DNA of 64,000 nt from Candidatus Woesebacteria bacterium. Its GTDB lineage: Bacteria > Patescibacteriota > Microgenomatia > UBA8517. Positions within the stretch are counted from its first letter, which is position 1, and each line of letters begins with the position of its first letter. The position numbers and the translations under genes were made by a program. Under the pieces are notes generated by a model. That model had not been told where the DNA came from. It made no database searches and worked only from the letters and a program-made list of their open reading frames with translations. This document shows positions 1 to 64,000 of this stretch, piece after piece. The stretch is taken from NCBI GenBank assembly GCA_013374835.1, contig CP055307.1, positions 471,315 through 535,314 of the forward strand. Direction: 5' to 3'.

Positions 1-129
1 AATATTGGAAGCATGGACAGCGCATTCGGGAAAAGCATTTCTTCTAGCCCGAAAAGCTCTGGCGGGTCCGGATTTGGCGGTGGTTCAGCAGGCGGCGGAT
101 TTGGCGGAGGGGGCGGGGGGAGCTGGTAA
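1..129 (+). CDS. 3' end of a CDS running in from the upstream window; C-terminal Gly/Ser-rich tail (..SGGSGFGGGSAGGGFGGGGGGSW*)
   Basis: Frame is open from the window edge to TAA at 127-129. The Gly-rich, low-complexity tail was translated by hand. Confidence 0.3.
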   Translation, partial: NIGSMDSAFGKSISSSPKSSGGSGFGGGSAGGGFGGGGGGSW

Positions 130-134
130 AAGCT

Positions 135-758
135 TCAGTTTAGCTCTGAAAGGTAGTTTTTGACTTTTAAGGAAATATCGTTTTTGATTTCATCCCAATT
201 TATGTTTGTTGTGTAATCTGGATCGGGGTCTTGATCCGCATTTTCAAAGTAAGTAAGGGATTTAAGGATATGAATTTTTTGGTAGGAAACTTGGTTAAAT
301 TTTTTATCGAAGCTTTTAAGAAGAGTTTTGAGGCGATATTTTTTAAGTATAAAGTAAAGGTCTGCAAAATCTTTTTTGGTTGAGCGGGATGAAATTGCCG
401 AAAGCTTCATGCAGGCTATATCTAGTATTGAGGCGAGTTTAATGCCTTCGTATTGAATAAGATTTTTAAGGATCGGATATTTATATTCGAGAAAGCTTGT
501 TTTTATATCCTTTATGATTACATCAAGAGTACCTTGTGCTTCTTGAGCTATTTTTGGAGAAAGCGGATCAAGACGCTGGATAAGAATATCCCTGTCTGGG
601 AATTTTTGAATAAAAAAGTCCAAGTCCGCCGATTTTCTATGTCCTATTTGCAGTGCAAGCGCGGTTCCTCCTGCCAGATAGAAAGTATTTACTATCGGGA
701 TTTTTTTGAGTTTATTTAAAACCTGTCTTGTTTGCGGATAAAGGGTTTGTTTATACAT
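135..758 (-). CDS. Nucleotidyltransferase of the AbiEii/AbiGii toxin family (type IV TA-like)
   Basis: 207-aa ORF. The N-terminal motif YLAGGTALALQIGHRKSADLDFF resembles the GGTAL...DxDF signature of AbiEii-type nucleotidyltransferases. It overlaps the upstream small gene by 43 nt. Confidence 0.5.
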   Translation of the reverse strand: MYKQTLYPQTRQVLNKLKKIPIVNTFYLAGGTALALQIGHRKSADLDFFIQKFPDRDILIQRLDPLSPKIAQEAQGTLDVIIKDIKTSFLEYKYPILKNLIQYEGIKLASILDIACMKLSAISSRSTKKDFADLYFILKKYRLKTLLKSFDKKFNQVSYQKIHILKSLTYFENADQDPDPDYTTNINWDEIKNDISLKVKNYLSELN

Positions 759-1006
759 AAAATTTCTTTTTTGGGAATATCAAAATATAGTGCGTAAAAA
801 TTTCCGGTTTTTGAAGATATTCTTTTGCTGTTTTTGAGAACATTTGTTATTTCCTCTTTTTTAAAATTTTTTATCAACCACTCTAATTCGTTCCAGTCTC
901 CGTATTCCAAAATCCTCTCTATTATAAAAGCGGAATCGAATTTAGTAAGATTGTCAGTGTTTACGTCCCAAAGGAATTTTTTGACGTTTTGAGGCAATGT
1001 GAGCAT
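716..1006 (-). CDS. Small protein upstream of, and overlapping, the AbiEii-like gene; putative cognate antitoxin
   Basis: 96-aa ORF that overlaps the AbiEii-like gene by 43 nt (translationally coupled) on the same strand. No recognisable domain. Confidence 0.3.
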   Translation of the reverse strand: MLTLPQNVKKFLWDVNTDNLTKFDSAFIIERILEYGDWNELEWLIKNFKKEEITNVLKNSKRISSKTGNFYALYFDIPKKEILCINKPFIRKQDRF

Positions 1007-1017
1007 TGTTTATTATA

Positions 1018-1671
1018 TCATTTTTCGAAGATAATTGAATTTGGTTTTGCTCCCAGTTTTTGAATTATGCTTTTAATGTCAGCAACCATTTGTTTTGGAC
1101 CACAGACGTAGAAATTCATATCCGGGTTGAAAAATTTTTTTATTTTCCCTTCGTTTATGCGACCAAAATCGTAGCCGTTTATTTTTTCTTTTGTGAGGGT
1201 GAGAGATAGATCACTTTCGTCAAAGAAGTTTCTTAATTCAGTTTCCATGATAATATCTTTTTTGGTTTTGTTTGAAAAGATAAGCTTATTGTCTTTGAGA
1301 TCATCTTTTTTATGAAGCATTTTGAAAATAGACAGAAAAGGAGTTATCCCTGCACCGCCTGCTATAAAAACGCCTTTTCCCTGGTAATTGATTGTGCCGA
1401 AAGGGGAGGAAAGGGTAAGATTATCACCCGGCTTTTTGAAAAGAAAGCTTTCCGTTAGGCCGCTGTGATTAGGGAATAGCTTTGGGGGGTAAGTTTTTAT
1501 TATAAATTCCAGCACCAGATCTTCGGGCTGGGAGATCATTGTAAAAGGGTGTCCCTCTATTTCTACGGCTTGGCCGGGCAGAAAGTCGAAATTACCCGGC
1601 TTACTGATGATTAAGCGGATTACGTTATGGGTAACTGGTTCTATAAGTAATATTTTTGAGTTAAAGTTCAC
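1018..1671 (-). CDS. FAD/NAD(P)-binding oxidoreductase, ferredoxin-NADP reductase-like
   Basis: 217 aa. The GVFIAGGAGITPFLSIFKMLHKKDD stretch looks like an FNR-type NAD(P)-binding Gly-rich motif, preceded by an FAD-binding beta-barrel-like region. Confidence 0.55.
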   Translation of the reverse strand: MNFNSKILLIEPVTHNVIRLIISKPGNFDFLPGQAVEIEGHPFTMISQPEDLVLEFIIKTYPPKLFPNHSGLTESFLFKKPGDNLTLSSPFGTINYQGKGVFIAGGAGITPFLSIFKMLHKKDDLKDNKLIFSNKTKKDIIMETELRNFFDESDLSLTLTKEKINGYDFGRINEGKIKKFFNPDMNFYVCGPKQMVADIKSIIQKLGAKPNSIIFEK

Positions 1672-1690
1672 AATTTATATGATACCATTT

Positions 1691-1740
1691 TTGTTTTTAC
1701 AAGTGTATGTAGATGCTATACTAAAAATAGGAGCTGCCTG
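1691..1740 (+). promoter_or_regulatory. Candidate sigma70-type promoter and SD for pilB
   Basis: TTTACA (1696-1701), a 15-nt spacer, then TATACT (1717-1722). AGGAG lies at 1729-1733, 7 nt before the ATG at 1741. Confidence 0.3.
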
Positions 1741-3423
1741 ATGAGATTTGCTAAAGAAGTTTATAAACAGATACTTGTTGATTCGGGGTATATTAATGCC
1801 GACGAATTTGAAGAATCGGTTAAAACTGCCGAGGATCTTGATAAAAATATAGAGGATGTACTTATTTTTAATGGTTTAATTTCTTCAGATGCTTTATCTA
1901 AACTTGTTTCCGAATATCTTAAAGTTCCTTATGTAAATCTTAAGAGGTTAGAAATACCGGATTCAATTCTTTCAGTTATTCCTGAAAAGATGGCCGTTAC
2001 TTACAACATGATTCCTTTTGCCAGGGAGGGTGACGTATTAAAGATTGCAATGGAAAATCCGGGAGATGCGGAGGCTATCGAGTTTGCAAAGCGGCATACT
2101 GGAGCAATAATTGCACCTTATTATTCAAATCATGAGGATATCAAAAGGGCTCTCGGGCAATATAAAAGAAATATTCGCGCGGAATTTAATAAGATTATAT
2201 CCGAGAGCGTGGAACTTGCCGGAGCCGAGAAGGATCTGATAAAGGCTGCTGAAAAACTCCCTATTATAAAAATTTTAGATACTATATTTGAATATGCTTT
2301 TGCTGAGCGTGCAAGCGATATCCATGTTGAAACCCAAGAGAAGGAGGTTTTTGTAAGGTTTAGGATTGACGGAAGGCTTGTTGATATTGTGAGGCTTCCA
2401 AGGGGGATTGAGGAGGCGTTGGTTGCAAGAATAAAGATTTTATCAAACCTTAAACTAGATGAAAGAAGAGTGCCGCAGGATGGAAGGTATAAGTTTAATA
2501 TTGGAAGCGAGCCTATTTCGCTTAGGATTTCGATTATTCCCGGTTTTTACGGAGAGAATGTTGTTATGAGAATTTTAAATGAATCTGCGCGTCCGTTGAG
2601 TTTTGAGGAGCTTGGGCTTGCTGGAAAGGGTCTTGAAATTATTAAAAATAATTTGAAACGGCCAAATGGAATGATATTAGTAACAGGTCCGACGGGGTCT
2701 GGTAAGACCACAACTTTGTATTCGGCATTGAATATTCTGAATACGATTGATGTAAAAATATGTACTATTGAGGATCCTATCGAATACGGAATTCCGCGTG
2801 TGACTCAAATACAGGTTAATCCTAAAACAGGGCTTACTTTTGCTACGGGTCTAAGATCTTTATTAAGGCATGATCCGGATATTATGATGGTGGGTGAGAT
2901 CAGGGATAAAGAAACTGCCGAGATAGCGATACATGCTGCGCTAACCGGTCATCTTGTGCTTTCTACTTTGCATACGAATGACGCTGCTGGTGCTATACCT
3001 AGGCTTTTGGATATGGGAGTTGAGGGGTATCTGGCCGCTTCTACTATTAATGTGGTGATTGCCCAAAGGCTTGTAAGGAAAATTTGTAGCTCATGTATCG
3101 AGCAGTGCACTCCGGATGCAGCGCTTTCCGAAAAGATAAGCAAGGATTTAAAGGTGGACCTATCGTCTCAGAAGTTTTATAGAGGAAAGGGGTGCGCCGT
3201 GTGTGGGAATAGCGGATTTTCCGGAAGGATCGGGATTTATGAGGTTTTACCAGTGACTTCTAATATTAGGAGTTTAATTACTAAGAATGTTTCAAGCGAT
3301 TTGATTTTAGAGCAGGCCAAAAAGGAGGGAATGGTTTCTATGATTCAGGACGGGCTTAACAAAGTGGCAGGCGGGATGACTACTATTCAGGAGGTTTTGC
3401 GCGCGGTAATGGAGACTCAATGA
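1741..3423 (+). CDS. pilB: Type IV pilus assembly ATPase PilB / GspE family
   Basis: 560 aa. N-terminal GspII-like domain, Walker A motif VTGPTGSGKTTTLYSAL, Asp and His boxes, and a C-terminal tetracysteine motif (CSSC...CAVCG). Confidence 0.9.
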   Translation: MRFAKEVYKQILVDSGYINADEFEESVKTAEDLDKNIEDVLIFNGLISSDALSKLVSEYLKVPYVNLKRLEIPDSILSVIPEKMAVTYNMIPFAREGDVLKIAMENPGDAEAIEFAKRHTGAIIAPYYSNHEDIKRALGQYKRNIRAEFNKIISESVELAGAEKDLIKAAEKLPIIKILDTIFEYAFAERASDIHVETQEKEVFVRFRIDGRLVDIVRLPRGIEEALVARIKILSNLKLDERRVPQDGRYKFNIGSEPISLRISIIPGFYGENVVMRILNESARPLSFEELGLAGKGLEIIKNNLKRPNGMILVTGPTGSGKTTTLYSALNILNTIDVKICTIEDPIEYGIPRVTQIQVNPKTGLTFATGLRSLLRHDPDIMMVGEIRDKETAEIAIHAALTGHLVLSTLHTNDAAGAIPRLLDMGVEGYLAASTINVVIAQRLVRKICSSCIEQCTPDAALSEKISKDLKVDLSSQKFYRGKGCAVCGNSGFSGRIGIYEVLPVTSNIRSLITKNVSSDLILEQAKKEGMVSMIQDGLNKVAGGMTTIQEVLRAVMETQ

Positions 3424-4640
3424 AAATTTTCAAATACAAGGCAAAAAACGCAGAAGGAAATGTAATCGAGGATACTATCCAGGCGGGTAGTCGAGAGGAA
3501 GCGGCGAGCGCGATCCGATCTCAAGGGCTTCAGGTTCTTACTGTGAAAAATCCGGACAAAATTGGCGGAAGCATGGTTTTTGGTGGTATTTCAGTTTCTG
3601 AAAAGAGTTCTTTTTGCAGATTCATGGCTACCATGCTTCGGTCAGGTATGTCTCTACCTGAGGCAGTGGATATTATACGCGAAGGATCAAAAAATAAAAG
3701 GTTTAATAAAATACTTTCGGATGTTTCTTTCCAGACACAGAAGGGTAAGAGCCTGTCTATGGTTTTATCCCAATATGAGAGGGATTTTGACCAGATTTTT
3801 TTAACCATGATTAAAGTAGGCGAGGAGTCTGGGACGCTTGATAAGGCCTTTGATTATTTGTCAAAGCAGCTTTCGGCAAGTCATGAATTAAAACAAAAGG
3901 TAACAGGATCTTTGATGTATCCTGCGGTAATAATTCTTGCAATGTTTGCCAACGGGCTTTTGATGATGCTTTTTGTACTGCCGAAGATATCTCAGGCTTT
4001 TTTGAAGCTTGAGGTCCCTTTACCGATTTACACAAAATGGCTTCTTATAGTAGGTGAGTTTTTTGGTAATAATGTGTTACTGGTTCTTGGTGTTTTCGGA
4101 GTGATTTTGGGCTTATTAGTTTTTCTTTTTATATTACAATCTACGCGAAACTTGATTATGAGGTTTATAACAAAACTTCCTATTGTGCGGGACATATCAA
4201 GACATATTGATGTAGCACGGTTTTCCAGGACGCTTTCTACACTTCTTCGGAGCGGTGTGCCGATACTTGAGGCTTTGGATGTTTCTGTCGGGACTTTGGG
4301 GCAGAGGTCTTTTAAGAGAGAGGCTAAAAAGTTCAGCGAAAGCGTTTCTAAGGGAGAGTCTTTATCTGATGTTCTTATAAAAAACAAAGATCTTTTTCCG
4401 CCTATAATGGTCCAGACAATAAAAGCAGGAGAGCAGTCGGGGAGCCTTGAGGATGTACTTGAAGAGCTAGCCGTTTTTTATGAAAAAGAGGTGGATTATA
4501 GTTTGAAGAGATTTACTTCCCTACTTGAGCCTGTTCTGATGCTTTTGATAGGCGCGGTTGTAGGAGTAATGGTGATTATGATGATTGCCCCGATTTATAG
4601 CATTATAGGTGGATTACAGTCTGCTATACAGCAGCCATGA
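3420..4640 (+). CDS. pilC: Type IV pilus platform protein PilC / GspF family
   Basis: 406 aa with two GspF-type repeats and 3 TM segments. Its start overlaps the pilB stop in an ATGA junction. Confidence 0.85.
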   Translation: MKIFKYKAKNAEGNVIEDTIQAGSREEAASAIRSQGLQVLTVKNPDKIGGSMVFGGISVSEKSSFCRFMATMLRSGMSLPEAVDIIREGSKNKRFNKILSDVSFQTQKGKSLSMVLSQYERDFDQIFLTMIKVGEESGTLDKAFDYLSKQLSASHELKQKVTGSLMYPAVIILAMFANGLLMMLFVLPKISQAFLKLEVPLPIYTKWLLIVGEFFGNNVLLVLGVFGVILGLLVFLFILQSTRNLIMRFITKLPIVRDISRHIDVARFSRTLSTLLRSGVPILEALDVSVGTLGQRSFKREAKKFSESVSKGESLSDVLIKNKDLFPPIMVQTIKAGEQSGSLEDVLEELAVFYEKEVDYSLKRFTSLLEPVLMLLIGAVVGVMVIMMIAPIYSIIGGLQSAIQQP

Positions 4641-5356
4641 AAATTTTAGAAGATAAGAAAAAGCTTTTATTAATTTTTGTTTTTTTATTGCTGGCTGTTG
4701 TTTTTTTTATTCTTCTTTTTAGAAGGTCTTCTCAAGACCAGACATCTAAGATTCAAAAAATTTTAATTAATAAAGACGGGCATGAGGTGGTGGTTTTACG
4801 AGATGGTAGTGTGTTAATAAATAGCTTAGACGGCTCGAAAAGCGAAGTATGGGACGAGGGGAAGACGGAAGCTTTTTTTGGATACTATGAGAAGCTTTAC
4901 TTGGGTAGCGAGGAATATGCGGTAGAGGAAAATGGGGATTATATTGTTTTTAATGATGGCAGGAAAATAAGCATTAAGGATGAAGATGAGCTATCGGATA
5001 TTATTATCGATACTGACGGGGATGGAAGAGGAGATGGTTATTTTGATGACAGAAGAGACGGCTCAGGTGGTGAGGGAGGTGGATACAATGGCGATGTAGA
5101 TGGGTGGTTTCCTATGCCTACACCTTCTTCCTATCCGACTTCAACTACCTCACCGACTTCCGGTGGAGGAGACAATGAATGCCTTTATTGGAGGCTGAGT
5201 TACTGCGTTCGGCCTAGGACTCCGACTCCATCTCCTGTAGCTACCAAAGTACCTAGTGTTGATTTGCCGCCAACTTGTACTGAATCGATTAACAGGAAAA
5301 CTGGAAGAACGGTTATTTCCAACGAACTTTGTGTAACCGACGAGGATGTTGAGTAG
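4637..5356 (+). CDS. Membrane-anchored protein with Asp/Gly-rich and Ser/Thr/Pro-rich low-complexity regions
   Basis: 239 aa. N-terminal TM helix (LLLIFVFLLLAVVFFILLF), a DGDGRGDG-type acidic repeat and a PT-rich linker. Translationally coupled to pilC. Confidence 0.45.
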   Translation: MKILEDKKKLLLIFVFLLLAVVFFILLFRRSSQDQTSKIQKILINKDGHEVVVLRDGSVLINSLDGSKSEVWDEGKTEAFFGYYEKLYLGSEEYAVEENGDYIVFNDGRKISIKDEDELSDIIIDTDGDGRGDGYFDDRRDGSGGEGGGYNGDVDGWFPMPTPSSYPTSTTSPTSGGGDNECLYWRLSYCVRPRTPTPSPVATKVPSVDLPPTCTESINRKTGRTVISNELCVTDEDVE

Positions 5357-5504
5357 TAGCCTCTTTTTAGGGAAATATTGGTATAAGTGTGGATTGATTT
5401 CAGAAGAGGATGAATGTTTTTGGTAATAATAAATTTTTAGCCAATCACCTTAGACATCATCTTGATTTATATTTATAAGAGGTGTAATTTTAAAAAAAGA
5501 AGTT

Positions 5505-5600
5505 GTGTTTAAGGAATCCGGTGAAAGTCCGGGGCTGTGCCGCAACCGTGAAAGACGGAAAACTAGCAACTTCATTAATCCCGAGCAGGATGGTGGTTAC
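5505..5600 (+). promoter_or_regulatory. Candidate cobalamin (B12) riboswitch aptamer
   Basis: AAGGAAUCC-GGUGAAAGUCC-GGGGCUGUGCCGCAACCGUGA fits the cobalamin-riboswitch core pattern GGUGnAAnUCC...CnGnCCCGCnACnGUnA with one mismatch. A degenerate B12-box-like GAGCAGGAUGGUGG overlaps the ATG at 5590. Confidence 0.4.
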
Positions 5601-6450
5601 TGAAAAAGAAATTAAAACTTGCTTAATAAATTGGCGGGATAAACCGCCTTCTCAAGTTGTTGAGGAGCTTTCTTCGCTTTCAGTTGAAAGTTTGGGTGCA
5701 CCTGATAATTATTATTTTTTACTTTGGAATGGGCGTTTTGTTTCTCCTGAGACAGGTGCTTTTGTTTACGAATCGATAGATAGGCATTCGTTTCTTGGAC
5801 AGAGAGAGTACAAGGCCTTTTTAGGCTTGGAGAATTGGGCTCAAAAAAGCACAAGGGGAGTGGCGGTATGGATTAGCCCTAAATTTGTGGGCAAGTATGA
5901 CGCTTCAAAAATTATCGTGAGCGAGATTGTATCAAAAAATGGGCAAAAGGCTATAGAAAATACTTCGATTTTATTGAATCTTAGCGATAGCGAGTGTTTG
6001 GAGGCAGCAAGGAGAATGGGGCTTTATCTTGAAGACGTTGAAAAATTGAGGGAGAGCATTATAGTTTTGCCATGCGACGGCTTGGCTTGGGTAGATATAG
6101 TTGAATCTGCCGTTGGAAAAAATAGTGAGCTTTTTGACGAGATTAGGAATAACTTACGTGGTAATAAAAATAGGTCTCTTTATTTAGCCAGAGGATATCA
6201 GCAAATGATTGAAATGGGAGTTGATCCAATGATTATTTATCAGCAAATGCAGAGAGATAGGTTTTTAGGAATGAGCGTGATAAGCTGTCCGGCCACTGTT
6301 TCGGAAACGATGCTTCGACAAAGTATAATCTTTGGAGAAAAGACACTTGAGTGTGACTGTCCTTATTGCGGGAAGCATGTTAATGCCAAAATTAGTATGG
6401 GCCAGATTCATTGCCCTAATTGTGGAAGATATGCTTCTTATCTTTGTTAA
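5590..6450 (+). CDS. Hypothetical protein with a C-terminal C4 zinc ribbon (CDCPYCG...CPNCG)
   Basis: The ORF track begins at a TTG at 5503, inside the riboswitch-like element. The in-frame ATG at 5590 (MVVTEKEIK) is the more plausible start. No domain recognised apart from the terminal zinc ribbon. Confidence 0.5.
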   Translation: MVVTEKEIKTCLINWRDKPPSQVVEELSSLSVESLGAPDNYYFLLWNGRFVSPETGAFVYESIDRHSFLGQREYKAFLGLENWAQKSTRGVAVWISPKFVGKYDASKIIVSEIVSKNGQKAIENTSILLNLSDSECLEAARRMGLYLEDVEKLRESIIVLPCDGLAWVDIVESAVGKNSELFDEIRNNLRGNKNRSLYLARGYQQMIEMGVDPMIIYQQMQRDRFLGMSVISCPATVSETMLRQSIIFGEKTLECDCPYCGKHVNAKISMGQIHCPNCGRYASYLC

Positions 6451-6451
6451 T

Positions 6452-7849
6452 TTAATCTTCTTGCCAGCTAATGAATTCTAGTTCCCCGGTGGTTGGGAAG
6501 TATGGCGGAGGTGCAAAAAGGAATCTTGAATCGTAGTTTATTGTCCTTGTTCTAAAACCGGATTCTAAAGGATTATTATAGTTCCAGTATGATTTGGAGT
6601 AGGAAATAAGCGCGCCATTTATTGTAAGGCTACTGCGTATTGCGTTTGGGTGGTTTCCGCACGACAACAGATAACCATGCCTTATCACCCTTCCTTTTTG
6701 GGCTATTATTGCTGCGTCTATTTGAAAATTATCGGGAAGATCGCGAACGAAATAGACATCATTTTGGGCAATTAACCCTAATGTGTTTGTGCCGTCGTAG
6801 GAATCGTAGACGATATTGTTTTTTATCCAGATGTTCATGTTTTGTGATGTTAACGGGAAAGCCGCTGCTACAACTGTAACCTTTCCCTTAACCGTTCCCT
6901 CGACCCAGAGATGGTCTTCTGCAAAAATAATAGGGGTTTCCGAAGTTTGATATGTTCCTATTAGATCCTCGTTTCTTATTAATTGGTATCTTCTTCTACA
7001 ACCTCCTTGCCCGTCTTGTCCGAGGCCTTCGCCCGGTGCGCTGTAGCCATAGATTGAGTTGGTGTTATTTACCCTATAAATTTCAACAGTCCCATTTTCT
7101 ATGAATACTAGGTGATATCCGGCTCTTCCCGAATTATCAAGATAAAGACCCACGTTTTGTGCCGCTTGGCGCATGTTTTGGAAGTCGAATGCGATGGAAT
7201 CAAAGTCCACGATTGGTACGGGGAATTCCCAAAGAGACTGGTCTCCTCCATTCCCCCAGACTCCAGGTTTCCAGACAGGTGGAAAGCAGCCTGTTTCGGA
7301 GCCGCAGCGATATTCGTCTTTTGCACTGGTTACGCGGCCTGTATTTGTCCCATCCATTCTTATCCCGTTATTGGAGTGGATGTCTCCGTTTACCGTTATT
7401 CCTTCTCCGTACCATACACTTGCGTTATTGAGGAAAACAAATTTGGCAAAAGAAGGTTTTCCGTACCGGGCTGTGATTGTGCGCTTTATTCCAGGTTTAT
7501 TGTAGCTAATTCCTGTTGATTTGATTGTTACGATTGAAGATCCGTCTTGTGGTGGGGTTATTTCAAGGCTGAATTCGCCAATTTCTTTGCCTTGGGGATC
7601 TTTATAAACGTGTATATATGGGCCTTTCTGTCCCGTGCCGTCCGTAAAGTCATCCGGTGCGTGTGCGAGATGCCACTTGTAATAGTTTATACCTGCTTCT
7701 GCTATATTTAGCGCCTCTTCGGATGCGACTCTTCTGTTTGAATATTCAAACTGGGTAGTTAAGAGTAAAAGAAGTCCGTATATTATTACAAGAAAAGAGC
7801 CGGTTATTACAAGAAGAGCCGGTGTTATAGTTCCTTTTTTTGTTTTCAT
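6452..7849 (-). CDS. PilX-like pilus-associated protein (minor pilin operon)
   Basis: 465 aa. N-terminal TM helix followed by NRRVASEEALNIAEAGI, which resembles the PilX N-terminal motif. Last gene of a three-gene minus-strand operon of prepilin-like proteins. Confidence 0.5.
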   Translation of the reverse strand: MKTKKGTITPALLVITGSFLVIIYGLLLLLTTQFEYSNRRVASEEALNIAEAGINYYKWHLAHAPDDFTDGTGQKGPYIHVYKDPQGKEIGEFSLEITPPQDGSSIVTIKSTGISYNKPGIKRTITARYGKPSFAKFVFLNNASVWYGEGITVNGDIHSNNGIRMDGTNTGRVTSAKDEYRCGSETGCFPPVWKPGVWGNGGDQSLWEFPVPIVDFDSIAFDFQNMRQAAQNVGLYLDNSGRAGYHLVFIENGTVEIYRVNNTNSIYGYSAPGEGLGQDGQGGCRRRYQLIRNEDLIGTYQTSETPIIFAEDHLWVEGTVKGKVTVVAAAFPLTSQNMNIWIKNNIVYDSYDGTNTLGLIAQNDVYFVRDLPDNFQIDAAIIAQKGRVIRHGYLLSCGNHPNAIRSSLTINGALISYSKSYWNYNNPLESGFRTRTINYDSRFLFAPPPYFPTTGELEFISWQED

Positions 7850-8460
7850 CTTATTGTTGTTAGCGTTCTTATCTGTGCTTGCGAGCTAATTACATAGTCG
7901 GTATCGGGTGAATTTTCTTTTGGGTTAACTCTTATATAGATTTGTACCAGCTTGATTTTATCTAGGTCTGCTGGCGTTGGCATGGGGTTTTCCTCTGTGT
8001 CCTCAGGCCAGTTCTGGTTGTAATAGAAAAAGGCAGGCATATCGTGGTTTCTTACATTATCAGATAAATTTATTGATTTTGCATCATTCGGATTATAAAT
8101 CGGAGGATTGCCGCTTGGTTTGATTGTTGTTTTAGTGAATGTGTTTCCGTTAAGCTCGTATGTTACTTTTTCAGCTTTGCCGTCTTTGTCGATATCCGAA
8201 TAGAAGGTTATTTTGTTGTTTTCGGCTGTTTCGATTGTGAACGCCCCGTTGTCTCCCTGTCTTGCAGTTCTTAGTTCTTTGACTAATTCGTTTGCTATAC
8301 GACTGGTTTCTTCGACTGAGATGGAGTTATTTATCAAAGTAAGTTGCCCTTTCCCTAGGATGTATTGAATACCCGTAATTCCTACGCCTAAAATGACTAT
8401 AAAGAGACCAACCATGGATACTTCAACCAGAGTAAAGCCTTTTTGTCTATTTGTTTTCAT
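7846..8460 (-). CDS. Prepilin-type N-terminal cleavage/methylation domain protein (pseudopilin/minor pilin)
   Basis: 204 aa. QKGFTLVEVSMVGLFIVILG is a class III signal peptide (G|FTLVE). Confidence 0.7.
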   Translation of the reverse strand: MKTNRQKGFTLVEVSMVGLFIVILGVGITGIQYILGKGQLTLINNSISVEETSRIANELVKELRTARQGDNGAFTIETAENNKITFYSDIDKDGKAEKVTYELNGNTFTKTTIKPSGNPPIYNPNDAKSINLSDNVRNHDMPAFFYYNQNWPEDTEENPMPTPADLDKIKLVQIYIRVNPKENSPDTDYVISSQAQIRTLTTIR

Positions 8461-9809
8461 TATTCGTTTATCAGAATTATTTTTTCGATTTTGTGATTTG
8501 ATACTGAAATCGTATTTGAATAATAGGTAAATCCTGATGCTGTTGCTTCGAGAATATAGTTTTTGTTTTCAAGATCGGGAAAATAAATTTGCCCAAAGTC
8601 GGGATCATCGCTTATTCCTGCCGATCCGCTTGCTTCTATTTGATCGTTTAATTTAAGCATTGCAGAGACCGAAGCTATGGGATTTGCTGCGCTGTCTTCA
8701 AAAATTGTTAAAAGACTAAAAGGGGTTGACGGATCTGCAAGTGATATAAACACTTCTTTTTGTGTATTTGGCTCGAGTTTGATTGGAAGGTGCGGGTTAC
8801 TTCCTGCAAACACCCTTATAGAGTCATTTGGAAGTGTGACATGATAGTTGTCCCATTCGAAATTTTGGATTTGAATTTTTCCAGTTGAATCGGATACTAC
8901 GTCTTGCTCATATTTATAAACAGGTATATCTTCCTCTGTTGTTCCTATTATTTTTTCTCCTCTTAAGTGGATTGTTTGGTTTGCTAAAGGTGCAAATTCA
9001 GATTCTCTTGTATCTACTGTGTAAATTGTAAGATTACTTAGGCGGTCAATGCTAAATGATATTTCTGTAAGCTCATTTTCTATTATGGTCAAATGCGGTT
9101 TTGACGGATTGGCTATTTCGGCTGTTGAGTAAGTTTTTTCGGTGCTAAAGCCATCTTTTGTAATTGTTATTTGATAGCATTCCGTACAAGCCGGTGCGCC
9201 GGGTAAGATGACTTTTCCATCAGAGCCTGTCATTAAGTTTAGATCTACAGCTGGGGATAGTGTCGGCGCATATATTTGTACATTGGTTTGTGGGACTGGG
9301 TTTGAGTTTGAATCAAAAACGAGGATTGAGATAGTGCCGCCGCCGGTTTCTGTTTCGATACCTTTGGGCGATAGGTCAGTAATTAAAGTAACGGTGTTTC
9401 CCTTTGAAGCGGCTATTCCTCCCCAAGAGACATCGATCCTTGCTCTCTTATAGTCGTTTGGGAGAATATCATTTGGAGCTAAGCCGTCAAAAGGATCGTC
9501 AATGTAAACGACAGAAGTTTTAATTGTATAGGTAAGGCCGTTTTCTATTATGGTTTTTATTTGGGGTAGAATGCCTTGCGGAATTCCACCTATTGTGCCT
9601 ACTTTATCAAAGGGCATGTTCCTAATTGTTTCTATTTCATAGTTGGCGATGTGCTGGGCATTGGTTCTCGCTCTTGTATAAGAGATTGTATCGTAGGCTG
9701 AGAATACAAGAGTTATTACCGCTTGGGAGAGAATGCTAAAGATGCCGAGGGTTATTATTATTCCTATAAGTATTTGGCCTTTTTGACAATTTTGAGGGCG
9801 GGGCTTCAT
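8460..9809 (-). CDS. Large minor-pilin-like protein with a prepilin-like N-terminus
   Basis: 449 aa. N-terminus KGQILIGIIITLGIFSIL is a hydrophobic, pilin-like helix. First gene of the minus-strand operon. Confidence 0.5.
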   Translation of the reverse strand: MKPRPQNCQKGQILIGIIITLGIFSILSQAVITLVFSAYDTISYTRARTNAQHIANYEIETIRNMPFDKVGTIGGIPQGILPQIKTIIENGLTYTIKTSVVYIDDPFDGLAPNDILPNDYKRARIDVSWGGIAASKGNTVTLITDLSPKGIETETGGGTISILVFDSNSNPVPQTNVQIYAPTLSPAVDLNLMTGSDGKVILPGAPACTECYQITITKDGFSTEKTYSTAEIANPSKPHLTIIENELTEISFSIDRLSNLTIYTVDTRESEFAPLANQTIHLRGEKIIGTTEEDIPVYKYEQDVVSDSTGKIQIQNFEWDNYHVTLPNDSIRVFAGSNPHLPIKLEPNTQKEVFISLADPSTPFSLLTIFEDSAANPIASVSAMLKLNDQIEASGSAGISDDPDFGQIYFPDLENKNYILEATASGFTYYSNTISVSNHKIEKIILINE

Positions 9810-9830
9810 AAATTTAGTATATCATTTATA

Positions 9831-11270
9831 ATGAAAGTACCTGCCATGTTTCGAAAAGAATTTGTATCCATAGAGTTCGGCTCTAAATATCTGAAAATTT
9901 TTAAGCTTGACAGTGGAAAAAAGAAGCCGGTAAAAATGGCTAAATATGAAATACCGGCTGGATACATTGTTAATTATCGAATCCAAAAACCAAATGAGCT
10001 TACTTTGATTCTTAAAAAGGCGTGGAAAGAGCAAAAAATTAAGGAAAAATCCGTAGGTATAGTTATTCCTGAATTTTCGACTTACACAAAGGTTTTAACG
10101 CTTCCTAGGCTTTCGAGAAGTGAGCTTGATGAAGCGATAAGGTGGCAATCCCAGGATTTTTTGCCTGTCGGGGGCTCTGTGATGATTATGGATTGGCAGA
10201 TTATAAATGAGGATAAGGACACTTTGGATTATCAAATACTTGTGGCGGCGATAGAAAAGAGCGTTCTTTCCTCGTATGTTGAAGTTGTGAGCAAGGCGGG
10301 ACTTTTGCCTTTGGTTGTTGAAACTCCTTCTCTTTCTTTAACTAGGATATCGGATGGAGATGATACGGGAAAGCTTGTTATTTATGTTTCGTCGGATGAA
10401 ACAATAATAGTATTAGCAGAGGGTAAAAAGATAGTAGCTTCTTCTGTGGCAAGCTCAACTTCTCAGAATGAGATAATTCAAAGCGCTTTGAGGGTGGTTA
10501 ACCACTACAAAGCCACCAAAATTACAAGGGTTGTTTTGGGGGGTGTTAACCTTTCTCAGGATTTTTTTAATAATGTTGCCAATTCGTTTAAAGTAAAAGT
10601 ATTTCCTTTGGAGTATAAGGGTGTTTCTTTGGATTCCGGGAAGTTTCAGGAATATGCAATTGCTCTTTCTTTGCAGCTTAAAAATCCCGAGCAGCCTTCT
10701 GATGAATATTCTATTAATTTATTACCTCCTGTATGGGAGAAGCACTATAGAAGCAGGCTTCAGAGCATTCAGTATTGGACGCTTTCTTTGATAATATCTA
10801 TTTTTATTTGGAGCTATTTTATATCGGTTGTCGGGGTTTATTTTGCACTTTCAATGAAAGCGGAAAGCTTAGGCTCATTACAGAATGTCGCTAAGACAGG
10901 TGAAGCAGAGGCTGTATTTACTAACATAAAAGATATAAACAATATTATTACAAAAGTATCTTTAATAGGCGATAAGACAAAGCAGCCTCAGGAATTGATA
11001 AACAAAATTGAATCGAGGAAAGTTGGTGGAATAAGTATAAATTATTATGATATTAATTTTGATAAAAGCGTGGTGAGTGTCCGGGGTAGAGCGTCTGATC
11101 GGGGTGCGCTTTTGGCCTTTAAGCAGTCTTTGGAGGAGGATGCTGATTTTTCAGAGATTGACTTGCCGGTTAGTAGTTTGGTAAATCAAACTGATATTGA
11201 ATTTGATCTTTCTTTTGGGTATTTACCAATGAAGGAGAAAGAAAGTCAGAAAATAAAGCTTGATATTTGA
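9831..11270 (+). CDS. pilM: Type IV pilus assembly PilM-PilN fusion protein
   Basis: The ATG at 9831 (MKVPAMFRKE) is the likely true start. The track ORF at 9723 would overlap the divergent upstream gene. The N-terminal ~340 aa look like the actin-like PilM. A TM helix near residue 350 (YWTLSLIISIFIWSYFISVVGVYF) and a periplasmic tail are PilN-like. Confidence 0.65.
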   Translation: MKVPAMFRKEFVSIEFGSKYLKIFKLDSGKKKPVKMAKYEIPAGYIVNYRIQKPNELTLILKKAWKEQKIKEKSVGIVIPEFSTYTKVLTLPRLSRSELDEAIRWQSQDFLPVGGSVMIMDWQIINEDKDTLDYQILVAAIEKSVLSSYVEVVSKAGLLPLVVETPSLSLTRISDGDDTGKLVIYVSSDETIIVLAEGKKIVASSVASSTSQNEIIQSALRVVNHYKATKITRVVLGGVNLSQDFFNNVANSFKVKVFPLEYKGVSLDSGKFQEYAIALSLQLKNPEQPSDEYSINLLPPVWEKHYRSRLQSIQYWTLSLIISIFIWSYFISVVGVYFALSMKAESLGSLQNVAKTGEAEAVFTNIKDINNIITKVSLIGDKTKQPQELINKIESRKVGGISINYYDINFDKSVVSVRGRASDRGALLAFKQSLEEDADFSEIDLPVSSLVNQTDIEFDLSFGYLPMKEKESQKIKLDI

Positions 11271-11884
11271 TTGTTATGGATAAGAAAACAAACCAGCTCG
11301 TGAGCCCTCAAGCTCAGTCCGTGCCGATAAAAAAACCGGAAGTGCTTGATATCCCGGTGGCGAGCAAGCATAGAGAAAAAAAGCTTTATATTAAAGTTTT
11401 TGCTTTAAATATTGTGAACGCTATTTTGATAGTTTTAATCTCTGTGTTTTTGAGTAGGCTTTCTGTTAAAGCGGAGGAGGTAAAGGAGCTTCGGCATAAA
11501 GTGCTTCTTTCGCAGGAGAGTTCTGAGGTATCTTTTTCAAAGGCGGAGATTGAAAAAAATCGTGAGAAAATTTCAAAAATTAAGTCGCTTTTTGCAAATG
11601 AACAAAAAATACTTGATCTTTATGCCGAGATGGATGTATTAAAAAATGAGGGTGTTGTTACTGACTTTCGTTTGCTAAATGACAAGCCTGTTACTGATTT
11701 GGGGGCTAAGGCTTTGCCGATTTTTATTGGATTTAGAGGTGATGTAGAGCGGATAAGCTCGGCGATTAATAAGATCTATTTAATGTCTTATTTAATCAGG
11801 CCGGTCAGATTTGAATTGACTAAAAACACCGAAAGCGGGGAGATTGAGGTTTCATACGGAGCGATGCTATATGTTTCGGAATAA
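11267..11884 (+). CDS. PilO-like pilus assembly protein
   Basis: 205 aa with a single TM helix, a coiled-coil region and a periplasmic domain. Translationally coupled to pilMN. Confidence 0.4.
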   Translation: MIVMDKKTNQLVSPQAQSVPIKKPEVLDIPVASKHREKKLYIKVFALNIVNAILIVLISVFLSRLSVKAEEVKELRHKVLLSQESSEVSFSKAEIEKNREKISKIKSLFANEQKILDLYAEMDVLKNEGVVTDFRLLNDKPVTDLGAKALPIFIGFRGDVERISSAINKIYLMSYLIRPVRFELTKNTESGEIEVSYGAMLYVSE

Positions 11885-12110
11885 ATTAAGGTTAACCAGG
11901 TTTTATGTGTATTTGCTTATTGTAATGGCTACTTTGGCTATTGTAGCAATTTTTGTGCTGAGAAGTATTTTTAATGCTGTTGAGACTGCTACAAAGATAG
12001 ACCAGGATTTTTTGGAGAATTTTTCGCCCAGACTTGATATGGCCGGATTGGATAAAGTTTATGAGAAGAATTTTAATAAGCAGCCGATAGGTCTTGACTT
12101 GGCTGAATAG
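11844..12110 (+). CDS. Small single-TM protein (possible PilP-like or accessory protein)
   Basis: 88-aa ORF; TM helix LLIVMATLAIVAIFVL. Confidence 0.3.
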   Translation: MRFHTERCYMFRNKLRLTRFYVYLLIVMATLAIVAIFVLRSIFNAVETATKIDQDFLENFSPRLDMAGLDKVYEKNFNKQPIGLDLAE

Positions 12111-12163
12111 ATATGTGTACAAATAATATATAGGGTAAGCAAAGGAGGTGAGATTATTAGATT

Positions 12164-12664
12164 ATGGATAGAACACTTAAAAAGGGTTTTACGCTTATCG
12201 AGCTTTTGGTAGTAATCGGTATTATAGGCATTTTGGCTGCAATTGTATTGGTGGCTGTAAATCCGGGACGACAGTTTGCCCAGGCTAGAAATACCACAAG
12301 ACAGTCTGATTTGATTCAAGTTACAAATGCTGTTTATCAGTTTGCTGCTGAGCATAATGGAAATTTGCCTGGAACTAGTTTTGATCCTAATACAGGAGCA
12401 CCTAATTTTCCGACAACTGCAACTTGTATAGGAAATGCAGCAACATGTTTTGATTTAGCAAACGCTGGAGCTGATGAGGATGGAGATGGTGTGGTGGATG
12501 ATGGAACCACTATTGTTCCTACTTATATCGCACAATTGCCTGAAGACCCTCAGTCAGGTAATGCGCCGACAAATACAGGTTATGAGATATTTACGACAAA
12601 CAGTCGTGTAACGGCAAACGCGCCAGGTGCAGAATTGGATGAAACAATATCGGTTACTAGGTAA
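12164..12664 (+). CDS. pilA: Type IV major pilin (PilA-like)
   Basis: KKGFTLIELLVVIGIIGILAAIVLVA is a canonical prepilin leader plus the conserved N-terminal helix with E5. Strong SD AAAGGAGGTGA at 12139-12150. Confidence 0.85.
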   Translation: MDRTLKKGFTLIELLVVIGIIGILAAIVLVAVNPGRQFAQARNTTRQSDLIQVTNAVYQFAAEHNGNLPGTSFDPNTGAPNFPTTATCIGNAATCFDLANAGADEDGDGVVDDGTTIVPTYIAQLPEDPQSGNAPTNTGYEIFTTNSRVTANAPGAELDETISVTR

Positions 12665-12666
12665 GG

Positions 12667-12720
12667 AAAAAGAGAAGTACCTGCCCCAATGTGAGTAAGG
12701 ACTTCTCTTTTTTATTTGTT
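12667..12720 (+). terminator. Rho-independent terminator after pilA
   Basis: aaaagagaagt (12668-12678) pairs with acttctctttt (12701-12711), leaving a 22-nt loop, and is followed by TTTTTATTTGTTTTT. Confidence 0.6.
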
Positions 12721-12756
12721 TTTATAGGGCGATTTTGTTGTAGAATTATAAATTAG

Positions 12757-13593
12757 ATGCAGCGTATAAGAAAAATAGTTTTTTTCTTAGCAAACGAGTT
12801 TGTTTATAATGGCCATCTTCAGTCTATAAGTGCGTCAAGTGTCGTGTATTTTTCTTATATTTTTATTTTTCAACAATCAGTTAATTACGATATTCTTTTT
12901 GTGATTTATCTTCTTTTTGAATCGATATTTCTTTTTGATAGATTTAAGGACATAGAGATAGATAAATCTACAAATATGGAGAGATTTAGACATATAAGTA
13001 GATATCGAGAAAAGACGAATATAATATTAATTAGTTTTCTTTTTTTGCTTTTTTCAATACTTATTATTAAAAATAATTTTTGGTTTACTATTTATATAGC
13101 TGGAGTTATTATATTGGGTTTTTTGTATCCGGTTTATTTTAAGAAAGTTACTTCTAAAATTTATTTCTTCAAGAATTTTTATGTATCCAGCGTATATGCT
13201 ACCCTCGCTTTTGTTCCTGCTATTTTTGTGGGTGATTTCAACGAGCATAGCGTTTTTGTTTTTTCGCTTTATGTTTTTTATGAAATGTTTTTTTCTCAGA
13301 TGTGTTTGGATTTTAAGGACATTAAGACAGATGAAGAGCGGTCACTAAAAACTCTTCCCATTGTTTTTGGTAAGAAAAATGCTTTATATTTCCTTTTTTT
13401 GTTAGTTTATTTGTCTCCTATTTTTATTTATTTCGCAGATGATTCAATTGTGATGACTAAACTGGTAATTAGTATGGTTGTAACAAATATAATGATTTTG
13501 GTAATGGTTAAGAAAAATATTTTATATGGATATTTTCTGGCTGCAGGAAAATTTATTTTATGGTATTTAGTGGCTTTGGCGTTAAATATTTAA
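12757..13593 (+). CDS. UbiA-family prenyltransferase
   Basis: 278 aa, polytopic. Two Asp-rich motifs, FDRFKDIEIDK and DFKDIKTDEERSLKTLPIVFG, match the UbiA signature DxxDxxxD...TLP..G. Confidence 0.5.
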   Translation: MQRIRKIVFFLANEFVYNGHLQSISASSVVYFSYIFIFQQSVNYDILFVIYLLFESIFLFDRFKDIEIDKSTNMERFRHISRYREKTNIILISFLFLLFSILIIKNNFWFTIYIAGVIILGFLYPVYFKKVTSKIYFFKNFYVSSVYATLAFVPAIFVGDFNEHSVFVFSLYVFYEMFFSQMCLDFKDIKTDEERSLKTLPIVFGKKNALYFLFLLVYLSPIFIYFADDSIVMTKLVISMVVTNIMILVMVKKNILYGYFLAAGKFILWYLVALALNI

Positions 13594-13594
13594 T

Positions 13595-15196
13595 ATGAAT
13601 AATATTTCGACTTTGAATATTAGAGATTTGTCAATTTTTAATTATATAGCAATAACAATTATTAATTTTATTGTATTTATTTTGTTGGTTACAGTCTTTT
13701 TGCACGGTAGATTTAAAGATAAAAAGAGCAAAACATTCGTTCTTATGAGTTTTTTTATGCTTGCTTGGGTGGATTTTGCTTTTTTGGCAAGAATTTTTGG
13801 GTTTTATCAAAATATTTCTTTAATTTTTTTGAGGATTGCCTGGATTGCCACACCCCCTTTGTTTTTTAGCACTTACTTAATATCCATTTTGATGGTTGAA
13901 AAAGATCGTGCGTATAAATATTTGACGCTAATTTTATTAATTATAACTTCCGTTTTAAGCTTTTTGACGGCTTTTACGGATTTAATTATTAGCGGTGTTA
14001 AATTTAAGGACGGGACGCTCGATATAATCTATGGGTATGGTTTTTTTCCCTTTTTGTTTCTTATTTTGGGGATTATGGTTTCTACGGTTGTGCCCATTCT
14101 TCGATCTCATATTAACAAAAGAACTAGATATTTTTTAGTGGGAGTTATTGTTTTTTATTTAGCGAATAGTGTTTTTAATATTGGATTACCGGTATTTAAA
14201 GGGTTTACAAGCTATTATTACTTAGGTGATTATTCTACTAGTATACTTCTTGGGTTTACGGCATATTCAATAATAAGACATAAATTATTTGATATTAAAG
14301 TCATTGGAGTTGAGGTTCTTACTGTTTTGATTTGGGCTGTTCTTTTGTCTGAGATATTTGTTGCTAAAGATTTTAATGAATTGCTGATAGATTTTGTTTT
14401 ATTGATTTTGACAGTAATATTTGGTTTTTTCTTAATAAGGAATGTTTTAAGAGAAGTTGAACAAAAGAAAGAGCTTGAGGGGTTGAATCGGAAACTTAAA
14501 GAGCTGGACCAGGTTAAGAATGAGTTTATTTCTGTTGCCGCGCATGAGCTTCGAGCGCCTTTGACTGCTGTTAAGGGATACTTGTCTATGATATTGGATG
14601 GGGATGCGGGTACGATAACAGCTCAAACAAGGGATTTTTTGCAGGATATTCAGCTTTCTACAGAGCGGATGATACGGCTTGTTAGTAATATGCTTGATGT
14701 GGGAAGGATTGAGGAAGGAAGGATCGCTTATAATCTTGAGGATGTTAATTTGACTGAAATAGTTAATACGGCTTACAGCGAGTTTAAACTGGAAGCAGAG
14801 AGAAAGAATCTTAAGTTTACGTTAGATATCCAAAGTAATGTGCGGGACCGTGTACATGTCGATCGTGATAGGCTTCATGAGGTGGTTGTTAATTTTCTAA
14901 GTAATGCTACTAAATATACAGAGACGGGTGGGATTACTATGAAACTATTTAATAAAGGTTTGAAAATCGTGAGGCTTGAGGTTATTGATACTGGAATGGG
15001 TATATCAAAGGAGGAACAAAAAAAACTTTTTAGGAAGTTTTATAGAGTTAAATCAAAAGTTGGTAAGACAATAGGCAGTGGACTGGGGCTTTATATCTCA
15101 AAGCTTTTAATTGAGAAGTTTGAGGGGAATATTGGTGTGGATTCTGAGCCTGGGAAGGGAAGTAATTTTTGGTTTGAACTGCCAGTTTCTTCTTGA
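13595..15196 (+). CDS. Sensor histidine kinase with a multi-TM N-terminal sensor domain
   Basis: 533 aa with about 7 N-terminal TM helices. H-box HELRAPLTAVKGY and HATPase_c N/G boxes (NAtKYT, DtGmGI, GsGLGL). Confidence 0.85.
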   Translation: MNNISTLNIRDLSIFNYIAITIINFIVFILLVTVFLHGRFKDKKSKTFVLMSFFMLAWVDFAFLARIFGFYQNISLIFLRIAWIATPPLFFSTYLISILMVEKDRAYKYLTLILLIITSVLSFLTAFTDLIISGVKFKDGTLDIIYGYGFFPFLFLILGIMVSTVVPILRSHINKRTRYFLVGVIVFYLANSVFNIGLPVFKGFTSYYYLGDYSTSILLGFTAYSIIRHKLFDIKVIGVEVLTVLIWAVLLSEIFVAKDFNELLIDFVLLILTVIFGFFLIRNVLREVEQKKELEGLNRKLKELDQVKNEFISVAAHELRAPLTAVKGYLSMILDGDAGTITAQTRDFLQDIQLSTERMIRLVSNMLDVGRIEEGRIAYNLEDVNLTEIVNTAYSEFKLEAERKNLKFTLDIQSNVRDRVHVDRDRLHEVVVNFLSNATKYTETGGITMKLFNKGLKIVRLEVIDTGMGISKEEQKKLFRKFYRVKSKVGKTIGSGLGLYISKLLIEKFEGNIGVDSEPGKGSNFWFELPVSS

Positions 15197-15480
15197 CTTC
15201 TTCTTCTGCTAATCTACTCCCCAAAGCGTGCAAAGAACGCTTTGCACTTTGAAACGGCTTGGGTTTTTAGGCCAAAACTTCAAAGGCCAATTTTCTAGCC
15301 TCATGCCTATCTAAGTCGGCTGGCTCCCAAAAGCGGGAGAAAAACAAGCCAAAAACCAAAAAAGGCCACTGAGTTAGAAAAAGCCTAAGAAGTAATGCCC
15401 CAAAAACCCCAAGGAAGCTCTCATTCTCCGCCCAATCTTGGGCAACCAGCTGGAAGGAATCCAGAAAGCAGGAGGGTCTG
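15193..15480 (+). repeat. Repeat B copy 1: conserved GC-rich ~290-bp leader element
   Basis: About 80-85% identical to 18331-18629 and 20159-20465. It begins TTGACT-(CTT)3CTG-CTAATCT and contains the palindrome GTGCAAAGaacgCTTTGCAC and the CTCCCaaaagcGGGAG hairpin. It ends in AGGAGG, 5 nt upstream of the small-ORF start. Confidence 0.8.
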
Positions 15481-15744
15481 ATGGGAGACAAAGATCCTCG
15501 AGACGAAACTCCTAAGGGATGGGAATGGCGTTTTGGTGGACCACCTCGAGATATGGCTCCTGGCCAGTACATGGAGCGAGCAGGTTCACTTGGGGGTGGA
15601 ATAGTAGTAGAGTACACTTCCGTCCCAACGCCAGATGGTGAAATGCTCATCCAGAAAACCTCCGAAATGCGTAACGGTCGTCCGATTGAAGCCGGACACG
15701 CTACTCGCCACGGTGGGAAGTGGTTTGACCGTTATCCGGAGTAA
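15481..15744 (+). CDS. Small GC-rich protein s1 (87 aa)
   Basis: Perfect SD AGGAGG, 5 nt, ATG. Gly/Pro-rich. Weak motif similarity to the s2 and 16301 ORFs. Confidence 0.4.
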   Translation: MGDKDPRDETPKGWEWRFGGPPRDMAPGQYMERAGSLGGGIVVEYTSVPTPDGEMLIQKTSEMRNGRPIEAGHATRHGGKWFDRYPE

Positions 15745-15781
15745 CAGGGGTTTCCAAAACTGAATAGTAGCCTATATTATA

Positions 15782-15859
15782 AAAGGGAATTGCTGCATTG
15801 TGCAGTTATCATGTTGGCTACCATGAGAAGATTCTACTATCTCAATTCCCTTTTTCTTT
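15782..15859 (+). terminator. Terminator-like long hairpin after s1
   Basis: aagggaattg (15782-15791) pairs with caattccctt (15843-15852) and is followed by TTTCTTT. The loop contains an inner hairpin ctgcattgtgcag. Confidence 0.35.
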
Positions 15860-15865
15860 AACACA

Positions 15866-16258
15866 ATGTGCAAAAGCAAAGAACAAACTTTAGCCAATCA
15901 ATTCATTTTAAAAGGGCTAAAAACACCGCTAGATCCAAAAAGATACTGGGCGCCTTTAGAAGATTCTGTGCTAATGTTGCTTGACGATTTCTTTAATAAA
16001 AAGATTGACACAAAAACAACAGGGAAGATAGGGAAGATTTTATATGAATTTCAATACTTTACATATGAACTTTATTGTGTAGATCCAGAACTTTTTAAGG
16101 TATTAGACTATCTAGTCGTTTTATATAATCCATCTGTCTTAAGGACTAAGGCTAAAAATAGTGTGAAGATTAGGCAAGCAGTAAAATTGCTTAAAAATTA
16201 TTACGAAAGCAAAAAATCGCGCGTTGATTTTTTGAGAGTTTATTTTAGTAAACAGTAA
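15866..16258 (+). CDS. Hypothetical protein, ~130-aa paralog family (member 1)
   Basis: 130 aa. Its C-terminal pattern (..YF.YEL....P......YI..) resembles that of the 16580 and 21788 ORFs. Confidence 0.45.
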   Translation: MCKSKEQTLANQFILKGLKTPLDPKRYWAPLEDSVLMLLDDFFNKKIDTKTTGKIGKILYEFQYFTYELYCVDPELFKVLDYLVVLYNPSVLRTKAKNSVKIRQAVKLLKNYYESKKSRVDFLRVYFSKQ

Positions 16259-16300
16259 AACAACCAAAGTGCTTTACTCTTTCTCATCCTTATTTAAGCA

Positions 16301-16474
16301 ATGCCTGACATTGGAGCAAGTACCCACTTTGATGAGGGAAAAGGTGGATCCGATCACCAAACTGTTTATGGTGATGGATGGCACCGCTCTTGGGACATCG
16401 ACCGAGACAACAACGTCACCCGCGATCACATCACAATCCATTGGGATAGTGGCAACCAAGTCCTGAAGGACTAG
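16301..16474 (+). CDS. Possible small GC-rich ORF (57 aa), a candidate fourth member of the s1/s2 small-protein family
   Basis: Hand translation gives MPDIGASTHFDEGKGGSDHQTVYGDGWHRSWDIDRDNNVTRDHITIHWDSGNQVLKD. It shares GW.(W/R)..(F/W)...RD and TR.H...W(F)D motifs with s1. All three frames are open here, so the coding call is uncertain. Confidence 0.2.
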   Translation: MPDIGASTHFDEGKGGSDHQTVYGDGWHRSWDIDRDNNVTRDHITIHWDSGNQVLKD

Positions 16475-16493
16475 CGCACTTTCCCTTTACCAA

Positions 16494-16552
16494 GGAAGGG
16501 TGCCTTTTGAGGTCACCAATGTGTGAGGATTAACCCACCCTTCCTTTTTTTA
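16494..16552 (+). terminator. Rho-independent terminator with a long loop
   Basis: GGAAGGGTG (16494-16502) pairs with CACCCTTCC (16536-16544) and is followed by TTTTTTTATTT. Confidence 0.45.
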
Positions 16553-16579
16553 TTTATAATATCAGTATTAATTAAATAC

Positions 16580-16912
16580 ATGGATTTTGAAGATTTATTT
16601 AATAAATACCTTGCAAATCAGCTTAAAAGAAAGATGACTGAACATGATGCAAGAGAGATATTTGAAAAAGCTGCAAAGGATTATTTTTCAAAAAAAATTA
16701 GTCTTGACTTTCTCATAGGCATAGCCACACAACTTTATTTTGAGCTTCTGAAGCCGTCTGATTATACAGGAGGGGTATTTCATAATTTAATTGAAAAAAC
16801 TGCGGATTTAGATTTTTATATTGAGGAATCTAAAAAGGGAGATAAAGAAGCAAAGAGGTACATCAAAGAATACTTTTCTGAATTAAGAGAATATATAAGT
16901 AAAGCCTCATAA
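16580..16912 (+). CDS. Hypothetical protein, ~130-aa paralog family (member 2)
   Basis: The ATG at 16580 (MDFEDLF) is preferred over the track GTG at 16523, which lies inside the terminator. Similar to 21788-22186 (DLDFYIEESKKGDKEAKRYIKEYFSELREYI vs SASDFVFFLQKNDSESKKRTKAIIKELKSYYI). Confidence 0.45.
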   Translation: MDFEDLFNKYLANQLKRKMTEHDAREIFEKAAKDYFSKKISLDFLIGIATQLYFELLKPSDYTGGVFHNLIEKTADLDFYIEESKKGDKEAKRYIKEYFSELREYISKAS

Positions 16913-16964
16913 TTCCTTGTAATTTGAATTTGTATTAACACTTGTTTTTCATCCAACTAAATAT

Positions 16965-17031
16965 AAACTCTGGGTGGAGAAAGAGTGGGTCCCCAGTCCT
17001 AGCAAATACCAATAGGTATTACTCTTTCTCC
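16965..17031 (+). repeat. Repeat A copy 1: conserved structured hairpin element
   Basis: About 90% identical to 18879-18944. An 11-bp stem GGAGAAAGAGT/ACTCTTTCTCC encloses a conserved ~35-nt loop with an inner AATACCaataGGTATT hairpin and a CUGGG...CCCAG pairing. Confidence 0.7.
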
Positions 17032-17064
17032 ATATTTGTCTTTGAAGTAAAATTAAAAGTCAAG

Positions 17065-18288
17065 ATGCTTTCTGATAATTTGAAAAATTTACATCAAGAA
17101 TATCTATTGTATTACAAAGAAAATGGCATTAAGCTTCTCCCCCATGAATTGCAAAAGAGAATTGCTTATACAGCAAAAATTGCAAGAGAAAACTACAAAA
17201 GATTAAAGCATCCTATTACTACCTCTTTAGAAAATTATATAGAAATTTGTGTCCATTTTAGTCTTTCACTAGATTTAGCGACAAGATCAGTTGAAACTGT
17301 TAATTTAACCAATCCGCCTTTTAACTTCCGTGCTGCGGCAGCATATTTTCTTGAGTTACCTTACGAGCTGCACCAGAGGATTGAAAAAGATCTATTCAAT
17401 ATTCACCCTGAAAAACGCGAAGAATTTTGGAAAGATCTTAATTTAAATATACCCAAGATAGAAAAGAAATTCATCGCTATGATTGAGGAAAGAAAACGCT
17501 TTGCACAAAGTAAAGGTTATGAGTCCCAGATTGATTTATCTTTCAAGAAATCTAAAATTCCACAATCAGTTCTAAATCGTTTTGTTGTAAATCAGGATAA
17601 ATTAATTAACTTTTGCAATCAAAATCTACCAAAGATCGGAAACAAACCAGATTGGTTTTATTCAAACTTCAGTAAAACTTGTTTTTTGTGCATGATACAA
17701 CCATTTCCCTTTAGCTCTCTAGAAAGTGTATTCGAAAAAGCGACGTTTATTCATCCAATTCTACAAAAGTATAATGAAAAAATAACTATTAAGCCTTCGG
17801 GAAGTTCGCACACCACGTATAAGGAAGGAACTGATAGCTTTGAGGTATATATTGAAAATGACCAAAACCTCCGTCATCAGATTGTTGATCTCGTCCACGA
17901 GTTGGGACATGTAATAAATAATCTTGAAGACCTAAACAAAAACAAGAATCCTTTCTTAAAAGGAAGATTCTTGGCTGAAAAAGAGGCTAATGAGATTGAA
18001 ATTGATTTTTATAAAAAGACATCAAGACTTCTTTATCAAGCTTCCTTTGGATGGATTCTTTGGTTGTTTAGAAGGACATTATTCGAGATAGAATTACACA
18101 AAAATCCACGACAAAACCTAAGCAAACTTTATGCCGATACTTATAACAAGTGTTTTAAAGGGGCAAATCAAAAATCAAACCCCACATACTTTATAGATAC
18201 TTATATCTCCCTGAGACCTTTTTCAACCCTACCCCATACGCTGGCATATTCTGAAGTAGTTACTAAACTAATAGAGAAGAAAAAGTAG
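17065..18288 (+). CDS. M3-like (oligoendopeptidase F-like) zinc metallopeptidase paralog 1, shortened
   Basis: HELGHVIN is an HExxH motif, with a Glu (AEKEANE) downstream. The PepF-like segment ERKRFAQSKGYESQIDLSF is present. ATG at 17065 preferred over the TTG at 16942, which reads through repeat A. About 30-35% identical to the 18975 paralog. Confidence 0.5.
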   Translation: MLSDNLKNLHQEYLLYYKENGIKLLPHELQKRIAYTAKIARENYKRLKHPITTSLENYIEICVHFSLSLDLATRSVETVNLTNPPFNFRAAAAYFLELPYELHQRIEKDLFNIHPEKREEFWKDLNLNIPKIEKKFIAMIEERKRFAQSKGYESQIDLSFKKSKIPQSVLNRFVVNQDKLINFCNQNLPKIGNKPDWFYSNFSKTCFLCMIQPFPFSSLESVFEKATFIHPILQKYNEKITIKPSGSSHTTYKEGTDSFEVYIENDQNLRHQIVDLVHELGHVINNLEDLNKNKNPFLKGRFLAEKEANEIEIDFYKKTSRLLYQASFGWILWLFRRTLFEIELHKNPRQNLSKLYADTYNKCFKGANQKSNPTYFIDTYISLRPFSTLPHTLAYSEVVTKLIEKKK

Positions 18289-18330
18289 TTGGAAATAAGT
18301 TTCTATGATTTGCTTTTTTCTGATTACAAC

Positions 18331-18629
18331 TTGACTTCTTCTTCTTCTGATAATCTACTCCCCAAAGCGTGCAAAAAACGTCTTGCACATTCACAGGCTT
18401 GGGTTTGAGGCTCAACTTCTAGGGAATCTTTTCTAACTTCACACCCTCAAAAACGGCTAACTCCCAAAAGCGGGAGGAAAAAACTAGCCAAATCTAAATG
18501 TGGTCAATGAGGTTAGAAAAAACCTGAAGAGGAAGAGCCAAAAAAAACCAAGGAAGCTCTCTTTTCCGCCCAATCCCGGGCAGCCCACTGGCGGGTTGCC
18601 AGATGAAATCTGAGAAAGGAGAGTCCCTA
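18331..18629 (+). repeat. Repeat B copy 2
   Basis: TTGACT-(CTT)4CTG-ATAATCT... Same conserved hairpins as copy 1. Ends with AAGGAGAG 7 nt before the ATG at 18630. Confidence 0.8.
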
Positions 18630-18857
18630 ATGGGCGATCCCGGAAGACTCATTCGGGCTAGTGATGTAAATCAAATCCCACCTGGTGCAATGGTGGTGGG
18701 AAGCTACATCATGTTCCCCGACGCCGAGGGTGGTCTGCACCCCACGCCACAAGAGCGCGTCTCGTCAGATATCCGACGGGAAAGCAATACGCGAACTATT
18801 ACTGGCGGAAACTGTGGCCAAGACCCCTCTTTGGTACCTAACGTATCAAAAAAGTGA
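18630..18857 (+). CDS. Small GC-rich protein s2 (75 aa from the SD-proximal ATG)
   Basis: Begins MGD like s1. VVGSYIMFPDAEGG resembles VVEYTSVPTPDGE in s1. Confidence 0.4.
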   Translation: MGDPGRLIRASDVNQIPPGAMVVGSYIMFPDAEGGLHPTPQERVSSDIRRESNTRTITGGNCGQDPSLVPNVSKK

Positions 18858-18878
18858 GTCTGGCCATGACAACTAAAT

Positions 18879-18944
18879 AAATTCTGGGAGGAGAAAGAGT
18901 GGGTCCCAGCCCTAGCAAATACCAATAGGTATTACTCTTTCTCC
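18879..18944 (+). repeat. Repeat A copy 2 (also serves as a terminator-like hairpin after s2)
   Basis: Same stem and loop as copy 1, followed by TTTTAAGTT. Confidence 0.7.
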
Positions 18945-18974
18945 TTTTAAGTTCCAAAATAGTAAAATAAGAAA

Positions 18975-20162
18975 GTGTACACCTACTTAAAAATCTACAG
19001 GGAAAGAGGACTCAATCCTGACATCAAATCGTTAATCAAACTTATATCTAGACAATCAAAACTTGCAAAAGATCAATACCAAAAACTAAGCACTCCCAAA
19101 ACAATGTCGGAAGGTCTTTATGTTCATGCTTGGGTAAGGAATGCTGTTATTCATGATATTTATGAAAATATAAAAATCATAAGACCAGAGCATGAATATA
19201 AAGCCTCAATAGACTTCTATTTAGCATTTCCTAACTCACTTCGTAAAAAGCTTAGAAAAGACATAAACAGTGCTACATTAGATCAAAGAGCAAAAGTGTG
19301 GAATAAATATAAGCTAGATTTTAAAAAAATAGAGAAAACATTCATAGCACTTACAATTCAAAGAAACACATGGGCTAAACAAAAAGGTTTTAAAAACTTT
19401 CTTGAAGAAAAGCTAAAACACTACAAAATACCAAGAAAAGATTATGAATTATTCAAGGCTCAAACCAACAATCTAATTAAATATTGTAATAGTCAACTGC
19501 CCAAAATAAAACTGCCATCAATTGTATTAACAGAATTTACCAAGCCTTGTTATCTTTGTCTTTCAACTAACTTTCCATTTACCAATCTTGAAGAAACAAT
19601 TAATTTTGTCTTTGGTGAATACGAAATTCTCCAGAAATTCAAAAAAAAGATAAAAATTAAATTCACTGATTATTCAGAAATGAGTTATAACGTTCAGGAC
19701 GATTCTTTTGAAATTAGTATAGAAAAAGATACTAACCTCCGTCACCAATCCCTAGCAATAATCCATGAACTAATCCATGTCGTAAATCACATTGAAAGTT
19801 ATAAAAGGGGATTCTTACCTTCCGAGAAAGGAAATTATTTTCAAGAAAAAGAAACACTAAAAAAAGAGATTCCGCTACTTAAAAAGATATCACCAGTTTT
19901 TTATAAATCCATCTTTAGTGAATTTCTTAAAGTCTTCCAACAAGTACTATTTGAAATAGAACTCTATAACAATCCTAATCAGAATTTAAGCAAGCTTTAT
20001 GCGGATGTTTACAACCTTTGCTATCCTCAGGCAAACCAAAAGCAAAATAGATCATTTATTCTGAATAAAGACATAGTAGAGCAACCCCTCTCAATCCTCC
20101 CCAACGCCATAGCCCAATCCATAGTCATCAAAAAATATTTGAAGCTGAACACATCCTCTTGA
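18975..20162 (+). CDS. M3-like zinc metallopeptidase paralog 2, shortened
   Basis: HELIHVVN is an HExxH motif. NPNQNLSKLYADVYN is conserved with paralog 1. A KQKGFKNFLEE segment is also present. Confidence 0.5.
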   Translation: MYTYLKIYRERGLNPDIKSLIKLISRQSKLAKDQYQKLSTPKTMSEGLYVHAWVRNAVIHDIYENIKIIRPEHEYKASIDFYLAFPNSLRKKLRKDINSATLDQRAKVWNKYKLDFKKIEKTFIALTIQRNTWAKQKGFKNFLEEKLKHYKIPRKDYELFKAQTNNLIKYCNSQLPKIKLPSIVLTEFTKPCYLCLSTNFPFTNLEETINFVFGEYEILQKFKKKIKIKFTDYSEMSYNVQDDSFEISIEKDTNLRHQSLAIIHELIHVVNHIESYKRGFLPSEKGNYFQEKETLKKEIPLLKKISPVFYKSIFSEFLKVFQQVLFEIELYNNPNQNLSKLYADVYNLCYPQANQKQNRSFILNKDIVEQPLSILPNAIAQSIVIKKYLKLNTSS

Positions 20163-20465
20163 CTTCTTCTTCTTCTTCTTCTGCTAACCTTGCTCCCAAA
20201 GCGTGCAAAGGACGCTTTGCACTTTGAAACGGCTTGGGTTTTTAGGCCAAAGCTTGGAGGTTTGTTTCTATCCCCATACCATCTATGATGAGCCGACTCC
20301 CAAAAGCGGGAGTAAAAACAGGCCAAACGCAAAAACGGTCACTGGGTAGAAAAAGCTAAAGAAACAAAGCCAAAAAACTCCAAGGAGGCTCTCATTCTCC
20401 GCCCAATCCCGGGCAACCAGCTGGAAGGAATCCGGTAAAGGGAGACAAAAAGACAGGAGGTTTCT
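20159..20465 (+). repeat. Repeat B copy 3
   Basis: TTGACT-(CTT)5CTG-CTAACCT, giving an optimal 17-nt spacer. Ends AGGAGG, 5 nt, then GTG. Confidence 0.8.
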
Positions 20466-20657
20466 GTGAATAACAGCAAGGGAAGCGGCGGAAAAGCAGG
20501 CAGTACTTCCATAACAGTAAAGCTGCCCATGGATCTGTCTCTCATAAAGGAACTTAACCAACAGTTCACTGTGGAAGAGGCTGCCAAGCAAACAAGCACC
20601 ACAAAACAGGAAGCAAAAGAAGCCTGGAAAGCCGCAAAGGAAGATAGTAGCAACTAG
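20466..20657 (+). CDS. Small protein s3 (63 aa, GTG start), Lys/Ala/Glu-rich and unrelated to s1/s2
   Basis: Perfect SD spacing. Contains a helical KEAWKAAKE-type C-terminal region. Confidence 0.35.
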   Translation: MNNSKGSGGKAGSTSITVKLPMDLSLIKELNQQFTVEEAAKQTSTTKQEAKEAWKAAKEDSSN

Positions 20658-20695
20658 GTTTCTGAACATTAGAGCTTCCTAATATCTCAACTCAT

Positions 20696-20760
20696 GGAAT
20701 GTCGGATTCCATAGCAGTCATAATAAGATATGCTAAGAGTCCGACATTCCAAATCATCTT
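20696..20760 (+). terminator. Long hairpin after s3
   Basis: GGAATGTCGGATTC (20696-20709) pairs with GAGTCCGACATTCC (20737-20750), a 14-bp stem with one G-U pair. The downstream U-tract is weak. Confidence 0.3.
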
Positions 20761-20785
20761 TCAAAAAATATATAATTAACCCAAT

Positions 20786-21118
20786 ATGAAACAAGCTACA
20801 ACTTTAAGTAAACAAGAAGAAGACAGACTGGTAGAAATTATAAGACTTGGACAAGAAAGTAACGCCACAGAAAAACAAAAGAAAGATTCTCTCAAAGCGA
20901 TGGAAAAACTGTTAATCTACTTACAACCATTGGTAGCAAACATTGCCTTAAAATACGCAGCAGGAACTATCCATCATGATGAACTAATTCGAATCGGAAA
21001 TATTGGAGTAAGAAAAGCAATACTTAAATATAATCCCAATAGAAACTTTAAGTTTTCGACTTACGCTTCGTGGTATATTAGAGCAGAAATTCACAAGAAA
21101 TTGGGTCTTCCTCTATAA
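20786..21118 (+). CDS. Truncated sigma-70 family protein (regions 1.2 through 2.3 only)
   Basis: LVANIALKYAAGTIHHDELIRIGNIGVRKAILKYNPNRNFKFSTYASWYIRAEI matches sigma70 region 2 (..FSTYATWWIRQAI..). The ORF stops after region 2.3, so regions 2.4, 3 and 4 are absent. Confidence 0.5.
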   Translation: MKQATTLSKQEEDRLVEIIRLGQESNATEKQKKDSLKAMEKLLIYLQPLVANIALKYAAGTIHHDELIRIGNIGVRKAILKYNPNRNFKFSTYASWYIRAEIHKKLGLPL

Positions 21119-21158
21119 TCTAGTTTTAAATTTCTCTGTTATCCATAATTGAATAAAT

Positions 21159-21641
21159 ATGGACGTTAAGCTTAAAAAATTATTTTATGAAGACAAGATC
21201 CTTCGTGTTTTAGGTCCTGAATGGAAAAGAGTAAAACGGTTTATAGGTGATGAGGAAGTTGAGGTAAGAAATAGTTTTTTCTTAGAGACAAAAGATGGGA
21301 TTAAAATTGAGTTTTTTATCTTATCCCCAGAAACATACCAAGAATGTTATTCGGTTAAAATAGAACAATATGTTCGCAGAAAAAGTAAAGAAAGTGGTGG
21401 TTACTACAGCGAAGTATCAACTATTCATTTTCAAGAAATAACAACTGTGAAGTATTTTTATAAATTGGGAATGATAGCAATGATTAGCAAGCAGAAGGAT
21501 TATTTTTCCGACCTCTGGTTATACAAAAGCGGAGCAGTCAGAATATCGGTTGCGCACCCCATATCCTTTTACAACAAACAAGACTTATGGACATATGATA
21601 TGGCCAACCGCGAAGGCGAAGAGGTTTTTACATTAGAATAA
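21159..21641 (+). CDS. Hypothetical protein
   Basis: 160-aa ORF with no recognised domain. Confidence 0.4.
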   Translation: MDVKLKKLFYEDKILRVLGPEWKRVKRFIGDEEVEVRNSFFLETKDGIKIEFFILSPETYQECYSVKIEQYVRRKSKESGGYYSEVSTIHFQEITTVKYFYKLGMIAMISKQKDYFSDLWLYKSGAVRISVAHPISFYNKQDLWTYDMANREGEEVFTLE

Positions 21642-21787
21642 CCCACTTTCTTGTCTATATTATATTAATGTTTTACTTTGTAAAGCTAAAAAAGATTAAT
21701 TCTCAAAATAGGTATAAACATATTCAAACACAAGACTACTAAGGAAGACCAAAAGACGATTACCTTTAAATAAAATATAATTATTTT

Positions 21788-22186
21788 ATGAGAGCTAAAA
21801 GAAAAACTAAAAGCAAATCTGGCTTTGAGAGATATGATTATGTCTTTTCAGGAATTAAACTATCAGAACCTCTTTCTATTAAACAAATTAAGTCAATTTT
21901 TTTGATATTACTTCATGATTATTTTCAAAATGAAATAGATGAATTTTTTCTAGAATCTTTAGCAGGTGATTTGTATTTTAACCTATCTGAATCACCAAAC
22001 TATATACAGGCAAAAGACCCTGAACTAAGTCTGGCTCTTGATAGCGCATCAGATTTTGTTTTCTTTCTTCAGAAGAATGATTCTGAAAGCAAGAAAAGAA
22101 CTAAAGCAATAATTAAGGAATTAAAAAGCTATTATATTAAAAATCGCAATGAAATAGAGCATTATTCTCATGATTCCAGTGATTGA
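21788..22186 (+). CDS. Hypothetical protein, ~130-aa paralog family (member 3)
   Basis: Similar to the 16580 and 15866 proteins. Confidence 0.45.
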   Translation: MRAKRKTKSKSGFERYDYVFSGIKLSEPLSIKQIKSIFLILLHDYFQNEIDEFFLESLAGDLYFNLSESPNYIQAKDPELSLALDSASDFVFFLQKNDSESKKRTKAIIKELKSYYIKNRNEIEHYSHDSSD

Positions 22187-22299
22187 TTTTGATTCCATTA
22201 ATGGGGGGATTTAGGAAAGCAGATTATGATTTTTTGCTCTTGCACAGCCTGTGTTGCTATCAAAACGATGAGTTGGGCAATAAGTATTACAACCTAAGA

Positions 22300-22959
22300 C
22301 TAGAGATAATCTCTCCATTTATTATCCTGAATTATCTCTGGAATAGATTTTTTTTGTTTTACCAACCACGCTCGTAATTTTTGTTGGGCAGGATACCCCT
22401 TTTCTTCTGGATTAGTGAATACAGTTAAAGCTTCTTTAAGTGATTCAAATTTTTCTTTTCCCAACTCCTTTTTTAGATTCCCAAAATAATAATAAAACAT
22501 AAAATGATTAAGTTCATGAGTTAGAATTTGAAGCTGTCTTTCAGGAATTGCCCCTCCAAAAACCATAATCCATTTCTTTTCAAAATTGTAAGGACAAATT
22601 GGCAGAGAAGAAAGATATATTTTGATTTGTTTGAATGGGATCTTGCGCCCATATATTTTTTGTAGTCTATTTTCTATTTGGGAACCGTTTTTCACCCATG
22701 CCGATTTCAGCTCTTGAGCAACAACTGAATATTTTGCCTTTCTACTCTCTAAATTCTGGGAAAGGAAATCTTTAATTATATTTCTTGCTTGTTTTTCGCT
22801 TTTACTATTTTTAAGATCAATCCTAACCCTCTCCGGGAGAGCGCTAAAAAATTTATCTTGAAGATTGTCCCTTCCATGTTTGTACCACACAAACTTATAA
22901 ACAGATCTTAAATAATTCCATACATCAAGATCCAACGAATAACTTACTTTTATATCCAT
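22300..22959 (-). CDS. Hypothetical HExxH protein (possible zinc metallohydrolase)
   Basis: 219 aa; HExxH motif ILTHELNHFMF. Confidence 0.4.
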   Translation of the reverse strand: MDIKVSYSLDLDVWNYLRSVYKFVWYKHGRDNLQDKFFSALPERVRIDLKNSKSEKQARNIIKDFLSQNLESRKAKYSVVAQELKSAWVKNGSQIENRLQKIYGRKIPFKQIKIYLSSLPICPYNFEKKWIMVFGGAIPERQLQILTHELNHFMFYYYFGNLKKELGKEKFESLKEALTVFTNPEEKGYPAQQKLRAWLVKQKKSIPEIIQDNKWRDYL

Positions 22960-23307
22960 AAATGTATAAGCTTTATTTTAGCTTTCAGTTACAACTAGGT
23001 TTGGTTTAAAATCTGGATCTGGTGCCCTTCACAAATGTCAAAGCAATCTCCAGAGTCAAAGCGACTACAGTCGCTTGCATCACAATTCTGCCATCTTGTA
23101 TAAATTATACTCTAAAAATTAACAAGCTTGTGATGGATATAATGATTATATCGCGAACATCTAACTGTTTGTTTTAGATATTAAATCTATAGTTTTTAAA
23201 ATAAAGGCAAGCTGATACAAAAATTCAGAGGGTTAGAAAAAGCCAGAGAAACAAATCCTTAGAAAAAAATTAAATTACTATTTTTTGGTTTTATGGTATT
23301 ATAGGAT

Positions 23308-25212
23308 GTGATTATGAAAGAAAATCTTAGAAATACCGTAAAAATTTTTTCAGGAGGTATGCTCCTTCTTTCTTCAACACTTGGACCTATTTCTGAAAAA
23401 AACCAAAAAAATCCCCAAAAGCCATATTCAAATTTACCAAAACCATACACCCAAAGCATAGGTTTAGTAGGTGATTTTCAAATGGGAGATGTATTTATTC
23501 CAGACTTTGAAACAAAAGAAAATCAAATTCAAAAAGAATTTCTTCCTGAAATACCATCAATCAGCCTTGAGGATGAAGAATCAAGACTTGTCTCAGAGAT
23601 AGTAACAAGGAAAGCTCCAGACACCCTGATGGCAGTATCTCTTGATCCGGAAAAGATGGAAAAACTTCAAAATATCACCAATCCAGATCTTTCCCAAAGT
23701 TTTGAAAGAGTTCTTTTTTTGCAGGAAGAAGCAAAAAACTGGGGTGGAGAACTGTCCATAAAGCTTCTTACCCAAACAAACAAAGATTCTGAAATCAAAA
23801 AAGTTTCAGTTGTACTTGAAGCACAAAATGATTTTACTTGGAATGAAGTAGAATATAAAAGTGGTGGAGTAATATTTTATGGAAGTGAAGGAGACCTTCA
23901 TTGGATTAATCCAGCGGAGGAAGGATCAAAAATAGTCATTGCAAAATTAGACGATACACTCAAGGAGGATCTACTAAAAGCTCTGACAAGATGTGGATAC
24001 ATAAATGAAAACAGATCCTTTGAATTCCCAGCCAATGGATCACTCATCCCTGTGGAGGTAGACAAAGATGGAAACATATCACAAATAATTACTAAGGAAG
24101 CTGCATACTTTCTTACACTCAGAACCTTCTCACAAGGAGCAAATGTAAATCTAAGGGAAGAGCCAAATACCACCTCTCAAATCTTGGGACAGATAAATAA
24201 AGAAGTTGTGATCCCCAACCCTGAGGGAATACCTGATAATTTAGACCTTTTTGGGGCAATTATAAATGAAGATGAAATGATAGAGGTGTCAAACGAAGGT
24301 TATACATGGATCCTTGTAGAAACCCCCACACCAGAAGGTCAGGTAGAATACGCCTGGGTTGCTTACTCCCTGCCTCAGGTAAAAGGTATCCCCTTAAAAC
24401 AAGTAGCAGTAGGACCAAATATTGATAGCTTTGACCATTTTAGGGAGTCTGAGGAAATATTTTTAGGCTATTCAAATGAAATATTTGGAAGCAACGGAGA
24501 ATATCTTGGAAGACCTTGGCAGGGGGAATATGCTGTAACTCCAGATACAAAGGTGTATTATTCTGGAGTTGATCCTCATGTGATTTCAGGAAGTATAGTG
24601 GTAGGTGGTGAACAATATCGTATTTATTCAGATGGGTATCATGATGGAATATACGCAACAGAATATCCACAACACAAATATTTTATTGTTCATCCAAATG
24701 GGACTTTTGTAGGTTTTTTGGGAGAGAGGATAGTAACAAACCTTTCCCTTACAAATCCTGAAACAGGAGCTGTTGTTGATGGAATAAATATTGATAGACT
24801 GGAGGTAATAGATATTATGATGCTAGTTAAGCAAAATGGAAAGGATTATAAGATTGCATTTTCTATCCCTAAGGAAATAATGTTTGCAGACTTTTCAGGG
24901 GGCAGATTTGATGTTGTGCGCGATACTCAAACTTTCGTCTTGCCTAGACTAATTCCTGGTATCAAAGTCTCTGCTAGTGTTCTATTTTATCTTAATTCTT
25001 GGGAGGAGTTTGTAAAGCAAATTTTACACAACATTGAAGGTATTAGTGAATGGACAGGGATATATGAGGTGGTTAGAATTGATCTTGCGACCTTAGAATA
25101 CCAAAATAGATATAGAGATGCTGGTTTGAATTTAAGTAAAGGTGTACTTGAAAATGACAAGATTTATGATATTGGTATCACTCCTACTTTGAGTTTTACT
25201 TCACGGAACTAG
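23308..25212 (+). CDS. Large secreted protein with an SH3b-like domain
   Basis: Signal-peptide-like N-terminus (LLLSSTLGPIS). The segment ANVNLREEPNTTSQILGQINKEVVIPNPEG...GYTWILVETPTPEGQVEYAWVAYSL looks like a bacterial SH3 domain. Confidence 0.5.
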   Translation: MIMKENLRNTVKIFSGGMLLLSSTLGPISEKNQKNPQKPYSNLPKPYTQSIGLVGDFQMGDVFIPDFETKENQIQKEFLPEIPSISLEDEESRLVSEIVTRKAPDTLMAVSLDPEKMEKLQNITNPDLSQSFERVLFLQEEAKNWGGELSIKLLTQTNKDSEIKKVSVVLEAQNDFTWNEVEYKSGGVIFYGSEGDLHWINPAEEGSKIVIAKLDDTLKEDLLKALTRCGYINENRSFEFPANGSLIPVEVDKDGNISQIITKEAAYFLTLRTFSQGANVNLREEPNTTSQILGQINKEVVIPNPEGIPDNLDLFGAIINEDEMIEVSNEGYTWILVETPTPEGQVEYAWVAYSLPQVKGIPLKQVAVGPNIDSFDHFRESEEIFLGYSNEIFGSNGEYLGRPWQGEYAVTPDTKVYYSGVDPHVISGSIVVGGEQYRIYSDGYHDGIYATEYPQHKYFIVHPNGTFVGFLGERIVTNLSLTNPETGAVVDGINIDRLEVIDIMMLVKQNGKDYKIAFSIPKEIMFADFSGGRFDVVRDTQTFVLPRLIPGIKVSASVLFYLNSWEEFVKQILHNIEGISEWTGIYEVVRIDLATLEYQNRYRDAGLNLSKGVLENDKIYDIGITPTLSFTSRN

Positions 25213-25253
25213 AGTGCTTGAGTCAGCTTCAGACTCTATGTTAAAGTGAATTA

Positions 25254-25601
25254 TTGGCGAGTGTTGGTATGAAAAAGATACTTGTTGCTGCTGTAGCTCT
25301 TATTTTTATTATGGTTTTTGTTTTTTTATTTGTGTTACTTGAGTATCAGAGTAGGAAGCTTGTTTTTCCAAGCGTTTATTACAAGGGAGAAAAAATGATT
25401 TATGGATTGGTTTTTAATAATACTTTGGGTAGAAGCGTATTTACAGGGGTAGTTAGTGGTTTTAGTTTGAATAAGGATCAAGCAGAGTTAACTCTGGCAA
25501 GTACTAAAGATTCAAGAACAAAAATTTTTTTTGACCCAAGTTCCACAATGGTTACTCTAAATACCAACGAGAGGCAAAGCGAATTTTTGTGGAGAATTTA
25601 A
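25254..25601 (+). CDS. Small membrane-anchored protein; its 3' end abuts or merges with the transposase remnant
   Basis: 115 aa. TM helix ILVAAVALIFIMVFVFLFVLL. Confidence 0.35.
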   Translation: MASVGMKKILVAAVALIFIMVFVFLFVLLEYQSRKLVFPSVYYKGEKMIYGLVFNNTLGRSVFTGVVSGFSLNKDQAELTLASTKDSRTKIFFDPSSTMVTLNTNERQSEFLWRI

Positions 25602-25847
25602 CCAGTATCTGGAAAAAATAGGAATCAACCATGAATTTATATATCCAAGATCACCCAAAATCAACGGTTACATTGAAAGATTCAACCGAACCTTCAAAGG
25701 GAATTCCTCTACAAGCATGAACTTGATATTCAAGAGGAAAAGTTCAGCGAGAAACTTACCAAATATCTAATCTGGTACAATACCAAAAGACCACATCAAT
25801 CTTTGAAAATGAAGCCACCAGTAGCATACATGCAGGAGTTTATTTGA
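25586..25847 (+). pseudogene. DDE transposase (rve integrase core, IS481/IS3-like) C-terminal remnant, frameshifted
   Basis: Hand translation gives ..GEFNQYLEKIGINHEFIYPRSPKINGYIERFNRTFKG, then a -1/+1 shift near 25703 (ggGAATTCCT), then EFLYKHELDIQEEKFSEKLTKYLIWYNTKRPHQSLKMKPPVAYMQEFI*. This is the classic P.SP..NG..ER.NRT.K...Y...RPH..L region. There is no N-terminal part, DDE core or inverted repeats. Confidence 0.6.
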
Positions 25848-25879
25848 TTTTCCGAAAAGTATGCGTCCTATACAAAAGA

Positions 25880-25907
25880 TTGCAAAATAAATATAATTTG
25901 GTATAAT
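25880..25907 (+). promoter_or_regulatory. Strong sigma70-like promoter upstream of the 25926 gene
   Basis: TTGCAA (25880-25885), a 16-nt spacer, then an extended -10 TGgTATAAT (25899-25907). Confidence 0.4.
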
Positions 25908-25925
25908 AGGACAGGATTTTGAAAT

Positions 25926-26594
25926 ATGGGAAAAGGATTGGAAAGGTTAAGAGAGTCAGTAACATTGGCAGTAGCAGGAGCAACTATCTCTCATGCTCCC
26001 CAAGCCCTAGCTTTACCCCAAAATCCAAATGAAAGAGGTATAGACAGTGGTCACATTCTTGATATTGGAATACCCCAAGATCCTTTTGAAATAGCAGGTA
26101 TTGTAATAAATGAAAATCCAGTTTCTCCTGAAAGGCAAAAAAGAATTTTGGATTTTACTATTAAGAATTTCATTCGAACTTTAGCTAGTATGAACTATTC
26201 AGGTTTTTCTCTGGAGATTGAGATTACTGACTTATATGGAGGAAAGCATCCTTTTTATTGTAGGCCAGAATATGAAGCTTGTCTTTGGTATCCTCCCCAA
26301 AATGAAGAAGGGGATGAGATGATGTACTCTGGCGCGGGAGATATTCCCCTAGAAAATCTAGATGTATATATTGGTACAGGTTCTGTAATCAGGCTTTTTC
26401 CTTACCCCGAAAAACCAGAAAAGCATATAAGGATCAATAAGGAAGAATTTGAGGGTGTTCTTAAGAATGTCTTTGGAAATATCGAACTCAATCTTCAAGA
26501 CGAAGGGTCTCTTGAAGGGGGATATCTTAAGGAAGGGGCTGAGTTTGTGGTTAATAACCCATATATTTTTCCACTTCCATATTTATCAGCTTAA
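25926..26594 (+). CDS. Hypothetical secreted protein
   Basis: 222 aa with a signal-peptide-like N-terminus. Confidence 0.45.
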   Translation: MGKGLERLRESVTLAVAGATISHAPQALALPQNPNERGIDSGHILDIGIPQDPFEIAGIVINENPVSPERQKRILDFTIKNFIRTLASMNYSGFSLEIEITDLYGGKHPFYCRPEYEACLWYPPQNEEGDEMMYSGAGDIPLENLDVYIGTGSVIRLFPYPEKPEKHIRINKEEFEGVLKNVFGNIELNLQDEGSLEGGYLKEGAEFVVNNPYIFPLPYLSA

Positions 26595-26659
26595 TTAAAT
26601 CCAGTTAGTTTATGTCTATCTAGTACATTAGTATCTGAGTATCTGGACTATGTTACAAT

Positions 26660-27160
26660 TTGTTTAATAAACCCGCCATGAAAAACGTTTTCTTAGAGAG
26701 AATAGTTCTTCTTCTTATAATAGCTACGGTTATATTCTTTATCCCTTTATTGTTTATCAATCTTAGATATTCTCGACTTCAAAATAAACACCTTTCTATA
26801 TCAAAAGGTACTTCTTCTTTGGCCGATTGGGCAAACAAAACTGCGACTGAATATCCTTATTATTCAATAGATAAATCTGGGACTTTTCTAAATCCTAACG
26901 ATGCAAGTAACCTTATCATTGCAGGCAAGATAAATAATATTGAAAAAAATAGATTAGAGATCAAAACCTTTTATGGTCTGTTTTTAGTTAATTTGAATTC
27001 GAATACCAAATATTTTTCCTGGAATAAAAAGCTTGGTATAAGCAGTACAAAAGAAAAAACTGTTGACGATTTCCAGGTGGGTACCCAAGTTTATGTCCGT
27101 TGTACAACTGATGGAGACAATTTAATTGCTCTAGATGTTCAAGAAATCCTGAATGAATAA
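26660..27160 (+). CDS. Hypothetical membrane-anchored protein
   Basis: 166 aa with an N-terminal TM helix. Confidence 0.45.
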   Translation: MFNKPAMKNVFLERIVLLLIIATVIFFIPLLFINLRYSRLQNKHLSISKGTSSLADWANKTATEYPYYSIDKSGTFLNPNDASNLIIAGKINNIEKNRLEIKTFYGLFLVNLNSNTKYFSWNKKLGISSTKEKTVDDFQVGTQVYVRCTTDGDNLIALDVQEILNE

Positions 27161-28256
27161 AATACAGATCAATATACTTAGTCTGTTCGTGATCCTAACA
27201 ACATTTACTTACTTATTTTTTCTATTGGCAAACTATAAACCCATAATTGCCCAGTGTGCCCAAGATTGTCAGGGTCACTTTGATCCTACAGGATCTCAAT
27301 GTCCGGAAGATCTTTTCAAATGTGTGCGAGAGAACATAAGTGGATACTGTGGCATAATAGGGGGTGGATGCAATTGTCTCGTTCCCATAAATTGTGCGCC
27401 AATTTGTGCAATCTCCTCATGCGGCGACATTGATTATGTACAGGTACCAGCTCCAGCTTCTTGTTGTGGAGTTACCCCTTCTCCCCCTCCATCTCCCACT
27501 CCAACCACTGCTCCAGGTGGAAGTGGTGGCTGTGGCTCTTGTAGTAGCTGTGGTCATCCCACTTCAGAATGTGTCCTCTGGGAAGGAAATTGTGTATGGG
27601 ATCCAGCAAGGTGTGCACCCAGTGGAGGTGGTTCAGCCCCTCAGTGGTGTCTTTTGGGAAGAGTTGAAAGTGGAACATTTGACATCTCAACAGCATACTT
27701 CAGAAGAGGGATTCTCCCTGATTGTAGTAGAATAAAAGTTAATAACTGCTACCTTCAAGTTAATCCTCCAGAAGCAGATTTTAAAGTTCTCTGGACAGTT
27801 AATGATACAAATGTAGTAAGGATTAGAAATGCTCCCTGGGGTGGACCAATAATAAATCCTTCAACAAGCGGGCCTTACTATTATATGTATTTCAGACCAG
27901 TATCAGCAGGACAAACAAGAATATATGCAAGAGGCTTGGTAAATGGAGTAGAGCGCTGCCATTCAAGTGCATTAATTACAATAACAGATTCATCTGAAAC
28001 GCCACTGCCAACACCTTCTCCCACACCCAGTCCCACACCACCCCCTTCTCCAAGTTGCAGCATTTCTCTTAACCCAAGCTCACTAACAAGAAATATTGGC
28101 CAGAGTGCTACTTTAAATGCTTCAATAAGCGTTAGAAACGGATCAGTTTCTTTTGTTTCTTTTTCCTCCAGCAACAGCTCAATAGCAAATGTGGTTTCAC
28201 CTGATTTTTCCTTTCCTTTTAATACCGAATTACCGCCATTTCCCCAGGAACTGTAA
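27153..28256 (+). CDS. Surface protein, N-terminal part: Cys-rich domain, Pro/Ser/Thr linkers and a Big_2-like domain. Interrupted by a frameshift.
   Basis: N-terminal TM/signal, a Cys-rich module, PSPTPT linkers, then SLNPSSLTRNIGQSATLNASISV..SSSNSSIANVVSP, a Big_2-like pattern that breaks off before the expected ..TAISPGTVTIT. Confidence 0.5.
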   Translation: MNKIQINILSLFVILTTFTYLFFLLANYKPIIAQCAQDCQGHFDPTGSQCPEDLFKCVRENISGYCGIIGGGCNCLVPINCAPICAISSCGDIDYVQVPAPASCCGVTPSPPPSPTPTTAPGGSGGCGSCSSCGHPTSECVLWEGNCVWDPARCAPSGGGSAPQWCLLGRVESGTFDISTAYFRRGILPDCSRIKVNNCYLQVNPPEADFKVLWTVNDTNVVRIRNAPWGGPIINPSTSGPYYYMYFRPVSAGQTRIYARGLVNGVERCHSSALITITDSSETPLPTPSPTPSPTPPPSPSCSISLNPSSLTRNIGQSATLNASISVRNGSVSFVSFSSSNSSIANVVSPDFSFPFNTELPPFPQEL

Positions 28257-29311
28257 CAATAACAGGAACAGTATATGTTAATGGCAGTCCAACCTGCTCA
28301 GATACAGCATCCTTTACTGTTTCAGCCCCAAGCTGTACTCTTAACCTTCTTCCAGATCCTTTAAATATGGTTATAGGTGAACAAAGGGAAATAGCAGCCA
28401 TAGCAAACGGAACAAACGGCACTGTCTCAGAAGTAAGATTTAGAATTGAAAACCCATCCTTAGCTAGTGCTACATCCCCTGATACATCCCAGCCTTTTAG
28501 ATCAGACATAACAGCCCTTTCAATAGGAAACACAAGAATAATAGGGGAGGGGGTTATGTATGGAGTAGTCCGCTGTCAGGATACATCAACCCTAAACATA
28601 CAAGCCCCAGACCCATGGATACAAGCAAAAGAAGGAGATGTAATATCAGGCACAGGGGATCTTGACTCACCCATACCGCCAACATGTACACCCCCAGCTT
28701 GCAACCCAGTGTTCATTCTAACTGGTTCTGGGGGTACACCAGGTGTTGGTATCTATGGAGGAAGAAGAGCAGACTTCTCAGCACAGGCAGATTCAAGGGG
28801 GATTGTCTCAGAAACCCTCTGGCTTGCAAATTCAATTTCAAATATAAAAACAGACTATTCCTACCGTCTTTTCCAAACATTGATTCCAACCCGCATTTTA
28901 GTAACCTCCATAAGCAGTTCAGCCATCTCAAACCTCTCTGGAGCAAGATCAGACGCTGAAGGATACGAATGGTACAGAAGAAATGGAAACTTAACAATAA
29001 ACGGAAACATAACAATATCAGGTGGAAGAAAGGTAGTCCTTATGGTAGAGGGGAATCTAACAATAGCAGGAAGGATAACTCTGGCAAATCCTTCCCAAGA
29101 CTTTTTTATGGCAATAGTAGGTGGAAATACCACAGTAATCCCATCAGTAACAAGCCCAGCAAATGAATATGCTCTTGAGGGGGTTTTCTACACCCAGGGT
29201 GAATTTGAAACAGCCTCTTCCTACCCAAATCCTGATTCACCTCTTAAAATACACGGATCTGTATACGCCCAGAGTGTTTCACTTAAAGGGATCTTAGAGA
29301 GGGAAATGTAA
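28223..29311 (+). CDS. Surface protein, C-terminal part (continues the 27153 gene in the -1 frame): a further Big_2-like domain and a beta-rich C-terminal domain
   Basis: The -1 frame is open from 28223 and reads YRITAISPGTVTITGTVYVNGSPTCSD..., which is exactly the missing end of the Big_2 domain. A second Big_2-like repeat follows (NLLPDPLNMVIGEQREIAAIANGTNGTVSEV..). Confidence 0.5.
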   Translation, partial: YRITAISPGTVTITGTVYVNGSPTCSDTASFTVSAPSCTLNLLPDPLNMVIGEQREIAAIANGTNGTVSEVRFRIENPSLASATSPDTSQPFRSDITALSIGNTRIIGEGVMYGVVRCQDTSTLNIQAPDPWIQAKEGDVISGTGDLDSPIPPTCTPPACNPVFILTGSGGTPGVGIYGGRRADFSAQADSRGIVSETLWLANSISNIKTDYSYRLFQTLIPTRILVTSISSSAISNLSGARSDAEGYEWYRRNGNLTINGNITISGGRKVVLMVEGNLTIAGRITLANPSQDFFMAIVGGNTTVIPSVTSPANEYALEGVFYTQGEFETASSYPNPDSPLKIHGSVYAQSVSLKGILEREM

Positions 29312-29430
29312 ATACCCCTGCAGAATCCTTCACATATTCACCTGAAATACTCTGGAATTACCCCAGAACCTTAAACAAAAAGAAAATTAGATGGAAAGAA
29401 GTGGCGCCATAGTGTAATATTTAAGTAAAC

Positions 29431-29943
29431 ATGGATTTTCATTTTTGGTATGACGAATCCGGTAAAAGCAGAAGCCTTCAAAGATTTGTACCTTTAGATT
29501 TTATTAAAAAGTTTTTACCTGTTTTTGTTTTGTTCTTTTTTCTTCCTTTTTTGGTGATGCTTGTTATGAGGCCGTCGGAGTTTAGATTTATCGGTAGAGC
29601 AGACCAGAATGATGAATTAAGGGTGTGGCTTGAACCTTCTACTGTTGTAATGGAAAGTGGTGATAGTACTACTTTGAAGGTGGTTGCTTCGTTTGAGCAT
29701 GAGTCTCGAGTAATTCCTGCTTTAACATACAAAGTAGTGCCTGTTGGATTTTTGAAGTCCGACAAAATGGATTTTAGATATCAAAAGCCGTTTAGAGGGC
29801 AGGTGACTCTTAGCGAGGTGGTGATTACGGGATTGCAGACCGGAGATTATGAAGTAAGTATGCCTAAAGAGAGTATTGAGGTGGAAAATTATAATTACCC
29901 TTTGGAAATAGTTACTTCTTCTTCCAGAATTATAGTAAAGTAA
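29431..29943 (+). CDS. Hypothetical membrane protein
   Basis: 170 aa with an N-terminal TM helix. Confidence 0.4.
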   Translation: MDFHFWYDESGKSRSLQRFVPLDFIKKFLPVFVLFFFLPFLVMLVMRPSEFRFIGRADQNDELRVWLEPSTVVMESGDSTTLKVVASFEHESRVIPALTYKVVPVGFLKSDKMDFRYQKPFRGQVTLSEVVITGLQTGDYEVSMPKESIEVENYNYPLEIVTSSSRIIVK

Positions 29944-29947
29944 ATAT

Positions 29948-30379
29948 ATGAAGGGTTTTACACTTGTTGAGATGCTAATAGTAGTTGCTATTATTGGAAT
30001 TTTTATGATTCCACTTCTTATTACATACAGATCTTCACAAAACAACCAGAAGTTGAGGGTAGTTGCCGAGGAATTTGCAGACCAGGTTAGAACTGTTCAT
30101 ATTTATGCAAGAGACGCTAAAGATAAAAAATCATGGGGAATTAAGCTTTCAGACAATGGTTATTCTTTGCTTTCGGGCAGGGCCGATTCTTACAAAGTAG
30201 ATAAATCTTTTAGTCTTGGCAAAAATATTGAATTTGAAAAAGATCAACTTGTGTGGTTTGAGATCGGTACGGGACAGACAGACCGAGATTATGAGGTGGT
30301 TATTGTCGATACGCGCGGAAAGAAAATTGCGGTAAAGATAAGTAAAAACGGTATTGTTGAAGTGGGGGATTTGGAATGA
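29948..30379 (+). CDS. Prepilin-type pseudopilin (GspH/FimT-like minor pilin)
   Basis: MKGFTLVEMLIVVAIIGIFMIP is a class III signal. Confidence 0.65.
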   Translation: MKGFTLVEMLIVVAIIGIFMIPLLITYRSSQNNQKLRVVAEEFADQVRTVHIYARDAKDKKSWGIKLSDNGYSLLSGRADSYKVDKSFSLGKNIEFEKDQLVWFEIGTGQTDRDYEVVIVDTRGKKIAVKISKNGIVEVGDLE

Positions 30380-30858
30380 GGAAGAGTGGATATCTGATTA
30401 TTGAGATACTTATTTCTATAGTAATTTTTATGACGGTTGTAGTAGCGATATTTTCAAATATCGCTACTGTTATGGTTAGGACGAAAAGATCTGGTCTTAC
30501 ATTTGAGGCGGGTCTTTTGCTTCAAGAGGAGATTGAAGCAACTTATAACATTTTTCTTCGGGATTGGACTGTTTATCCTGATGGAGAATATTATCCTGCG
30601 ATTAATACCTCGCTTGGCGAGTGGACTTTGCTTGATGGAATAGAGAACAATGTGAGAACAAGGTACAGCAGAAAAGTTGAGATTGAGACTGTTTGCAGAA
30701 GACCACAGTCACATCCTGATTCCGGAAAGATAGTTGATTGTATTGCCGGTGAGGTGGATTTAAACAGCAAGCTTATCCGCGGTGTGGTTGAGTGGGTTGA
30801 AAAAGGAGAAAATAAAAAGGTTGAGACAGAGATTTTGCTTGTAAGGACAAATATATGA
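30376..30858 (+). CDS. Minor pilin, PilV-like
   Basis: Pilin-like N-terminus SGYLIIEILISIVIFMTVVVAIF. Confidence 0.5.
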   Translation: MRKSGYLIIEILISIVIFMTVVVAIFSNIATVMVRTKRSGLTFEAGLLLQEEIEATYNIFLRDWTVYPDGEYYPAINTSLGEWTLLDGIENNVRTRYSRKVEIETVCRRPQSHPDSGKIVDCIAGEVDLNSKLIRGVVEWVEKGENKKVETEILLVRTNI

Positions 30859-31307
30859 ATGAAAAAGGTTTAACAATAGTTGAAATGATTATCGGTATGA
30901 CGATTTCTGTAATTATTCTTATGATTTCGACAAGTATGATGGTAAATATTTTTTACAAAGACACTAAAAGCAAGCAATCCGAGATACTTTCTCAGGTTAA
31001 AAATGACTTGCAGTCCGAGATAACTGTGGGCGTTAGATGGGCGGAGACTTTGTCTTTTTCGGATAATGAGCTTGTCGTTGACAACAGTATTTATAGACTT
31101 AACGATGGGGTGATTGAAAAAAACGGGGAGGCGATTACACCGTCATCTGTTTATATTGAGGAGTTTGAAATTGATGATTTTTCCACTACGCTGCAACAAA
31201 AAAGCCTGAGAGTTAATATAGCTATGAGACACAGGGATTTTTCTTCCGTATCGGATAGTTTGGAAGTAGTTGTTTCGCAAAGAAAGATGGAAATAGAAGA
31301 GCAATGA
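30855..31307 (+). CDS. Minor pilin, PilW-like
   Basis: Pilin-like N-terminus KGLTIVEMIIGMTISVIILMI. Confidence 0.5.
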   Translation: MNEKGLTIVEMIIGMTISVIILMISTSMMVNIFYKDTKSKQSEILSQVKNDLQSEITVGVRWAETLSFSDNELVVDNSIYRLNDGVIEKNGEAITPSSVYIEEFEIDDFSTTLQQKSLRVNIAMRHRDFSSVSDSLEVVVSQRKMEIEEQ

Positions 31308-32476
31308 TAAATAAAGGAGCGGTTACTCTTATATACATGGCTTTGGTTACTTTGATATCGGTGTTAATCCTTACCGTGGGTTATTCGAGGTTTATGCTTT
31401 CTTTGAGAAGAAGCGAAGCTTTTGCCGATACTATAGAGACATCTTATAGGGCAGAGAGCGAGATTAATAATCTTTTAGCCCAGCTGGTTGGTGGGTATTT
31501 AACTGAGGCGAATTTTCCAATAAGCGAATCAATGGCTTTTGGAGATACTAGGGTTGAGATCGAAGCAAGGATTGAAGATAACTCTCAAATAATCGATGTG
31601 ACTGCCTCCAGATTTTTCGCAGTAAATAAGATTAGGGCCGTAAGGGTGGCGTATGGTTCGGGTTTTTTTAATGATGCAGAGATCATTATTGCTCTTGATT
31701 GTACCGGAAGTATGGGTAATTCTTCAGGTTCTTCTGAAGGAACATCTCGGTTGCAGGAGCAGACAAAGGCGGTTCTTGGCTTTATTGATAACTTAGCTGT
31801 TAGTGATTATGCTGGAAATGTGAGAATGGGAGTTGCTGTTTTCGGCCGAAACTCGAATTGGCTTAGGAGTGTCTCTGGACAACAAGTTAGGCCTGACGCG
31901 GGCATGACTGTCGCTGAGGTGAGGCAGGCTGTATACAGTGGTTTTACTTATCCTTCGGGAAGTGGAAATCTGGCAAGAAGCAGGAGCCAAAGCATTTGTG
32001 ACGAACTGGTGGAGGACTATACAAATATTGGCGCTGGATTTAATATTATGAATAATTATTTTGAAAATAATCCTCCTCCAAGTGGTAATGCTAAACGGGT
32101 AGAGATATTAATAAGCGACGGCGAGCCTAATACTTATATTAGGGAGAGTGTCTGCCTTAACAGGCCAACATGTGTTCCTTGTTCAGGAAACTCTTTTCCC
32201 TTGGATTATTTAAAGTGTACGTTAGCAGATCAGAATACAGAGTGGACTGGCGGGAGGACGGGCATGAGAAATCCCTTGGTTGATTCTTATGTAGTGACTG
32301 TGTTGCATAACCCTCCGGCCGCTGTTGTTTCTGCGATACAAACTTATTCGACAGAATATTACAATGCAATATATGCTTATCAGTTAAGTGAAATACTGGA
32401 TAGAATTTTTGAAAGTATATCAACAAGTTTTGCCCGGACAACAATATCTAGGATAATACCCATTTCTGAGGAGTAG
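31304..32476 (+). CDS. PilX-like N-terminus fused to a vWA domain (putative pilus tip or adhesin protein)
   Basis: N-terminal hydrophobic helix followed by the PilX-like SRFMLSLRRSEAFADTIETSYRAESEI. The MIDAS-like IIIALDCTGSMGNSSG (DxTxS) is a vWA motif. Confidence 0.55.
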   Translation: MINKGAVTLIYMALVTLISVLILTVGYSRFMLSLRRSEAFADTIETSYRAESEINNLLAQLVGGYLTEANFPISESMAFGDTRVEIEARIEDNSQIIDVTASRFFAVNKIRAVRVAYGSGFFNDAEIIIALDCTGSMGNSSGSSEGTSRLQEQTKAVLGFIDNLAVSDYAGNVRMGVAVFGRNSNWLRSVSGQQVRPDAGMTVAEVRQAVYSGFTYPSGSGNLARSRSQSICDELVEDYTNIGAGFNIMNNYFENNPPPSGNAKRVEILISDGEPNTYIRESVCLNRPTCVPCSGNSFPLDYLKCTLADQNTEWTGGRTGMRNPLVDSYVVTVLHNPPAAVVSAIQTYSTEYYNAIYAYQLSEILDRIFESISTSFARTTISRIIPISEE

Positions 32477-32509
32477 ACAAAGAAGTGAAAACTTATTATA
32501 TTTAAACCT

Positions 32510-32893
32510 ATGCTACAGCGAGACTCGGGTGCTAAAACCATCTTGATAGTTGAGGATGATCCCTTGTTGATTAAGATGTATAAAACAAAGTTTGTATCAG
32601 AGGGTTATAACGTGTTTACCGCTTTTGATGGGGAGATGGGCCTATCTTTGGCGCTTGAAAAAAGACCTGATTTGATAATACTTGATGTGATGATGCCAAA
32701 GCTTTCGGGGATTGATATGCTTAAAAAGCTTAAGAGCGATGCATACGGAATAAATGTTCCGGTAATTATTCTTTCAAATCTTTCTCAGGAAGAGGAGGCA
32801 AAAAAGGCGTTTGAGTATGGAGCTAAAGAATATCTTGTAAAGGCTAATTTTACACCCGGACAGGTATTTGAAAAAGTTAAACAATATATATGA
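32510..32893 (+). CDS. Single-domain response regulator (CheY-like receiver)
   Basis: ILIVEDDPLLIKMY...DLIILDVMMPKLSGIDMLKKLK; the phospho-acceptor Asp and the conserved Lys are present. Confidence 0.8.
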   Translation: MLQRDSGAKTILIVEDDPLLIKMYKTKFVSEGYNVFTAFDGEMGLSLALEKRPDLIILDVMMPKLSGIDMLKKLKSDAYGINVPVIILSNLSQEEEAKKAFEYGAKEYLVKANFTPGQVFEKVKQYI

Positions 32894-33825
32894 AACCTGC
32901 CTTGTTGTTAAATAGTTTAAGCCATTTTTTGATACCACAGAGCTCGAATAATAATAAAGCTCGGGCACTTCATTTACCTTATTTAACTATTTTTTTGTTG
33001 GTTATTCTTTGGATACAGAGTTTTATTAGTTTTAGCTCTACTTCTAAGATTGGGATATTGGGATATGCATCTCAAATATCGCCTGATGAGGTGGTTAGGC
33101 TTGCAAACGAGAAGAGGGTTAGCGAGGGGCTTAGTCCCCTAAGACAAGATTCTTTACTTTCTCAAGCTGCTTTGGCTAAGGGGACGGATATGCTTAATCG
33201 TGATTATTGGTCGCATGTGGCGCCGGATGGGACCGAGCCTTGGGTCTTTTTTGCCAAAGTGGGGTATGAATATAAATATGCCGGAGAAAATCTGGCGCGT
33301 GATTTTTCGAATCCAAAGGATGCGGTTGATGCATGGATTGCCTCTCCGACACACCGGGCAAATATACTCTCGCCTAAATATAACGATATTGGCGTAGCTG
33401 TTGTTGAGGGTGAACTTGACGGAGTTAACACTACTATTATTGTTCAACTTTTTGGTACAAAGATGGGAGATGTCGCTCCGGTTGTACCTGTTGCCGCTGC
33501 AAGTAGCGATGAGCTTGTGAGTTCGGCTTTAGCTCAAGAGTCGGGTGATGAATTGGTAATGGCTAATCTTCCTGAGGACGTTTCTTATGTAGCTTCTTTT
33601 AGCGAAGATATTAGCAAGAATGGTTTTAAAATAAATCCACATAGTCTTACAAAATACGTATCGCTGATTGTAGTTTCAATAGTTTTTGTTGCGTTGGTTG
33701 TCGATGCGGCGGCGGTTTCTATGAAAGGCATACAAAGGGTGTCCGGAAGGCCTTTTGCACACATTTCTTTTATTGGTATGGTGATTGCTATTATAATTAT
33801 TGCTAAGGCGGGTGAAATTTTCTAG
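32890..33825 (+). CDS. CAP/SCP/PR-1 domain protein with a C-terminal membrane anchor
   Basis: YWSHVAPDG...YAGENLARDFSNPKDAVDAWIASPTHRANILSPKYNDIGVAVVEG is the CAP-domain signature. There is a TM helix near the C-terminus. Confidence 0.65.
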   Translation: MKPALLLNSLSHFLIPQSSNNNKARALHLPYLTIFLLVILWIQSFISFSSTSKIGILGYASQISPDEVVRLANEKRVSEGLSPLRQDSLLSQAALAKGTDMLNRDYWSHVAPDGTEPWVFFAKVGYEYKYAGENLARDFSNPKDAVDAWIASPTHRANILSPKYNDIGVAVVEGELDGVNTTIIVQLFGTKMGDVAPVVPVAAASSDELVSSALAQESGDELVMANLPEDVSYVASFSEDISKNGFKINPHSLTKYVSLIVVSIVFVALVVDAAAVSMKGIQRVSGRPFAHISFIGMVIAIIIIAKAGEIF

Positions 33826-33828
33826 ACA

Positions 33829-34101
33829 ATGAGTACCAGATCCAAAAAATTCGCAAGACATCTTCCTCATTATTTGCCGCTATTGGGTATTTTTACTGCA
33901 GGGGCATTAGCTTTTTTTGTTTTTTCTTATGATAAACAGTTTCAGGCGGGGGTCGTTTTGTCTGTTGCTATATCACATTTTGTTTGGGGAGTTGTACACC
34001 ATCACATTCATGGAGATTTGTCCATGGAAGTAGTTCTTGAATATTTGGCCATTTCGCTTCTTGGGCTTTCAGTAATCCTTTCGTTAATTTTTAGATCATG
34101 A
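33829..34101 (+). CDS. Small membrane protein
   Basis: 90 aa with 2-3 TM helices and a HHHIHGD His cluster. Confidence 0.3.
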   Translation: MSTRSKKFARHLPHYLPLLGIFTAGALAFFVFSYDKQFQAGVVLSVAISHFVWGVVHHHIHGDLSMEVVLEYLAISLLGLSVILSLIFRS

Positions 34102-34117
34102 CGGTGGTATAATCAGT

Positions 34118-34615
34118 TTGTTTATGAAAAAAAAGCGGTATATGAGTCCATCTGAGGGTGTGGTTACTACCAAAGGTATGATTGATAGTATATCCAGATT
34201 TATTAAAGAGGAGCCATCGAGTTTTTATAGACTTGTGATTGGAACAGATTCGCAAACAAGAAAGATTAACGGGCATAGCGAGTGTGACTATGTAACCGCA
34301 ATTGTGATACATAGGCTTGGGAGGGGGGCTAAATATTTTTGGAGGAAGGAGAAGGATAAACCTTCAGTCTTACGGCAAAAAATTTATTTTGAGACCATGA
34401 GATCGCTTGATACTGCACATGAAATAGTTCCTCAAATTCGTGAGATGGTTTCTCCTTCCACTTATGATCTTGAGATACATATTGACGTTGGATCTCTTGG
34501 GCCAACGCGAGAAATGATACGCGAAGTGGTGGGGATAGTCACCGGTAATGGCTTTGTTGCAAAAACTAAGCCCGAAAGTTGGGCGGCAAGCAGTGTTGCA
34601 GATAAACATACATGA
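34118..34615 (+). CDS. YkuK/DUF458-like RNase H-fold protein (tentative)
   Basis: 165 aa. LVIGTDSQ...YVTAIVIHRLGRGAKYF resembles the YkuK family. Confidence 0.3.
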   Translation: MFMKKKRYMSPSEGVVTTKGMIDSISRFIKEEPSSFYRLVIGTDSQTRKINGHSECDYVTAIVIHRLGRGAKYFWRKEKDKPSVLRQKIYFETMRSLDTAHEIVPQIREMVSPSTYDLEIHIDVGSLGPTREMIREVVGIVTGNGFVAKTKPESWAASSVADKHT

Positions 34616-35331
34616 AAGGAGTAGTGCTGGCTGGAGGTAAGGGAACAAGGCTGTATCCGCTTACCTATGCGACAAATAAACACCTGCTTCCTGTTTATAA
34701 TATGCCTATGGTGTTTTATTCTATTAATACCTTGGTTAAGGCAGGGATAAAAGAAATTCTTATTGTAACGGGCGGTCCCCATGCAGGGCATTTTATTAGG
34801 GTTTTGAAAAATGGAAATGAGTTAGGAATAGATAATTTATCTTATGCTTATCAGGAGAATGAAGATGGGATTTGTGGAGCGTTGAAGCTTGCTGAAGACT
34901 TTTCAGGTGGTAAGAGCTTGTGTGTCATTTTGGGAGATAACTGTACTGATGCTGATATTGGTAGAGAAGTGGCCAAGTTTAGAGCTGGTGCAAAGATATT
35001 TTTGAAGGAAGTTCCTGACCCGAAGCGATTTGGAGTGCCAAGGTTTGATAAAAAGGGACATATTGTTGAGATAGTTGAAAAACCTAAAAAGCCGGCAAGT
35101 AAATATGCTGTGACGGGGCTTTATTTTTATGATAATACGGTTTTTGATAAAATAAGAAAGCTAAAGCCTTCAAAAAGAGGAGAACTTGAAGTGACAGATT
35201 TGAATAACTTGTATATTAAGGAAGGGCGTCTTGATTGGGCAGAACTTTCTGGTTTTTGGAGAGATGCTGGTACTTTTGATACTTTATTTGAGGTCAATAA
35301 ATATTGGGCGGAGAAGGGTGGTTTGTCATGA
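34612..35331 (+). CDS. rmlA: Sugar-phosphate nucleotidyltransferase, glucose-1-phosphate thymidylyltransferase-like (short form)
   Basis: MKGVVLAGGKGTRLYPLT is the G-X-G-T-R-L nucleotidyltransferase motif. It sits immediately upstream of rmlBCD. Confidence 0.6.
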   Translation: MKGVVLAGGKGTRLYPLTYATNKHLLPVYNMPMVFYSINTLVKAGIKEILIVTGGPHAGHFIRVLKNGNELGIDNLSYAYQENEDGICGALKLAEDFSGGKSLCVILGDNCTDADIGREVAKFRAGAKIFLKEVPDPKRFGVPRFDKKGHIVEIVEKPKKPASKYAVTGLYFYDNTVFDKIRKLKPSKRGELEVTDLNNLYIKEGRLDWAELSGFWRDAGTFDTLFEVNKYWAEKGGLS

Positions 35332-36335
35332 AATTGTTGGTGACAGGCGGCGCTGGTTTTATAGGGTGTAACTTTATACGTTATTGGCTTAAGAATTATC
35401 CAAAAGATAAGATAGTTAATCTTGATAAGTTAACTTACGCAGGTCATTTATCATCGACTTTGGATTTTAAAGATAATAAAAATTATAGGTTTATAAAAGC
35501 TTCAATAACAAACACGAGGTTGGTTGATAGAATAATGCGAGATGTGGATATTGTTATTCATTTTGCAGCCGAGAGCCACGTAGATAGATCAATTATAGGA
35601 CCCACTCTTTTTATTAAAACAAATATTTTAGGGACACAGGTCCTTTTGGACGCTGCTTTGAAAAATAAAATTAAAAGGTTTCATTATATTGGTACTGATG
35701 AGGTTTTTGGTTCTTTGCAGCTTGGTTCTGATAAAAAATTTGATGAAGAGACCAATTATGATCCAAGAAGCCCTTATTCTGCATCAAAGGCTGCGGCTGA
35801 TCATCTTGTAAGAGCTTATTTCCATACTTATGGGTTGCCTATAACAATAACCAACTGTTCAAATAATTACGGGCCATTTCAGGATCCTGAGAAATTTATA
35901 CCCAGGATGATTACAAATCTAATTGATGGAATGGACTTGCCTATTTATGGTGATGGATTGAGTGTTCGCGATTGGCTTTATGTTGAGGATCATGTGCGTG
36001 CAATTGAAAGTGTAATTATGGGTGGAAGATTGGGTGAAACTTATTTAATTGGAGGGATGACGCGGGATATTAGCAATCTTGATGTGGCAAGAAAACTTGC
36101 CAGTATTTTTGGAAAGAAAAATAGCGTGATTAAGTTTGTTAAGGATAGGGCTGGGCACGACAGAAGGTATGCTGTCGACTGGAGTAAGATCAAAAATGAG
36201 CTTGGTTTCCGACCAAGATACGACTTTGATGTATGGCTTGAAAAAACAGTCGATTGGTATAGGGAAAATGAGTGGTGGTGGAGAAGCCTTAAGTCGCGAG
36301 CTGAAAATCTCTATCGAAAAACCAATCAATATTAG
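35328..36335 (+). CDS. rmlB: dTDP-glucose 4,6-dehydratase
   Basis: MKLLVTGGAGFIGCNF Rossmann motif, YIGTDEVFG, and YSASKAAADHL (YxxxK). The ATG at 35328 overlaps the rmlA stop in an ATGA junction. Confidence 0.85.
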   Translation: MKLLVTGGAGFIGCNFIRYWLKNYPKDKIVNLDKLTYAGHLSSTLDFKDNKNYRFIKASITNTRLVDRIMRDVDIVIHFAAESHVDRSIIGPTLFIKTNILGTQVLLDAALKNKIKRFHYIGTDEVFGSLQLGSDKKFDEETNYDPRSPYSASKAAADHLVRAYFHTYGLPITITNCSNNYGPFQDPEKFIPRMITNLIDGMDLPIYGDGLSVRDWLYVEDHVRAIESVIMGGRLGETYLIGGMTRDISNLDVARKLASIFGKKNSVIKFVKDRAGHDRRYAVDWSKIKNELGFRPRYDFDVWLEKTVDWYRENEWWWRSLKSRAENLYRKTNQY

Positions 36336-36337
36336 AT

Positions 36338-36964
36338 ATGAGTGATTATAGTGAAGTTGTTGTGGTTAACGAAATGGAAGTTGGTTGGGAGCCGTTTATA
36401 GTTGAACAATCTATAAAAGGGCTTTTTCTTATCAGAAGACCGTTTTATAAGGATAACCGTGGAAGTTTTCAGGAGATAGTAAGAATTCCTGATTTGGAAA
36501 AAAAGGTTGGTCGCGAGATAAATTTTCAGCAAAGTCAACTTTCTATTTCAAGGCCGGGGGTAATTAGGGGAATACATGTTGAGCCTCAAGACAAATTGGT
36601 AACACCGTTAACAGGGCATATGTATTCGGTGGTGGTTGATGTTCGCCCCAATTCTTCTACGTTTAAAAAATGGATGATGTTTAGATTTGATAATACTTCT
36701 TCTGAAATTTCCAAAACAAGCCTATTTATTTCGAAGGGGTTAGGCAATTCCATATGTGTGCCATATGAATCTCCTCAAGAGGTGCTTTATTATTATTCGG
36801 TTACCGAGGTTTATAATCCTGCGACTGCTGGTCGTGGAATACGTTATGATGATACTGAGCTTAATATTCCTTGGCCTATAAAAAATCCAATAATTTCCAA
36901 AGATAGAGATACTTCTTTGCCTTCTTTCTCTGAATTTATTGAAAGATATGGTGAAGATATCTGA
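36338..36964 (+). CDS. rmlC: dTDP-4-dehydrorhamnose 3,5-epimerase-like cupin
   Basis: GSFQEIV...RGIHVEPQDKLVTPLTGHMYSVVVDVR resembles the RmlC core. Confidence 0.65.
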   Translation: MSDYSEVVVVNEMEVGWEPFIVEQSIKGLFLIRRPFYKDNRGSFQEIVRIPDLEKKVGREINFQQSQLSISRPGVIRGIHVEPQDKLVTPLTGHMYSVVVDVRPNSSTFKKWMMFRFDNTSSEISKTSLFISKGLGNSICVPYESPQEVLYYYSVTEVYNPATAGRGIRYDDTELNIPWPIKNPIISKDRDTSLPSFSEFIERYGEDI

Positions 36965-37847
36965 CGATACTGTTTTGGTGACTGGTGCTTCGGGGATGGT
37001 TGGGAGCAGATTTGTTGAGCTTTACGGGGGAGATAATTTTTTGATGCCTTCAAGCCGTGAGTTTGACATAACTGATAAAGAAAAGGTCAGAAGATTTTTA
37101 AAAGACAAAAAACCTACTGCTATAGTGAATTTTGCGGCTTATACAAATGTAGGAAATGCCGAGGAGCAAAGAAACGATAGAACAAGCGGTTGTTATCGGA
37201 TTAATGTGCTGGGAGTTGAAAACATTATAGATTCTATCGATCCAGAAATGATGCATTTTGTACAAATCTCTACAGACATGGTTTTTTCCGGAAGAATGGA
37301 AAAACCAGGTCCTTATAACGAGAGTGATCTAGCTGAGAAAGAATCTGTTAAACTCACGTGGTATGGATTTACTAAAGCAGAGGCAGAAAGAATTGTTTTG
37401 TCCAATCTAGGTAAAAGAGCCTCAATTGTTAGAATTATTTATCCAGTAAGAGCTAAATATAAAAACAAACTTGATTATCTTAGAGGACCTTTGAAAAAAT
37501 ATCGGGAGGGAAGGTTGTATCCTTTGTTTAGCGATCAACAAATCTCTATAACTTTTATAGATGAGTTATCTAATGCGTTAGCAAATATTGTTGCTAATAG
37601 ACGAGGCGGGGTGTTTCATGTCTGTTCTTCTGACACTACGACACCTTATGAACTAATAAGTAAGTTTATCTCTCGGGTTGAAGGAAGAAAAATAGAGCTT
37701 GATTACTCCCCCATGGGGGAGTTGGAAGGCAGATACCCCCGCTATGGTGGTCTTGAGTCCAAAAAAACCCAAGAGGTTTTGGGCATAAGATTTAGGAGCA
37801 CAGACGAAATAATAGAGGAGCTTATTTTGCAAGGTGTTTCGGTTTAG
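36939..37847 (+). CDS. rmlD: dTDP-4-dehydrorhamnose reductase-like
   Basis: VLVTGASGMVGSRF Rossmann motif and ISTDMVFSG, which resembles the RmlD STDYVFDG motif. Confidence 0.6.
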   Translation: MKDMVKISDDTVLVTGASGMVGSRFVELYGGDNFLMPSSREFDITDKEKVRRFLKDKKPTAIVNFAAYTNVGNAEEQRNDRTSGCYRINVLGVENIIDSIDPEMMHFVQISTDMVFSGRMEKPGPYNESDLAEKESVKLTWYGFTKAEAERIVLSNLGKRASIVRIIYPVRAKYKNKLDYLRGPLKKYREGRLYPLFSDQQISITFIDELSNALANIVANRRGGVFHVCSSDTTTPYELISKFISRVEGRKIELDYSPMGELEGRYPRYGGLESKKTQEVLGIRFRSTDEIIEELILQGVSV

Positions 37848-38502
37848 AGTTTTCTTTCTTCCATTTTTCTATTTCAGCGTGGTTGCCGGAGAGTAGGACT
37901 TCCGGGATCATCCAGCCTTTGTAGCTTTGGGGTCTTGTGTATTGGGGGTATTCAAAATGTTTAATGTCTAATGGCCGATTGTTTATTGAGAATGATTCTT
38001 CTCTTAGTGATTCCGGGTCAATTACTCCCGGAATGAGGCGGGTGACCGCATCGGTTAACACCATTGCGGGTAGCTCGCCTCCTGTTAGTATATAATCTCC
38101 GATTGAAATAACTTCATCTACTAAATGTTCATGCACTCTATGGTCAACTCCCTCATAGTGGCCTGCTATCAATATCAGGTGCTTTGTCTTTGAGAGTTTT
38201 TGGGCTAATTTTTGGTTAAATGTTTTTCCGACGGCATCGAGGAGTATGGTTTTTGGTTTATGGCTTTTAGCTTTTAATTTGAGCTCATGAAGAGCAGTGT
38301 CGATTACGTCCACTTTAAGGATCATACCCGCGCCTCCTCCGAATGGCCTGTCATCAACTGTTTTATGCTTATCCTTTGCCCAGTTTCTGAGATTGTGGAT
38401 ATTTATTTTAATTAAATTTTTTTCTTGAGCCCTTTTTATAATTGACTCTTCAAAAGGTCCTTTGAACATATTTGGGAAAAGAGTGATTATGTCTATTTTC
38501 AT
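37822..38502 (-). CDS. trmD: tRNA (guanine37-N1)-methyltransferase
   Basis: MKIDIITLFPNMF..PFGGGAGM..LILIAGHYEGVDHRV..GDYILTGGELPAMVL are canonical TrmD motifs. Confidence 0.9.
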   Translation of the reverse strand: MKIDIITLFPNMFKGPFEESIIKRAQEKNLIKINIHNLRNWAKDKHKTVDDRPFGGGAGMILKVDVIDTALHELKLKAKSHKPKTILLDAVGKTFNQKLAQKLSKTKHLILIAGHYEGVDHRVHEHLVDEVISIGDYILTGGELPAMVLTDAVTRLIPGVIDPESLREESFSINNRPLDIKHFEYPQYTRPQSYKGWMIPEVLLSGNHAEIEKWKKENSKPKHLAK

Positions 38503-38539
38503 GTAACTTATAATACTAAAAATAGTTATACTAAGAAAG

Positions 38540-39322
38540 ATGGATCCAAGGAAATATTTTATGCGTTATATTAGGACAGCTCCTTTCTCGCATGCAGTTT
38601 GGAGGGGAATGGAGGCCGGAATATTTGCTGAGTTTGAGAAATTTGTAAAAGGTGACATCCTTGATATAGGTTGTGGTTTTGGTGAATTCGCTGGTATTGT
38701 GTTTAATAATATGGTTGAGGTGGGGATTGATATAAACAAGAAAGATTTAGTTAAAGCAGCTTCTGGAAAAAGTTATAAAAATCTTATTTTGGCTGATGCC
38801 AGAAAGCTTCCTTTTGATGACAATAGTTTTGATTGTGTTGTTTCAATAAGCACTTTAGAGCACATAAAAAAAGTTGATAAAGTGATAGAAGAAGTAGAAA
38901 GGGTGCTTAAAAAGGGCGGCATATTTATATTTAGCGTGCCTACTAATGTTTTGAATAAGCATTTGTTTTTTCCAAGCTTTTTAAGAAAAATTGGTTTAGG
39001 AGAGTTGTCGAATCTATATGTGAAAGTTTTTCATTGGGCTTTTAATCATGAGAATATTTATAGTAAAGAAAAGTGGATGAATAAAATTTTTTCCGGATTT
39101 AAGGTTTTGGACTATCGCGGTACTATAAATATTAATCAAATCAGAATTTTTGAGTTATTTCTTCCTTTGGCGCTTTTAACACAATTTAATCGGAAAATTT
39201 TTGGAAAGAGACTTCTTTTCTCGTTTAAACTTCGGGAAATGATATTTGAGAAAATATTTTCTATTTCTTTGAAGGGTAATTTAACCGATGCGAATGTAAT
39301 TATCTTAGCGACTAAAAAATGA
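38540..39322 (+). CDS. Class I SAM-dependent methyltransferase
   Basis: ILDIGCGFGEF is motif I; an acidic motif II is present. Confidence 0.7.
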   Translation: MDPRKYFMRYIRTAPFSHAVWRGMEAGIFAEFEKFVKGDILDIGCGFGEFAGIVFNNMVEVGIDINKKDLVKAASGKSYKNLILADARKLPFDDNSFDCVVSISTLEHIKKVDKVIEEVERVLKKGGIFIFSVPTNVLNKHLFFPSFLRKIGLGELSNLYVKVFHWAFNHENIYSKEKWMNKIFSGFKVLDYRGTININQIRIFELFLPLALLTQFNRKIFGKRLLFSFKLREMIFEKIFSISLKGNLTDANVIILATKK

Positions 39323-40158
39323 AAGTTTCAAAGTGCAGGATTTGCGGGTCTGATAATTTAGCTTTAGTTTATAGCAATCAAAAATATAAAATATTTAAAT
39401 GCTTATTGTGTGGTTTTGGGGTTTTAATGCCTTATCTGAAAATAAAAAAGGCGCATTTGATTTACCAAGAGAATTATTTTTTGGACAAGAAGGAAAACTA
39501 TTATCTTTCGGACGCTAAGCGTAAATACAGCAAAGCGAAGAAATATTTTCGCAAGGGAGGGAAGGTGCTAGATTACGGATGCGGGCTTGGTGACTTTATA
39601 GGAGAATGTAAGAGAAGAGATAAAAGCTTAAGTCTTTTTGGATTTGATATTTCTAGATATGCATCTGTCATTACCTCAAAGAATTATAACGTTGAAGTAA
39701 AAACAGGTATTTTATCAAAGAATTTATATAGACAATCATTTTTTGATACTATCGTTTCCTTTGATGTTATTGAGCATGTACCCAATTTTGAAGACTTGTT
39801 AGTCAAATTCAACTTCTGGTTAAAAGAAGGTGGTTATTTGCTACTTACTACACCCAATATTGAAAACTGGGATGCGAAAATCTTAGGTAGGTGGTGGTAT
39901 GGTTATTCGAAAATTCCAGAGCATATTAATTATTTTTCAAAAAAGTCTTTAAGGATGCTTCTTGAGAGAAATGGCTTCGAAGTGCTCGAAATAAAAACTT
40001 GGGGTTTTACTAGAAGTCTAGATTTTTATTTATTTAAAGTTTTCGGGATGTTTAGTCTCTCAAAAATAGGCTTGAGCAATATTGGCAAGATCAATATTTT
40101 TTTGCCTATGGTAGACGTCTTTGTGGCAGCAAAAAAAATTGGAGACAAAAATGAGTGA
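39319..40158 (+). CDS. Class I SAM-dependent methyltransferase with an N-terminal zinc ribbon
   Basis: CRICGS...CLLCGF followed by VLDYGCGLGDF. Confidence 0.7.
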   Translation: MKVSKCRICGSDNLALVYSNQKYKIFKCLLCGFGVLMPYLKIKKAHLIYQENYFLDKKENYYLSDAKRKYSKAKKYFRKGGKVLDYGCGLGDFIGECKRRDKSLSLFGFDISRYASVITSKNYNVEVKTGILSKNLYRQSFFDTIVSFDVIEHVPNFEDLLVKFNFWLKEGGYLLLTTPNIENWDAKILGRWWYGYSKIPEHINYFSKKSLRMLLERNGFEVLEIKTWGFTRSLDFYLFKVFGMFSLSKIGLSNIGKINIFLPMVDVFVAAKKIGDKNE

Positions 40159-41758
40159 AAGAATTTATTGGATTTTTTTTGTATTTTTGGTTGTTTTGTT
40201 CGTTTTCAATCTCTTTATAAATATTTCACATCCACTTTTATGGAATGATGAAGGTGAGACAGTAATGTTTGGGGAGAGGATACTCACTTATGGTTATCCT
40301 AAAGTAAACGACGGAAAAAATATTTTGAATTTAACCGAGGTCCCCGATAAAAATGTTGGAGTGAAAGAGGGTGTAGATGCATGGATACATCTAGGATGGC
40401 TTCAGTATTATGTTTCTGCTTTAGGCGTATTTGTCGCTAGTTTTTTTGACGATCCTTACTTGAAGACTGCTTTTTTAAGGATGCCTTTTGCGTTTTTTGG
40501 TCTTTTGGGTGTTTTTATAAATATTTTACTTATTTTTTTGCTTCCTATTGGAAGGAGGAGTAAACTTTTTGTGTCCTCGTTTTTTATTTTTATTGAGTTG
40601 TTAAGCGTATTTCTTGTTTTACATTTACGTGAGGCTAGACACTATTCACTGACTTACTTTTTGTCGTCTTTAGCCTTTTTTATATATGTGAGGTATAGGT
40701 TTTTTGGAAAAAACAAAAAAACTTATTTTTTAATTTTGCCTTTTGTGTTGGTTTTTCTTTTCAACTCTTTCTTTCCTGTTTTTATAACAGTTAATTTTTA
40801 TTTTTTAATTTACGAGTTTTTTATGTTTTTAATTAGAAAAAACACGATGAAATCTTTTATTCCGCTTATTTTATCGATTATCTTAGTTATTCCATTTTTA
40901 TTTTTTTATGAGGTTTTTTACATTTCGAGCGAGGTTGCGAGGTATTTCGGTAATTCATTTTTTATTTACTTAAAAAATATTATGTTTATATTTGAGTTTT
41001 TATTTAGGGAGGAGTTTTTAATCCTGCTTTTTGTTGTAAAGATTTTTATTTTTTTTCTTGCGGCTGATGATTTTTGGTGGTTCTACAAAAAAAATAAATT
41101 ATTTCAAATTTCATTTTTTTTGACTGGTTATTTTTTGTTTTTTTTATTGGTAATTGCAAAGATGCCTTACCAGTTTGAGAGATATTTGGTATCTTTACAA
41201 CCCATCATTGCGATGACTATCGTTTTGGATTTTTTGATTCTTTATAGAGCCATCTCCAAAAAAGGCGGCACGTTAAAACATTTCTTGTTATTTGTTTTTC
41301 CCCTTTTTTTAATCTGCAATATATTTAAAGTAGGTAATTTAACTGGTAGGATTTATGAATTGACCCACGAATATCAAGGTCCGGTTGATTATATTGTTTC
41401 ATATATAAAAGATAAGTACGAGAATACAGATAATCTTGTAATAGCAACGAATTATGAAGAGCATGTATTGATGTACTACCTTGGAAGTCGTGTAATTGTG
41501 GGATATGTAGGGAATAATATTGAGAAGGATTCATTGGAAAAGCCTGATATTGTGATTCCAAGAAGAGGTAGACCAAATTACAAAAAGGTGCTTTATGATT
41601 TTTTAAATAAGTGGGACTATGAAGAAGTAAAACTTCCAGTATATGACTATTCCTACAATAATATACCCGAGCTTACACTTTTTTACCCACATCTATTTAA
41701 GACAAAGCTTCCAGAATCTAGAGACGATTATCTTACTTTTTATATACTTAAAGAATGA
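40151..41758 (+). CDS. Polytopic membrane protein (GT-C-like, putative glycosyltransferase)
   Basis: About 12 TM helices; located in the glycosylation locus. Confidence 0.45.
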   Translation: MSERIYWIFFVFLVVLFVFNLFINISHPLLWNDEGETVMFGERILTYGYPKVNDGKNILNLTEVPDKNVGVKEGVDAWIHLGWLQYYVSALGVFVASFFDDPYLKTAFLRMPFAFFGLLGVFINILLIFLLPIGRRSKLFVSSFFIFIELLSVFLVLHLREARHYSLTYFLSSLAFFIYVRYRFFGKNKKTYFLILPFVLVFLFNSFFPVFITVNFYFLIYEFFMFLIRKNTMKSFIPLILSIILVIPFLFFYEVFYISSEVARYFGNSFFIYLKNIMFIFEFLFREEFLILLFVVKIFIFFLAADDFWWFYKKNKLFQISFFLTGYFLFFLLVIAKMPYQFERYLVSLQPIIAMTIVLDFLILYRAISKKGGTLKHFLLFVFPLFLICNIFKVGNLTGRIYELTHEYQGPVDYIVSYIKDKYENTDNLVIATNYEEHVLMYYLGSRVIVGYVGNNIEKDSLEKPDIVIPRRGRPNYKKVLYDFLNKWDYEEVKLPVYDYSYNNIPELTLFYPHLFKTKLPESRDDYLTFYILKE

Positions 41759-43284
41759 TTGGAGAATTAAAGAGGATAAGATCAAGAGAATGGTTTTTAA
41801 TAATTTTTTCTTTTTGTCTTTTATTTGCTTTTAGATATAACAGCTTTAACTCACCATTTGAAAGAGATGAGGGAGAGTATGCATATTCCGCGTGGATTTT
41901 GAAAAATGGCGGTACTTTGTATAAAGATGCCTTTTTACAAAAGCCGCCCATGGTTGTTTATACTTATTTGGCTGCTCAGATGATATTTGGTGACAATGTT
42001 TGGGCGCCGCGATTAATTGCTTTTATTTTTTTAATATTAACACAGGTCACTATCGGATTGATCGCTTTGAGGATTTATGGGGGAGGTTCTGCCGCTATTT
42101 CTATGATTGTTTTTTCCATACTGTCCAATTTTCCACCACTAATGCCCTTTGCTGCGAATACCGAGATTTTTATGATTCTTCCCATAAGCCTTATTCTTTA
42201 TTTTTATGTTTTATATAAGGATGGACTAAATATTTTTTATTTTGTAATAGCTGGCTCGTTATCTGCAGCCGGTATATTTTATAAGCCTATTTGTATCGGA
42301 GCGATTTTGTTTATAGTTTTTTACTGGTTATATGAGATTTATAAAAAGGATCGCCGGCTATTGGATATTTTTGAACCCGCTTTCTTTTTTTGGTTTTCTT
42401 TTATTTTGGCTAGTATTGTTATTTTACTTCCTTTGATAAAAAGCGGGGCGTTTCCGTATTTTTGGAAGCAAGTTGTTTATTATAACTCTTTGTACGCAAA
42501 AGCCTATGGATTTGGGTTGTCAAACTTTTTTATACAGTTAAAGCCTTTTATAAAATATCAATGGGCGGGATTATCCTTGATCTTTATTTCATTTTTTATT
42601 CCTTGGCCTAAAAGAAGCTATTTTCTGTTTTTAGTATTTATAAGTTTATTAACTATTTATCAGTCTCCAATAGGTCATTATTATTTGATTTTGACGCCCT
42701 TTTTGGCCATAGTAATTTCTAAGGCAATTGATGAGATTTCGGAAAAATTTGAGATTAATTATATTTATTTGGGAAGCATATATGTGCTTTTTTCTATATT
42801 ACCTTTTCGTGAACAGTTTTTTATGACACCCAGTGAAATAAATACTTGGGTTTACGGCACAGCAAATCCTTTTATTGAAGCATATGAAATTAGAAAAAAG
42901 ATAATTGAAAATTCAAATCCCGAAGACAAAATCCTTATTGCTGGATCTGAACCAGAGATTCTTTATTATTCTAAAAGAATGAGCGCAAGCAGATTTGTTA
43001 TTGTTTATCCTCTAATAATTGACACAAAAGAGGCAGAAAATTATAGGGAAGAGTTTATATCTGAAATTGAAAGAAAACCAAAGCTTATAGTCTATTCGAA
43101 CATGGATCACAGCGGATTTATCGGGGATGCTGATCTTGACGATGTGCGAAGCTTGGTCAATGATTTAATAGAGAAAGACTACGATTTTGTCGGCGGTTAT
43201 TATTGGCAGAATGGTAAACTTCGCTGGATAAGTGAAGACGTTGAAAGGCGATATTTGAGCCTCGTTTTGTATAAAAGAAAATGA
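41755..43284 (+). CDS. GT-C fold glycosyltransferase (ArnT/PMT-like)
   Basis: Polytopic. The FERDEGEYAYSAW acidic first-loop motif resembles the DE motif of GT39/GT83. Confidence 0.5.
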   Translation: MIGELKRIRSREWFLIIFSFCLLFAFRYNSFNSPFERDEGEYAYSAWILKNGGTLYKDAFLQKPPMVVYTYLAAQMIFGDNVWAPRLIAFIFLILTQVTIGLIALRIYGGGSAAISMIVFSILSNFPPLMPFAANTEIFMILPISLILYFYVLYKDGLNIFYFVIAGSLSAAGIFYKPICIGAILFIVFYWLYEIYKKDRRLLDIFEPAFFFWFSFILASIVILLPLIKSGAFPYFWKQVVYYNSLYAKAYGFGLSNFFIQLKPFIKYQWAGLSLIFISFFIPWPKRSYFLFLVFISLLTIYQSPIGHYYLILTPFLAIVISKAIDEISEKFEINYIYLGSIYVLFSILPFREQFFMTPSEINTWVYGTANPFIEAYEIRKKIIENSNPEDKILIAGSEPEILYYSKRMSASRFVIVYPLIIDTKEAENYREEFISEIERKPKLIVYSNMDHSGFIGDADLDDVRSLVNDLIEKDYDFVGGYYWQNGKLRWISEDVERRYLSLVLYKRK

Positions 43285-44906
43285 ATAATTTTAAGCTATC
43301 CAATTTAAATGTAGCATTAATCATTTTTTCACTGGGATTCGCAGTTTATTTTCAAACTCTTTTTTTTGGATTTACTTATTTAGATGACAATGTACTTATC
43401 CTTGATAACTTATTTTTTCTTAAGAATTTGGGAAATATTTTTAATGCTTTTAAGCTGGAAGTGTTTCATATACTTCACTCATCAGCAGCTTATTATCGCC
43501 CAATTTTGACGATTTCGTTTATTCTGGATGCACAGCTGTCGGGGGAGAGTGCTTTTTTTTATCATCTTACTAACGTTTTTATCCATTTAGTTGCCAGTTT
43601 CGGAGTTTTTTTGTTTTTTACGAGCATAGGGTATAAGAGAGTTTTATCATTTTCGGCAGGAATTTTATTTCTTGTTCATCCAGTTCTTGTACAGGCCGTT
43701 GCCTGGATACCGGGGAGGAATGATTCTTTGCTGTCTTTATTTGTTATTTATTCTTTTTATTTTTTGATTCGGTATATAAAAGAGAGTAAAAGTAGATTTT
43801 TGATTTTATATTTTCTTTTTTATTTTTTTGCTATTTTTACAAAAGAATCGGCTGTGCTTTTTCCTTTCGCAGCAGTTTTTTACTTAATAATTTTAAAAAA
43901 GGAGAAAGTTATTTCGGATAATATTTTCAAAATTTTTTTGGGTACTTTTTTTATATTCTTGGTTTGGATTTATTTGAGATCCGCTGCATTAGTGAACCCA
44001 GTCCGCTATGATTTGGCAACCTCTTTGTTTGCTATTTTTGAAAACAAGCTTGCTATTTTTCTTTATATTGGTAAAATTTTTTTGCCAATTAATTTAACCA
44101 CCCTCCCCGTACTTTCGGATTCTAATTTACTGATTGGGCTGTTTACTACCTCTATTTTTTTAGCAATAAGCCTTTACTTTGGTAGAAAAAGTTTGGGAAC
44201 GGTTTTTTTTGGTTATTTTTGGTTTCTTCTTTTTTTGTTGCCGTCGTTTATAAGGCCTAACACTGAGTACGTCTCTGATTTTATAGAGCATCGTGTTTAT
44301 CTTCCTATTATTGGTATTTTTTGGATTTTGCTTGAGGTTTATAGATTAAATGAGAAGAAAATATCCCCGAAAGTTATAAAGGTGGTTTTATATATTGTGA
44401 TGATTTTTTTTATTGCCATTACGATTGTTCATTCGAGAAATTACATAAACGGCATTACTTTTTGGGAAAAAGCAGCTTTGGATTCTCCAAGCCATCCTTT
44501 GGCTCATAAAAATTTGGGTGCAATGTATTACCTTAATAACGATTTAGAAAAGGCCGAGAAATCATTTTTAAGAGCTCTGGAAGTTTATGAGTATGAAAAG
44601 ATGGTTCACAATAATCTAGCGCTTATTTATATGAAAAGAGGGGAGACTGAAAAAGCGGCATTAGAGTTTGAGCGTGAGCTTGAAATAAACCCTTATTATG
44701 ACAATGCTTATTATAATTACGGCAATTTGTATTATTCAAAGGGGGAGCGGGAAAGGGCGTTTGAAATGTGGTCGCGCGCTCTTAAGATTAACCCTGATCA
44801 TACGGGGGCTTTAAGAAATATATTTGGCTATTATACAGAAAATGGGGATTATGAGAAAGCGAAGTATTATTATAATGAACTTATTAAACGCGGTGTGAAA
44901 CCATAA
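43281..44906 (+). CDS. GT-C-like membrane domain fused to C-terminal TPR repeats (TMTC-like)
   Basis: N-terminal polytopic region (LDDNVLILDN loop) and C-terminal TPR repeats (AHKNLGAMYY..,NNLALIYMKRGE..,YNYGNLYYSKGE..). Confidence 0.55.
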   Translation: MNNFKLSNLNVALIIFSLGFAVYFQTLFFGFTYLDDNVLILDNLFFLKNLGNIFNAFKLEVFHILHSSAAYYRPILTISFILDAQLSGESAFFYHLTNVFIHLVASFGVFLFFTSIGYKRVLSFSAGILFLVHPVLVQAVAWIPGRNDSLLSLFVIYSFYFLIRYIKESKSRFLILYFLFYFFAIFTKESAVLFPFAAVFYLIILKKEKVISDNIFKIFLGTFFIFLVWIYLRSAALVNPVRYDLATSLFAIFENKLAIFLYIGKIFLPINLTTLPVLSDSNLLIGLFTTSIFLAISLYFGRKSLGTVFFGYFWFLLFLLPSFIRPNTEYVSDFIEHRVYLPIIGIFWILLEVYRLNEKKISPKVIKVVLYIVMIFFIAITIVHSRNYINGITFWEKAALDSPSHPLAHKNLGAMYYLNNDLEKAEKSFLRALEVYEYEKMVHNNLALIYMKRGETEKAALEFERELEINPYYDNAYYNYGNLYYSKGERERAFEMWSRALKINPDHTGALRNIFGYYTENGDYEKAKYYYNELIKRGVKP

Positions 44907-44930
44907 TGAAAATTGTGATAAACTAGTTTT

Positions 44931-45500
44931 ATGTTTAAAGAATTGAAAGAAAATTATTTTCTTAGACTTTTATGGATTTTCTCGAGACCTTATCATCTTT
45001 TTGAAGATTTAAGGGGAGATTTGGGAATTCGCCAGAGCGTGCTATTTTTTGTATTTGTTTCTGTCTTGAGTTTTTTGTTGTCGATTTTTGATATTTTGAT
45101 CATAAGACCAATTCTTTCTTATTACGTTCCTCAAATTTACCCCGAGTTTGAACTAGGCCTTAGTTGGTTTATGTTGCCTTCTTATTTGATAGCCAGTATT
45201 ATTTTATTTGTTAGTCTTTTTTTGTATTCAGGGATTTTATACTTAATTTTTAAGCTTTACAAGAGAGGTGAAGATTATTCTTTGGCCTTAAAAATATTTG
45301 TTTATTCACAGACCCCTTTTATTCTTTTTAGATTTATTCCTAATATAAATATTGTAACGATAATTTATTCCTTTGTGCTCCAGATATTGGCGGTTAAAAA
45401 GTTTATGAAGGTTAGTCTGAGAAAATCTCTTCTCATCAATTTTTCATATCTGGCTTTGGTTGCTGCTTTTATATTGTTGAATATTTATATAGATATATAA
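44931..45500 (+). CDS. Small polytopic membrane protein (Yip1-like)
   Basis: 189 aa with 5 TM helices. Confidence 0.35.
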   Translation: MFKELKENYFLRLLWIFSRPYHLFEDLRGDLGIRQSVLFFVFVSVLSFLLSIFDILIIRPILSYYVPQIYPEFELGLSWFMLPSYLIASIILFVSLFLYSGILYLIFKLYKRGEDYSLALKIFVYSQTPFILFRFIPNINIVTIIYSFVLQILAVKKFMKVSLRKSLLINFSYLALVAAFILLNIYIDI

Positions 45501-45512
45501 AAAAATCATTAA

Positions 45513-46640
45513 ATGGAAAAAATTGTAATTATAATGCCAACATATAATGAGTCTGAGAATATTGGACCAATGATTCACGAACTTTTTGAAAAGGAATTCC
45601 CAAGGATTAAGAATGCCTCAATGCATTTATTGGTTGTTGACGATAATTCGCCTGACGGGACGGGAGAGATTGTGAAGGAGGCGTCAAAGAAATATAAAAA
45701 TCTCCATTTGCTTTCGGGACAAAAGCAGGGTCTTGGAATGGCTTATGTGAGAGGTATGAAATATGCGATGAAAAAGCTTTCAGCAGACGCTGTTATTGAG
45801 ATGGACGCAGATTTTCAACACCCGCCAAAATTTGTAAAACCCATGGTTGAAGCTTATTTAAATGGAGCAGACTACGTCATTGGATCGCGCTATATTCCTG
45901 GCGGATCTGTACCTAAGGAGTGGGCAATACATAGAAGAGCTATAAGCTATTTGGGTAATTTATTTATACGTTTTGTGCTTTTGAAGCCAAGATTGCACGA
46001 CCTTACAACGGGTTTTAGGCTGACTAAAGTAAAGGGTGTCTTGGATAAGATTGAGCTTGATAATTTAATGGAATTGAAGCGTTTTGCCTATAAGGTAGAT
46101 TTGCTTTATCAATCTGTTAAGAATGCTAAGAAAGTAAAGGAAGTACCTCTACAATTTGCTCCAAGAACAAAAGAGGCGTCAAAATTCAGCATGAAAGAGA
46201 TGGTTTCTACTTTTAAGGTAGCGATTATTCTTGGTATTAAGGATAAAATCAGATTTTTAAAATTCGCAACCGTTGGTTTTGTGGGTTTTGTTGTCAATTT
46301 TTTGTTTTTGCGTGTATTTAGATCGATAGGACTCGGCGAAGTATTTGTTTGGTTAATGGCAACAGAGATGGCGATAATCAGTAATTATACTTTTAACAAT
46401 ATATGGACTTTTAAGGAGGCGAAGATATCGGGATTTGTTACAACTGCTAAGAAGTTTTTGCAGTTCAACCTGACTTCTGCCGGGGCACTTATTATTCAAT
46501 CAGTATTTGGTCCTTTAGGAGTAAGGGTAGTTGGTGAGAGATATGATTATCTAGTTCTTGCTTTTGTAGTTGCTTTCATGGTGCTTCCTTACAATTATTT
46601 TATGTATAATGTATTTATTTGGAAGACATGGAAGCCATAA
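45513..46640 (+). CDS. GT2 polyprenol-phosphate glycosyltransferase (Dpm1-like) fused to a GtrA-like membrane domain
   Basis: IIMPTYNESENI and VVDDNSPDGT are GT2 motifs. The C-terminal ~120 aa carry 4 TM helices in a GtrA-like arrangement. Confidence 0.75.
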   Translation: MEKIVIIMPTYNESENIGPMIHELFEKEFPRIKNASMHLLVVDDNSPDGTGEIVKEASKKYKNLHLLSGQKQGLGMAYVRGMKYAMKKLSADAVIEMDADFQHPPKFVKPMVEAYLNGADYVIGSRYIPGGSVPKEWAIHRRAISYLGNLFIRFVLLKPRLHDLTTGFRLTKVKGVLDKIELDNLMELKRFAYKVDLLYQSVKNAKKVKEVPLQFAPRTKEASKFSMKEMVSTFKVAIILGIKDKIRFLKFATVGFVGFVVNFLFLRVFRSIGLGEVFVWLMATEMAIISNYTFNNIWTFKEAKISGFVTTAKKFLQFNLTSAGALIIQSVFGPLGVRVVGERYDYLVLAFVVAFMVLPYNYFMYNVFIWKTWKP

Positions 46641-47491
46641 GTCCCAGAGAACGGGAAATGGCCTTTTATGAAAGTGTGGTTGGAGAGTATTTAAGATACG
46701 GATCTGTTGACGAGGTTTTTAAAAGGCATAATTGGGATTTGCCCATTTCATACCCCGGTTTCCACAAGCTTCTTGATTCTTGGGGGGTGGTAAAATCAGT
46801 TGGGCCTAATAATTCCATGGGAGAAGCGATTGCTTTTCTTGAAATGCTTTCCCGCGAGAAAATTCCTTTAGAAAGACTCTATAAAAGCCTTCCACCAAGT
46901 TTTCAAACTTCAATAGCTACTATGTATCGGATTCTTGATTGTGTTAAACGTGGGGTTGCTAGAAGATATGCAACTTGTCTTGTTGTTACTCCATTTGACG
47001 ATCCAGATCAGATATTGGTAGCGCAAGATGTTTCTACTCCTCGATTTGAGTTTGGTAAGTTTTATGGCGCCTTAACCCTCCCAATGACTTTTTCTAAAAA
47101 GAACGAGTCTTATGAACGCTCAATTACTCGAGTGCTGCAGCAGGAGGTTTTTTCTCTGGATGTTGTTAAGAAAAATTTTTCCTATGAAAAAGTTCATCAA
47201 GGTGTTGAACTTTTTTGTAGATTCAGTTTGATTGATTTGAGCGTTTCTGTTTATTCTGTTAAACTCTCTCGTGAGTATTCCGATTTATCAGGATTTAGCA
47301 GTTTTAAGCTAAAAGATTTTAACTTTATGACTTCCAAAAATATCTTGGAGCAAAAGCATTTGTTTCGTGCGGGAGTAGCAGAAGTTGTGTCTGTTTATAA
47401 AGATATATTAGAGGATGTGGTTGAGGAATTTTCGTATCCTATTAATGCGATTTCACAATTAAATCAGGATCTTGCTTTAGCCTTTTTTTGA
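46619..47491 (+). CDS. Hypothetical cytoplasmic protein
   Basis: 290-aa ORF with no recognised domain. Confidence 0.45.
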   Translation: MEDMEAISPREREMAFYESVVGEYLRYGSVDEVFKRHNWDLPISYPGFHKLLDSWGVVKSVGPNNSMGEAIAFLEMLSREKIPLERLYKSLPPSFQTSIATMYRILDCVKRGVARRYATCLVVTPFDDPDQILVAQDVSTPRFEFGKFYGALTLPMTFSKKNESYERSITRVLQQEVFSLDVVKKNFSYEKVHQGVELFCRFSLIDLSVSVYSVKLSREYSDLSGFSSFKLKDFNFMTSKNILEQKHLFRAGVAEVVSVYKDILEDVVEEFSYPINAISQLNQDLALAFF

Positions 47492-47752
47492 ACTAAATTC
47501 ATACCTACCAAACGGTGTGAAATAAGTAGTGATTTCAATTTCTCCTGGATTTTCGCGTGTTTCTGTTCTTACATATTTAGCGACAAGTATATTAACTCTA
47601 GATGTGTGTTTGCCGCAGGTACTTGGTGCAATCCCCCCTCCGTGTCCGTTAATGACAACTTCGGCGTTTTTGTTTTCGAAGCCAAATTTTTCTTGTGGAC
47701 TTCTTTTATCTCTTTCTGACATTAATTTATTATATTTTCGTAATATTTTCAA
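47477..47752 (-). CDS. Small hypothetical protein
   Basis: 91 aa, located downstream of a membrane protein gene on the minus strand. Confidence 0.3.
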   Translation of the reverse strand: MKILRKYNKLMSERDKRSPQEKFGFENKNAEVVINGHGGGIAPSTCGKHTSRVNILVAKYVRTETRENPGEIEITTYFTPFGRYEFSSKKG

Positions 47753-47757
47753 AAACT

Positions 47758-48912
47758 CTACAAATATGGAGTCCAGTCGGGGATAGGCATGGCATTATTG
47801 GATATAAATGCAAGGGCAAAAAGGTATATTGGGATCATTACAAGAAAGAGGGCAATCTTAAATTCCTTTTTGCTTAGAGTATCGGTAAATGCCAGTATAA
47901 GAAAGGGGAAAATCGGTGAGGCATATCTCATAATATCCCTGTGGGATACGAAGAATATTGAAAAAAGAAAGACACCTGTAAACAATGCTAAAACTTTTTC
48001 TTTTTTTGTGAGTTTTATTACCCCCATTATTGAAATAACATAAAGGAATATGATTTCTTCAAGCCAGTGAGTGTTTACCCACGGAGCTTTATAATTGAAC
48101 ACTTGAAATGGCGGGAAGAAGAGATGTATGTTATCTCCCGAATTAAAATAGGCAAAAAAATTGTTAAGAGTTTTTTTGTAGAGTACAAAAATTACTAAAA
48201 GCGATATCGGTATTAGAAAAATATATAGGATGTGTAGGTTTATTTTTTTAAACCATTTTTCTAGGTGAGAAGTTGCAAATTTTTGGAATTCTTTTAGAAA
48301 TAGGTAAAGAAAATATGCTATAAAAAGCAGTATCCCTGGGGATTTTGTTGCTTGTGCCGCTGCGCCCCAGAGGCCAGCTTTGAGATATTTTTCTTTTCTG
48401 AAGTTGTAAATAGATGCAATTATACTTGCGACAAAAAGAGGTTCTGGGGAACCAACAGACTTTAGTATTAGCCATCTTGCCGGAAAAACAGAAAAAACGA
48501 AAGTAAGCCAAATTGCATTTGCTTCTGAATTAGTATCGGATACTAATTTGTAAAAAAAGTATGTTGCTACAACGGATGAGATAAGTGTTACTACAAGCAT
48601 TGAATAAGGATAACCTAAGATGAACGAGAAGGCTTTAATTAACATGGGAAAAAGCGGGAAGTGTGCTGCGAAATATTCGGTAGGAACAGGAACGGAAAAA
48701 GTATTTTTGATGATTTCCGGGTTATAAAAGCTTTTTGCAACTATAATATATAAAGGTCCGTCGTAGTTTGCGACAACAGTTGCCATACCCTCTTTTGGTA
48801 ACGGAACACTCCAGAAGCTTTCAAGTCTCAAGAAAAACGGCAGCCAGATTAGAAGGCTTGGGATTATTGAAAACGCAATAATTGGCAAGAAATTTATTAT
48901 TTTTTTCCTCAT
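47758..48912 (-). CDS. Polytopic membrane protein (GT-C-like)
   Basis: 384 aa with about 11 TM helices. Confidence 0.45.
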   Translation of the reverse strand: MRKKIINFLPIIAFSIIPSLLIWLPFFLRLESFWSVPLPKEGMATVVANYDGPLYIIVAKSFYNPEIIKNTFSVPVPTEYFAAHFPLFPMLIKAFSFILGYPYSMLVVTLISSVVATYFFYKLVSDTNSEANAIWLTFVFSVFPARWLILKSVGSPEPLFVASIIASIYNFRKEKYLKAGLWGAAAQATKSPGILLFIAYFLYLFLKEFQKFATSHLEKWFKKINLHILYIFLIPISLLVIFVLYKKTLNNFFAYFNSGDNIHLFFPPFQVFNYKAPWVNTHWLEEIIFLYVISIMGVIKLTKKEKVLALFTGVFLFSIFFVSHRDIMRYASPIFPFLILAFTDTLSKKEFKIALFLVMIPIYLFALAFISNNAMPIPDWTPYL

Positions 48913-48980
48913 TTAGCTTGATGATATAATTTTTAACCTTTGTATATCAAGAGTGATATATGGAAACAAGTTAATTTATT

Positions 48981-49727
48981 GTGGTAGACTTTGATTGTAT
49001 GAGTGGGAATATTTCAGAACTTTCAGTATTTTTTCCTGCTTATAATGAAGAAACAAATATTAAAAAGACAGTGCTTAATGCGAAGAAGGTTCTTGAAAAC
49101 ATAGGCATATCGAGGTGGGAAATAATTGTAGTCAATGACGGTAGCAGTGATAAAACAGGTGAAATTGCTGTTAAATTAAGAAAAAAAGATAAGAGAATAA
49201 GGGTAATTAACCATTCTTCAAACCGTGGATATGGTGCGGCTCTAAAAAGCGGGCTTTATAATTCCAGATATAATTGGATCGCTTTTACTGATTCAGACGG
49301 ACAGTTTGATTTTTCGGAGATAAGTAATTTTCTTGGTAAGCAAAAGGAAACTGGTGCTGATATCGTAGTTGGCTATTATAAAAAAAGGCGGGTTAAAAAA
49401 AGCATTATTTTAACTTCAAAGATTTGGGAAGCTTTTATTTATGTCCTTTTTGGATTAAAAGTGCGGGATATTGATTGTGGGTTTAAGCTTTTGTCAAAAA
49501 ATGTAGTTAACAGGATTGATCATTTGGAGAGTGAAAGGGGTGCTTTTATTTCGAGCGAATTGCTTTTGAAGGCCAAAAATGCCGGGTTTAAAATAGTTGA
49601 GTTACCGGTTAATCATTATCCAAGAGCAGGTGGAGAGGCAACTGGTCGTAAGCTAAACGTTATAATCCAAAGTTTTATTGACTTGTTTAAGCTTCGGGTA
49701 AAATTGATTAGGGGCAGGAGCGTTTAA
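48981..49727 (+). CDS. GT2 glycosyltransferase (Dpm1-like)
   Basis: VFFPAYNEETNI and VVNDGSSDKT. The ATG at 48999 is a possible alternative start. Confidence 0.75.
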   Translation: MVDFDCMSGNISELSVFFPAYNEETNIKKTVLNAKKVLENIGISRWEIIVVNDGSSDKTGEIAVKLRKKDKRIRVINHSSNRGYGAALKSGLYNSRYNWIAFTDSDGQFDFSEISNFLGKQKETGADIVVGYYKKRRVKKSIILTSKIWEAFIYVLFGLKVRDIDCGFKLLSKNVVNRIDHLESERGAFISSELLLKAKNAGFKIVELPVNHYPRAGGEATGRKLNVIIQSFIDLFKLRVKLIRGRSV

Positions 49728-51265
49728 TGAAAAAGATAAAAGATTTTTATAACCAAAACAAATTGGAATTTATTCTGCTTATTTTGATTTTGTTAATCGG
49801 TGCTTTTTTTCGGCTCTATCGCATAGGTGAATATATGACCTTTTTGGGAGATGAAGGCCGAGACGCGATTATTGTGAGAAGGCTTTTAACTGAGTTTGAT
49901 TTGATACTTATAGGTCCTGGCACTTCAATAGGTAATATGTATTTGGGACCTCTTTATTACTATTTAATTGCGCCATCTCTTTTTATCTTTAATTTTTCTC
50001 CTATTGGACCCTCCATTTTTATTGCTTTGATCGGAGTATTGACTATTTTTCTGGTTTGGTATGTGGGGCGGGATTGGTTTGGTGCAAGAGCCGGACTTAT
50101 TGCATCTTTTTTATACTCCATTTCTCCCACTGTGATTATTTATTCTCGGTCCTCTTGGAATCCAAATATTATGCCTTTTTTTTCTCTTTTTGGCGTTTAT
50201 TCGATTTGGAAAGTTTGGAAGGATAGAAGTTATTCTTGGCTTTTGGCGCTATCTGTTTCGGTTTCTTTTTGTCTTCAGTCGCATTATTTAGCTCTTCTCT
50301 TGGTTCCTTTTTTTGCAATAATTTGGTTTCTGGCGTTGTGGGAGACAAGGTGGGCTGGAGGGACGAGGCGATTGTTAATTTATAGTTTCTGGTCTTTTTT
50401 ACTTTTTCTGTTTTTGATGTCTCCTCTTTTAATTTTTGACATAAGGCATGGTTGGATTAACTTTAATGCGATGAAGACTTTTTTCAGCGTAAGGCAGACT
50501 ACTGTTTCGGCGAGGCCGTGGACTGCTATACCTAATATGCTTCCTATTTGGGAAGAGTTTGTTACCCGGATTTTAGCAGGTCGTAATGAGATTCTGGGGA
50601 GGTGGGTGTCACTTTCGTTTCTTGGTGTATTGCTTTGGATTGTCGGAAAAACAAAGCTTTCAATTCTTAGGCGTGAGTATTGGGCCTATTGCATAATAGC
50701 TATTTGGATTGGAATTTCCCTTGTGGGTTTTGGCGTATATAAGCAAGAAATTTATGACCATTATTACGGGATAATTTTCACGTCTCCTTTTCTTCTTGCC
50801 GGGGGTATGCTGGATCAGCTTATTGATAACCATAAAATAAGGGGGACTTGGATAACTGCTTTTGGTCTTTTGTTTTTAATTTATTTTAATTTAATAGAAA
50901 ATCCGTTAAGATATCCTCCCAATAGGCAGCTTCAGAGGACTGTTGAGGTTGCGAGAAGTATCGAAAAGGAGGCGGGCAACATGCCTTTTAATCTGGCTGT
51001 TATCGCAGAGAGAAATTATGAAGATGCCTATCAGTATTTTTTGGAGAAATGGGATAGCAGAGTGGTTGAAATAGATCCTTTAAATTCTCAAAAAACGATA
51101 ATGAATCAGCTTTTTGTGGTTTGTGAGATGCCTAGAGAAAAATGCGATCCTACTCATAACCCAAAAGCGGAAGTCGCTAATTTCGGCTGGAGTAGGATTG
51201 AAAAGTTTTGGGAAATAGGGGGAGTAACAATATTTAAGCTTGTCCATACAGAAGGAGGAGAATGA
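49727..51265 (+). CDS. GT-C fold glycosyltransferase (ArnT-like), paralog group 1
   Basis: FLGDEGRDAIIV first-loop motif, about 12 TM helices, and a C-terminal soluble domain. Confidence 0.55.
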   Translation: MKKIKDFYNQNKLEFILLILILLIGAFFRLYRIGEYMTFLGDEGRDAIIVRRLLTEFDLILIGPGTSIGNMYLGPLYYYLIAPSLFIFNFSPIGPSIFIALIGVLTIFLVWYVGRDWFGARAGLIASFLYSISPTVIIYSRSSWNPNIMPFFSLFGVYSIWKVWKDRSYSWLLALSVSVSFCLQSHYLALLLVPFFAIIWFLALWETRWAGGTRRLLIYSFWSFLLFLFLMSPLLIFDIRHGWINFNAMKTFFSVRQTTVSARPWTAIPNMLPIWEEFVTRILAGRNEILGRWVSLSFLGVLLWIVGKTKLSILRREYWAYCIIAIWIGISLVGFGVYKQEIYDHYYGIIFTSPFLLAGGMLDQLIDNHKIRGTWITAFGLLFLIYFNLIENPLRYPPNRQLQRTVEVARSIEKEAGNMPFNLAVIAERNYEDAYQYFLEKWDSRVVEIDPLNSQKTIMNQLFVVCEMPREKCDPTHNPKAEVANFGWSRIEKFWEIGGVTIFKLVHTEGGE

Positions 51266-52272
51266 ATTATCCCGAAAGCTTAGAGATATTAAAAAGGATT
51301 AAGGGGGCGAGGAGTATTTTACTTAATTGTCATCATAATCCAGATGCTGATAGTGTGGGGAGTTCGTTGGGTCTTGCTTATGGACTTATTGAAATGGGGA
51401 AGAGTATCAAAGTAATTTGTCCAAGCAGTGTTCCCAAAAGGTTTGATTTTCTTACTAAAAAAATGCCTATAGATGTTGTTGATTTCTCAAGTTTTGATTA
51501 CTCTTGCTATGATTTGTTTATTACTCTTGATTCATCAAGCTGGAATAGAGTCAGTGGCGGCACGGGTATAAAAAAAGCAGATATTTTTATGATTTGTATA
51601 GATCACCATAAGACTAACCAAAAGTATGCAGATATCAATCTGGTGGCTCCGGATATTTCCTCGACAAGCGAGCTTTTGTACCAATTATACCTAGATTGGG
51701 GTATAGATATTTTTAAACTTGAAAATGCGCGGGAAATTGCAACGTGCCTTTTTACAGGGATACTTGGCGATACAGGAGGCCTTCGCTACGCAGAAGCTAA
51801 CGAGAAAACTTATGAAATAGCTTCTACTTTGATGAAAGTAGCTTCTAAGGACGAGATTGTTTTTAATCTTTTTCAAAGATATGAACTTAACACTATTTAT
51901 TATTGGGCTTATATTCTTTCCAAAATACGGTTTAATGAGAAGGGAAAATTTGTTTATGCCTTTATTAATAAAGAGGAGTATCAAAAATATGGGAAAATTG
52001 AGGGTGCAAAAGGTGAGCTTGCCGATATTTTTTTCTCAAGTATTGAGGGATCTGAATTTGGTTTAATTGTCGTTGAGGAGGGCGAGGGAAATGTGGTTTT
52101 GAGTTTGAGATCAAGAAGTGGATTTGATGTATCTGAAATTGCCTCACGTCTTGGAGGAGGGGGGCATCGTTGGGCCGCGGCCGGCAGAATTGTGGGCATG
52201 AGTTTTGAAGAGTCAAAAACAAAAATTTTTAATACTATTTACGAAATTTATGGTAAATATCAAAAAAAATAA
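51262..52272 (+). CDS. nrnA: DHH-DHHA1 phosphoesterase (NrnA-like nanoRNase/pAp phosphatase)
   Basis: LLNCHHNPDADSVGS, ICIDHHKTN (DHH), and a C-terminal GGGH motif (GGGGHRWAAAG). Confidence 0.7.
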   Translation: MNYPESLEILKRIKGARSILLNCHHNPDADSVGSSLGLAYGLIEMGKSIKVICPSSVPKRFDFLTKKMPIDVVDFSSFDYSCYDLFITLDSSSWNRVSGGTGIKKADIFMICIDHHKTNQKYADINLVAPDISSTSELLYQLYLDWGIDIFKLENAREIATCLFTGILGDTGGLRYAEANEKTYEIASTLMKVASKDEIVFNLFQRYELNTIYYWAYILSKIRFNEKGKFVYAFINKEEYQKYGKIEGAKGELADIFFSSIEGSEFGLIVVEEGEGNVVLSLRSRSGFDVSEIASRLGGGGHRWAAAGRIVGMSFEESKTKIFNTIYEIYGKYQKK

Positions 52273-53764
52273 TCTTAGCGCGTTTTTAGTTTTTTTTATA
52301 TTAATTGTTGGTTTTTTTTTGAGGATCTACAGAGTAAGCGATGTGCTTGGTTTTTATTACGACCAAGGGCGTGATGCTTTGGTTATCTGGGATTTCTTAT
52401 ATGAAGGCAAGCTTTTTTTAATAGGACCTACGACAGGGATTGCGGGGATATTTAGAGGACCGTTTTATTATTATTTGATTGCACCTTTTTATTTTCTGGG
52501 CGGAGGAGATCCGATATGGCCTGCAATTTTTTTGGCGTTGCTTTCTGTTGCTTCCTTTTTGATTCTTTTTTATTTAGCTTCTCTTTCTCAAGGTAAGACG
52601 ACTGGAATTTTTGCCATATTGATTGCATCCTTTTCTTTTTATATAGTTATGGCTTCAAGATGGCTTTCTAATCCTACGCCCATGCTTTTTTTGAGCATGT
52701 GTTTGGTGTGGCTAATGTATTTGATTATTATGGGACGGAGTAAAGCGTGGGTCGGAGTTGCCTTTGTTTTGGGATTATCCCTTTTTCATTTTGGCTCAAG
52801 TGGGGAAGTTTTTTATTTTCCTGCCGTTGGACTTTTTGCTATTTGGCAGAGGAAAAAATTCCCTGATATGAAAATTTTTTTGATCTCTTTTTTTGCTTTT
52901 TTTGCGTCTTTTGCACCTTTGATTTTATTTGATATAAAGCACGACGGAATTTTGAGAAACAATATTTATAAATTTTTTGTAGAAGAGAAAAGTTTTCGAG
53001 GGCTAACAAGGTATATTTTTGAGACGAGAAGTAGGTTTTTGTTTGATGCTTTTTTTAATAAAATTTTTCATTGGAGGAGAGATTATGAGAATTTATCCAT
53101 AGTAGTAATAATTTTATATTTTTTTCTCAATCTTAAAGATTTTTGGAAGAATCTGATGCTGCGAATCTGTATAATTTTGCTCTCCTTTGCTGTTGTTGGA
53201 TTTTACTTTTTTCAGGGAAATTATGGAAACGTGTATGATTATTATTTAACCGGATACTATTTGATTTTTATATTACTTTTTTCTTTTGTGATTGGGCATA
53301 TTTGGGAAAAAAGCATTCCCGGTAAGGCTTTTGTTTTGGTATTCTTTTATTTGTTTTTTGTGAATAACGTGCCTGTTATATGGTCTAAGATTAATGATCA
53401 AGTTGACGGACCACAAAGTGTTGCTTTAAAAAATGAGATGCGGGCCGTGTCTTGGGTTTATAAAGACTCGGCATTAAGAAATGATGGAAAATTTAATTTA
53501 GATGTCTATGTGCCTCCGGTAATACCGTATGCATATGATTATTTATTTAGGTGGTGTCCGAAATCAAGCCGGTGTGTAGGGGATGATAGAATTGGAGTTC
53601 TAATTAAGGAGCGTACAAACTTGCTCTACACCATTTATGAGGTTGATCCTCCTCATCCCGAGAGACTTGAGGCTTGGCTTGAAAGGCAGGAATCGGTGGG
53701 TGTGGTAGAGGAAGAGGTGAGATTTGGAGGTATAACAGTTCAAAGGCGTACTCGTTACAATTAA
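52250..53764 (+). CDS. GT-C fold glycosyltransferase (ArnT-like), paralog group 1
   Basis: YYDQGRDALVI motif; similar to the 49727 and 53766 proteins. ATG at 52250 chosen to reduce overlap with nrnA. Confidence 0.5.
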   Translation: MVNIKKNNLSAFLVFFILIVGFFLRIYRVSDVLGFYYDQGRDALVIWDFLYEGKLFLIGPTTGIAGIFRGPFYYYLIAPFYFLGGGDPIWPAIFLALLSVASFLILFYLASLSQGKTTGIFAILIASFSFYIVMASRWLSNPTPMLFLSMCLVWLMYLIIMGRSKAWVGVAFVLGLSLFHFGSSGEVFYFPAVGLFAIWQRKKFPDMKIFLISFFAFFASFAPLILFDIKHDGILRNNIYKFFVEEKSFRGLTRYIFETRSRFLFDAFFNKIFHWRRDYENLSIVVIILYFFLNLKDFWKNLMLRICIILLSFAVVGFYFFQGNYGNVYDYYLTGYYLIFILLFSFVIGHIWEKSIPGKAFVLVFFYLFFVNNVPVIWSKINDQVDGPQSVALKNEMRAVSWVYKDSALRNDGKFNLDVYVPPVIPYAYDYLFRWCPKSSRCVGDDRIGVLIKERTNLLYTIYEVDPPHPERLEAWLERQESVGVVEEEVRFGGITVQRRTRYN

Positions 53765-53765
53765 A

Positions 53766-55253
53766 ATGTATAAATACAAAATTCAAAACACTAAAAATAT
53801 TTTTTTGATTATTATTTTGTTTTTTGGTTTAATGCTTCGTTTTTTTCGGGCGGAGGAACTTTTTATGTACGGGCATGACCAGGATTTGGCATCCTGGATT
53901 ATTATGGATGTTTTGAATAATAAACATATAAGACTTATCGGGCAAGAGACATCCGTCCAGGGAATATTTATTGGTCCCCTGTTTTATTATCTACTTATTC
54001 CTTTTTATATCATTTTTGGTATGGATCCATTTGGAGGGGTTTTTTTAGTTTCTTTTTTATCTTTTTTGGGAATTTTAAGCATTTACTACGTTTTTTCAAG
54101 AATTGCAGGACGAGGGTCGGGGATTTTGGGCGCTTTGATTTACGCTTTTTCGAATTATATAATCCTGGCAGACCGTGAGGTCGTGCCTACTATGCCTGTT
54201 TTTTTATGGAGTAGCTGGTATTTGTATTCTTTGTGGCTTTTATATAAGAGCAATTACAAACTAGGCTTGCTTCTGCTCGGTGTTTTGATTGGATTGGTTT
54301 GGCACATAAATTTAGGTCTTTTTGTGCTGTTGCCTCTGCCTATTTTTTCTTATTTTTTTAGTCCTAGAAGAAAAAGAATTAATATTATTGATCTGGTTGG
54401 TTTTTTTTCAGGTTTTGCCGTTTTAATGTCCCCCTATTTTGTTTTTGAAATAAGGCACGGCTTTATTCAGACAAAGGTTCTTATAGCTTCGCTTATTTCC
54501 AAGAATTCTTCAAATTTTATTGCCAAGCTTGATCGAGTATTATTGCTAGTTTATACAAACGCCTCTCGTCTTATATCAGGAGATTTAAACTTTATTCATC
54601 CTAGATATTATTTTTTTGCCATATGTTTAATTTTAGTTTATTTGTTTGTAAAAAAAGTTTTTTCAAGGAGGTTTTTATCAATTATTATTATGTGGCAAGT
54701 TCTGTATATTGCCTTTTTTTCTTTGAATTCAATTATAGTATCTGAATATTATCTTAATGGTATGATCGTTCCTTGGATATTTATCCTTTCTGTTTTTGTT
54801 TCTTATTTGGTGGAAAAAAGAGGATTAGTTGCTTTATTTGTTTATTTAGCGGTTTTATTGTTTATAACAATCAACTTTTATAAGTTTTTTAGTATTGATT
54901 TGAATAGGAGTGGATATTTATACAAAAAAGCTCTAGTTTCTTTTATAAGGAAGGATTCTAAAAGCCATAGTTACCCATGTATTTCAGTTTCTTATATAAC
55001 AAAGCCGGGCTATGAGCTAGGGTATCGCTATTTATTTGTTTTGGAAAATATGCATGTTAATCGGCCTGAGTCAGGGGCTCCGGTTTATACCATAGTTTTT
55101 CCACACAACATGGTATCCCGGATTGATATGAGTTTCGGGGCCTTGGGGTTGGTCCTTCCCGATTACGATAAATACAAAAAGAGTGATGTGCTCAAGAGCT
55201 GTTCGGGTGCGAATTCCAATTTGACGGATCCTATGTTTGGATTTACTAATTAA
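53766..55253 (+). CDS. GT-C fold glycosyltransferase (ArnT-like), paralog group 1
   Basis: YGHDQDLASWII motif; polytopic. Confidence 0.5.
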   Translation: MYKYKIQNTKNIFLIIILFFGLMLRFFRAEELFMYGHDQDLASWIIMDVLNNKHIRLIGQETSVQGIFIGPLFYYLLIPFYIIFGMDPFGGVFLVSFLSFLGILSIYYVFSRIAGRGSGILGALIYAFSNYIILADREVVPTMPVFLWSSWYLYSLWLLYKSNYKLGLLLLGVLIGLVWHINLGLFVLLPLPIFSYFFSPRRKRINIIDLVGFFSGFAVLMSPYFVFEIRHGFIQTKVLIASLISKNSSNFIAKLDRVLLLVYTNASRLISGDLNFIHPRYYFFAICLILVYLFVKKVFSRRFLSIIIMWQVLYIAFFSLNSIIVSEYYLNGMIVPWIFILSVFVSYLVEKRGLVALFVYLAVLLFITINFYKFFSIDLNRSGYLYKKALVSFIRKDSKSHSYPCISVSYITKPGYELGYRYLFVLENMHVNRPESGAPVYTIVFPHNMVSRIDMSFGALGLVLPDYDKYKKSDVLKSCSGANSNLTDPMFGFTN

Positions 55254-55283
55254 ACAATTATGATATATAGTGACTAGTACTTA

Positions 55284-56045
55284 ATGATGAAAAATATTTA
55301 TTTATCCGTTGTTATCCCGGCTTACAATGAGTCGAAGAATATAAAAAACGGCGTGTTATCTCAAGTTTATAAATATCTTTCAAAGCAGACTTATCCTTGG
55401 GAGGTTTTGATTGTTGATGACGCTTCGAGTGATGATACGGTTTTTTTGGTTGAGAAATTTATTAAAGATAAAAAGGGCTTTAGGCTTTTACGAGAGCCGC
55501 ACCGTGGCAAGGGTGGTACTGTAATCGCCGGCGTTTTAGCCTCAAGGGGTGAGTATGTTCTTTTTACAGATATGGATCAGGCAACTCCTTTGTCCGAGGT
55601 CGAAAAATTTTTCCCAAAATTTAGTAAAGGATATGATGTAGTTATCGGATCCAGGAAAGGGAGAGAAGGGGCGCCTTTTGTTAGAAAGATGATGGCCTAT
55701 GGATTTCAAATATTAAGAACGGTTGTTTTGAAATTGCCTTATAAAGATACGCAGTGCGGTTTTAAGGCTTTTAGAAAGGATGCTGCCTGCCGGATATTTG
55801 AAAGAATGCGGGTGTTTAGAAAAGGAAGCAGCCTAAAAGGTGCTTCGGTAACTGCGGGGTTTGATCTTGAGATGCTTTATATAGCCAGAAAAATTGGACT
55901 TCAGGTTGCCGAAGTAGCTGTTAATTGGAAACATAAGGAATCCAAAAGGGTGAATCCGATTAAGGATTCATTTGAGGGTTTTAGGGATCTTTTAAGGGTA
56001 AGAATGAATGCTTTTTTGGGTAAATATAAGGATTATTTGGATTAA
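55284..56045 (+). CDS. GT2 glycosyltransferase (Dpm1-like)
   Basis: LSVVIPAYNESKNI and VDDASSDDT. Confidence 0.75.
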   Translation: MMKNIYLSVVIPAYNESKNIKNGVLSQVYKYLSKQTYPWEVLIVDDASSDDTVFLVEKFIKDKKGFRLLREPHRGKGGTVIAGVLASRGEYVLFTDMDQATPLSEVEKFFPKFSKGYDVVIGSRKGREGAPFVRKMMAYGFQILRTVVLKLPYKDTQCGFKAFRKDAACRIFERMRVFRKGSSLKGASVTAGFDLEMLYIARKIGLQVAEVAVNWKHKESKRVNPIKDSFEGFRDLLRVRMNAFLGKYKDYLD

Positions 56046-56259
56046 AATGGCGAGACTTACTTATCAACAGCTGATTGATAAGCATATAAAGATTCTTAAT
56101 AGTTTGCGGACAAAATTAGGTTTTTTGGCTTCGAAGTGATGACACTGTCTGAATTGGTTCAAAAAAGAGCGGTATTAAAAGATGAATGAAAGAACTAAGG
56201 GGCTTAAAAAGTCTTCTTTGTGAGAAAATTTTTTTGGTTTGCGCTACAATTTATAGTAT

Positions 56260-57792
56260 ATGAGATTCTTGAGAATGCATTTTTTCTCCTTTTTTTGTTT
56301 TTTAGTAATTATTTTTTCTGGATTTATTTTGCGGCTTATTAATCTTACTTTATTGCCTGTTTTTGCAGATGAGGCGATTTATATTAGGTGGTCACAAGTA
56401 ATGTCTGCTGAGCCTACTTTGCGGTTTTTACCGCTTTCAGACGGAAAACAGCCTCTTTTTATGTGGGTTTTAATGTTTTTAGTTAATAGAATTTCAGATC
56501 CTTTATTTGCTGGTAGAATAATTTCCGTTTTTTCAGGTATTGCAAGCTTAGTTGGAATATGTTTGATAAGTTATGTTTTGTTTAGATCCAAAGCGGTTTC
56601 TTTGGCGTCTGGCTTGCTCGTTTCAGTGTCCCCTTATTTTGTTTTTTTTGACAGAATGGCTCTGGTTGATTCGATGCTTACAATGTGGTTTATCTGGACT
56701 TTTGTGTTTGGCATATTAACCGTTAAAACACGAAGGCTTGATATGGCAATATTTAGTGGGTTTTGTCTCGGTTTTGCTTCGTTGACAAAATCGTCGGCGA
56801 TTTTTGCAGCTTTATTGTTGCCAAGTACGCTGATACTTGGTAGTTATTCAAAAAAGAGAAAGATCATGTTTTATGAATTTTTATACATTATGTTTTTGCT
56901 CGCCTTTTCTTATTTGGTTGCAGTTTCTATGTATAATATCCAGCGGTTGGGTCCAAATTTTCATCTTCTTTCTTCAAGGACAGCTGATTATGTTTTTCCG
57001 ATAAGTCATTTGTGGGAAAATCCCTTAGATCCTTTTAAGCCTCATATTTATCAGTCTTTTGAGTGGATTTTCATGATGGGGCCGTGGGGTATGTTTTTAC
57101 TTACCGCATATAGCCTTTTATTTATTAATAGAAAAAATTCAAGAGAAAAAGTATTTCTTCTTTTTTGGTTTTTAATACCTTTAATTATCCAGGCAATGTA
57201 TGCAAAAGTTTTTACGGCTCGATATTTGCTTTTTGTAATTCCACCTTTTTTTGTATTAGGGGGAAGCGCATTTTTGGATTTTAATAAGAAAAGTTTGCTG
57301 CCCAAAACTTTGATTGGGGTGATGCTGTTTTTTTTGTTTCAGGCTTTGAGTTTTGATTACAAGCTTTTAACCAATCCTTCAGTTGCTAATCTACCAAGAA
57401 GCGAGAGGTCCGGATATCTTGAGGAATGGACGGCAGGTACCGGGATTAAGGATGTCGCGGAATATATAAAAAAAGTAAGCACAGAAAACCCTGATGTCCA
57501 GATTGTAGTAGGAACAGAAGGGTATTTTGGAACGCTTCCTGATGGATTATTGATGTACCTTCAGGGTACCCCCAGAGTCGTTACGATCGGGGTTGGGCTA
57601 AATATTAAGGAAGTACCAGAGCCTTTGGTTGAATCCCGTGCTTTCGGGAATAAAACTTATCTGGTGGTTAATGACTCGAGGCTTAAAATTATTGATCCCG
57701 AGTCTCATGGATTAAAGCTTATCGAAAGTTTTGAAAAAGCCCAAAAGCCCGATGGCGGGCAAGAACGTTTGCTGTTTTTTGAGCTGATATGA
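56260..57792 (+). CDS. GT-C fold glycosyltransferase (ArnT-like)
   Basis: FADEAIYIRWSQ motif, about 12 TM helices, and a C-terminal soluble domain. Confidence 0.55.
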   Translation: MRFLRMHFFSFFCFLVIIFSGFILRLINLTLLPVFADEAIYIRWSQVMSAEPTLRFLPLSDGKQPLFMWVLMFLVNRISDPLFAGRIISVFSGIASLVGICLISYVLFRSKAVSLASGLLVSVSPYFVFFDRMALVDSMLTMWFIWTFVFGILTVKTRRLDMAIFSGFCLGFASLTKSSAIFAALLLPSTLILGSYSKKRKIMFYEFLYIMFLLAFSYLVAVSMYNIQRLGPNFHLLSSRTADYVFPISHLWENPLDPFKPHIYQSFEWIFMMGPWGMFLLTAYSLLFINRKNSREKVFLLFWFLIPLIIQAMYAKVFTARYLLFVIPPFFVLGGSAFLDFNKKSLLPKTLIGVMLFFLFQALSFDYKLLTNPSVANLPRSERSGYLEEWTAGTGIKDVAEYIKKVSTENPDVQIVVGTEGYFGTLPDGLLMYLQGTPRVVTIGVGLNIKEVPEPLVESRAFGNKTYLVVNDSRLKIIDPESHGLKLIESFEKAQKPDGGQERLLFFELI

Positions 57793-59042
57793 GATTTTTA
57801 AAAGAAAACTGGTTCAAATGGCTTCTGATTGGTTTAGCCTTAAGGCTTGTTTTAATGCCGATTACGGCTCATCCTGATCTTTGGGGGCATTCATTTACTG
57901 CTTATTTTTTTACAAATTTTAAGGTACTTAATCCTTATGAGCATTTAATGTCTTTGTCTTCGGACCATCCTTTGGTAGTAAACTTTGGTGTTTCGGATAT
58001 TTTTATTTATCCTCCTTTAACATATTTTACTTTGGGAATTTTTAGATTTTTGGTAAGCCCGTTATTGGATAGCCAATTTGTACCATGGCTTATGGAAAAT
58101 GTGGGGGAGTATTATTTGTATCACGGCGTGCATTGGCAGGTTTTTTGGTTTAAGTTTCCATATTTAATAGTAGATTTTTTAGCTGCGTTTTATTTTTGTC
58201 GATTGTTTGACAATAAAAAGAGCCGAGAACAGGCATTTATTTTGTGGATGATTAATCCTTTGACGATTTATTCTACTTTTATGATGGGGCAAATTGATAT
58301 TTTACCTACTTTTTTTGTGATTATCGCACTTTTTTTTGCGAAAAGGAAAAAATACGCCGAGTCTCTTTTGGCTCTTGGAGTTGGTGGTTCTTATAAAATG
58401 TTTCCGCTCTTATTGGTTCCTCTTTTTGCTTTTTTGTTCGGAAAAAGCTTTTGGGAAAGATGTAAATATTTGTTTTACGGATTCCTTCCTTTTGCGGCTT
58501 TTAGCATACCTTATGTCGGATCGAGGGCCTTTCGGCAGATGGTGCTTTTTACGCCCAAAAGCCAGAAGATGCTTTTTATGAGGTTTAACGTTTCGGGAGC
58601 AGAGGCTGTTTTGCCATTTGTTTTTCTCTTGTTTGTAATCTATTTTTATTCTTATTATCAGGCAAGGCGAAATATGCTCGTGCCTTTGTCAACAACGATT
58701 ACTCTTTTAATTTTCAGTTTAACTCATTATCATCCTCAGTGGTTTTTATGGGCAACTCCCTTTTTGTTTTGGGTGTTAGTTAAAGAAAATTTTCGGCCTT
58801 GGTTATTGGTCGCAACGCTTTTTGTTTGCTGGACGGTTCTTTTATTCTTTTTTGAACCGTCTTTGTCTTGGGGTCTTTTTGGAATTCTGGACCCATCACT
58901 ATTAAAAACCGCTTCTTTGGCTGATATCTTGGTAAAATATGTGGATGTATTTCAGTTTAAAAGTATAGTAAGGAGCGTGTTTGCCGGTGCTTCTTTATAT
59001 TTATCTTTTTCTATGATTAAAAATGAGAAAGAAAAAAAATAA
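57789..59042 (+). CDS. Polytopic membrane protein (GT-C-like)
   Basis: 417 aa with about 11 TM helices. Confidence 0.45.
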   Translation: MRFLKENWFKWLLIGLALRLVLMPITAHPDLWGHSFTAYFFTNFKVLNPYEHLMSLSSDHPLVVNFGVSDIFIYPPLTYFTLGIFRFLVSPLLDSQFVPWLMENVGEYYLYHGVHWQVFWFKFPYLIVDFLAAFYFCRLFDNKKSREQAFILWMINPLTIYSTFMMGQIDILPTFFVIIALFFAKRKKYAESLLALGVGGSYKMFPLLLVPLFAFLFGKSFWERCKYLFYGFLPFAAFSIPYVGSRAFRQMVLFTPKSQKMLFMRFNVSGAEAVLPFVFLLFVIYFYSYYQARRNMLVPLSTTITLLIFSLTHYHPQWFLWATPFLFWVLVKENFRPWLLVATLFVCWTVLLFFFEPSLSWGLFGILDPSLLKTASLADILVKYVDVFQFKSIVRSVFAGASLYLSFSMIKNEKEKK

Positions 59043-60687
59043 TTTTGACATAGTAAGACTTATTCTTCTTTTCTTTTTGATAGTCCCAACTTTTCGTTGG
59101 CTTTTGAGACCCGGTTATTTTAGTATGCATGATGATATGCAGGCGATGAGAGTTCTTCAGTTGGGTAAGTGCATTGAGGATTTGCAGATTCCCTGCCGTT
59201 GGGTGCCTGATATGGGGTATGGTTATGGATATCCTCAATTTAATTATTACGGACCTTTGCCGTACTATTTAATGTATTTTGTTTCTTTGTCAAACTTTGG
59301 GGTTTTAGAGAGTGTTAAAGCGGGATTTGTGCTCAGCATAATAGTTGGAGCTTTTGGAATGTATCTTTGGGGGCGAAAACTTTGGGGAAGCTATGGGGGT
59401 TTTATTTCTTCGATTGTTTATGCTTATTTGCCTTATAAGGCTTTAGATATTTACGTCAGGGGAGCGATGTCTGAGTCTTGGGCATTTTCAATTCTGCCTT
59501 TTGTTTTTTGGTCGATCGAGCTATGTTTCTCACGAAACAAACATGCAGTGATTTATCTTTCCCTATCCTTCTCTGCTCTTTTGATGTCGCACAATATTAC
59601 TACAATGATTGCTATGCCTTTTATTGTTTTATGGGTTTTAATTCGTTTCTTAACTATAAAAGGAAACGATCGACTTCAATTTGTAAAAAATTTATTTATT
59701 GGATTTTTTTTGGGATTTTTAACATCCTCTTTTTATCTGATTCCCGCTTTTTTGGAGAAGAAATATGTGCATGTTGAGACTTTAACTTACGGATACTTTG
59801 ATTATCGAAGACACTTTGTAGGTTTGTTTCAGCTTCTTTTTTCAAGCTTTTGGGGATATGGTTCTTCGGAGATCGGGCCTTATGACGAGCTTAATTTAAG
59901 CATTGGATTGGTCCCTCTTATTTTGCCTATTTTGGGACTTTTGGGGCATTTTTTGGTGAAAAAAAACCGAAAATTTTATTTGTTTCTTACTCTTTTTCTT
60001 TTTGGTTGGGCTAGTTTGTTTTTAATACACCCCAGATCCGTTTTTATTTGGAACAGTCTTCCTCTTTTAAAATATGTTCAATTTCCTTGGCGTTTCTTGG
60101 CTCTTTCCGGCTTATTTTTAAGTGCGTGCTCTGGTTTTTTTACTTATTTAATTGTAAAAGCAAAATTTCGGACAGTTCTGCTTATAACCGGGATAATTGT
60201 GTTTTTATATTCAAGTTATTTTCAACCGAAAGACATGTTTATTATTAGTGATAATGAAAAATTTTCAGGTGAACTTTGGGAGAAGCAAAGAACGATAAGT
60301 ATTTTTGACTATTTACCTAAGTCTGCTCAGTTTCCGCCGGGCGAGGCGGCTTCGGATAAACCTATCCTCATTGACGGAGATATTGATATTTTATCTTATT
60401 TTAAAGGAAGCAATTGGTATAGGTGGAAAATAAGTGTTAGCCGTGAAAGCGTTATGAAACTACCAATTATCTATTTTCCAAACTGGTCCGTTTGGATAGA
60501 CGGGAGTGTTTCCTCTTTTTCATACGATAATCCTTTAGGTCTTATAACGATTCGGGTACCACCTGGTAAGCATGAGATATATGCAAAACTTTTGGATACC
60601 AATATCAGGAAGGTGTCAAATTATATGTCATTTTTAGGATTGATACTAATTTCTTATTTATTGTATAAAATTAAGACCGATGATTAA
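59023..60687 (+). CDS. Polytopic membrane protein, paralog group 2 (member 1)
   Basis: YFSMHDDMQAMRVLQ..IPCRWVPDMGYGYG..FNYYGPLPYY...YVRGAMSE, shared with the next two genes. Confidence 0.5.
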   Translation: MRKKKNNFDIVRLILLFFLIVPTFRWLLRPGYFSMHDDMQAMRVLQLGKCIEDLQIPCRWVPDMGYGYGYPQFNYYGPLPYYLMYFVSLSNFGVLESVKAGFVLSIIVGAFGMYLWGRKLWGSYGGFISSIVYAYLPYKALDIYVRGAMSESWAFSILPFVFWSIELCFSRNKHAVIYLSLSFSALLMSHNITTMIAMPFIVLWVLIRFLTIKGNDRLQFVKNLFIGFFLGFLTSSFYLIPAFLEKKYVHVETLTYGYFDYRRHFVGLFQLLFSSFWGYGSSEIGPYDELNLSIGLVPLILPILGLLGHFLVKKNRKFYLFLTLFLFGWASLFLIHPRSVFIWNSLPLLKYVQFPWRFLALSGLFLSACSGFFTYLIVKAKFRTVLLITGIIVFLYSSYFQPKDMFIISDNEKFSGELWEKQRTISIFDYLPKSAQFPPGEAASDKPILIDGDIDILSYFKGSNWYRWKISVSRESVMKLPIIYFPNWSVWIDGSVSSFSYDNPLGLITIRVPPGKHEIYAKLLDTNIRKVSNYMSFLGLILISYLLYKIKTDD

Positions 60688-62362
60688 GAAAATATCTATA
60701 TTTATAATTATAATTTTGTCGTTGCCGACTTTTTATTATCTAACCAGGCCTGGATATTTTAGTATGCACGACGACCTTCAGATTATGAGGATTTATGAGC
60801 TTGAGAGATGTTTTAATGACGGTCAGGTTCCTTGCCGCTGGTCACCCGATATGACTTTTGGTTACGGACAAGCGATGTTTAATTTTTATAGTGTGCTTCC
60901 TTATTATTTTGGTTTTTTTATAAAAAGTATATTTGCAATAAGTATTGTTGATACGGTAAAAATACTTTTTCTTTTATCATTGGTGATTGGAAGTATTGGA
61001 ATGTTTCTTCTTTCTTCTGAGTTTTGGGGAGTTTTGATTGGTATCTTATCCTCTATATTTTATGCTTATGCTCCATATAGGGCTTTGAATGTTTATGTAA
61101 GAGGCGCATTGGCCGAATCATTCGCCCTTGCTTTTTACCCTTTTGTTTGGTACTCGCTTTATAAATTGATAGAAAAGAAGCAATTTAAATGGATGGCTTT
61201 ATCATCCATTTTTTTAGCGTTTCTTTTTATGACACACAATATCTCGACTATGATTTTTTTTTCTTTTAGCGTTTTATGGATTATTTTTTGGATAATTAAA
61301 TTTAGAAAGGTTTCGGCTTTACAGGATCTATTTTTGTCGGGCGTATTGGGTTTGGGTATGGCATCTTTTTTTCTGGTGCCTGCTTTTTTTGAAAGAAGTC
61401 TTATAAAGGATGATCTTTTTACTCGAGATTATTTTGAATTTCATGCACATTTTGTGTCATTAAGACAGCTTTTTTGGGATAGAGAATGGGGTTTTGGCCC
61501 TTCGATATTCGGAGACCGCGATGATTTGTCTTTTCAAGTGGGGATGGTTCACGCTGCCAGCTTGTTTTTAGGCGGAACAGTTTTTATTATTAGGTTTTTG
61601 TTTTTGAAAAAGCATGATTATAAGGACTATTTGTTTGCTGTCTTGGGAGCTTCTTCCGTTATTGCTCTTTTTATGGCACATTCGAGATCCACATCTTTGT
61701 GGTTTTTGATACCGATTCTTTCTTATGTGCAGTTTCCATGGAGGTTTATTGGTATTTGTGTTTTTTTAATTTCTTTGTCTGCTGGTTATCTTTTTCAAAG
61801 ATTGGGCGTATTTAGATATTTTTTTATTTTTTTGGTCGGGGTGGCTTTAGTTTTTTTTAATTATTCTTATTTTAAGCCGGAGCACTTGTTTTATTCCGAG
61901 ACCGATGAAACAAAACTTTCAGGAGAACTTTTTGATATTCAAAGAAAGGCGGCTCCATTGGACTATTTGCCTGTTACGGTTGACAGAGCGCCAGAAGAAT
62001 TAGCTCCTGAAAAACCTTTTTTTGAATCAGGTTTTGGTGACATAAGAAATTTTGTTTATCGAACCAATTATTTTTTCTTTGATGCGGAAGTTTATGAGAA
62101 AGGAAGAATTTTGGTACCAATTATTTATTTTCCTAGGTGGGTAATATTAGTAAATGACAACCTTTATGAGTTTGAAATTCAAAAAGATAACGGACTTATT
62201 GCCCTAAATCTTGAAAAGGGCAAATATATTGTGAGGGGACGCTTTGAAAATACGCCAATAAGAGATTTTGCTAACGGCCTAAGTATAATTTCTTTTACAG
62301 TTTTATTTTTTTTGTACATTGCTTATATTAATAAAAATAAAGTGTTATGGTACAAAGATTAA
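60680..62362 (+). CDS. Polytopic membrane protein, paralog group 2 (member 2)
   Basis: YFSMHDDLQIMRIYE..VPCRWSPDMTFGYG..YVRGALAE. Confidence 0.5.
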   Translation: MIKKISIFIIIILSLPTFYYLTRPGYFSMHDDLQIMRIYELERCFNDGQVPCRWSPDMTFGYGQAMFNFYSVLPYYFGFFIKSIFAISIVDTVKILFLLSLVIGSIGMFLLSSEFWGVLIGILSSIFYAYAPYRALNVYVRGALAESFALAFYPFVWYSLYKLIEKKQFKWMALSSIFLAFLFMTHNISTMIFFSFSVLWIIFWIIKFRKVSALQDLFLSGVLGLGMASFFLVPAFFERSLIKDDLFTRDYFEFHAHFVSLRQLFWDREWGFGPSIFGDRDDLSFQVGMVHAASLFLGGTVFIIRFLFLKKHDYKDYLFAVLGASSVIALFMAHSRSTSLWFLIPILSYVQFPWRFIGICVFLISLSAGYLFQRLGVFRYFFIFLVGVALVFFNYSYFKPEHLFYSETDETKLSGELFDIQRKAAPLDYLPVTVDRAPEELAPEKPFFESGFGDIRNFVYRTNYFFFDAEVYEKGRILVPIIYFPRWVILVNDNLYEFEIQKDNGLIALNLEKGKYIVRGRFENTPIRDFANGLSIISFTVLFFLYIAYINKNKVLWYKD

Positions 62363-63978
62363 TTTTTTTTGTTTTTTTAATTTTTTTGTTGCCGGCTGTG
62401 CTTCCACTTGTTAAATCTGGTTTTTATGAGCCCCATGATCTTCATCATTTAGCAGATATTTATGAGATGTATAGGGCAATAGAATCTCGGCAGATTCCAC
62501 CGAGATGGGGTCCTGATTTTATGTATGGAAGCGGGTATCCTTTATTTAATTTTTATTATCTAACCCCATTTTATTTGGGTGCTTTGTTTTACTTTATCTT
62601 TGGGAGTTTGACTCTTAGTTTTAAGATGGTGTTGTTGGTGAGTGCTGCTAGCGGATTTGTTTTTATGTTTTTATTTCTTCGAGAGTTTTTTGATCGCTAC
62701 TCTTCTTTTGCTGGATCCGTGCTTTTTTTGTACACCCCGTATCGGGCGGTTCAGATTTACGTAAGAGGCGCTATGGGAGAAGCGCTTGCTCTTTCTTTTT
62801 TTCCTTTGGTCTTGTTTTTTTTGGTTAAGCTTTATAAGGAGAAAAGCCACAGATATTTAGTTTTCTCAGCCTTTTCAATAGCAGTTCTTATATTAACGCA
62901 TAACTATTTTTGGGTACTTGCTTTTCCACTTTCCGTTTTGATGCTTTTTTGTATGGGTGTCCGGTTTGGTGATTTAAAAAGGTATGTAATTAGTTTTGTT
63001 TTTGCTATTGGTCTTTGTTTTTATTGGATTATTCCTGCCTTGGTTGAACAGAGATATGTAGGCAGTAAAACTCCGTTTTTATTAGTTGATCATTTTCCTT
63101 TTATCAAGCAGCTTATTTTACCGAGCTGGGGGTATGGAAGCTCGGTTTGGGGAGAGGGAGATGAGATATCTTTTCAGATTGGAATTCTTAACCTTTTAAT
63201 TATCGTTTTAGTATGTTTGTTTGCGGCTTTTAACTTTAGAAGATTGTTGAGAGATAAATATAGATATTTTTGGTTTTTAATGCCTTTAACTTTTTTTGTT
63301 TTGGTGTTTTTTATGAACATAAGATCTTACCCTATTTGGCAGATTATTCCTTTTTTTGATTTTATTCAATTTCCATGGAGGTTACTTATGTTTACAACGT
63401 TTGTTACATCTTTTTTGACGGCTCTTTTGATTAATGGGTTAAAAAGAGGAGCTTTTTTTGCTGTTTTATTATCTATTGCTGCGATTATAATTAATTATTC
63501 TTATTTTAAGCCTAGCAAGGTTGTTTATAAAAATGATGAAGTTTATTTGGAGCGTTTTTTTGAGAGCAAAGATTATAGCGAGGATTATTTGCTTTTGCCT
63601 ATTTGGAGTGAATCGCGTCCCAAACCATTTGATAGAAAGTACGGTATCGAAAAAGGGAGTGTGACAAAGGCTATAAATAAAAACAATCTTGAGTGGTATT
63701 TTGTTTATCAGTCTCCTAGTGATACTAGTCTTGAGTTTAGAAGTCTTTATTTCCCAGGATGGGGTGCGAAAGTTGATGGAGTTGAAATCCCTATACGGCC
63801 GACTGAGATTTACGGGCAGATTAGTGTTGAAGTGCCTGCTGGTGAGCATAGGATTGACTTTTTTTGGAGTGAGAATGCTATTAGATTGGTTTCTGATTTG
63901 ATAAGTGTATTTTCGATAATCGTTTTAGTATTTATAGTCGTTAAAAAGCCGAGATGGTGGATTTTGGGTTTGTCTTGA
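62347..63978 (+). CDS. Polytopic membrane protein, paralog group 2 (member 3)
   Basis: FYEPHDLHHLADIYE..IPPRWGPDFMYGSG..YVRGAMGE. Confidence 0.5.
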   Translation: MVQRLIFFVFLIFLLPAVLPLVKSGFYEPHDLHHLADIYEMYRAIESRQIPPRWGPDFMYGSGYPLFNFYYLTPFYLGALFYFIFGSLTLSFKMVLLVSAASGFVFMFLFLREFFDRYSSFAGSVLFLYTPYRAVQIYVRGAMGEALALSFFPLVLFFLVKLYKEKSHRYLVFSAFSIAVLILTHNYFWVLAFPLSVLMLFCMGVRFGDLKRYVISFVFAIGLCFYWIIPALVEQRYVGSKTPFLLVDHFPFIKQLILPSWGYGSSVWGEGDEISFQIGILNLLIIVLVCLFAAFNFRRLLRDKYRYFWFLMPLTFFVLVFFMNIRSYPIWQIIPFFDFIQFPWRLLMFTTFVTSFLTALLINGLKRGAFFAVLLSIAAIIINYSYFKPSKVVYKNDEVYLERFFESKDYSEDYLLLPIWSESRPKPFDRKYGIEKGSVTKAINKNNLEWYFVYQSPSDTSLEFRSLYFPGWGAKVDGVEIPIRPTEIYGQISVEVPAGEHRIDFFWSENAIRLVSDLISVFSIIVLVFIVVKKPRWWILGLS

Positions 63979-64000
63979 TAATCCTAAATGCAGTGCTTTG

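What the first reader, a model, noticed from the sequence alone, without database searches (positions are those of the whole stretch)
16965..17031. Second conserved structured element (repeat A, 2 copies) immediately upstream of each M3-like peptidase paralog
16965-17031 and 18879-18944 are about 90% identical. An 11-bp stem GGAGAAAGAGT/ACTCTTTCTCC encloses a conserved ~35-nt loop (GGGUCCC(C)AG(U/C)CCUAGCAAAUACCAAUAGGUAUU). The loop contains an inner AAUACC-aaua-GGUAUU hairpin and a CUGGG...CCCAG pairing. Copy 2 directly follows the s2 stop and is followed by UUUUAAGUU, so it can act as a terminator. Even so, the loop is conserved nearly base-for-base, which a plain terminator would not need. 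It could be a terminator/antiterminator riboregulator or a small RNA motif specific to this peptidase family.
Basis: seen in the sequence. Interest (0 to 1): 0.6.

Follow-up and report, generated by a model that had tools for sequence, protein, structure and literature searches.

The report
Pseudoknotted terminator-like RNA before peptidase genes
The two repeats are copies of a previously uncatalogued folded RNA element, a long stem with a U-rich tail that encloses two small hairpins and a pseudoknot, which sits just upstream of an M3-like peptidase gene, usually right after a small-protein gene, in many uncultured Patescibacteria and probably controls how much transcription continues into the peptidase gene.

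Summary
Copies at 16976-17031 and 18890-18944 share a perfect 11-bp stem. They are 94% identical, while the peptidase genes they precede are 36% identical in protein and 57% in DNA.

It is not a plain duplicated terminator. I found 18 distinct copies on 16 contigs of Patescibacteria (Microgenomates-type) genomes and metagenomes, and every one lies 24-51 nt upstream of a homologue of this peptidase. A DNA-only search gave 12 real hits, and all 12 have the peptidase downstream.

Comparative analysis supports four helices:
- P1, 11 bp.
- P2, GGG/CCC.
- P3, a hairpin of variable sequence.
- A 6-bp pseudoknot between the 5' flank and the P2 loop.

95-96% of cells are paired and 9-11 of 25 pairs show compensatory changes. 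A discrete U-rich tract follows P1, and a conserved box (ACAACNRAAUA) precedes the pseudoknot.

A sister architecture ("B") shares the box, the pseudoknot logic and the U-tract. It occupies the same operon position in other genomes and occurs once in the window (15749-15862).

No Rfam family matches, and no paper was found.

Best reading: a structured intrinsic terminator or attenuator at the peptidase gene, between the small-protein gene and the peptidase gene in most copies. Whether it senses anything is unknown.

The parts
16953..16963 (+). Copy A1: conserved single-stranded 5' box (CCAACTAAATA; family consensus ACAAC-N-RAAUA)
   Evidence: Conserved in alignments A3 and A5. The same box (AAACUGAAUAAG) precedes B-type elements. 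Coordinates.
16970..16974 (+). A1 pseudoknot 5' strand (CTGGG), pairs with 16992-16996
   Evidence: Pseudoknot helix: 2 of 6 pairs (MAFFT alignment) or 4 of 6 (model-fitted alignment) show compensatory changes. Coordinates.
16976..16986 (+). A1 P1 5' strand GGAGAAAGAGT
   Evidence: P1 is 98.9% paired across the aligned copies, with 2 covarying pairs.
16987..16999 (+). A1 P2 mini-hairpin (GGG / TCC). Its loop carries the pseudoknot 3' strand CCCAG (16992-16996).
17005..17020 (+). A1 P3 hairpin AATACC-AATA-GGTATT
   Evidence: 4 of 5 P3 pairs show compensatory changes across genomes.
17021..17031 (+). A1 P1 3' strand ACTCTTTCTCC
17032..17043 (+). A1 T-rich tail (ATATTTGTCTTT), a weak U-tract
17065..18288 (+). 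M3-like (HExxH) peptidase paralogue 1, 407 aa. The true start is ATG 17065, with no Shine-Dalgarno sequence.
   Evidence: P0001 is 407 aa and 100% identical. AlphaFold model pLDDT 91.5. Foldseek top hits are Pz-peptidase A, oligoendopeptidase F and M32 carboxypeptidase.
18630..18857 (+). Small GC-rich protein gene s2 (75 aa from MGDPGR; C-terminal GGNCGQDP motif). Member of the small-protein family that precedes the element in most genomes.
   Evidence: The closest relative among those seen precedes the A copy at L020 10046-10146.
18868..18879 (+). Copy A2: 5' box GACAACTAAATA
18884..18889 (+). A2 pseudoknot 5' strand CTGGGA, pairs with 18904-18909 (TCCCAG)
18890..18900 (+). A2 P1 5' strand
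18901..18912 (+). A2 P2 mini-hairpin GGG-TCCCAG-CCC. The loop is the pseudoknot 3' strand.
18918..18933 (+). A2 P3 hairpin
18934..18944 (+). A2 P1 3' strand
18945..18953 (+). A2 U-tract TTTTAAGTT
18975..20162 (+). M3-like peptidase paralogue 2 (395 aa, GTG start, no Shine-Dalgarno sequence)
15749..15862 (+). Sister element of type B, after small ORF s1 and before a 130-aa gene. Box 15755-15766; pseudoknot GTAGCC 15767-15772 with GGCTAC 15816-15821; P1 15785-15792 with 15843-15850; then TTTTTCTTT.
   Evidence: Model R2 scores it at 81.8 bits. Pair counts. Coordinates.

Best explanation
Repeat A is a cis-acting structured RNA transcribed on the + strand. It sits between a small-protein gene and an M3-like oligopeptidase gene.

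Architecture, 5' to 3':
- a conserved single-stranded box;
- a 6-nt strand that forms a pseudoknot with the loop of mini-hairpin P2;
- an 11-bp purine/pyrimidine helix, P1;
- P2 (GGG/CCC);
- a variable junction;
- hairpin P3, which abuts the P1 3' strand;
- a discrete U-rich tract.

Most likely mechanism: P1 plus the U-tract acts as an intrinsic terminator or attenuator whose usual 3-8-nt loop is replaced by a pre-folded, pseudoknot-locked three-way junction. Most transcripts that start upstream would end here. In most genomes these start at the promoter-like 5' end of the S leader and carry the strongly translated small ORF. The terminated transcript would have a compact, exonuclease-resistant 3' end. 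The peptidase gene has no Shine-Dalgarno sequence and no recognisable promoter of its own, so it would be expressed only from the fraction that reads through. The element would thus set, and possibly regulate, the ratio of small protein to peptidase.

Shown: existence, strand co-orientation with the genes, the four helices with covariation, the U-tract, the strict gene association, and absence from Rfam.

Inferred: termination itself, dependence of the peptidase on read-through, and any role of the box and pseudoknot in stability or factor binding.
For: - Structure. On a structure-blind MAFFT alignment of 16 copies, 95.0% of cells are paired and 9 pairs have compensatory changes. Controls with the 3' partner slid by 1-3 columns give 43-57% paired. 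On the model-fitted alignment of 17 copies the values are 96.2%, 11 pairs and 33 cells, with 0 of 500 shuffles as high. Pseudoknot variants seen: CUGGGA/UCCCAG, CUGGAA/UUCCAG, CUGGCA/UGCCAG, CUGGUA/UACCAG, CCGACA/UGUCGG, AGCUGA/UCAGCU, CUAGU/ACUAG.
- Terminator hallmark. T fraction is 0.63 in the 9 nt after P1 and falls to 0.33 in the next 9 nt; for type B it is 0.72 falling to 0.36. Background is 0.31.
- Position. In most copies P1 begins 29-37 nt after the stop of a GC-rich small ORF of the GGCGQDP family, and P1 ends 24-51 nt before the peptidase start.
- Association. A DNA-only metagenome scan gave 12 real hits, all with a peptidase homologue downstream. Both peptidase paralogues of L020 carry a copy, as in the window.
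- Small ORFs have AGGAG-type Shine-Dalgarno sequences; the peptidase genes do not. No sigma-70-type promoter was found between P1 and the peptidase starts.
- The sense strand scores 46-99 bits and the antisense strand 21-28 bits.
- An ordinary terminator in this genome (12667-12712) has the same long purine-rich 5' arm and pyrimidine-rich 3' arm style.
- Type B elements occupy the same slot in other genomes and have even stronger covariation: 19 of 23 pairs.
Against: - No transcript data exist, so termination is untested.
- In 13 of 17 A copies the tract begins with A or G before the U run, and copy A1 has a weak tail. Efficiency may therefore be low.
- A terminator needs neither a conserved 5' box nor a pseudoknot, so part of the conservation is unexplained.
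- Copy A1, and the A copy of L003, do not directly follow a small ORF. A1 follows a 129-aa gene and L003's follows a B element. The element is therefore tied to the peptidase gene rather than to the 3' end of the small ORF.
- G-U versus A-C counts do not settle the strand for type A (7 versus 10). The strand is inferred from gene co-orientation, the U-tract and the model scores.
- Eight of the 11 P1 pairs never vary. For the metagenome hits this was partly imposed by my search pattern.
Confidence: 0.55

Rival explanations
1. Ligand- or protein-responsive switch. The pseudoknotted three-way junction is an aptamer or protein-binding platform built into the terminator stem. Binding of a metabolite, the small protein, the peptidase or another factor changes how fast or how stably P1 forms. 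This would gate read-through into the peptidase gene.
For: - Multi-helix fold with a pseudoknot and strong covariation.
- Strict association with one gene family.
- A roughly 10-nt unpaired box is shared by types A and B although all their helices differ. This suggests a common trans-acting partner.
- The P1 sequence is invariant even in the copies that my DNA pattern did not select, i.e. those reached through the peptidase or the RNA model.
Against: - No conserved alternative (antiterminator) pairing was found.
- The junction between P2 and P3 varies in length and sequence, unlike typical ligand pockets. Most conservation lies in the helices.
- An 11-bp P1 should form without help.
- No candidate ligand can be named. 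The gene context (peptide plus oligopeptidase) is not metabolic.
Confidence: 0.2
2. RNA processing and stability element. The A/U-rich box is an endonuclease site. The pseudoknot-locked fold then forms a protected 5' end for the peptidase mRNA, or a protected 3' end for the small-ORF mRNA. The two cistrons would thereby get different half-lives rather than different transcription.
For: - A conserved single-stranded A/U-rich box lies immediately 5' of a very stable fold.
- The 5' flank is sequestered in a pseudoknot. This resembles the 5'-end pseudoknot of flavivirus exonuclease-resistant RNAs; the resemblance is recalled from general knowledge and was not tested here.
- If the pseudoknot, P1 and P3 stack end to end, they would form a roughly 22-bp stack. 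This is inferred from their adjacency in the alignment.
Against: It does not explain the sharply delimited U-tract after P1. Nothing is known here about the RNases of these organisms. No data show processing.
Confidence: 0.15
3. Ordinary terminator, recently duplicated or homogenised by gene conversion. The loop conservation would be an accident of recent copying with no function beyond the stem.
For: - The two window copies are 94% identical, including loop bases that are not conserved across genomes.
- The U-tract is present.
Against: - 18 distinct copies in genomes whose peptidases are only 33-53% identical keep P2, P3 and the pseudoknot through compensatory changes.
- In L020 the two copies have diverged but both remain paired: CUGGCA/UGCCAG versus CCGACA/UGUCGG.
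- Three plain palindromes that matched the same DNA pattern (L022, L025, L030) lack all these features.
Confidence: 0.05
4. DNA-level or mobile element (a MITE/REP-like inverted repeat or a recombination site), or a self-cleaving ribozyme.
For: - The 11-bp terminal inverted repeat is superficially like a MITE.
- Y1-transposase genes lie within a few kb in L006 and L011.
- Ribozymes often sit in intergenic regions of mobile islands (general knowledge).
Against: - All copies occupy the same syntenic slot. There are only two in 64 kb and none in unrelated contexts.
- The internal hairpins and the pseudoknot covary, which a protein-bound inverted repeat would not require.
- No Rfam ribozyme model matches, even at E <= 10.
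- The order of helices does not match my recollection of the HDV-like, pistol or hatchet ribozymes.
- No copy was found in viral contigs.
Confidence: 0.05

Closest known systems
Intrinsic (Rho-independent) terminators, especially intercistronic attenuator hairpins between a precursor-peptide gene and its processing genes (for example in lantibiotic operons; general knowledge)
   Same: A stable stem is followed directly by a discrete U-tract. It lies just after a short, highly expressed ORF and before a processing-type enzyme gene. It is expected to set the stoichiometry of the two products.
   Different: The 'loop' is 33-35 nt (45-65 nt in type B) and folds into conserved hairpins. One of their loops pairs with the 5' flank as a pseudoknot. 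A conserved single-stranded box precedes the element. The P1 sequence is almost invariant.
Transcriptional riboswitches and other orphan cis-regulatory RNA motifs found by comparative genomics (Rfam-type motifs)
   Same: A multi-helix fold with a pseudoknot, supported by covariation. It lies in the 5' region of one gene family and is linked to a terminator-like stem.
   Different: There is no separate expression platform and no alternative pairing. The junction nucleotides are poorly conserved. No ligand can be suggested. No Rfam 15 model matches.
Flavivirus exonuclease-resistant RNAs (xrRNA); compared by recalled topology only
   Same: A three-way junction closed by a long helix, in which the 5' flanking strand is captured in a pseudoknot.
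   Different: Here the 5' strand pairs with a hairpin loop, not with the junction. There is no second pseudoknot to 3' sequence and no evidence of a ring fold. The context is bacterial, and a U-tract follows.
Type B element of the same loci (this work; window 15749-15862, L003, L006, L009, L014, L015, L017, L020, L037, L039)
   Same: Same 5' box (AAACUGAAUAAG). The 5' flank forms a pseudoknot with a hairpin loop. A long purine/pyrimidine P1 is followed by a U-tract. It occupies the same slot after GC-rich small ORFs, and in L006, L014, L015, L037 and L039 it lies directly before the peptidase.
   Different: P1 is 8-9 bp with a different sequence. There are two or three inner hairpins. The pseudoknot goes to the second hairpin. 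Type B also precedes genes for roughly 100-180-aa proteins (many helical, about 125 aa), not only peptidases.

Membership tests
Intrinsic terminator | Stable stem (typically 5-14 bp, G+C-containing) | tested here: met
   P1 is 11 bp and 98.9% paired across the aligned copies. MFE is -25.6 and -30.5 kcal/mol for the two window copies.
Intrinsic terminator | Short apical loop (about 3-8 nt) | tested here: not met
   33-35 nt are enclosed and fold into P2, P3 and a pseudoknot. The simple terminator scan does not report either copy.
Intrinsic terminator | U-tract immediately 3' of the stem | tested here: met
   T fraction is 0.63 in nt 1-9 after P1 and 0.33 in nt 10-18. 15 of 17 copies have at least 5 T in 9 nt. 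The tract often starts with A or G, and copy A1 is weak.
Intrinsic terminator | Causes transcript release | not testable with these tools
   No transcriptome or biochemical data are available.
Riboswitch | Conserved, covarying aptamer fold in the 5' region of a coherent gene set | tested here: met
Riboswitch | Highly conserved unpaired nucleotides forming a pocket | tested here: inconclusive
   The 5' box is conserved, but the P2/P3 junction varies in length and sequence.
Riboswitch | Mutually exclusive expression-platform structure | tested here: not met
   Inspection of the alignments found no conserved alternative pairing for either P1 strand. This was a manual check, not an exhaustive computation.
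Riboswitch | Specific ligand binding | not testable with these tools
   Needs in-line probing or ITC.
Any Rfam 15 family (including hammerhead, twister, pistol, hatchet and HDV-like ribozymes) | Match to the family covariance model | tested here: not met
   At gathering scores the only hit in the window is AdoCbl-II at 5500-5572. At E <= 10 over 15000-21500 nothing overlaps A, B or S.
MITE / REP-like repeat | Many dispersed copies in unrelated contexts | tested here: not met
   There are two copies in 64 kb, and all 18 copies lie in the same syntenic slot.
M3/M32/M2 (neurolysin-like) oligopeptidase fold, for the downstream gene | HExxH motif and the overall helical two-lobed fold | tested here: met
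   The H-E-x-x-H residues are invariant in the alignment (H278, E279, H282). The AlphaFold model has pLDDT 91.5. Foldseek hits are 3ahm, 2h1n and 1k9x with E about 4e-4 and TM about 0.5. No sequence-level match to Pfam M3 or to the PDB, so this is fold-level resemblance only.

The most novel reading that the evidence does not exclude
A and B are two classes of a new regulatory RNA system in Patescibacteria. A pseudoknot-locked sensor domain is built directly into a terminator stem and is addressed by a shared 5' box. It would respond to a trans factor: a small molecule, the small GGCGQDP protein or its processed peptide, the peptidase, or an island-encoded sigma-like protein. That response would gate expression of partner genes (peptidase or helical protein) in peptide-processing or toxin-immunity-like modules.
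Probability: 0.22. Interest if true: 0.8.

Novelty: new variant of a known kind. Interest (0 to 1): 0.62.

Why it matters
Almost nothing is known about gene regulation in the uncultured, reduced-genome Patescibacteria (CPR).

This element gives a well-supported RNA fold: four helices including a pseudoknot, a sister class with even stronger covariation, and a conserved upstream leader (S). All are tied to one two-gene module, a small GC-rich protein followed by an M3-like oligopeptidase.

It offers a concrete, small (about 90 nt) test object for three questions:
- How do these organisms terminate or attenuate transcription?
- Can a terminator stem host a folded domain?
- What is the small-protein/peptidase module for?

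If the fold binds a factor, it would be a new regulatory RNA class. If not, it is still an unusual terminator architecture worth adding to RNA family databases.

Tried and rejected
- Rfam at gathering thresholds and at E <= 10 on 15000-21500: nothing overlaps A, B or S.
- tRNA/tmRNA scan: none.
- Consensus promoter and terminator scan of 15000-21500: no more sites than in shuffles, and neither A copy is reported.
- Viral contigs, A pattern: 0 hits. Viral contigs, B pattern: one hit (L040), which on reading is a chance match without the fold.
- Three of the 15 metagenome pattern hits (L022, L025, L030) are plain perfect palindromes and were rejected as chance.
- PDB sequence search with the peptidase profile: no hit. 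Pfam: only sub-threshold M78.
- Coding mini-ORF starting at the GUG inside P1: rejected, because frame and length are not conserved and the two window copies differ by a 1-nt indel.
- The 5' box as a sigma-70 -10 or -35 element: the spacing and key bases do not fit. Considered by eye and left unproven.
- A U-rich tail folding back as a triplex on the purine strand of P1: no consistent pattern.
- Pairing of the box with the tail: cannot be told from chance in A/T-rich sequence.
- G-U versus A-C counts as a strand test: not decisive for A (7 versus 10), mildly favourable for B (11 versus 5).
- A window-wide scan for 'long stem, large loop, T tail' was dominated by low-complexity chance hits: 20 observed versus 4-11 per shuffle.
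- Literature searches found no description of this motif.

Full report
**1. The observation**

Reading 16700-19200 shows the two copies exactly as described. The pattern GGAGAAAGAGT-N(25-50)-ACTCTTTCTCC occurs only at 16976-17031 and 18890-18944, with none expected in shuffles. The loop 23-mer also occurs only there.

- Over 16963-17031 versus 18877-18944 the copies are 94.2% identical: three substitutions and one 1-nt indel.
- The 100 nt upstream are 49% identical. The two downstream genes are 57% identical in DNA and 36% in protein.
- Similarity also covers an upstream box (CAACTAAATA) and a short AGTAAAAT block before the start codons.
- Single-sequence folding gives the 11-bp outer stem plus two inner hairpins: -25.6 kcal/mol (z = -2.7) and -30.5 kcal/mol (z = -4.4).
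- Copy 1 lies inside a mechanical ORF (16942-18288). The database protein is 407 aa starting at ATG 17065, and the indel between the copies breaks the frame. The repeat is therefore non-coding.

**2. Surroundings**

The window is A/T-rich (about 35% G+C). Its peptidase's closest named relative is from a Candidatus Blackburnbacteria MAG, and the other named relatives are Patescibacteria.

The region 15200-21000 is a set of modules:
- Each starts with a roughly 270-nt G+C-rich repeat, 'S'. There are three copies: 15197-, 18338- and 20172-.
- Each S is followed by a small G+C-rich ORF with a strong Shine-Dalgarno sequence (s1, s2, s3).
- Then comes a large stem-loop.
- Then comes an A/T-rich partner gene without a Shine-Dalgarno sequence.

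The partner genes after A1 and A2 are HExxH proteins. Pfam gives only a sub-threshold M78 hit and the PDB has no sequence relative. A confident AlphaFold model (pLDDT 91.5) matches Pz-peptidase A, oligoendopeptidase F (M3), M32 carboxypeptidases and ACE, with Foldseek E about 4e-4 and TM about 0.5. 'M3-like' is therefore right at the fold level.

**3. Related sequences**

The peptidase family is rare: 9 hits with the single sequence, and 12 listed (three of them new) with a profile, among 5.8 billion clusters.

Reading the DNA upstream of the homologues showed two things. First, nearly all are preceded by a 60-90-aa G+C-rich ORF with a conserved C-terminal G-G-C-G-Q-D-P-x-N motif, encoded with varying synonymous codons. 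Second, between that ORF and the peptidase lies one of two elements:
- the same element as repeat A (L001, L003, L011, L012); or
- a second architecture, 'B' (L003, L006, L014, L015; L009 also carries a B element, there before a 123-aa gene).

A scan of metagenome contigs with a DNA pattern for P1 alone gave 15 loci.
- Three are perfect palindromes and count as chance hits.
- Twelve have the complete element.
- tblastn shows a peptidase homologue starting just downstream in 11 of the 12. The twelfth (L018) is confirmed through its genome copy, L035.

A covariance model (R1) found two further copies. One lies before the second peptidase paralogue of L020. The other is in a Patescibacteria MAG, L036.

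In total there are 18 distinct copies on 16 contigs, all 24-51 nt upstream of this peptidase. Sense-strand scores are 46-99 bits; antisense scores are 21-28 bits. Viral contigs contain none.

**4. Structure**

On the structure-blind MAFFT alignment A3 (16 copies):
- The proposed structure of P1, P2, P3 and the pseudoknot is 95.0% paired.
- Nine of 25 pairs have compensatory changes.
- Controls with the 3' partner slid by 1-3 columns give 43-57% paired and 0-4 such pairs.

On the model-fitted alignment A5 (17 copies):
- 96.2% of cells are paired, 11 pairs and 33 cells carry compensatory changes, and 0 of 500 shuffles reach these values.

The pseudoknot was not part of either the search pattern or the model, so it is an independent test. 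Its central position takes all four Watson-Crick combinations. One copy changes five of the six positions on both strands (CCGACA/UGUCGG). Others have AGCUGA/UCAGCU and CUAGU/ACUAG.

P3 keeps its pairing with quite different sequences: AAUACC/GGUAUU, AAAGC/GCUUU, AAGG/CCUU, AAUGC/GCAUU.

P1 is nearly invariant in sequence (8 of 11 pairs never vary). This holds even in copies not selected by my pattern, and the two variable pairs covary.

Cross-genome comparison therefore shows that loop structure is conserved, not loop sequence. The near-identity of the two window copies is best explained by recent copying or gene conversion on top of that selection. In L020 the two copies have diverged while staying paired.

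**5. Terminator hallmark**

- The 9 nt after P1 are 63% T and the next 9 nt are 33% T. For type B the figures are 72% and 36%. Background is 31%.
- This sharply delimited U-tract after a stable stem is the defining feature of intrinsic terminators.
- A conventional terminator elsewhere in the window (12667-12712, after a pilin-like gene) has the same long purine-rich 5' arm and pyrimidine-rich 3' arm.
- P1 starts 29-37 nt after the small-ORF stop in most copies.
- The peptidase genes lack Shine-Dalgarno sequences, and no sigma-70-type promoter is detected between P1 and their starts. They probably depend on read-through.

**6. The sister class B**

Model R2 finds 14 copies, including window 15749-15862, which lies after s1 and before a 130-aa gene.

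- Covariation is very strong: 93.7% paired and 19 of 23 pairs with compensatory changes. The pseudoknot appears as GUGGUA/UACCAC, GUAGCC/GGCUAC and GUGACU/AGUCAC.
- B shares four things with A: the 5' box (AAACUGAAUAAG), a pseudoknot between the 5' flank and a hairpin loop, a purine/pyrimidine P1, and the U-tract.
- B has different helices and two or three inner hairpins.
- Most B copies follow G+C-rich small ORFs (G+C 0.48-0.57, against about 0.3 for partner genes).
- B precedes either the peptidase (L006, L014, L015, L037, L039) or proteins of roughly 100-180 aa, many helical and about 125 aa.

Two classes with unrelated helices share one unpaired box. That argues for a common trans-acting partner or a common processing step. 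It is the main feature that the plain terminator model does not explain.

**7. Interpretation**

The best-supported reading is a structured intrinsic terminator or attenuator whose loop is replaced by a pre-folded, pseudoknot-locked junction. It would separate a highly expressed small-protein message from a weakly expressed peptidase message (confidence 0.55).

Rivals:
- Factor- or ligand-responsive switch (0.20). No alternative pairing was found and the junction is variable.
- Processing or stability element (0.15). It does not explain the U-tract.
- Accidental duplicate of a simple terminator (0.05). Contradicted by the covariation.
- DNA-level, mobile or ribozyme element (0.05). Contradicted by synteny, by the lack of any Rfam ribozyme match, and by the order of helices.

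Nothing about function is shown directly. There are no transcript data.

**8. Novelty**

No Rfam 15 family matches at any threshold tried. Five literature queries found no description.

I file it as a new variant of a known kind: a terminator or cis-regulatory leader with an embedded pseudoknotted junction. It is restricted, as far as sampled, to Microgenomates-type Patescibacteria.

Interest is 0.62. The structural evidence is solid and the architecture is unusual. The distribution is narrow and the function is untested.

Noticed in passing
window 15749-15862 (+): Type B sister element after small ORF s1 and before a 130-aa gene. It has the box CAAAACTGAATA, a pseudoknot GTAGCC/GGCTAC, an 8-bp P1 and the tail TTTTTCTTT. 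Fourteen copies across loci show 19 of 23 covarying pairs.
   Followed up: yes
window 15197-15480, 18338-18611, 20172-20465 (+): The 'S' repeat is a roughly 270-nt G+C-rich leader upstream of each small ORF. It is 70-80% identical at the DNA level in L020 (3 copies), L026 and L028, whose peptidases are only 33-38% identical to peptidase 1 (one L020 paralogue is 53% to peptidase 2). RNAalifold predicts 45 pairs, 14 of them with compensatory changes. No Rfam match. It is probably a second new structured RNA, a 5' UTR.
   Followed up: partly
window 15191-15215, 18330-18356, 20159-20191; also L020, L026, L028: Every S copy begins CTTGA-(CTT)n-CTG-CTAATCT, with n = 3, 4 or 5. TTGACT resembles a -35 element and TGcTAATCT an extended -10. 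Only n = 5 gives a 17-nt spacer. This could be a promoter whose strength varies through slippage of the trinucleotide repeat. In S1 and S3 the stop codon of the upstream gene lies inside TTGACT.
   Followed up: partly
window 18630-18857; L001, L003, L006, L011, L012, L014, L017, L019, L020, L023, L026-L029, L036, L039: A family of 60-90-aa G+C-rich small proteins with the C-terminal motif G-G-C-G-Q-D-P-x-N, always just upstream of the M3-like peptidase. They may be substrates, precursors or partners of the peptidase. The two window members tested (s1, s2) have no Pfam match.
   Followed up: partly
window 16301-16475 (+), then 16492-16546: An unlisted 57-aa ORF (MPDIGASTHFDEGKGGSDHQTVYGDGWHRSWDIDRD...) belongs to a second small-protein family, YGDGWHxSW, also present in L020 and related to ORFs in L001 and L032. 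It is followed by a 9-11-bp stem with a 33-nt loop and TTTTTTT, and then by a 129-aa gene.
   Followed up: partly
window 15866-16258, 16523-16912, 21788-22186 (+): Three ORFs of about 130 aa with no Pfam match that look like helical paralogues by eye. Similar proteins follow small ORFs and B elements in L001 and L020, and one directly precedes the peptidase, with no RNA element, in L033. This resembles the layout of toxin/immunity or peptide/partner modules.
   Followed up: no
window 20695-20752 (+): After s3 there is a long hairpin (GGAAUGUCGGAUUCC...; -33.8 kcal/mol, z = -7.2) without a clear U-tract. A possible ATATCT/AGATAT pairing with the 5' flank was seen by eye only.
   Followed up: partly
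window 20786-21118 (+): A 110-aa ORF with only sigma-70 region 2 (Pfam E = 3.6e-11) lies inside the island. It is a candidate trans factor for the shared box, but this was not tested.
   Followed up: no
window 22300-22959 (-): A 219-aa ORF with an HELNH motif and no Pfam match. It may be another metallopeptidase-like protein in the island.
   Followed up: no
window 5500-5572 (+): An AdoCbl-II (cobalamin) riboswitch aptamer, 38.7 bits, above its gathering score.
   Followed up: no
window 12667-12712 (+): A conventional-looking terminator after a pilin-like gene. It has a 12-14-bp purine-rich/pyrimidine-rich stem, a 22-nt loop and a T-tract. This suggests that long R/Y stems are the house style for terminators in this genome.
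   Followed up: partly
L032 ~3825-3900: Upstream of the peptidase homologue in this Patescibacteria MAG there is a third architecture: P1 AAGAAAGAGC/GCTCTTTCTT enclosing three hairpins. Neither model detects it there.
   Followed up: no
L033 2016-2346: This is a peptidase homologue with no A or B element upstream. It follows a helical-protein gene directly, so the element is not obligatory for the gene family.
   Followed up: partly

What the first reader, a model, noticed from the sequence alone, without database searches (positions are those of the whole stretch)
17065..20162. Two divergent, shortened M3-family (PepF-like) metallopeptidase paralogs embedded in the repeat modules
Both proteins (407 aa and 395 aa) carry HExxH (HELGHVIN / HELIHVVN), a downstream Glu, and the PepF-like (R/K)..A..KG(Y/F) segment. 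They are roughly 200 residues shorter than canonical oligoendopeptidase F and only about 30-35% identical to each other. Each is preceded by repeat A and followed by repeat B plus a small ORF. An oligopeptidase paired with a fast-evolving small peptide gene suggests a processing-enzyme/substrate relationship. It could equally be a decayed duplicated housekeeping gene.
Basis: partly seen in the sequence, partly recalled or inferred. Interest (0 to 1): 0.55.

Follow-up and report, generated by a model that had tools for sequence, protein, structure and literature searches.

The report
Compact PepF-like peptidases with small partner
Two intact, very divergent copies of a previously undescribed short zinc peptidase related in fold to oligoendopeptidase F sit in a candidate-phyla-radiation bacterium. 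Across related genomes this peptidase is usually preceded by one conserved small protein and often by one conserved folded RNA, so it looks like a dedicated three-part module rather than a decayed housekeeping gene.

Summary
Window 17065-18288 (407 aa) and 18975-20162 (395 aa) are intact paralogs, 36% identical, with HExxH and a Glu 23 residues downstream.

They are not Pfam or NCBIfam M3 members. The window proteins give no M3 hit, and the one scoring family member inspected reaches 25.7 bits against a cut-off of 27. A 46-sequence family profile does hit PepF 2QR4 best (E 0.0023). A pLDDT-96 model matches only the PepF / Pz-peptidase / M32 / ACE / neurolysin fold. They therefore belong to a distinct compact family of about 223 clusters with no name or Pfam domain. 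Every named genome is Patescibacteria, apart from four probably mislabelled MAGs, and no viral relative was found.

New findings:
- A conserved small protein sits directly upstream of 17 of 25 non-redundant peptidase genes. Its Glu and Cys are invariant (motif GxGC.Q). In the window it is 18630-18857, before copy 2.
- "Repeat A" is a conserved pseudoknotted RNA upstream of the peptidase, absent from Rfam. It is 87% identical between the two window copies, while the coding sequences are 36% identical.

Best reading: a cytoplasmic zinc oligopeptidase acts on the flexible Cys-bearing tail of the small protein, or is controlled by it, under an RNA attenuator. The decay and ImmA-like readings are rejected. 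This is a new variant of a known kind, of moderate interest.

The parts
17065..18288 (+). Peptidase copy 1 (407 aa). A compact neurolysin/PepF-fold gluzincin with zinc ligands H278, H282 and E305 and catalytic E279.
   Evidence: ORF; motif positions; family alignments; AF2 model with pLDDT 95.9; Foldseek hits to PepF, M32 and ACE.
18975..20162 (+). Peptidase copy 2 (395 aa, GTG start), with HELIH at residues 264-268. This copy has the family's usual arrangement: small protein, then RNA element, then peptidase.
18630..18857 (+). Small protein of 75 aa from the ATG that follows AAAGGAGAG (the ORF is also open from 18603). It belongs to the conserved GxGC.Q family, with E51 and C62 invariant and Q64 nearly invariant.
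   Evidence: Profile hits directly upstream of peptidase genes. The third codon position is the most variable, 0.68 against 0.51 and 0.47. There are 41 database homologs. The AF2 model has a confident beta-hairpin and helix and a low-confidence tail.
16955..17042 (+). An 11-bp outer stem GGAGAAAGAGU/ACUCUUUCUCC encloses two hairpins. The 5' flank pairs with the first hairpin's loop to form a pseudoknot, and a T/U-rich tract follows.
   Evidence: Covariance model R1, 74.5 bits; pair counts; MFE z-score -3.08.
18871..18955 (+). RNA element copy 2, lying between the small protein gene and peptidase copy 2.
   Evidence: R1, 77.6 bits; z-score -4.35; 87% identical to copy 1.
18338..18629 (+). Repeat B copy 2, the conserved roughly 290-nt leader of the small protein gene. 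The predicted fold pairs CUCUC with the Shine-Dalgarno GAGAG.
15197..15744 (+). Repeat B copy 1 (15197-15480) plus an 87-aa ORF (15481-15744; AGGAGG, 6 nt, then ATG). The ORF had no homolog in the related loci compared.
20172..20657 (+). Repeat B copy 3 (20172-20465) plus a 63-aa ORF (20466-20657; AGGAGG followed by GTG). The ORF had no homolog in the related loci compared.
16523..16912 (+). A protein of about 130 aa (the likely start is the ATG at 16580) directly upstream of RNA copy 1 and peptidase copy 1. Paralogs lie at 15866-16258 (my assignment from alignment only) and 21788-22186. The same family neighbours the peptidase in 7 other fetched loci.
   Evidence: No Pfam or PDB relatives.
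16301..16474 (+). A 57-aa D/G/H-rich small ORF (..GWHRSWDIDRD..) that precedes the roughly 130-aa gene. By eye it resembles D/R-rich small ORFs that precede the same gene family in L001.
   Evidence: E 2.7e-5 to L001 11715-12014.

Best explanation
The two genes encode active, soluble, cytoplasmic zinc oligopeptidases. They belong to a distinct, compact family of about 400 aa. The family shares the two-lobed helical PepF / neurolysin / M32 / ACE fold but has roughly 90 fewer residues on each side of the HExxH than PepF. In the data searched, the family was found in Patescibacteria (CPR) genomes and environmental metagenomes.

In this family the peptidase gene is the last part of a conserved three-part module:
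1. A small protein gene with a strong ribosome-binding site. Its product has a small folded beta-hairpin-plus-helix body and a flexible C-terminal tail carrying the invariant Cys in GxGC.Q.
2. An RNA element of about 85 nt that is pseudoknotted, enclosed by a long stem, and followed by a T/U-rich tract.
3. The peptidase gene, which has no obvious Shine-Dalgarno sequence.

My reading is as follows. The RNA acts in cis as a terminator-like attenuator, keeping peptidase expression low relative to the small protein. The peptidase's dedicated target is the flexible tail of the small protein, which it trims or degrades. It may also act on the other small, disordered-looking proteins of this island.

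The window carries one canonical module (copy 2) and a second, anciently diverged copy (copy 1). Copy 1 kept the RNA element but sits behind a gene of about 130 aa instead of the small protein gene.

Shown: fold, catalytic motifs, gene linkage, coding status of the small ORF, and RNA structure with covariation. Inferred: enzymatic activity, the substrate relationship, and attenuation.
For: Fold and catalytic site:
- HExxH plus a Glu 23 residues downstream are conserved across the family.
- The AF2 model has pLDDT 95.9. A three-strand sheet precedes the HExxH helix and the Glu helix.
- The Foldseek top 50 are exclusively PepF, Pz-peptidase A, M32 carboxypeptidase, ACE and neurolysin (probability 0.60-1.00, all 1.00 in the top 17; TM 0.26-0.54).
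- The family profile's best PDB hit is PepF 2QR4 (E 0.0023), aligned from the R..A..KGY region through HExxH.
- Pfam Peptidase_M3 scores in 5 of 46 members, best E 8.8e-6.
- There is no hydrophobic segment; the maximum Kyte-Doolittle 19-residue window is 1.1-1.2.

Family:
- 223 clusters at 50% identity. All named members are called hypothetical and have no Pfam domain.
- Of the 8 named genome loci, 4 are Patescibacteria, Blackburnbacteria or Shapirobacteria MAGs and 4 carry Gammaproteobacteria or Pseudomonadales labels that I judge to be mislabels. No relative was found in viral contigs.

Linkage to the small protein:
- The small GxGC.Q protein is directly upstream in 17 of 25 non-redundant evaluable peptidase genes.
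- Its codon-position divergence of 0.51 / 0.47 / 0.68 indicates a coding sequence.
- E and C are invariant in 40 sequences.
- The model gives pLDDT 82-91 for the body and 55-65 for the tail.

RNA element:
- 25 pairs including the pseudoknot are 89.6% paired. Ten pairs show changes on both sides. The covariation score is 0.260 against 0.146 in shuffles (0 of 500 reach it). Slid controls are 46-58% paired.
- The covariance model's 15 strong hits (60-95 bits) are all on the gene strand immediately upstream of peptidase genes (10 distinct sequences were in the seed alignment). The reverse strand scores 16-28 bits.
- The two window copies are 87% identical, while the coding sequences are 36% identical in amino acids and 51% in nucleotides.

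Precedent: PepF acts on one dedicated intracellular peptide, degrading the XIP pheromone in Streptococcus salivarius (PMC9173638).
Against: - No biochemical or structural evidence shows that the small protein contacts the peptidase.
- Eight of 25 peptidase genes lack the small ORF upstream, including copy 1 here.
- An invariant Cys is more typical of a metal ligand or a modification site than of a cleavage site.
- A -10-like box (TAAAAT or TATAAT) was read by eye 7-13 nt before several start codons. This suggests the peptidase may have its own promoter. The RNA could then simply be the 3' end of the upstream transcript.
- The consensus terminator scan did not flag the element.
- The peptidase model was built from an MSA of this family only. 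TM-scores to solved enzymes are modest (about 0.5), so which lobes are trimmed is not resolved.
Confidence: 0.45

Rival explanations
1. The small protein is a trans-acting latency factor rather than a substrate. Its flexible tail enters the active-site channel and the invariant Cys thiolate, helped by the invariant Glu, caps the catalytic zinc. This is analogous to the cysteine switch of matrix-metalloprotease pro-domains. The small protein is made in excess and holds the peptidase inactive until it is removed.
For: - Cys and Glu are invariant and Gln nearly invariant in an otherwise variable, low-confidence tail.
- The small gene comes first with a strong Shine-Dalgarno sequence. The peptidase comes second, behind a terminator-like RNA and without a Shine-Dalgarno sequence, which would give an excess of the small protein.
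- The conserved partner is a zinc enzyme.
- The C-G-x-D-P string resembles the MMP PRCGxPD motif. This is recalled from my own knowledge and is a lead, not a test.
Against: - No complex model or biochemistry is available.
- Cytoplasmic oligopeptidases of this fold are not known to need inhibitors, because their channel already excludes folded proteins.
- The motif resemblance is short and could be chance.
- Eight of 25 peptidase genes have no such partner adjacent.
Confidence: 0.2
2. These are general housekeeping oligopeptidases that recycle intracellular peptides in a reduced genome, a functional stand-in for PepF. The adjacency to the small ORF and to the RNA reflects ordinary operon and terminator organisation with no specific functional tie.
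For: - The fold and catalytic site are those of generalist oligopeptidases.
- The proteins are cytoplasmic and soluble.
- Some family members have neither the small ORF nor the roughly 130-aa gene upstream: L006, L020, L023 and L030.
- Apart from the roughly 130-aa gene family, seen in 8 of 35 fetched loci, no other conserved neighbour family was found beside the small ORF.
Against: - The same small-protein family lies directly upstream in 17 of 25 non-redundant genes whose peptidases are only about 37% identical on average.
- A sequence-conserved, covarying RNA is found only upstream of this gene in 284 kb searched.
- Two paralogs are retained intact in a genome of roughly 0.9 Mb (size inferred from the 901,682-bp contig).
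Confidence: 0.2
3. The two genes are decaying duplicates of a housekeeping M3 gene, that is, pseudogenes or genes on the way to becoming pseudogenes.
For: - They are shorter than PepF, very divergent, and give no Pfam M3 hit.
- Second tandem copies elsewhere do decay. L013 2508-2874 is in fragments, and L021 2854-4082 is split between two overlapping ORFs.
Against: - Both window ORFs are intact with all catalytic residues.
- The short length is a family trait, shared by the many full-length (roughly 380-420 aa) members among the 223 clusters.
- The model is very confident, at pLDDT 95.9.
- Each copy is closer to orthologs elsewhere than to the other copy.
Confidence: 0.03
4. They are ImmA/IrrE-type (M78) regulatory metalloproteases that cleave a repressor.
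For: A weak Pfam Peptidase_M78 match surrounds the HExxH. It scores 19.6 bits (E 8e-4) in copy 1 and appears in 13 of 46 family members. There is also a weak PHROG metallo-protease hit.
Against: - The score is below Pfam's cut-off of 22, and the match covers only the zincin core.
- The whole-protein fold is of the PepF/M32/ACE type, and no M78 structure appears among the hits.
- No helix-turn-helix repressor is conserved next to the gene.
- PADLOC gives no hit.
Confidence: 0.02

Closest known systems
Oligoendopeptidase F / Pz-peptidase A (MEROPS M3B; PDB 2H1N, 2H1J, 3AHM, 3SKS, 2QR4)
   Same: - HExxH plus a downstream Glu (gluzincin).
- The R..A..KG[YF] helix before the catalytic domain aligns.
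- This is the best sequence-profile and fold match.
- The protein is cytoplasmic and soluble.
   Different: - It is 160-190 residues shorter, roughly 90 on each side of the HExxH by my estimate from the alignment.
- Identity is 12-13% in the structural alignments.
- It is below the Pfam M3 cut-off and has no NCBIfam model.
- The conserved small-protein and RNA partners are not a described feature of pepF loci, to my knowledge.
M32 carboxypeptidases (Pfu/Taq type, PDB 1K9X, 5E3X, 3DWC) and M2 ACE/AnCE
   Same: They share the two-lobed helical zincin fold and rank interleaved with PepF in Foldseek (E 1.9e-4 for 1K9X). ACE2 chains also appear in the profile search.
   Different: The window proteins give no Pfam M32 or M2 match. 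Sequence-profile evidence favours PepF over these families. These families are about 500-600 aa long.
PepF as a dedicated degrader of an intracellular signalling peptide (XIP in Streptococcus salivarius; PMC9173638)
   Same: An oligopeptidase of this fold has one specific small gene product as its physiological target. This serves as a functional analogy.
   Different: XIP is a short pheromone that is exported and re-imported, and its gene is not adjacent to pepF. Here the partner is a 45-90 aa protein with no signal peptide evident by eye, encoded immediately upstream.
Precursor gene, stem-loop attenuator, then processing-enzyme operons of ribosomally made peptides (own knowledge)
   Same: A small, highly translated ORF is followed by a stable stem-loop with a U tract and then an enzyme gene. 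The invariant Cys lies in a flexible region.
   Different: No modifying enzyme (radical SAM, cyclodehydratase, lanthipeptide synthetase or transporter) is conserved in the neighbourhood. The RNA is far more elaborate and sequence-conserved than a simple attenuator hairpin.

Membership tests
Peptidase family M3 (MEROPS M3 / Pfam PF01432), subfamily M3B PepF | HExxH zinc-binding motif on the active-site helix | tested here: met
   HELGH at residues 278-282 and HELIH at residues 264-268. The motif is at least 90% conserved in 46 family members.
Peptidase family M3 (MEROPS M3 / Pfam PF01432), subfamily M3B PepF | Third zinc ligand Glu about 23-25 residues after the second His (gluzincin) | tested here: met
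   E305 lies 23 residues after H282. It is invariant in A2 and at least 90% conserved in A4, and it sits on the helix after the HExxH helix in the model.
Peptidase family M3 (MEROPS M3 / Pfam PF01432), subfamily M3B PepF | Match to the family's curated sequence model at or above its cut-off | tested here: not met
   Neither window protein hits Pfam Peptidase_M3 at E up to 1. The one scoring family member inspected (best E 8.8e-6) reaches 25.7 bits against a cut-off of 27. NCBIfam has no pepF/M3 hit.
Peptidase family M3 (MEROPS M3 / Pfam PF01432), subfamily M3B PepF | Two-lobed, mostly helical neurolysin-like fold | tested here: met
   Foldseek gives PepF 2H1N at E 1.5e-4 and 3AHM at TM 0.54, probability 1.0. 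The fold is shared with M32 and M2, so this places the protein in the superfamily rather than in M3 specifically.
Peptidase family M3 (MEROPS M3 / Pfam PF01432), subfamily M3B PepF | Full-length architecture of about 560-700 aa including the PepF N-terminal region | tested here: not met
   The proteins are 407 and 395 aa. The profile alignment places query residue 109 at chain residue 184 of 2QR4, which is 587 aa long. Full-length family members are roughly 380-420 aa, with many shorter clusters.
Peptidase family M3 (MEROPS M3 / Pfam PF01432), subfamily M3B PepF | Zinc-dependent hydrolysis of oligopeptides | not testable with these tools
   This needs an enzyme assay.
Peptidase M78 (ImmA/IrrE) | Match to PF06114 above its cut-off and an M78-type fold | tested here: not met
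   The score is 19.6 bits, below the cut-off of 22. No M78 structure appears among the fold hits.
Any Rfam RNA family (for repeat A and repeat B) | Covariance-model match | tested here: not met
   Nothing overlaps the elements at gathering score or at E up to 1 in the window. Nothing was found in 14 related loci.
Cis-regulatory structured RNA (riboswitch- or attenuator-like) | Conserved secondary structure supported by compensatory changes, strand-specific, at a fixed position relative to one gene family | tested here: met
   All 15 strong covariance-model hits lie directly upstream of peptidase genes on the gene strand.
Cis-regulatory structured RNA (riboswitch- or attenuator-like) | Ligand- or factor-dependent control of termination or translation | not testable with these tools
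   This needs in-line probing, termination assays, or transcript end mapping.
RiPP precursor / leader-peptidase pair | Conserved modifying enzyme or exporter genes next to the precursor | tested here: not met
   Clustering of neighbours across 35 loci found only the small ORF and the roughly 130-aa family as recurrent partners.

The most novel reading that the evidence does not exclude
The leader RNA, the small Cys-tail protein and the compact PepF-fold peptidase together form a previously undescribed, CPR-specific regulatory or maturation system.

In this reading the roughly 85-nt pseudoknot is a new riboswitch or protein-binding leader class that gates the peptidase. The invariant Glu / Cys-x-Gln of the small protein marks a specific chemistry, either zinc capping in trans or a Cys-dependent modification or crosslink, rather than a plain cleavage site.
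Probability: 0.2. Interest if true: 0.8.

Novelty: new variant of a known kind. Interest (0 to 1): 0.55.

Why it matters
CPR/Patescibacteria genomes are tiny and full of unannotated genes. This analysis gives three linked unknowns a concrete, testable framework:
- a family of about 400-aa proteins;
- a small protein of 45-90 aa with no database name and no precomputed Pfam domain;
- an RNA absent from Rfam.

The framework is a minimal version of the PepF/ACE fold tied to one small partner and one structured RNA.

For peptidase classification, it defines a compact lineage that falls just outside M3.

For RNA biology, it offers a covarying pseudoknot with a fixed genetic context. That combination is the usual starting point for riboswitch discovery.

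For CPR biology, it points to dedicated small-protein proteolysis within an island of duplicated modules.

Tried and rejected
- Pfam, NCBIfam, PADLOC and PHROGs searches on both peptidases and their neighbours gave nothing above cut-off.
- A single-sequence search against PDB gave nothing meaningful.
- The search for related loci with the 46-sequence alignment failed because no conserved stretch was found. I used the 10-sequence alignment instead.
I redid it with database homologs.
- A fold search with the small protein found no match.
- A profile of repeat B found no homolog outside the window among the 13 loci then held. Leaders of the small ORF in other loci share a different conserved hairpin and do not align with repeat B.
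- With three copies, RNAalifold could not decide the strand of repeat B.
- The roughly 130-aa family has no Pfam or PDB relatives.
- The viral contig scan found no relatives.
- Literature searches for PepF in Patescibacteria and for CPR structured RNAs returned nothing.
- I considered a fused-chain complex prediction. I dropped it because the tool reports no inter-chain geometry and accepts only exact window or database sequences.


Full report
**1. The observation**

Copy 1 is 17065-18288 (407 aa from the ATG). Copy 2 is 18975-20162 (395 aa, GTG start).
- The longer ORF from TTG 16942 runs through a conserved RNA element, and homologs begin at the ATG. I therefore take 17065 as the real start.
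- HELGH is at residues 278-282 of copy 1 and HELIH at residues 264-268 of copy 2.
- A Glu lies 23 residues after the second His. It is invariant among close relatives and at least 90% conserved in a 46-member alignment.
- The copies share 36% identity over 392 residues (E 6e-78).
- Neither copy has a hydrophobic segment, so both are probably soluble and cytoplasmic.
- Repeat A precedes each gene, and three copies of repeat B each precede a small ORF with a good Shine-Dalgarno sequence.

**2. Whether they are M3/PepF**

By curated sequence models they are not.
- Pfam gives no Peptidase_M3 hit for either protein at E up to 1. It gives only a sub-threshold M78 match around the HExxH, at 19.6 bits against a cut-off of 22.
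- NCBIfam gives nothing, and a single-sequence search of PDB gives nothing.

The remote signal nevertheless points to PepF.
- An exhaustive profile search found 223 clusters at 50% identity. Full-length members are roughly 380-420 aa, and many clusters are shorter.
- A profile of 46 of them hits PepF 2QR4 best in PDB (E 0.0023). The alignment runs from the R..A..KGY helix through the HExxH. Three more PepF or Pz-peptidase chains and many ACE2 chains follow.
- Five of the 46 members score on Pfam M3, with a best E of 8.8e-6. That member reaches 25.7 bits, just under the cut-off of 27.

An AlphaFold2 model of copy 1 built with this alignment is very confident, with pLDDT 95.9 and pTM 0.93. It is almost all helical, with a three-strand sheet just before the HExxH helix and the Glu helix.

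Foldseek against PDB returns only the neurolysin-like fold.
- The hits include PepF 2H1N (E 1.5e-4), M32 carboxypeptidase 1K9X, Pz-peptidase A 3AHM (TM 0.54) and PepF 3SKS.
- ACE/AnCE, other M32 enzymes and neurolysin make up the rest. Identity is 10-14%.

The proteins are therefore genuine relatives of the M3/M32/M2 fold and closest to M3B. They form a separate compact family.
- From the profile alignment I estimate about 90 fewer residues on each side of the HExxH than in PepF.
- All database members with a name are called hypothetical and have no Pfam domain.
- Of the 8 named genome loci, 4 are Patescibacteria-group MAGs, including Blackburnbacteria and Shapirobacteria. The other 4 are automated MAGs labelled Gammaproteobacteria or Pseudomonadales, which I judge to be mislabelled.
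- No viral relative was found. PADLOC and PHROGs gave no significant match.

**3. The paralogs are not decaying duplicates**

- Both window copies keep the zinc ligands, and the family-conserved residues I could check in the pairwise alignment.
- Each copy is more similar to orthologs in other genomes (about 44%) than to the other copy (36%). The duplication is therefore old, or one copy was acquired.
- Tandem second copies recur elsewhere (L015, L021, L013), and some of those are broken. L013 2508-2874 is in fragments, and L021 2854-4082 is split between two overlapping ORFs.
- Duplication and loss are thus ongoing in the family, but the window copies are intact.

**4. A conserved small-protein partner**

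Reading the DNA upstream of the peptidase in 35 fetched loci showed a small ORF with a shared core: Y.SADGRVH.TP.EAI.ASL.FE..SGTGAGC.Q[DS]P.NV.
- A profile of it finds the ORF directly upstream in 17 of 25 non-redundant, evaluable peptidase genes.
- In the window it is 18630-18857. This is the ORF after repeat B2 and immediately before repeat A and copy 2.
- It is a real gene. Pairwise differences by codon position are 0.51, 0.47 and 0.68.
- 41 database proteins match the profile. The only names given are "hypothetical protein", and none has a Pfam domain.
- A Glu and a Cys are invariant, and the Gln two residues after the Cys is nearly invariant, in 40 sequences.
- Its AF2 model has a confident beta-hairpin plus helix (pLDDT 82-91). 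The tail carrying GGNCGQDP is low-confidence (55-65).
- No solved fold matches it.

Of the 8 peptidase genes without the small ORF:
- three are second tandem copies (window copy 1, L015a, L021b);
- three, partly overlapping that set (window copy 1, L007, L015a), have a roughly 130-aa gene upstream instead.

That roughly 130-aa family has two BLAST-supported copies in the window and a probable third at 15866-16258. It recurs in 7 other fetched loci and has no Pfam or PDB relatives.

The 87-aa and 63-aa ORFs behind repeat B1 and B3 had no homolog in the related loci compared at that stage.

**5. Repeat A is a structured RNA**

The stretch upstream of the peptidase gene is conserved across genomes, including where no small ORF is present.
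- An 11-bp outer stem (GGAGAAARGGU / ACCYUUUCUCC) encloses two hairpins and is followed by a T/U-rich tract.
- The 4-6 nt just 5' of the stem are complementary to the loop of the first hairpin and change with it. Examples are CUGGGA/UCCCAG, CUGGAA/UUCCAG, UAGU/ACUA, UGAA/UUCA and AGCUGA/UCAGCU. This is an H-type pseudoknot.

Evidence for the structure:
- On a 12-sequence alignment, the 25 pairs are 89.6% paired and 10 show changes on both sides. The covariation score is 0.260 against 0.146 in shuffles (0 of 500 reach it). Slid controls give 46-58% paired.
- A covariance model without the pseudoknot finds 15 hits of 60-95 bits. All are on the gene strand immediately upstream of peptidase genes. 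Ten distinct sequences among them were used to build the model.
- The reverse strand scores 16-28 bits, and nothing comparable occurs elsewhere in 284 kb.
- The two window copies fold with z-scores of -4.35 and -3.08.
- The two window copies are 87% identical. The adjacent coding sequences are 36% identical in amino acids and 51% in nucleotides, and 39% at third positions. This implies strong constraint or gene conversion on the RNA.
- Rfam 15 has no match in the window or in 14 related loci.

By eye, a second variant occurs in other loci (L003, L027, L028, L013, L021, L024).
- Its outer stem is GAAAGAAGAUUG/CAAUCUUCUUUC.
- Its own covarying pseudoknot pairs include GUGGUA/UACCAC, GUGACU/AGUCAC and GUGAUU/AAUCAC.
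- An A-rich AAAACUGAAUAAGU motif lies upstream.

**6. Repeat B**

The three copies are conserved over about 290 nt. B1 and B3 are about 90% identical, and B2 is about 60-70% identical to them. The ORFs behind them are unrelated.
- RNAalifold predicts a long pyrimidine/purine closing helix. It also predicts pairing of CUCUC with the Shine-Dalgarno sequence on the gene strand.
- With three sequences the two strands cannot be told apart.
- No homolog of repeat B was found among the 13 loci held at the time. By eye, the small ORF's leaders in other genomes share their own hairpin and a CACC...GGUG helix that encloses the Shine-Dalgarno sequence.

**7. How it most likely works**

- *Shown:* a zincin of the PepF fold with an intact catalytic site; conserved order of small protein, pseudoknotted RNA with a T/U tract, then peptidase; a strong ribosome-binding site on the small gene and none evident on the peptidase.
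- *Inferred:* the RNA limits read-through or otherwise gates the peptidase, so the small protein is made in excess. The peptidase's channel takes the small protein's flexible tail. I rank cleavage (maturation or turnover) first and thiol capping of the zinc second. PepF acting on one dedicated peptide has a precedent in XIP degradation in Streptococcus salivarius (PMC9173638).
- *Caveat:* a -10-like box read by eye 7-13 nt before several start codons leaves open that the peptidase has its own promoter. In that case the RNA would be the upstream transcript's 3' end.

**8. Verdict**

- the fold is right;
- family membership is not met;
- the small-protein link is real, but with the upstream ORF;
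- the decay reading is rejected.

The peptidase is a new variant of a known kind. The conserved small protein and the RNA pseudoknot are the more novel parts.

Noticed in passing
window 15197-15480, 18338-18629, 20172-20465: Repeat B is a leader of about 290 nt conserved in three copies before unrelated small ORFs. The predicted fold has a long pyrimidine/purine closing helix and a CUCUC:GAGAG helix that would hide the Shine-Dalgarno sequence. No homolog was found among the 13 related loci held at the time, and the strand is undecided with three copies.
   Followed up: partly
window 16301-16474; L001 6854-7132, 8026-8334, 11715-12014, 12719-12994; L011 8092-8256: A second kind of small ORF, rich in D, R, G, S and H, has (by eye) a shared H.SWD.D-like motif. 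Each one precedes a gene of the roughly 130-aa helical family. This may be a second conserved small-protein/partner pair in the same islands.
   Followed up: partly
window 15866-16258, 16523-16912, 21788-22186: These look like three paralogs of an uncharacterised, helical-looking family of about 130 aa, with a conserved ..IA..LY.. core. The 15866-16258 copy is assigned from alignment only (15% identity). The family has no Pfam or PDB relatives and recurs near the peptidase in 7 other fetched loci.
   Followed up: partly
window 22300-22959 (minus strand): A 219-aa ORF carries another HExxH (HELNH). It has no Pfam, NCBIfam or PADLOC hit and may be a further unclassified metallopeptidase-like protein next to the island.
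   Followed up: no
window 20786-21118: A 110-aa ORF matches only region 2 of sigma-70 factors (Pfam Sigma70_r2, E 3.6e-11), so it is either a truncated or a minimal sigma-like protein. L001 has a full-length 203-aa sigma-70-family factor (regions 2 and 4) about 4 kb from its peptidase.
   Followed up: partly
window 16000-24000: The island differs in composition from its flanks. GC skew is near zero or negative (elsewhere mostly +0.1 to +0.3) and AT skew is positive.
   Followed up: no
L003 about 9760-9860 (estimated); L027, L028, L013, L021, L024 (between small ORF and peptidase): By eye, a second variant of the intergenic RNA occurs here. Its outer stem is GAAAGAAGAUUG/CAAUCUUCUUUC and it has its own covarying pseudoknot and an upstream AAAACUGAAUAAGU motif. 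L003 and L028 carry both variants in tandem.
   Followed up: partly
L013 2508-2874; L021 2854-4082; L015 974-2185 and 4001-5224: Tandem second copies of the peptidase recur in other genomes. Some are fragmented or split between overlapping ORFs, while L015 has two intact copies.
   Followed up: partly
L007 4363-5657 (minus strand): An ORF with a CxxxCxxC motif that looks (by eye) like a radical SAM/SPASM enzyme is followed by a 57-aa D/H/G/S-rich small ORF, about 1 kb downstream of that locus's peptidase.
   Followed up: no
window 5500-5572: An AdoCbl-II (cobalamin) riboswitch aptamer scores above Rfam's gathering score (38.7 bits). It overlaps the start of the ORF 5503-6450.
   Followed up: no
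window 40121-63978: A long same-strand run of ORFs of about 500-560 aa lies here. Several carry PMT_2 glycosyltransferase domains, one with TPR repeats. Type IV pilus genes (T2SSE ATPase, PilM) lie at 1741-3423 and 9723-11270.
   Followed up: partly
L007, L009, L012, L013 (record titles): Contigs carrying this CPR-type gene family are labelled 'uncultured Gammaproteobacteria' or 'Pseudomonadales' in third-party MAG records. These are probably taxonomic mislabels.
   Followed up: no

Follow-up and report, generated by a model that had tools for sequence, protein, structure and literature searches.

A conserved block of membrane glycosylation enzymes makes up about 5% of the genome DNA of a Candidatus Woesebacteria bacterium

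About 5% of the genome DNA of a groundwater Candidatus Woesebacteria bacterium (Patescibacteria/CPR, genome of about 0.9 Mb) consists of a conserved block of membrane glycosylation enzymes. In the stretch that we analyzed (64,000 nucleotides, hereafter the window), positions 38.5 to 64 kb hold 20 genes, among them those for 12 GT-C-fold membrane glycosyltransferases, three polyprenyl-phosphate sugar synthases and two methyltransferases. A core of three GT2 synthases and four to six GT-Cs, every GT2 adjoining a GT-C, keeps its synteny across 50 species-level genomes. The explanation that we favor on balance is that these 25 kb are the middle of a supercluster for surface glycans that spans at least 45 kb. 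The genes, named here by their first coordinate, are listed below together with the upstream flank.

34612–35331 (rmlA), 35304–36335 (rmlB), 36338–36964 (rmlC) and 36939–37847 (rmlD), + strand: dTDP-L-rhamnose pathway (Pfam NTP_transferase, GDP_Man_Dehyd/Epimerase, dTDP_sugar_isom and RmlD_sub_bind)
37822–38502, − strand: trmD, between rmlABCD and the block
38540–39322, + strand: class I SAM methyltransferase, accessory (Methyltransf_11, 79.6 bits)
39319–40158, + strand: SAM methyltransferase with an N-terminal CxxC...CxxC zinc ribbon, accessory (Methyltransf_23, 106.8 bits)
40121–41758, + strand: GT-C-fold glycosyltransferase with a C-terminal alpha/beta domain, accessory; probable start ATG 40151 (AF2 and Foldseek)
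41755–43284, + strand: GT-C (PMT_2), accessory (31.3 bits, cut-off 26.1)
43281–44906, + strand: GT-C (PMT_2) with C-terminal TPR repeats, accessory (31.5 bits; TPR_1/TPR_2 at residues 407-535)
44931–45500, + strand: Yip1-domain membrane protein with four predicted TM helices (Yip1, 43.1 bits)
45513–46640, + strand: polyprenyl-phosphate hexose synthase, GT2 plus a four-TM GtrA/DPMS_TM domain, core (Pfam Glycos_transf_2 and GtrA_DPMS_TM)
46619–47491, + strand: soluble 290-aa protein conserved in the cluster (orthologues in 19 of 50 full-length loci)
47758–48912, − strand: compact GT-C-fold glycosyltransferase of 384 aa, divergently transcribed, core (AF2 and Foldseek)
48981–49727, + strand: TM-less GT2 polyprenyl-phosphate sugar synthase, core (Glycos_transf_2, 109.9 bits)
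49727–51265, + strand: GT-C (PMT_2), founder of a three-paralogue set, core (41.9 bits)
51262–52272, + strand: DHH/DHHA1 phosphoesterase (NrnA-like) embedded in the cluster (DHH and DHHA1)
52205–53764, + strand: GT-C (PMT_2), paralogue of 49727, core; probable start ATG 52250 (40.9 bits)
53766–55253, + strand: GT-C, paralogue of 49727 and 52205 (PMT_2 22.7 bits, below the 26.1 cut-off)
55284–56045, + strand: TM-less GT2 polyprenyl-phosphate sugar synthase, core (Glycos_transf_2, 98.1 bits)
56260–57792, + strand: GT-C (PMT_2, ArnT-like), core (PMT_2 35 bits)
57789–59042, + strand: GT87-like GT-C (26.8 bits, narrowly passing the cut-off of 25)
59023–60687, 60680–62362 and 62347–63978, + strand: three tandem PTPS_related (PF10131) GT-C paralogues (41.4, 40.0 and 32.6 bits, cut-off 26.4)

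This gene map agrees with that of an earlier note on the same DNA, and the ATG starts at 40151 and 52250 were also chosen by a public gene caller. Packing on the + strand is operon-like, with neighboring start and stop codons overlapping by 1-20 nt. The earlier note had described a very large glycosylation locus, and its enzyme classes and gene count were borne out by Pfam and NCBIfam, by relatives in the PDB and by fold searches. Position 63978 is a mere window edge: the locus runs at least 15 kb further, so that as a whole it measures no less than 45 kb and has 15 or more GT-C genes.

Regarding the three GT2 synthases, the Pfam domains support both their assignment and the fusion of 45513 to a GtrA-like domain, as proposed previously. 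Their top relatives in NCBIfam and the PDB are PgfS, Dol-P-hexose transferase, ArnC, PpgS, AglJ, GtrB and DPMS. 45513 matches the P. furiosus DPMS (5MLZ) over its full length (residues 3-356 against 24-365, E 1.4e-43) and carries the signature EMDADFQHPP; its hexose is probably mannose. The closest PDB structures to 48981 are GtrB (3.7e-15), ArnC and DPMS, with PgfS and Dol-P-hexose transferase in NCBIfam, and those closest to 55284 are DPMS (1.5e-12), GtrB and ArnC. Genes 45513 and 48981 are each found in 45 of the 50 full-length loci, and 55284 in all of them. Each synthase has a GT-C neighbor (45513 and 47758, 48981 and 49727, 55284 and 56260), the stop codon of 48981 even overlapping the start of 49727, which suggests three cognate donor-transferase modules.

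All 12 polytopic proteins, including those that the earlier note had left uncharacterized, classify as GT-C by Pfam, hhalign or AlphaFold models with fold searches: six as PMT_2, one as GT87, three as PTPS_related and two from predicted structure alone. PMT_2 scores are low overall (31-42 bits), with 41755, 43281, 49727, 52205 and 56260 above the gathering score of 26.1 bits, and no GT-C family here has a sequence match to any solved GT-C. The acidic first-loop motif lies just after TM1 in all 12 and is invariant or near-invariant in eight families, for each of which 19 or more orthologues or homologues were aligned; 41755, 43281 and 57789, with two to four orthologues each, lie outside these eight. 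In 49727, G41-D42-E43-G44-R45-D46 is invariant across 30 orthologues, and at least 200 relatives of this protein were confirmed by tblastn in species-representative genomes. Its paralogue 52205 (BLAST E 6.5e-32) keeps YDQGRD at 98% conservation and is present in 49 of the 50 loci, as is 56260, with ADEAIY at 98% and a weak match to the ArnT model. The third paralogue, 53766 (E 6e-24 against 52205 and 1e-17 against 49727), occurs in 28 of 50 loci and shows an HDQD motif in which H and the first D are invariant, Q is 76% and the last D 97% conserved. 57789 keeps HPDLWGH among four orthologues. The members of the PTPS_related trio share 28-37% identity; H36 and D37 are invariant in their family, which aligns with the PMT_2-type 49727 family at 97% hhalign probability. 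Among the accessory enzymes, 41755 bears ERDEGEY and has orthologues in two related loci only (L009 and L016), while 43281 bears YLDDN and, as the earlier note had noticed, TPR repeats in a TMTC-like arrangement.

Two GT-C families have no Pfam match, 47758 and 40121, the latter having none in NCBIfam either. Their AlphaFold models match only GT-C structures at high probability, so that both are, as modeled, GT-C folds. The model of 47758 (pLDDT 92, pTM 0.92) gave GT-C proteins at Foldseek ranks 1-37 and 40, among them STT3, PglB, ALG9, ArnT, ALG6, PimE, PIG-M, Emb and AftA. N49, D51, G52 and P53 are invariant in this family, found in 48 of the 50 loci, and some homologues are named ‘Gpi18-like mannosyltransferase’ or bear PF13231. 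For 40121 (pLDDT 96, pTM 0.94), ranks 1-22 and several later ones were GT-C, with ALG12/ALG9, PglB, ArnT, AglB, Pmt4, Emb and AftB as top matches. The 40121 family aligns with that of 49727 in hhalign (82% probability, E 1e-5), acidic motifs included; it has 434 representatives at E≤1e-30, and W41, D43 and E44 are invariant. A 40121-family GT-C lies beside a Dpm1-like GT2, a DegT aminotransferase and a methyltransferase in two unrelated non-CPR genomes. This setting is an ArnB/ArnC/ArnT-like module and lends independent support to a donor-transferase model.

The 50 full-length loci, each from a different species-level Woesebacteria/Microgenomates genome, hold a median of 5.5 GT-Cs and three Dpm1-like GT2s per 21.5 kb. 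The recurring order is GT2-GtrA, 47758, GT2, GT-C, (DHH), GT-C, (GT-C), GT2, GT-C, PTPS-GT-C. Since this arrangement recurs in so many different genomes, the clustering goes far beyond chance. Housekeeping genes (trmD, an RNase H-like gene and the NrnA-like DHH) share the conserved synteny, and part of the order may reflect general genome collinearity of the lineage and not functional coupling. At the same site, the additional GT-C families differ among relatives. The block from 38.5 to 45.5 kb lies outside the conserved core: positions 38540-45500, with two methyltransferases, three GT-Cs and the Yip1 protein, are a lineage-variable decoration module. The two SAM methyltransferases of the earlier note, one with a zinc ribbon, were confirmed by Pfam (39319 begins CxxC...CxxC), and 38540 is 32% identical over 111 aa to a methyltransferase adjoining a 40121-family GT-C on a deltaproteobacterial contig.

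Three further genes inside the block had gone unmentioned or under-described. The Yip1 protein 44931 has weak relatives in 7 of the 50 loci; the soluble protein 46619 gave no Pfam or NCBIfam match even at E≤10; and the DHH/DHHA1 protein 51262 scores 87.7 bits with the NrnA model (cut-off 350) and is present in 38 of 50 loci, with three copies in L014 and L033.

Upstream, rmlABCD precedes the cluster as the earlier note had said, with trmD in between and thus not immediately, and does so in 13-22 of the 50 related loci, a count limited by flank length. The downstream flank begins with Wzx, a 565-aa membrane protein specific to CPR, three GT2s, a GT4 and YfhO, and continues with a 514-aa unknown, a methyltransferase, two GT2s and another PMT_2; past the window end these amount to Wzx, five GT2s, one GT4, YfhO and two more PMT_2 proteins. 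Much of this rmlABCD/Wzx/GT2/GT4/YfhO context is conserved in relatives, the Wzx/565-aa/GT2 block being syntenic in at least 34.

The earlier idea of a lipid-linked sugar-donor pathway holds, the GT2s being closest to polyprenyl-phosphate sugar synthases and the polytopic proteins being GT-Cs. Whereas the fold and family of every enzyme, the motif conservation and the synteny are shown by these data, we infer from them which sugars are donated, how they are flipped, in what order the enzymes act and what they modify. At the cytoplasmic face, the three GT2 synthases would charge polyprenyl phosphate with monosaccharides taken from nucleotide sugars. The lipid-phosphate sugars would then flip across the membrane, for which 45513, through its GtrA-like domain, and the Wzx-like protein just past the window end are candidate flippases. 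Outside, the GT-Cs (12 in the window and at least three downstream) would transfer the sugars singly, using the acidic motif of the first external loop, with extra paralogues adding further residues. Cytoplasmic GT2/GT4 enzymes would use dTDP-rhamnose to assemble the acceptor glycan on a lipid carrier; after export, it would be extended and branched outside. Glycan assembly or decoration fits better than surface proteins because of rmlABCD upstream and Wzx, five GT2s, GT4 and YfhO downstream, and the acceptor is most likely a lipid- or wall-linked glycan, which we favor by analogy with mycobacterial LM/LAM/arabinogalactan. As seen, the glycan-acceptor pathway is incomplete, since no priming phosphoglycosyltransferase (WecA/WbaP type), LCP ligase or recognizable Wzy was seen in the locus of about 45 kb. 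We judge this explanation, as a whole, to be somewhat more probable than even.

Its logic follows, by analogy, that of Gtr-type three-component systems and of mycobacterial lipomannan/LAM/arabinogalactan assembly. Extracytoplasmic three-component systems include GtrA/GtrB/GtrC, ArnC/ArnT, CsbB/GtcA/YfhO and GacI/J/K/L. In them, as here, a synthase (GT2 or other) makes a polyprenyl-phosphate monosaccharide that an adjacent GT-C uses outside the membrane; our block, too, has a GtrA-type domain, fused to 45513, YfhO lies downstream, and the 40121 family recalls ArnB/C/T by its company of GT2, DegT and methyltransferase in other phyla. A PPPRS/MATE/GT136 three-component system has also been described (Kelly et al. 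2024, PMC11127046). Unlike such systems, with one component of each kind, the Woesebacteria block combines three synthases with 12-15 GT-Cs, has no free-standing GtrA, includes two TM-less synthases and belongs to the core genome of a CPR lineage, not to a phage- or serotype-variable add-on. The only pathways known to us in which many different GT-Cs work together extend glycans, not proteins. They are the ER lipid-linked oligosaccharide and GPI pathways and Corynebacterineae LM/LAM/AG assembly, the last with Ppm1, PimE, MptA-D, EmbA-C, AftA-D and the rmlABCD/WbbL linker. In Corynebacterineae LM/LAM/AG assembly, many different GT-Cs cooperate in glycan extension (PMC3485146, PMC2157549). The likenesses are the many external GT-Cs fed by polyprenyl-phosphate sugars, a linked dTDP-rhamnose pathway with cytoplasmic GT2 steps, TM-less Ppm1-like synthases, and PimE, EmbA/B, AftA and AftB among the fold matches. 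In contrast, there is no sequence-level orthology here to any Mpt, Emb or Aft enzyme and no UbiA/DprE-type arabinose-donor gene in the cluster; the mycobacterial genes are scattered whereas these form one block, and the host is a 0.9-Mb CPR bacterium and not an actinobacterium. The ER/archaeal lipid-linked oligosaccharide pathway (DPM1/ALG5, RFT1, ALG3/9/12/6/8/10, STT3/AglB) shares the two-compartment logic: cytoplasmic GT-A/GT-B enzymes, a MOP-family flippase (Wzx resembles RFT1) and luminal or external GT-Cs with Dol-P-Man-/Dol-P-Glc-type donors. 45513 is homologous to archaeal DPMS over its full length, and ALG9, ALG12 and STT3 are top fold matches. However, the fold matches go no further than superfamily level (TM about 0.5-0.6, 10-16% identity), and neither an STT3/PglB-type oligosaccharyltransferase with WWDYG nor an ALG7/WecA-type primer was seen here.

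One could argue instead that the GT-Cs modify secreted proteins (type IV pilins, S-layer proteins or adhesins), placing polyprenyl-phosphate sugars directly on Ser/Thr and elongating the resulting O-glycans, as in actinobacterial Ppm1/Pmt, S. mutans PgfS/PgfM1/PgfE/PgfM2 or eukaryotic PMT/TMTC; we regard this as unlikely. A Dpm1-like synthase with PMT_2-type GT-Cs is common to these systems and ours. PgfS, a protein-glycosylation synthase, is the top NCBIfam match of all three GT2s, and this and the TMTC-like 43281 are compatible with protein acceptors; but the GT2s reach about 70 bits with the PgfS model, whose cut-off is 500, and 43281 belongs to the accessory block. PMT_2, the model matched by six GT-Cs, is generic for this class and includes ArnT-like transferases of lipids and glycans, too; no protein reaches the GT39 PMT cut-off (21.9 and 18.2 against 22.7 bits), none matches solved PMTs in sequence and Pfam finds no MIR domain. 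The first 33 kb of the window are taken up by type IV pilus genes (PilB, PilC, PilM and several pilins), which lie outside the region comparable in relatives. The number of GT-Cs far exceeds the needs of any bacterial protein-glycosylation system; to our knowledge, O-mannosylating bacteria use one or two, not fifteen. Pilins, S-layer proteins or adhesins, the acceptors proposed in the earlier note, found no positive evidence, with the GT39 cut-off missed, the WWDYG motif absent and no Wzy_C-type O-oligosaccharyltransferase in the Pfam annotation of the locus of about 45 kb.

A less probable alternative is that the locus is not one assembly line but a set of independent modules: at least three Gtr/Arn/CsbB-YfhO-type systems, each attaching one side-chain sugar to its own pre-existing polymer (teichoic-acid-like, lipid or peptidoglycan), would stand together only through Woesebacteria genome collinearity. 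The pairing of every GT2 with its own GT-C, the housekeeping genes in the same synteny, the varying extra GT-Cs at one site and the downstream YfhO, of a known teichoic-acid glycosyltransferase family, all agree with it. Against it, 12-15 GT-Cs for only three synthases imply a donor common to several transferases, as is usual when a glycan grows step by step; 49727/52205/53766 and the PTPS trio form paralogue sets in tandem, with tight overlaps; and no teichoic-acid or LtaS genes were found in the 64-kb window or the 15.6 kb downstream. That the polytopic proteins are transporters, flippases or structural membrane proteins is very improbable, despite modest Pfam scores and weak matches of 49727 and 56260 to TIGR03663, the ‘flippase activity-associated protein Agl23’ (40 and 29 bits against 126). 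All high-probability fold matches are GT-C, the acidic catalytic-loop motifs are conserved in the well-sampled families and cognate donor synthases are adjacent. Transporters and GPCRs appeared only at probability <0.15 (47758 and 40121), which effectively refutes the possibility, raised in the earlier note, of transporters.

According to these results, the enzyme types of the locus and their enzymology are familiar, while its scale, its lineage and the two unannotated GT-C families are unusual. The number of GT-Cs is indeed high for so small a genome, as had been remarked, but it is a conserved trait of the lineage and not peculiar to one genome.

The ORF map of the 38.5-64 kb block agrees with the gene list of the earlier note: 20 genes, named here by their start in the window, all on the + strand save 47758-48912. 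Most neighbours overlap by 1-20 nt (39319/39322, 41755/41758, 43281/43284, 49727/49727, 51262/51265 and 57789/57792), which is the packing expected of operons. A promoter and terminator scan of 44-64 kb gave counts equal to those of shuffled sequence (64 vs 61 and 20 vs 17.6) and was of no aid in defining transcription units. Domains were assigned by scanning the block proteins with Pfam and NCBIfam, which recovered the two expected SAM methyltransferases, including the one with a zinc ribbon. Pfam at E<=10 gave nothing usable for 46619, 40121 and 47758, nor for two proteins of 264 and 565 aa encoded downstream. Regarding rmlABCD, the genes are upstream of the block as described before, but they do not immediately adjoin it, as an opposite-strand trmD intervenes.

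Genes of the block (position, strand, assignment; for polytopic proteins, the acidic motif after the first transmembrane segment, TM1)
34612-37847, rmlA-D, upstream of the block
38540, +, class I SAM methyltransferase (Pfam/NCBIfam)
39319, +, class I SAM methyltransferase with N-terminal CxxC...CxxC zinc ribbon (Pfam/NCBIfam and sequence)
40121, +, polytopic; WNDEGET
41755, +, PMT_2 above gathering score (Pfam); ERDEGEY
43281, +, PMT_2 above gathering score, TPR repeats at residues 407-535 (Pfam); YLDDN
44931, +, Yip1-domain protein with 4 TM, not obviously a glycosylation gene
45513, +, GT2 with C-terminal GtrA/DPMS_TM domain (Pfam/NCBIfam)
46619-47491, +, soluble 290-aa protein, no family match, not obviously a glycosylation gene
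47477-47752, -, additional 91-aa ORF after 47758 (81 aa as called in public assemblies)
47758-48912, -, polytopic; NYDGP
48981, +, GT2 (Pfam/NCBIfam)
49727, +, PMT_2 above gathering score (Pfam); LGDEGRD
51262-52272, +, DHH/DHHA1 NrnA-like phosphoesterase, not obviously a glycosylation gene
52205, +, PMT_2 above gathering score (Pfam); YDQGRD
53766, +, PMT_2 below gathering score (Pfam); HDQD
55284, +, GT2 (Pfam/NCBIfam)
56260, +, PMT_2 above gathering score (Pfam); ADEAIY
57789, +, GT87, marginal; HPDLW
59023, +, PTPS_related (PF10131, Pfam); MHDD
60680, +, PTPS_related (PF10131, Pfam); MHDD
62347, +, PTPS_related (PF10131, Pfam); PHDL

The twelve polytopic proteins are GT-C enzymes, according to several independent lines of evidence. 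We took as marks of membership a polytopic architecture (about 7-13 TM segments) with an N-terminal core, one or more acidic first-loop residues after TM1, and homology or fold similarity. By hydropathy, each of the twelve has 5-10 TM segments, and a D/E motif lies 10-25 residues beyond TM1 in 12/12. In the eight families with alignments of at least 19 orthologues or homologues, the motif residues either do not vary or are kept in at least 97% of the sequences; for 41755, 43281 and 57789 the comparison covers only 2-4 orthologues each. Among family models, PMT_2 covers five of the twelve, with a sixth (53766) just under the cut-off, GT87 covers one and PTPS_related three. The 53766 protein is paralogous to 49727 (E 1e-17) and 52205 (E 6e-24), and the PTPS_related trio shares 28-37% mutual identity. 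Using hhalign, the PTPS_related family profile was linked to the 49727 family with 97% probability, and the 40121 family to the 49727 family with 82% probability (E 1e-5) and the acidic motifs in register. The same comparison of the 47758 family with the 49727, PTPS_related and GT87 proteins gave no significant link; it is the fold, and not a profile, that ties this family to GT-C.

A PDB sequence search with orthologue profiles of the 47758, PTPS_related and 49727 families, and with 56260 alone, returned nothing at E<=1. Since sequence comparison cannot place these enzymes among solved structures, fold prediction was needed, and models of 47758 and 40121 were built from alignments of database homologues. 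Both are helical bundles (pLDDT 92.1 and pTM 0.92 for 47758; 96.0 and 0.94 for 40121). In the Foldseek search with the 47758 model, ranks 1-37 and rank 40 were all GT-C enzymes, with matches to STT3, PglB, ALG9, ArnT, ALG6, AglB, Pmt4, ALG12, PIG-M, PIG-U, PimE, EmbA/B and AftA; transporters came after the GT-C matches, with probabilities <0.15. The best matches of 40121 were ALG12/ALG9, PglB, ArnT, STT3, AglB, Pmt4, Emb, AftB and DPY19. Some 47758 homologues bear the label 'Gpi18-like mannosyltransferase' or PF13231. The earlier note had counted about twelve GT-C-like proteins, several of them as uncharacterised, and had named transporters as the alternative. The Pfam classes, the conserved acidic motifs, the profile links and the GT-C folds effectively rule out a transporter reading, and all twelve are assigned to GT-C.

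The finer classes proposed for these genes fared unequally. GT2 held for three genes and GT87, narrowly, for one, while strict GT39 and GT83 fell below the model cut-offs. For GT39, PF02366 (cut-off 22.7 bits) scored 21.9 for 49727 and 18.2 for 56260, and neither gave a sequence match to a solved PMT at E<=1. For GT83, 56260 scored 22.4 bits against the ArnT equivalog PRK13279 (cut-off 567) and had no PDB sequence match; the resemblance to ArnT is at the fold level only, for 47758 and 40121. The 57789 protein matched the GT87 model PF09594 marginally (26.8 vs a cut-off of 25 bits, model positions 1-162 of 237), and we class it as a marginal, putative member of this family of PimE-type polyprenol-P-mannose mannosyltransferases. 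The 43281 protein combines a GT-C domain with TPRs; its membrane domain matches PMT_2 only, and no TMTC-specific (GT105) model was among the reported matches.

Regarding the three GT2s, their best PDB and NCBIfam relatives bear out the idea that they are of the polyprenol-phosphate sugar synthase type. The 45513 protein aligned with the P. furiosus DPMS 5MLZ (E 1.4e-43) over residues 3-356 vs 24-365, TM domain included, and contains the EMDADFQHPP signature. By this full-length collinearity and signature it is assigned as a Dol-P-Man synthase of the P. furiosus type, with GDP-mannose specificity predicted at most. The 48981 and 55284 proteins have no TM helix; among solved structures they come closest to GtrB, ArnC and DPMS (E 1e-12 to 4e-15). 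The best NCBIfam matches of all three (PgfS, Dol-P-hexose transferase, ArnC, PpgS and AglJ) are polyprenyl-phosphate sugar synthases, all far below equivalog cut-offs, so that the sugars cannot be named. The adjacency of these three synthase homologues supports the putative use of a polyprenyl-(di)phosphate-linked donor by the GT-Cs. Each synthase neighbours a GT-C (48981/49727, with overlapping stop and start; 55284/56260; 45513/47758), and these pairings, kept in 45-50 of 50 related loci, look like cognate donor-transferase modules, by analogy with gtrB-gtrC, arnC-arnT and csbB-yfhO. Whereas three-component Gtr-type systems have a small GtrA flippase, the GtrA/DPMS_TM domain is found here solely at the C-terminus of 45513 (49.3 bits), with no free-standing GtrA and a Wzx-like MOP protein downstream.

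The exact window proteins are also present on Logan assemblies and on one NCBI contig of 901,682 bp. When species-representative genomes were scanned with 49727, at least 200 relatives came to light; the top 80 share 47-64% identity with it along their full length. The labels are almost all Candidatus Woesebacteria, Microgenomates or Patescibacteria; 'uncultured Gammaproteobacteria' titles look like placeholders, because the loci that bear them match the Woesebacteria-labelled ones in gene order and range of identity. In relatives the order [rmlABCD] - trmD(-) - GT2-GtrA - (46619) - 47758(-) - GT2 - GT-C 49727 - (DHH) recurs, followed by GT-C 52205 - (GT-C 53766) - GT2 55284 - GT-C 56260 - (GT87) - PTPS-type GT-C. 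Matching the ORFs of 50 full-length loci (21.5 kb) to the window proteins gave the following counts, with medians of 5.5 GT-C and 3 Dpm1-like GT2 per locus (n=50).

Presence in the 50 related loci
45513, GT2-GtrA: 45/50
46619, between the DPMS-like gene and 47758: 19/50
47758, GT-C: 48/50
48981, GT2: 45/50
51262, DHH: 38/50
52205, GT-C: 49/50
53766, GT-C: 28/50
55284, GT2: 50/50
56260, GT-C: 49/50

Since this synteny takes in housekeeping genes as well, conserved order by itself says little about functional coupling. The NrnA-like DHH gene sits between GT-C genes, with three copies each in two of the relatives (L014 and L033); having no evident role in glycosylation, it may be a hitch-hiking housekeeping gene. 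The segment 38540-45500 (two methyltransferases, 40121, 41755, the TPR-bearing 43281 and Yip1) is partly present in only two or three relatives and has the lowest G+C in the window (0.30-0.34). We read it as an accessory insertion; other extra GT-C families occupy the same site in relatives. Judged by sequence appearance only, two GT-C-like families absent from the window (493 aa, with a SHDDFFHF motif, and 434 aa) occur in 5-8 relatives, and a MacB-like three-gene set (ABC permease, ATPase and periplasmic-adaptor-like) lies upstream of the cluster in about 15. No relative of the 49727 family turned up in viral contigs, and phage carriage of the module in the manner of gtrABC is rejected on this ground.

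The locus runs past the window edge on a Logan contig, where the genes after 62347 are as follows.

Genes beyond the window end, in order
556-aa PMT_2 protein, - strand, after 62347
264-aa protein, no usable family match
Wzx-like flippase, just past the window (Polysacc_synt_3, 182 bits)
565-aa polytopic membrane protein, no family match (contig L004 15576-17270, equal to contig L085 10001-11698)
three GT2 and one GT4
785-aa YfhO
514-aa conserved membrane protein
methyltransferase, then two further GT2
a further PMT_2 protein, truncated at the locus end

The part with Wzx, the 565-aa protein and the GT2 genes follows the PTPS genes in conserved order in at least 34 relatives. The 565-aa protein has an invariant GPNGHDGxWH motif and always lies behind a Wzx-like gene. 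Of its 1,388 homologues, the 120 listed are all unnamed or 'hypothetical' and without a meaningful Pfam match, and the named organisms among them all belong to Patescibacteria-group lineages. Comparison with the 49727 and 40121 families by hhalign gave no significant link, and we consider this protein a candidate polymerase (Wzy), ligase or further GT-C. From rmlA to the last gene seen, the locus spans about 45 kb, ~5% of the 0.9-Mb genome, and contains at least 15 GT-C, 3 Dpm1-like GT2, 5 other GT2, 1 GT4, Wzx and 3 methyltransferases. As a reference, the 4.4-Mb genome of M. tuberculosis encodes fewer than about twenty GT-Cs, and those of E. coli and B. subtilis only a handful.

Outside CPR, the Pfam-less 40121 family occurs with a GT2, a DegT aminotransferase and a methyltransferase on a deltaproteobacterial contig and in GCA_048500075.1 (loci L088 7003-11710 and L090 172-9758). 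Identities to window proteins in the deltaproteobacterial module are 35% for the GT2 (to 45513), 32% for the methyltransferase (to 38540) and 36% for the GT-C (to 40121). On L090 the GT-C is duplicated, with two B12-binding radical SAM genes in between. The contexts of the family in Omnitrophota and Myxococcota were without this module. Like ArnB/ArnC/ArnT, the set joins an aminotransferase, a synthase and a GT-C; it seems to be an undescribed system of the ArnB/C/T kind that may serve a methylated amino sugar. These modules give independent support for donor-transferase pairing, and their methyltransferase explains the two methyltransferases preceding 40121 in the window.

Elsewhere in the window, type IV pilus genes lie at 1741-12664 and 29431-32476 (PilB at 1741, PilC at 3420, PilM-like at 9723), with pilins or pseudopilins bearing GFTL[IV]E N-termini at 12164, 7846 (-), 29948 and 30855 and a VWA-domain protein at 31304. 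Within the pilus block, an AdoCbl-II (cobalamin) riboswitch aptamer at 5500-5572 (+; 38.7 bits vs a gathering score of 36.5) overlaps the start of a 315-aa ORF (5503-6450) without family match. The actual start of this long TTG-start ORF probably lies beyond the aptamer, and the gene is a candidate for B12-regulated uptake or binding in a CPR bacterium. At about 15200-23000 the GC skew drops to about 0 or negative and the AT skew becomes positive; the region has short unknown ORFs and a weak IrrE/Peptidase_M78-like match at 16942, and may be an integrated mobile element. A UbiA-family prenyltransferase is encoded at 12757-13593, in an organism not expected to make quinones. We rejected it as a polyprenyl-phosphoribose synthase, given that its sole PDB match is an archaeal DGGGP synthase (weak, E 0.02) and that it lies 25 kb away.

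From the observed folds and families, conserved motifs, adjacency and cross-species conservation, we infer the donor sugars, the enzyme order and the acceptor. On the cytoplasmic side of the membrane, the three GT2s would produce three polyprenyl-phosphate monosaccharides, which would then be flipped; candidate flippases are the Wzx-like protein and the GtrA/DPMS domain that 45513 carries. The GT-Cs would use the flipped sugars outside the membrane. A MOP/MATE flippase performs the flipping step in the system of Kelly et al. 2024 (PMC11127046). As for the acceptor, a lipid- or wall-linked glycan is somewhat probable, and we favour it over direct protein O-glycosylation. To our knowledge, the known systems with many different co-operating GT-Cs (mycobacterial LM/LAM/AG, ER LLO and GPI) all extend glycans, and this favours a glycan acceptor, as in mycobacteria, where many GT-Cs act on LM, LAM and AG. 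The mycobacterial case has been described previously (PMC3485146, PMC2157549). The same reading is favoured by rmlABCD flanking one side and Wzx, GT2, GT4 and YfhO the other, by the four to five GT-Cs per synthase, and by the lack of a WWDYG motif and of a Wzy_C-type O-oligosaccharyltransferase in the Pfam annotation of the region. WWDYG is absent from all frames of the window and from nine downstream L004 proteins up to the partial YfhO, and N-glycosylation is rejected on this ground.

A point against a glycan as the acceptor is that the stretch of about 45 kb showed neither a priming phosphoglycosyltransferase nor an LCP ligase or recognisable Wzy. Compared with a Wzx/Wzy-dependent pathway, the Wzx-like protein is present, whereas the primer was not seen and the 565-aa candidate Wzy has neither a Pfam match nor a significant profile link. 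Surface proteins had been proposed as the acceptors in the earlier note, and both the TPR-bearing GT-C 43281 and the PgfS-like synthases are compatible with protein acceptors; however, the glycan context around the cluster and the number of GT-Cs per synthase make direct protein O-glycosylation by these enzymes rather unlikely. Pilus genes lie beyond the 10-kb flanks taken from the related loci, and upstream only a CAP-domain gene is common to relatives. A lipid- or wall-linked glycan stays our favoured acceptor.

The superfamilies of all the parts and the three-component logic are already known. What is unusual is the grouping of three synthases with at least 15 GT-Cs in a single block, its core-genome conservation in a CPR class with about 0.9-Mb genomes, the two GT-C families without an existing model (40121 and 47758), and the conserved membrane proteins of 565, 514 and 264 aa without assigned function, of which the 565- and 514-aa proteins are possibly further such families. 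At E<=1e-30, 434 of 1.84 billion representatives belong to the 40121 family, and the 47758 family drew 1,935 matches. At least two unannotated families are thereby added to the GT-C superfamily. To a specialist the chemistry is unsurprising, and the density probably surprising. Our search of the literature on GT-C or surface glycans in CPR or Woesebacteria returned nothing specific and no description of the cluster. A 2024 perspective on Patescibacteria biology leaves glycans unmentioned (PMC11665869), and Starr et al. 2018 reported a Saccharibacterium with three Dpm1 copies and a GT87, proposing PIM-like glycolipids (PMC6031116).

Almost nothing is known of the CPR/Patescibacteria cell surface. 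A conserved share of ~5% of a minimal genome implies a product important to these cells. As a tentative possibility, Woesebacteria, and probably the wider Microgenomates, may carry a major undescribed envelope heteroglycan (a lipoglycan or wall polysaccharide), built largely outside the membrane by about 15 GT-Cs that draw on three polyprenyl-phosphate sugars. If so, Corynebacterineae would be joined by a second bacterial lineage that runs a GT-C assembly line, here in one block of about 45 kb, and the glycan could be the surface layer attaching ultra-small cells to hosts or particles. The three synthases with their paired transferases are clonable targets toward a CPR surface glycan without pure culture, and the product of the block may form the surface at which these cells meet hosts, phages or minerals.
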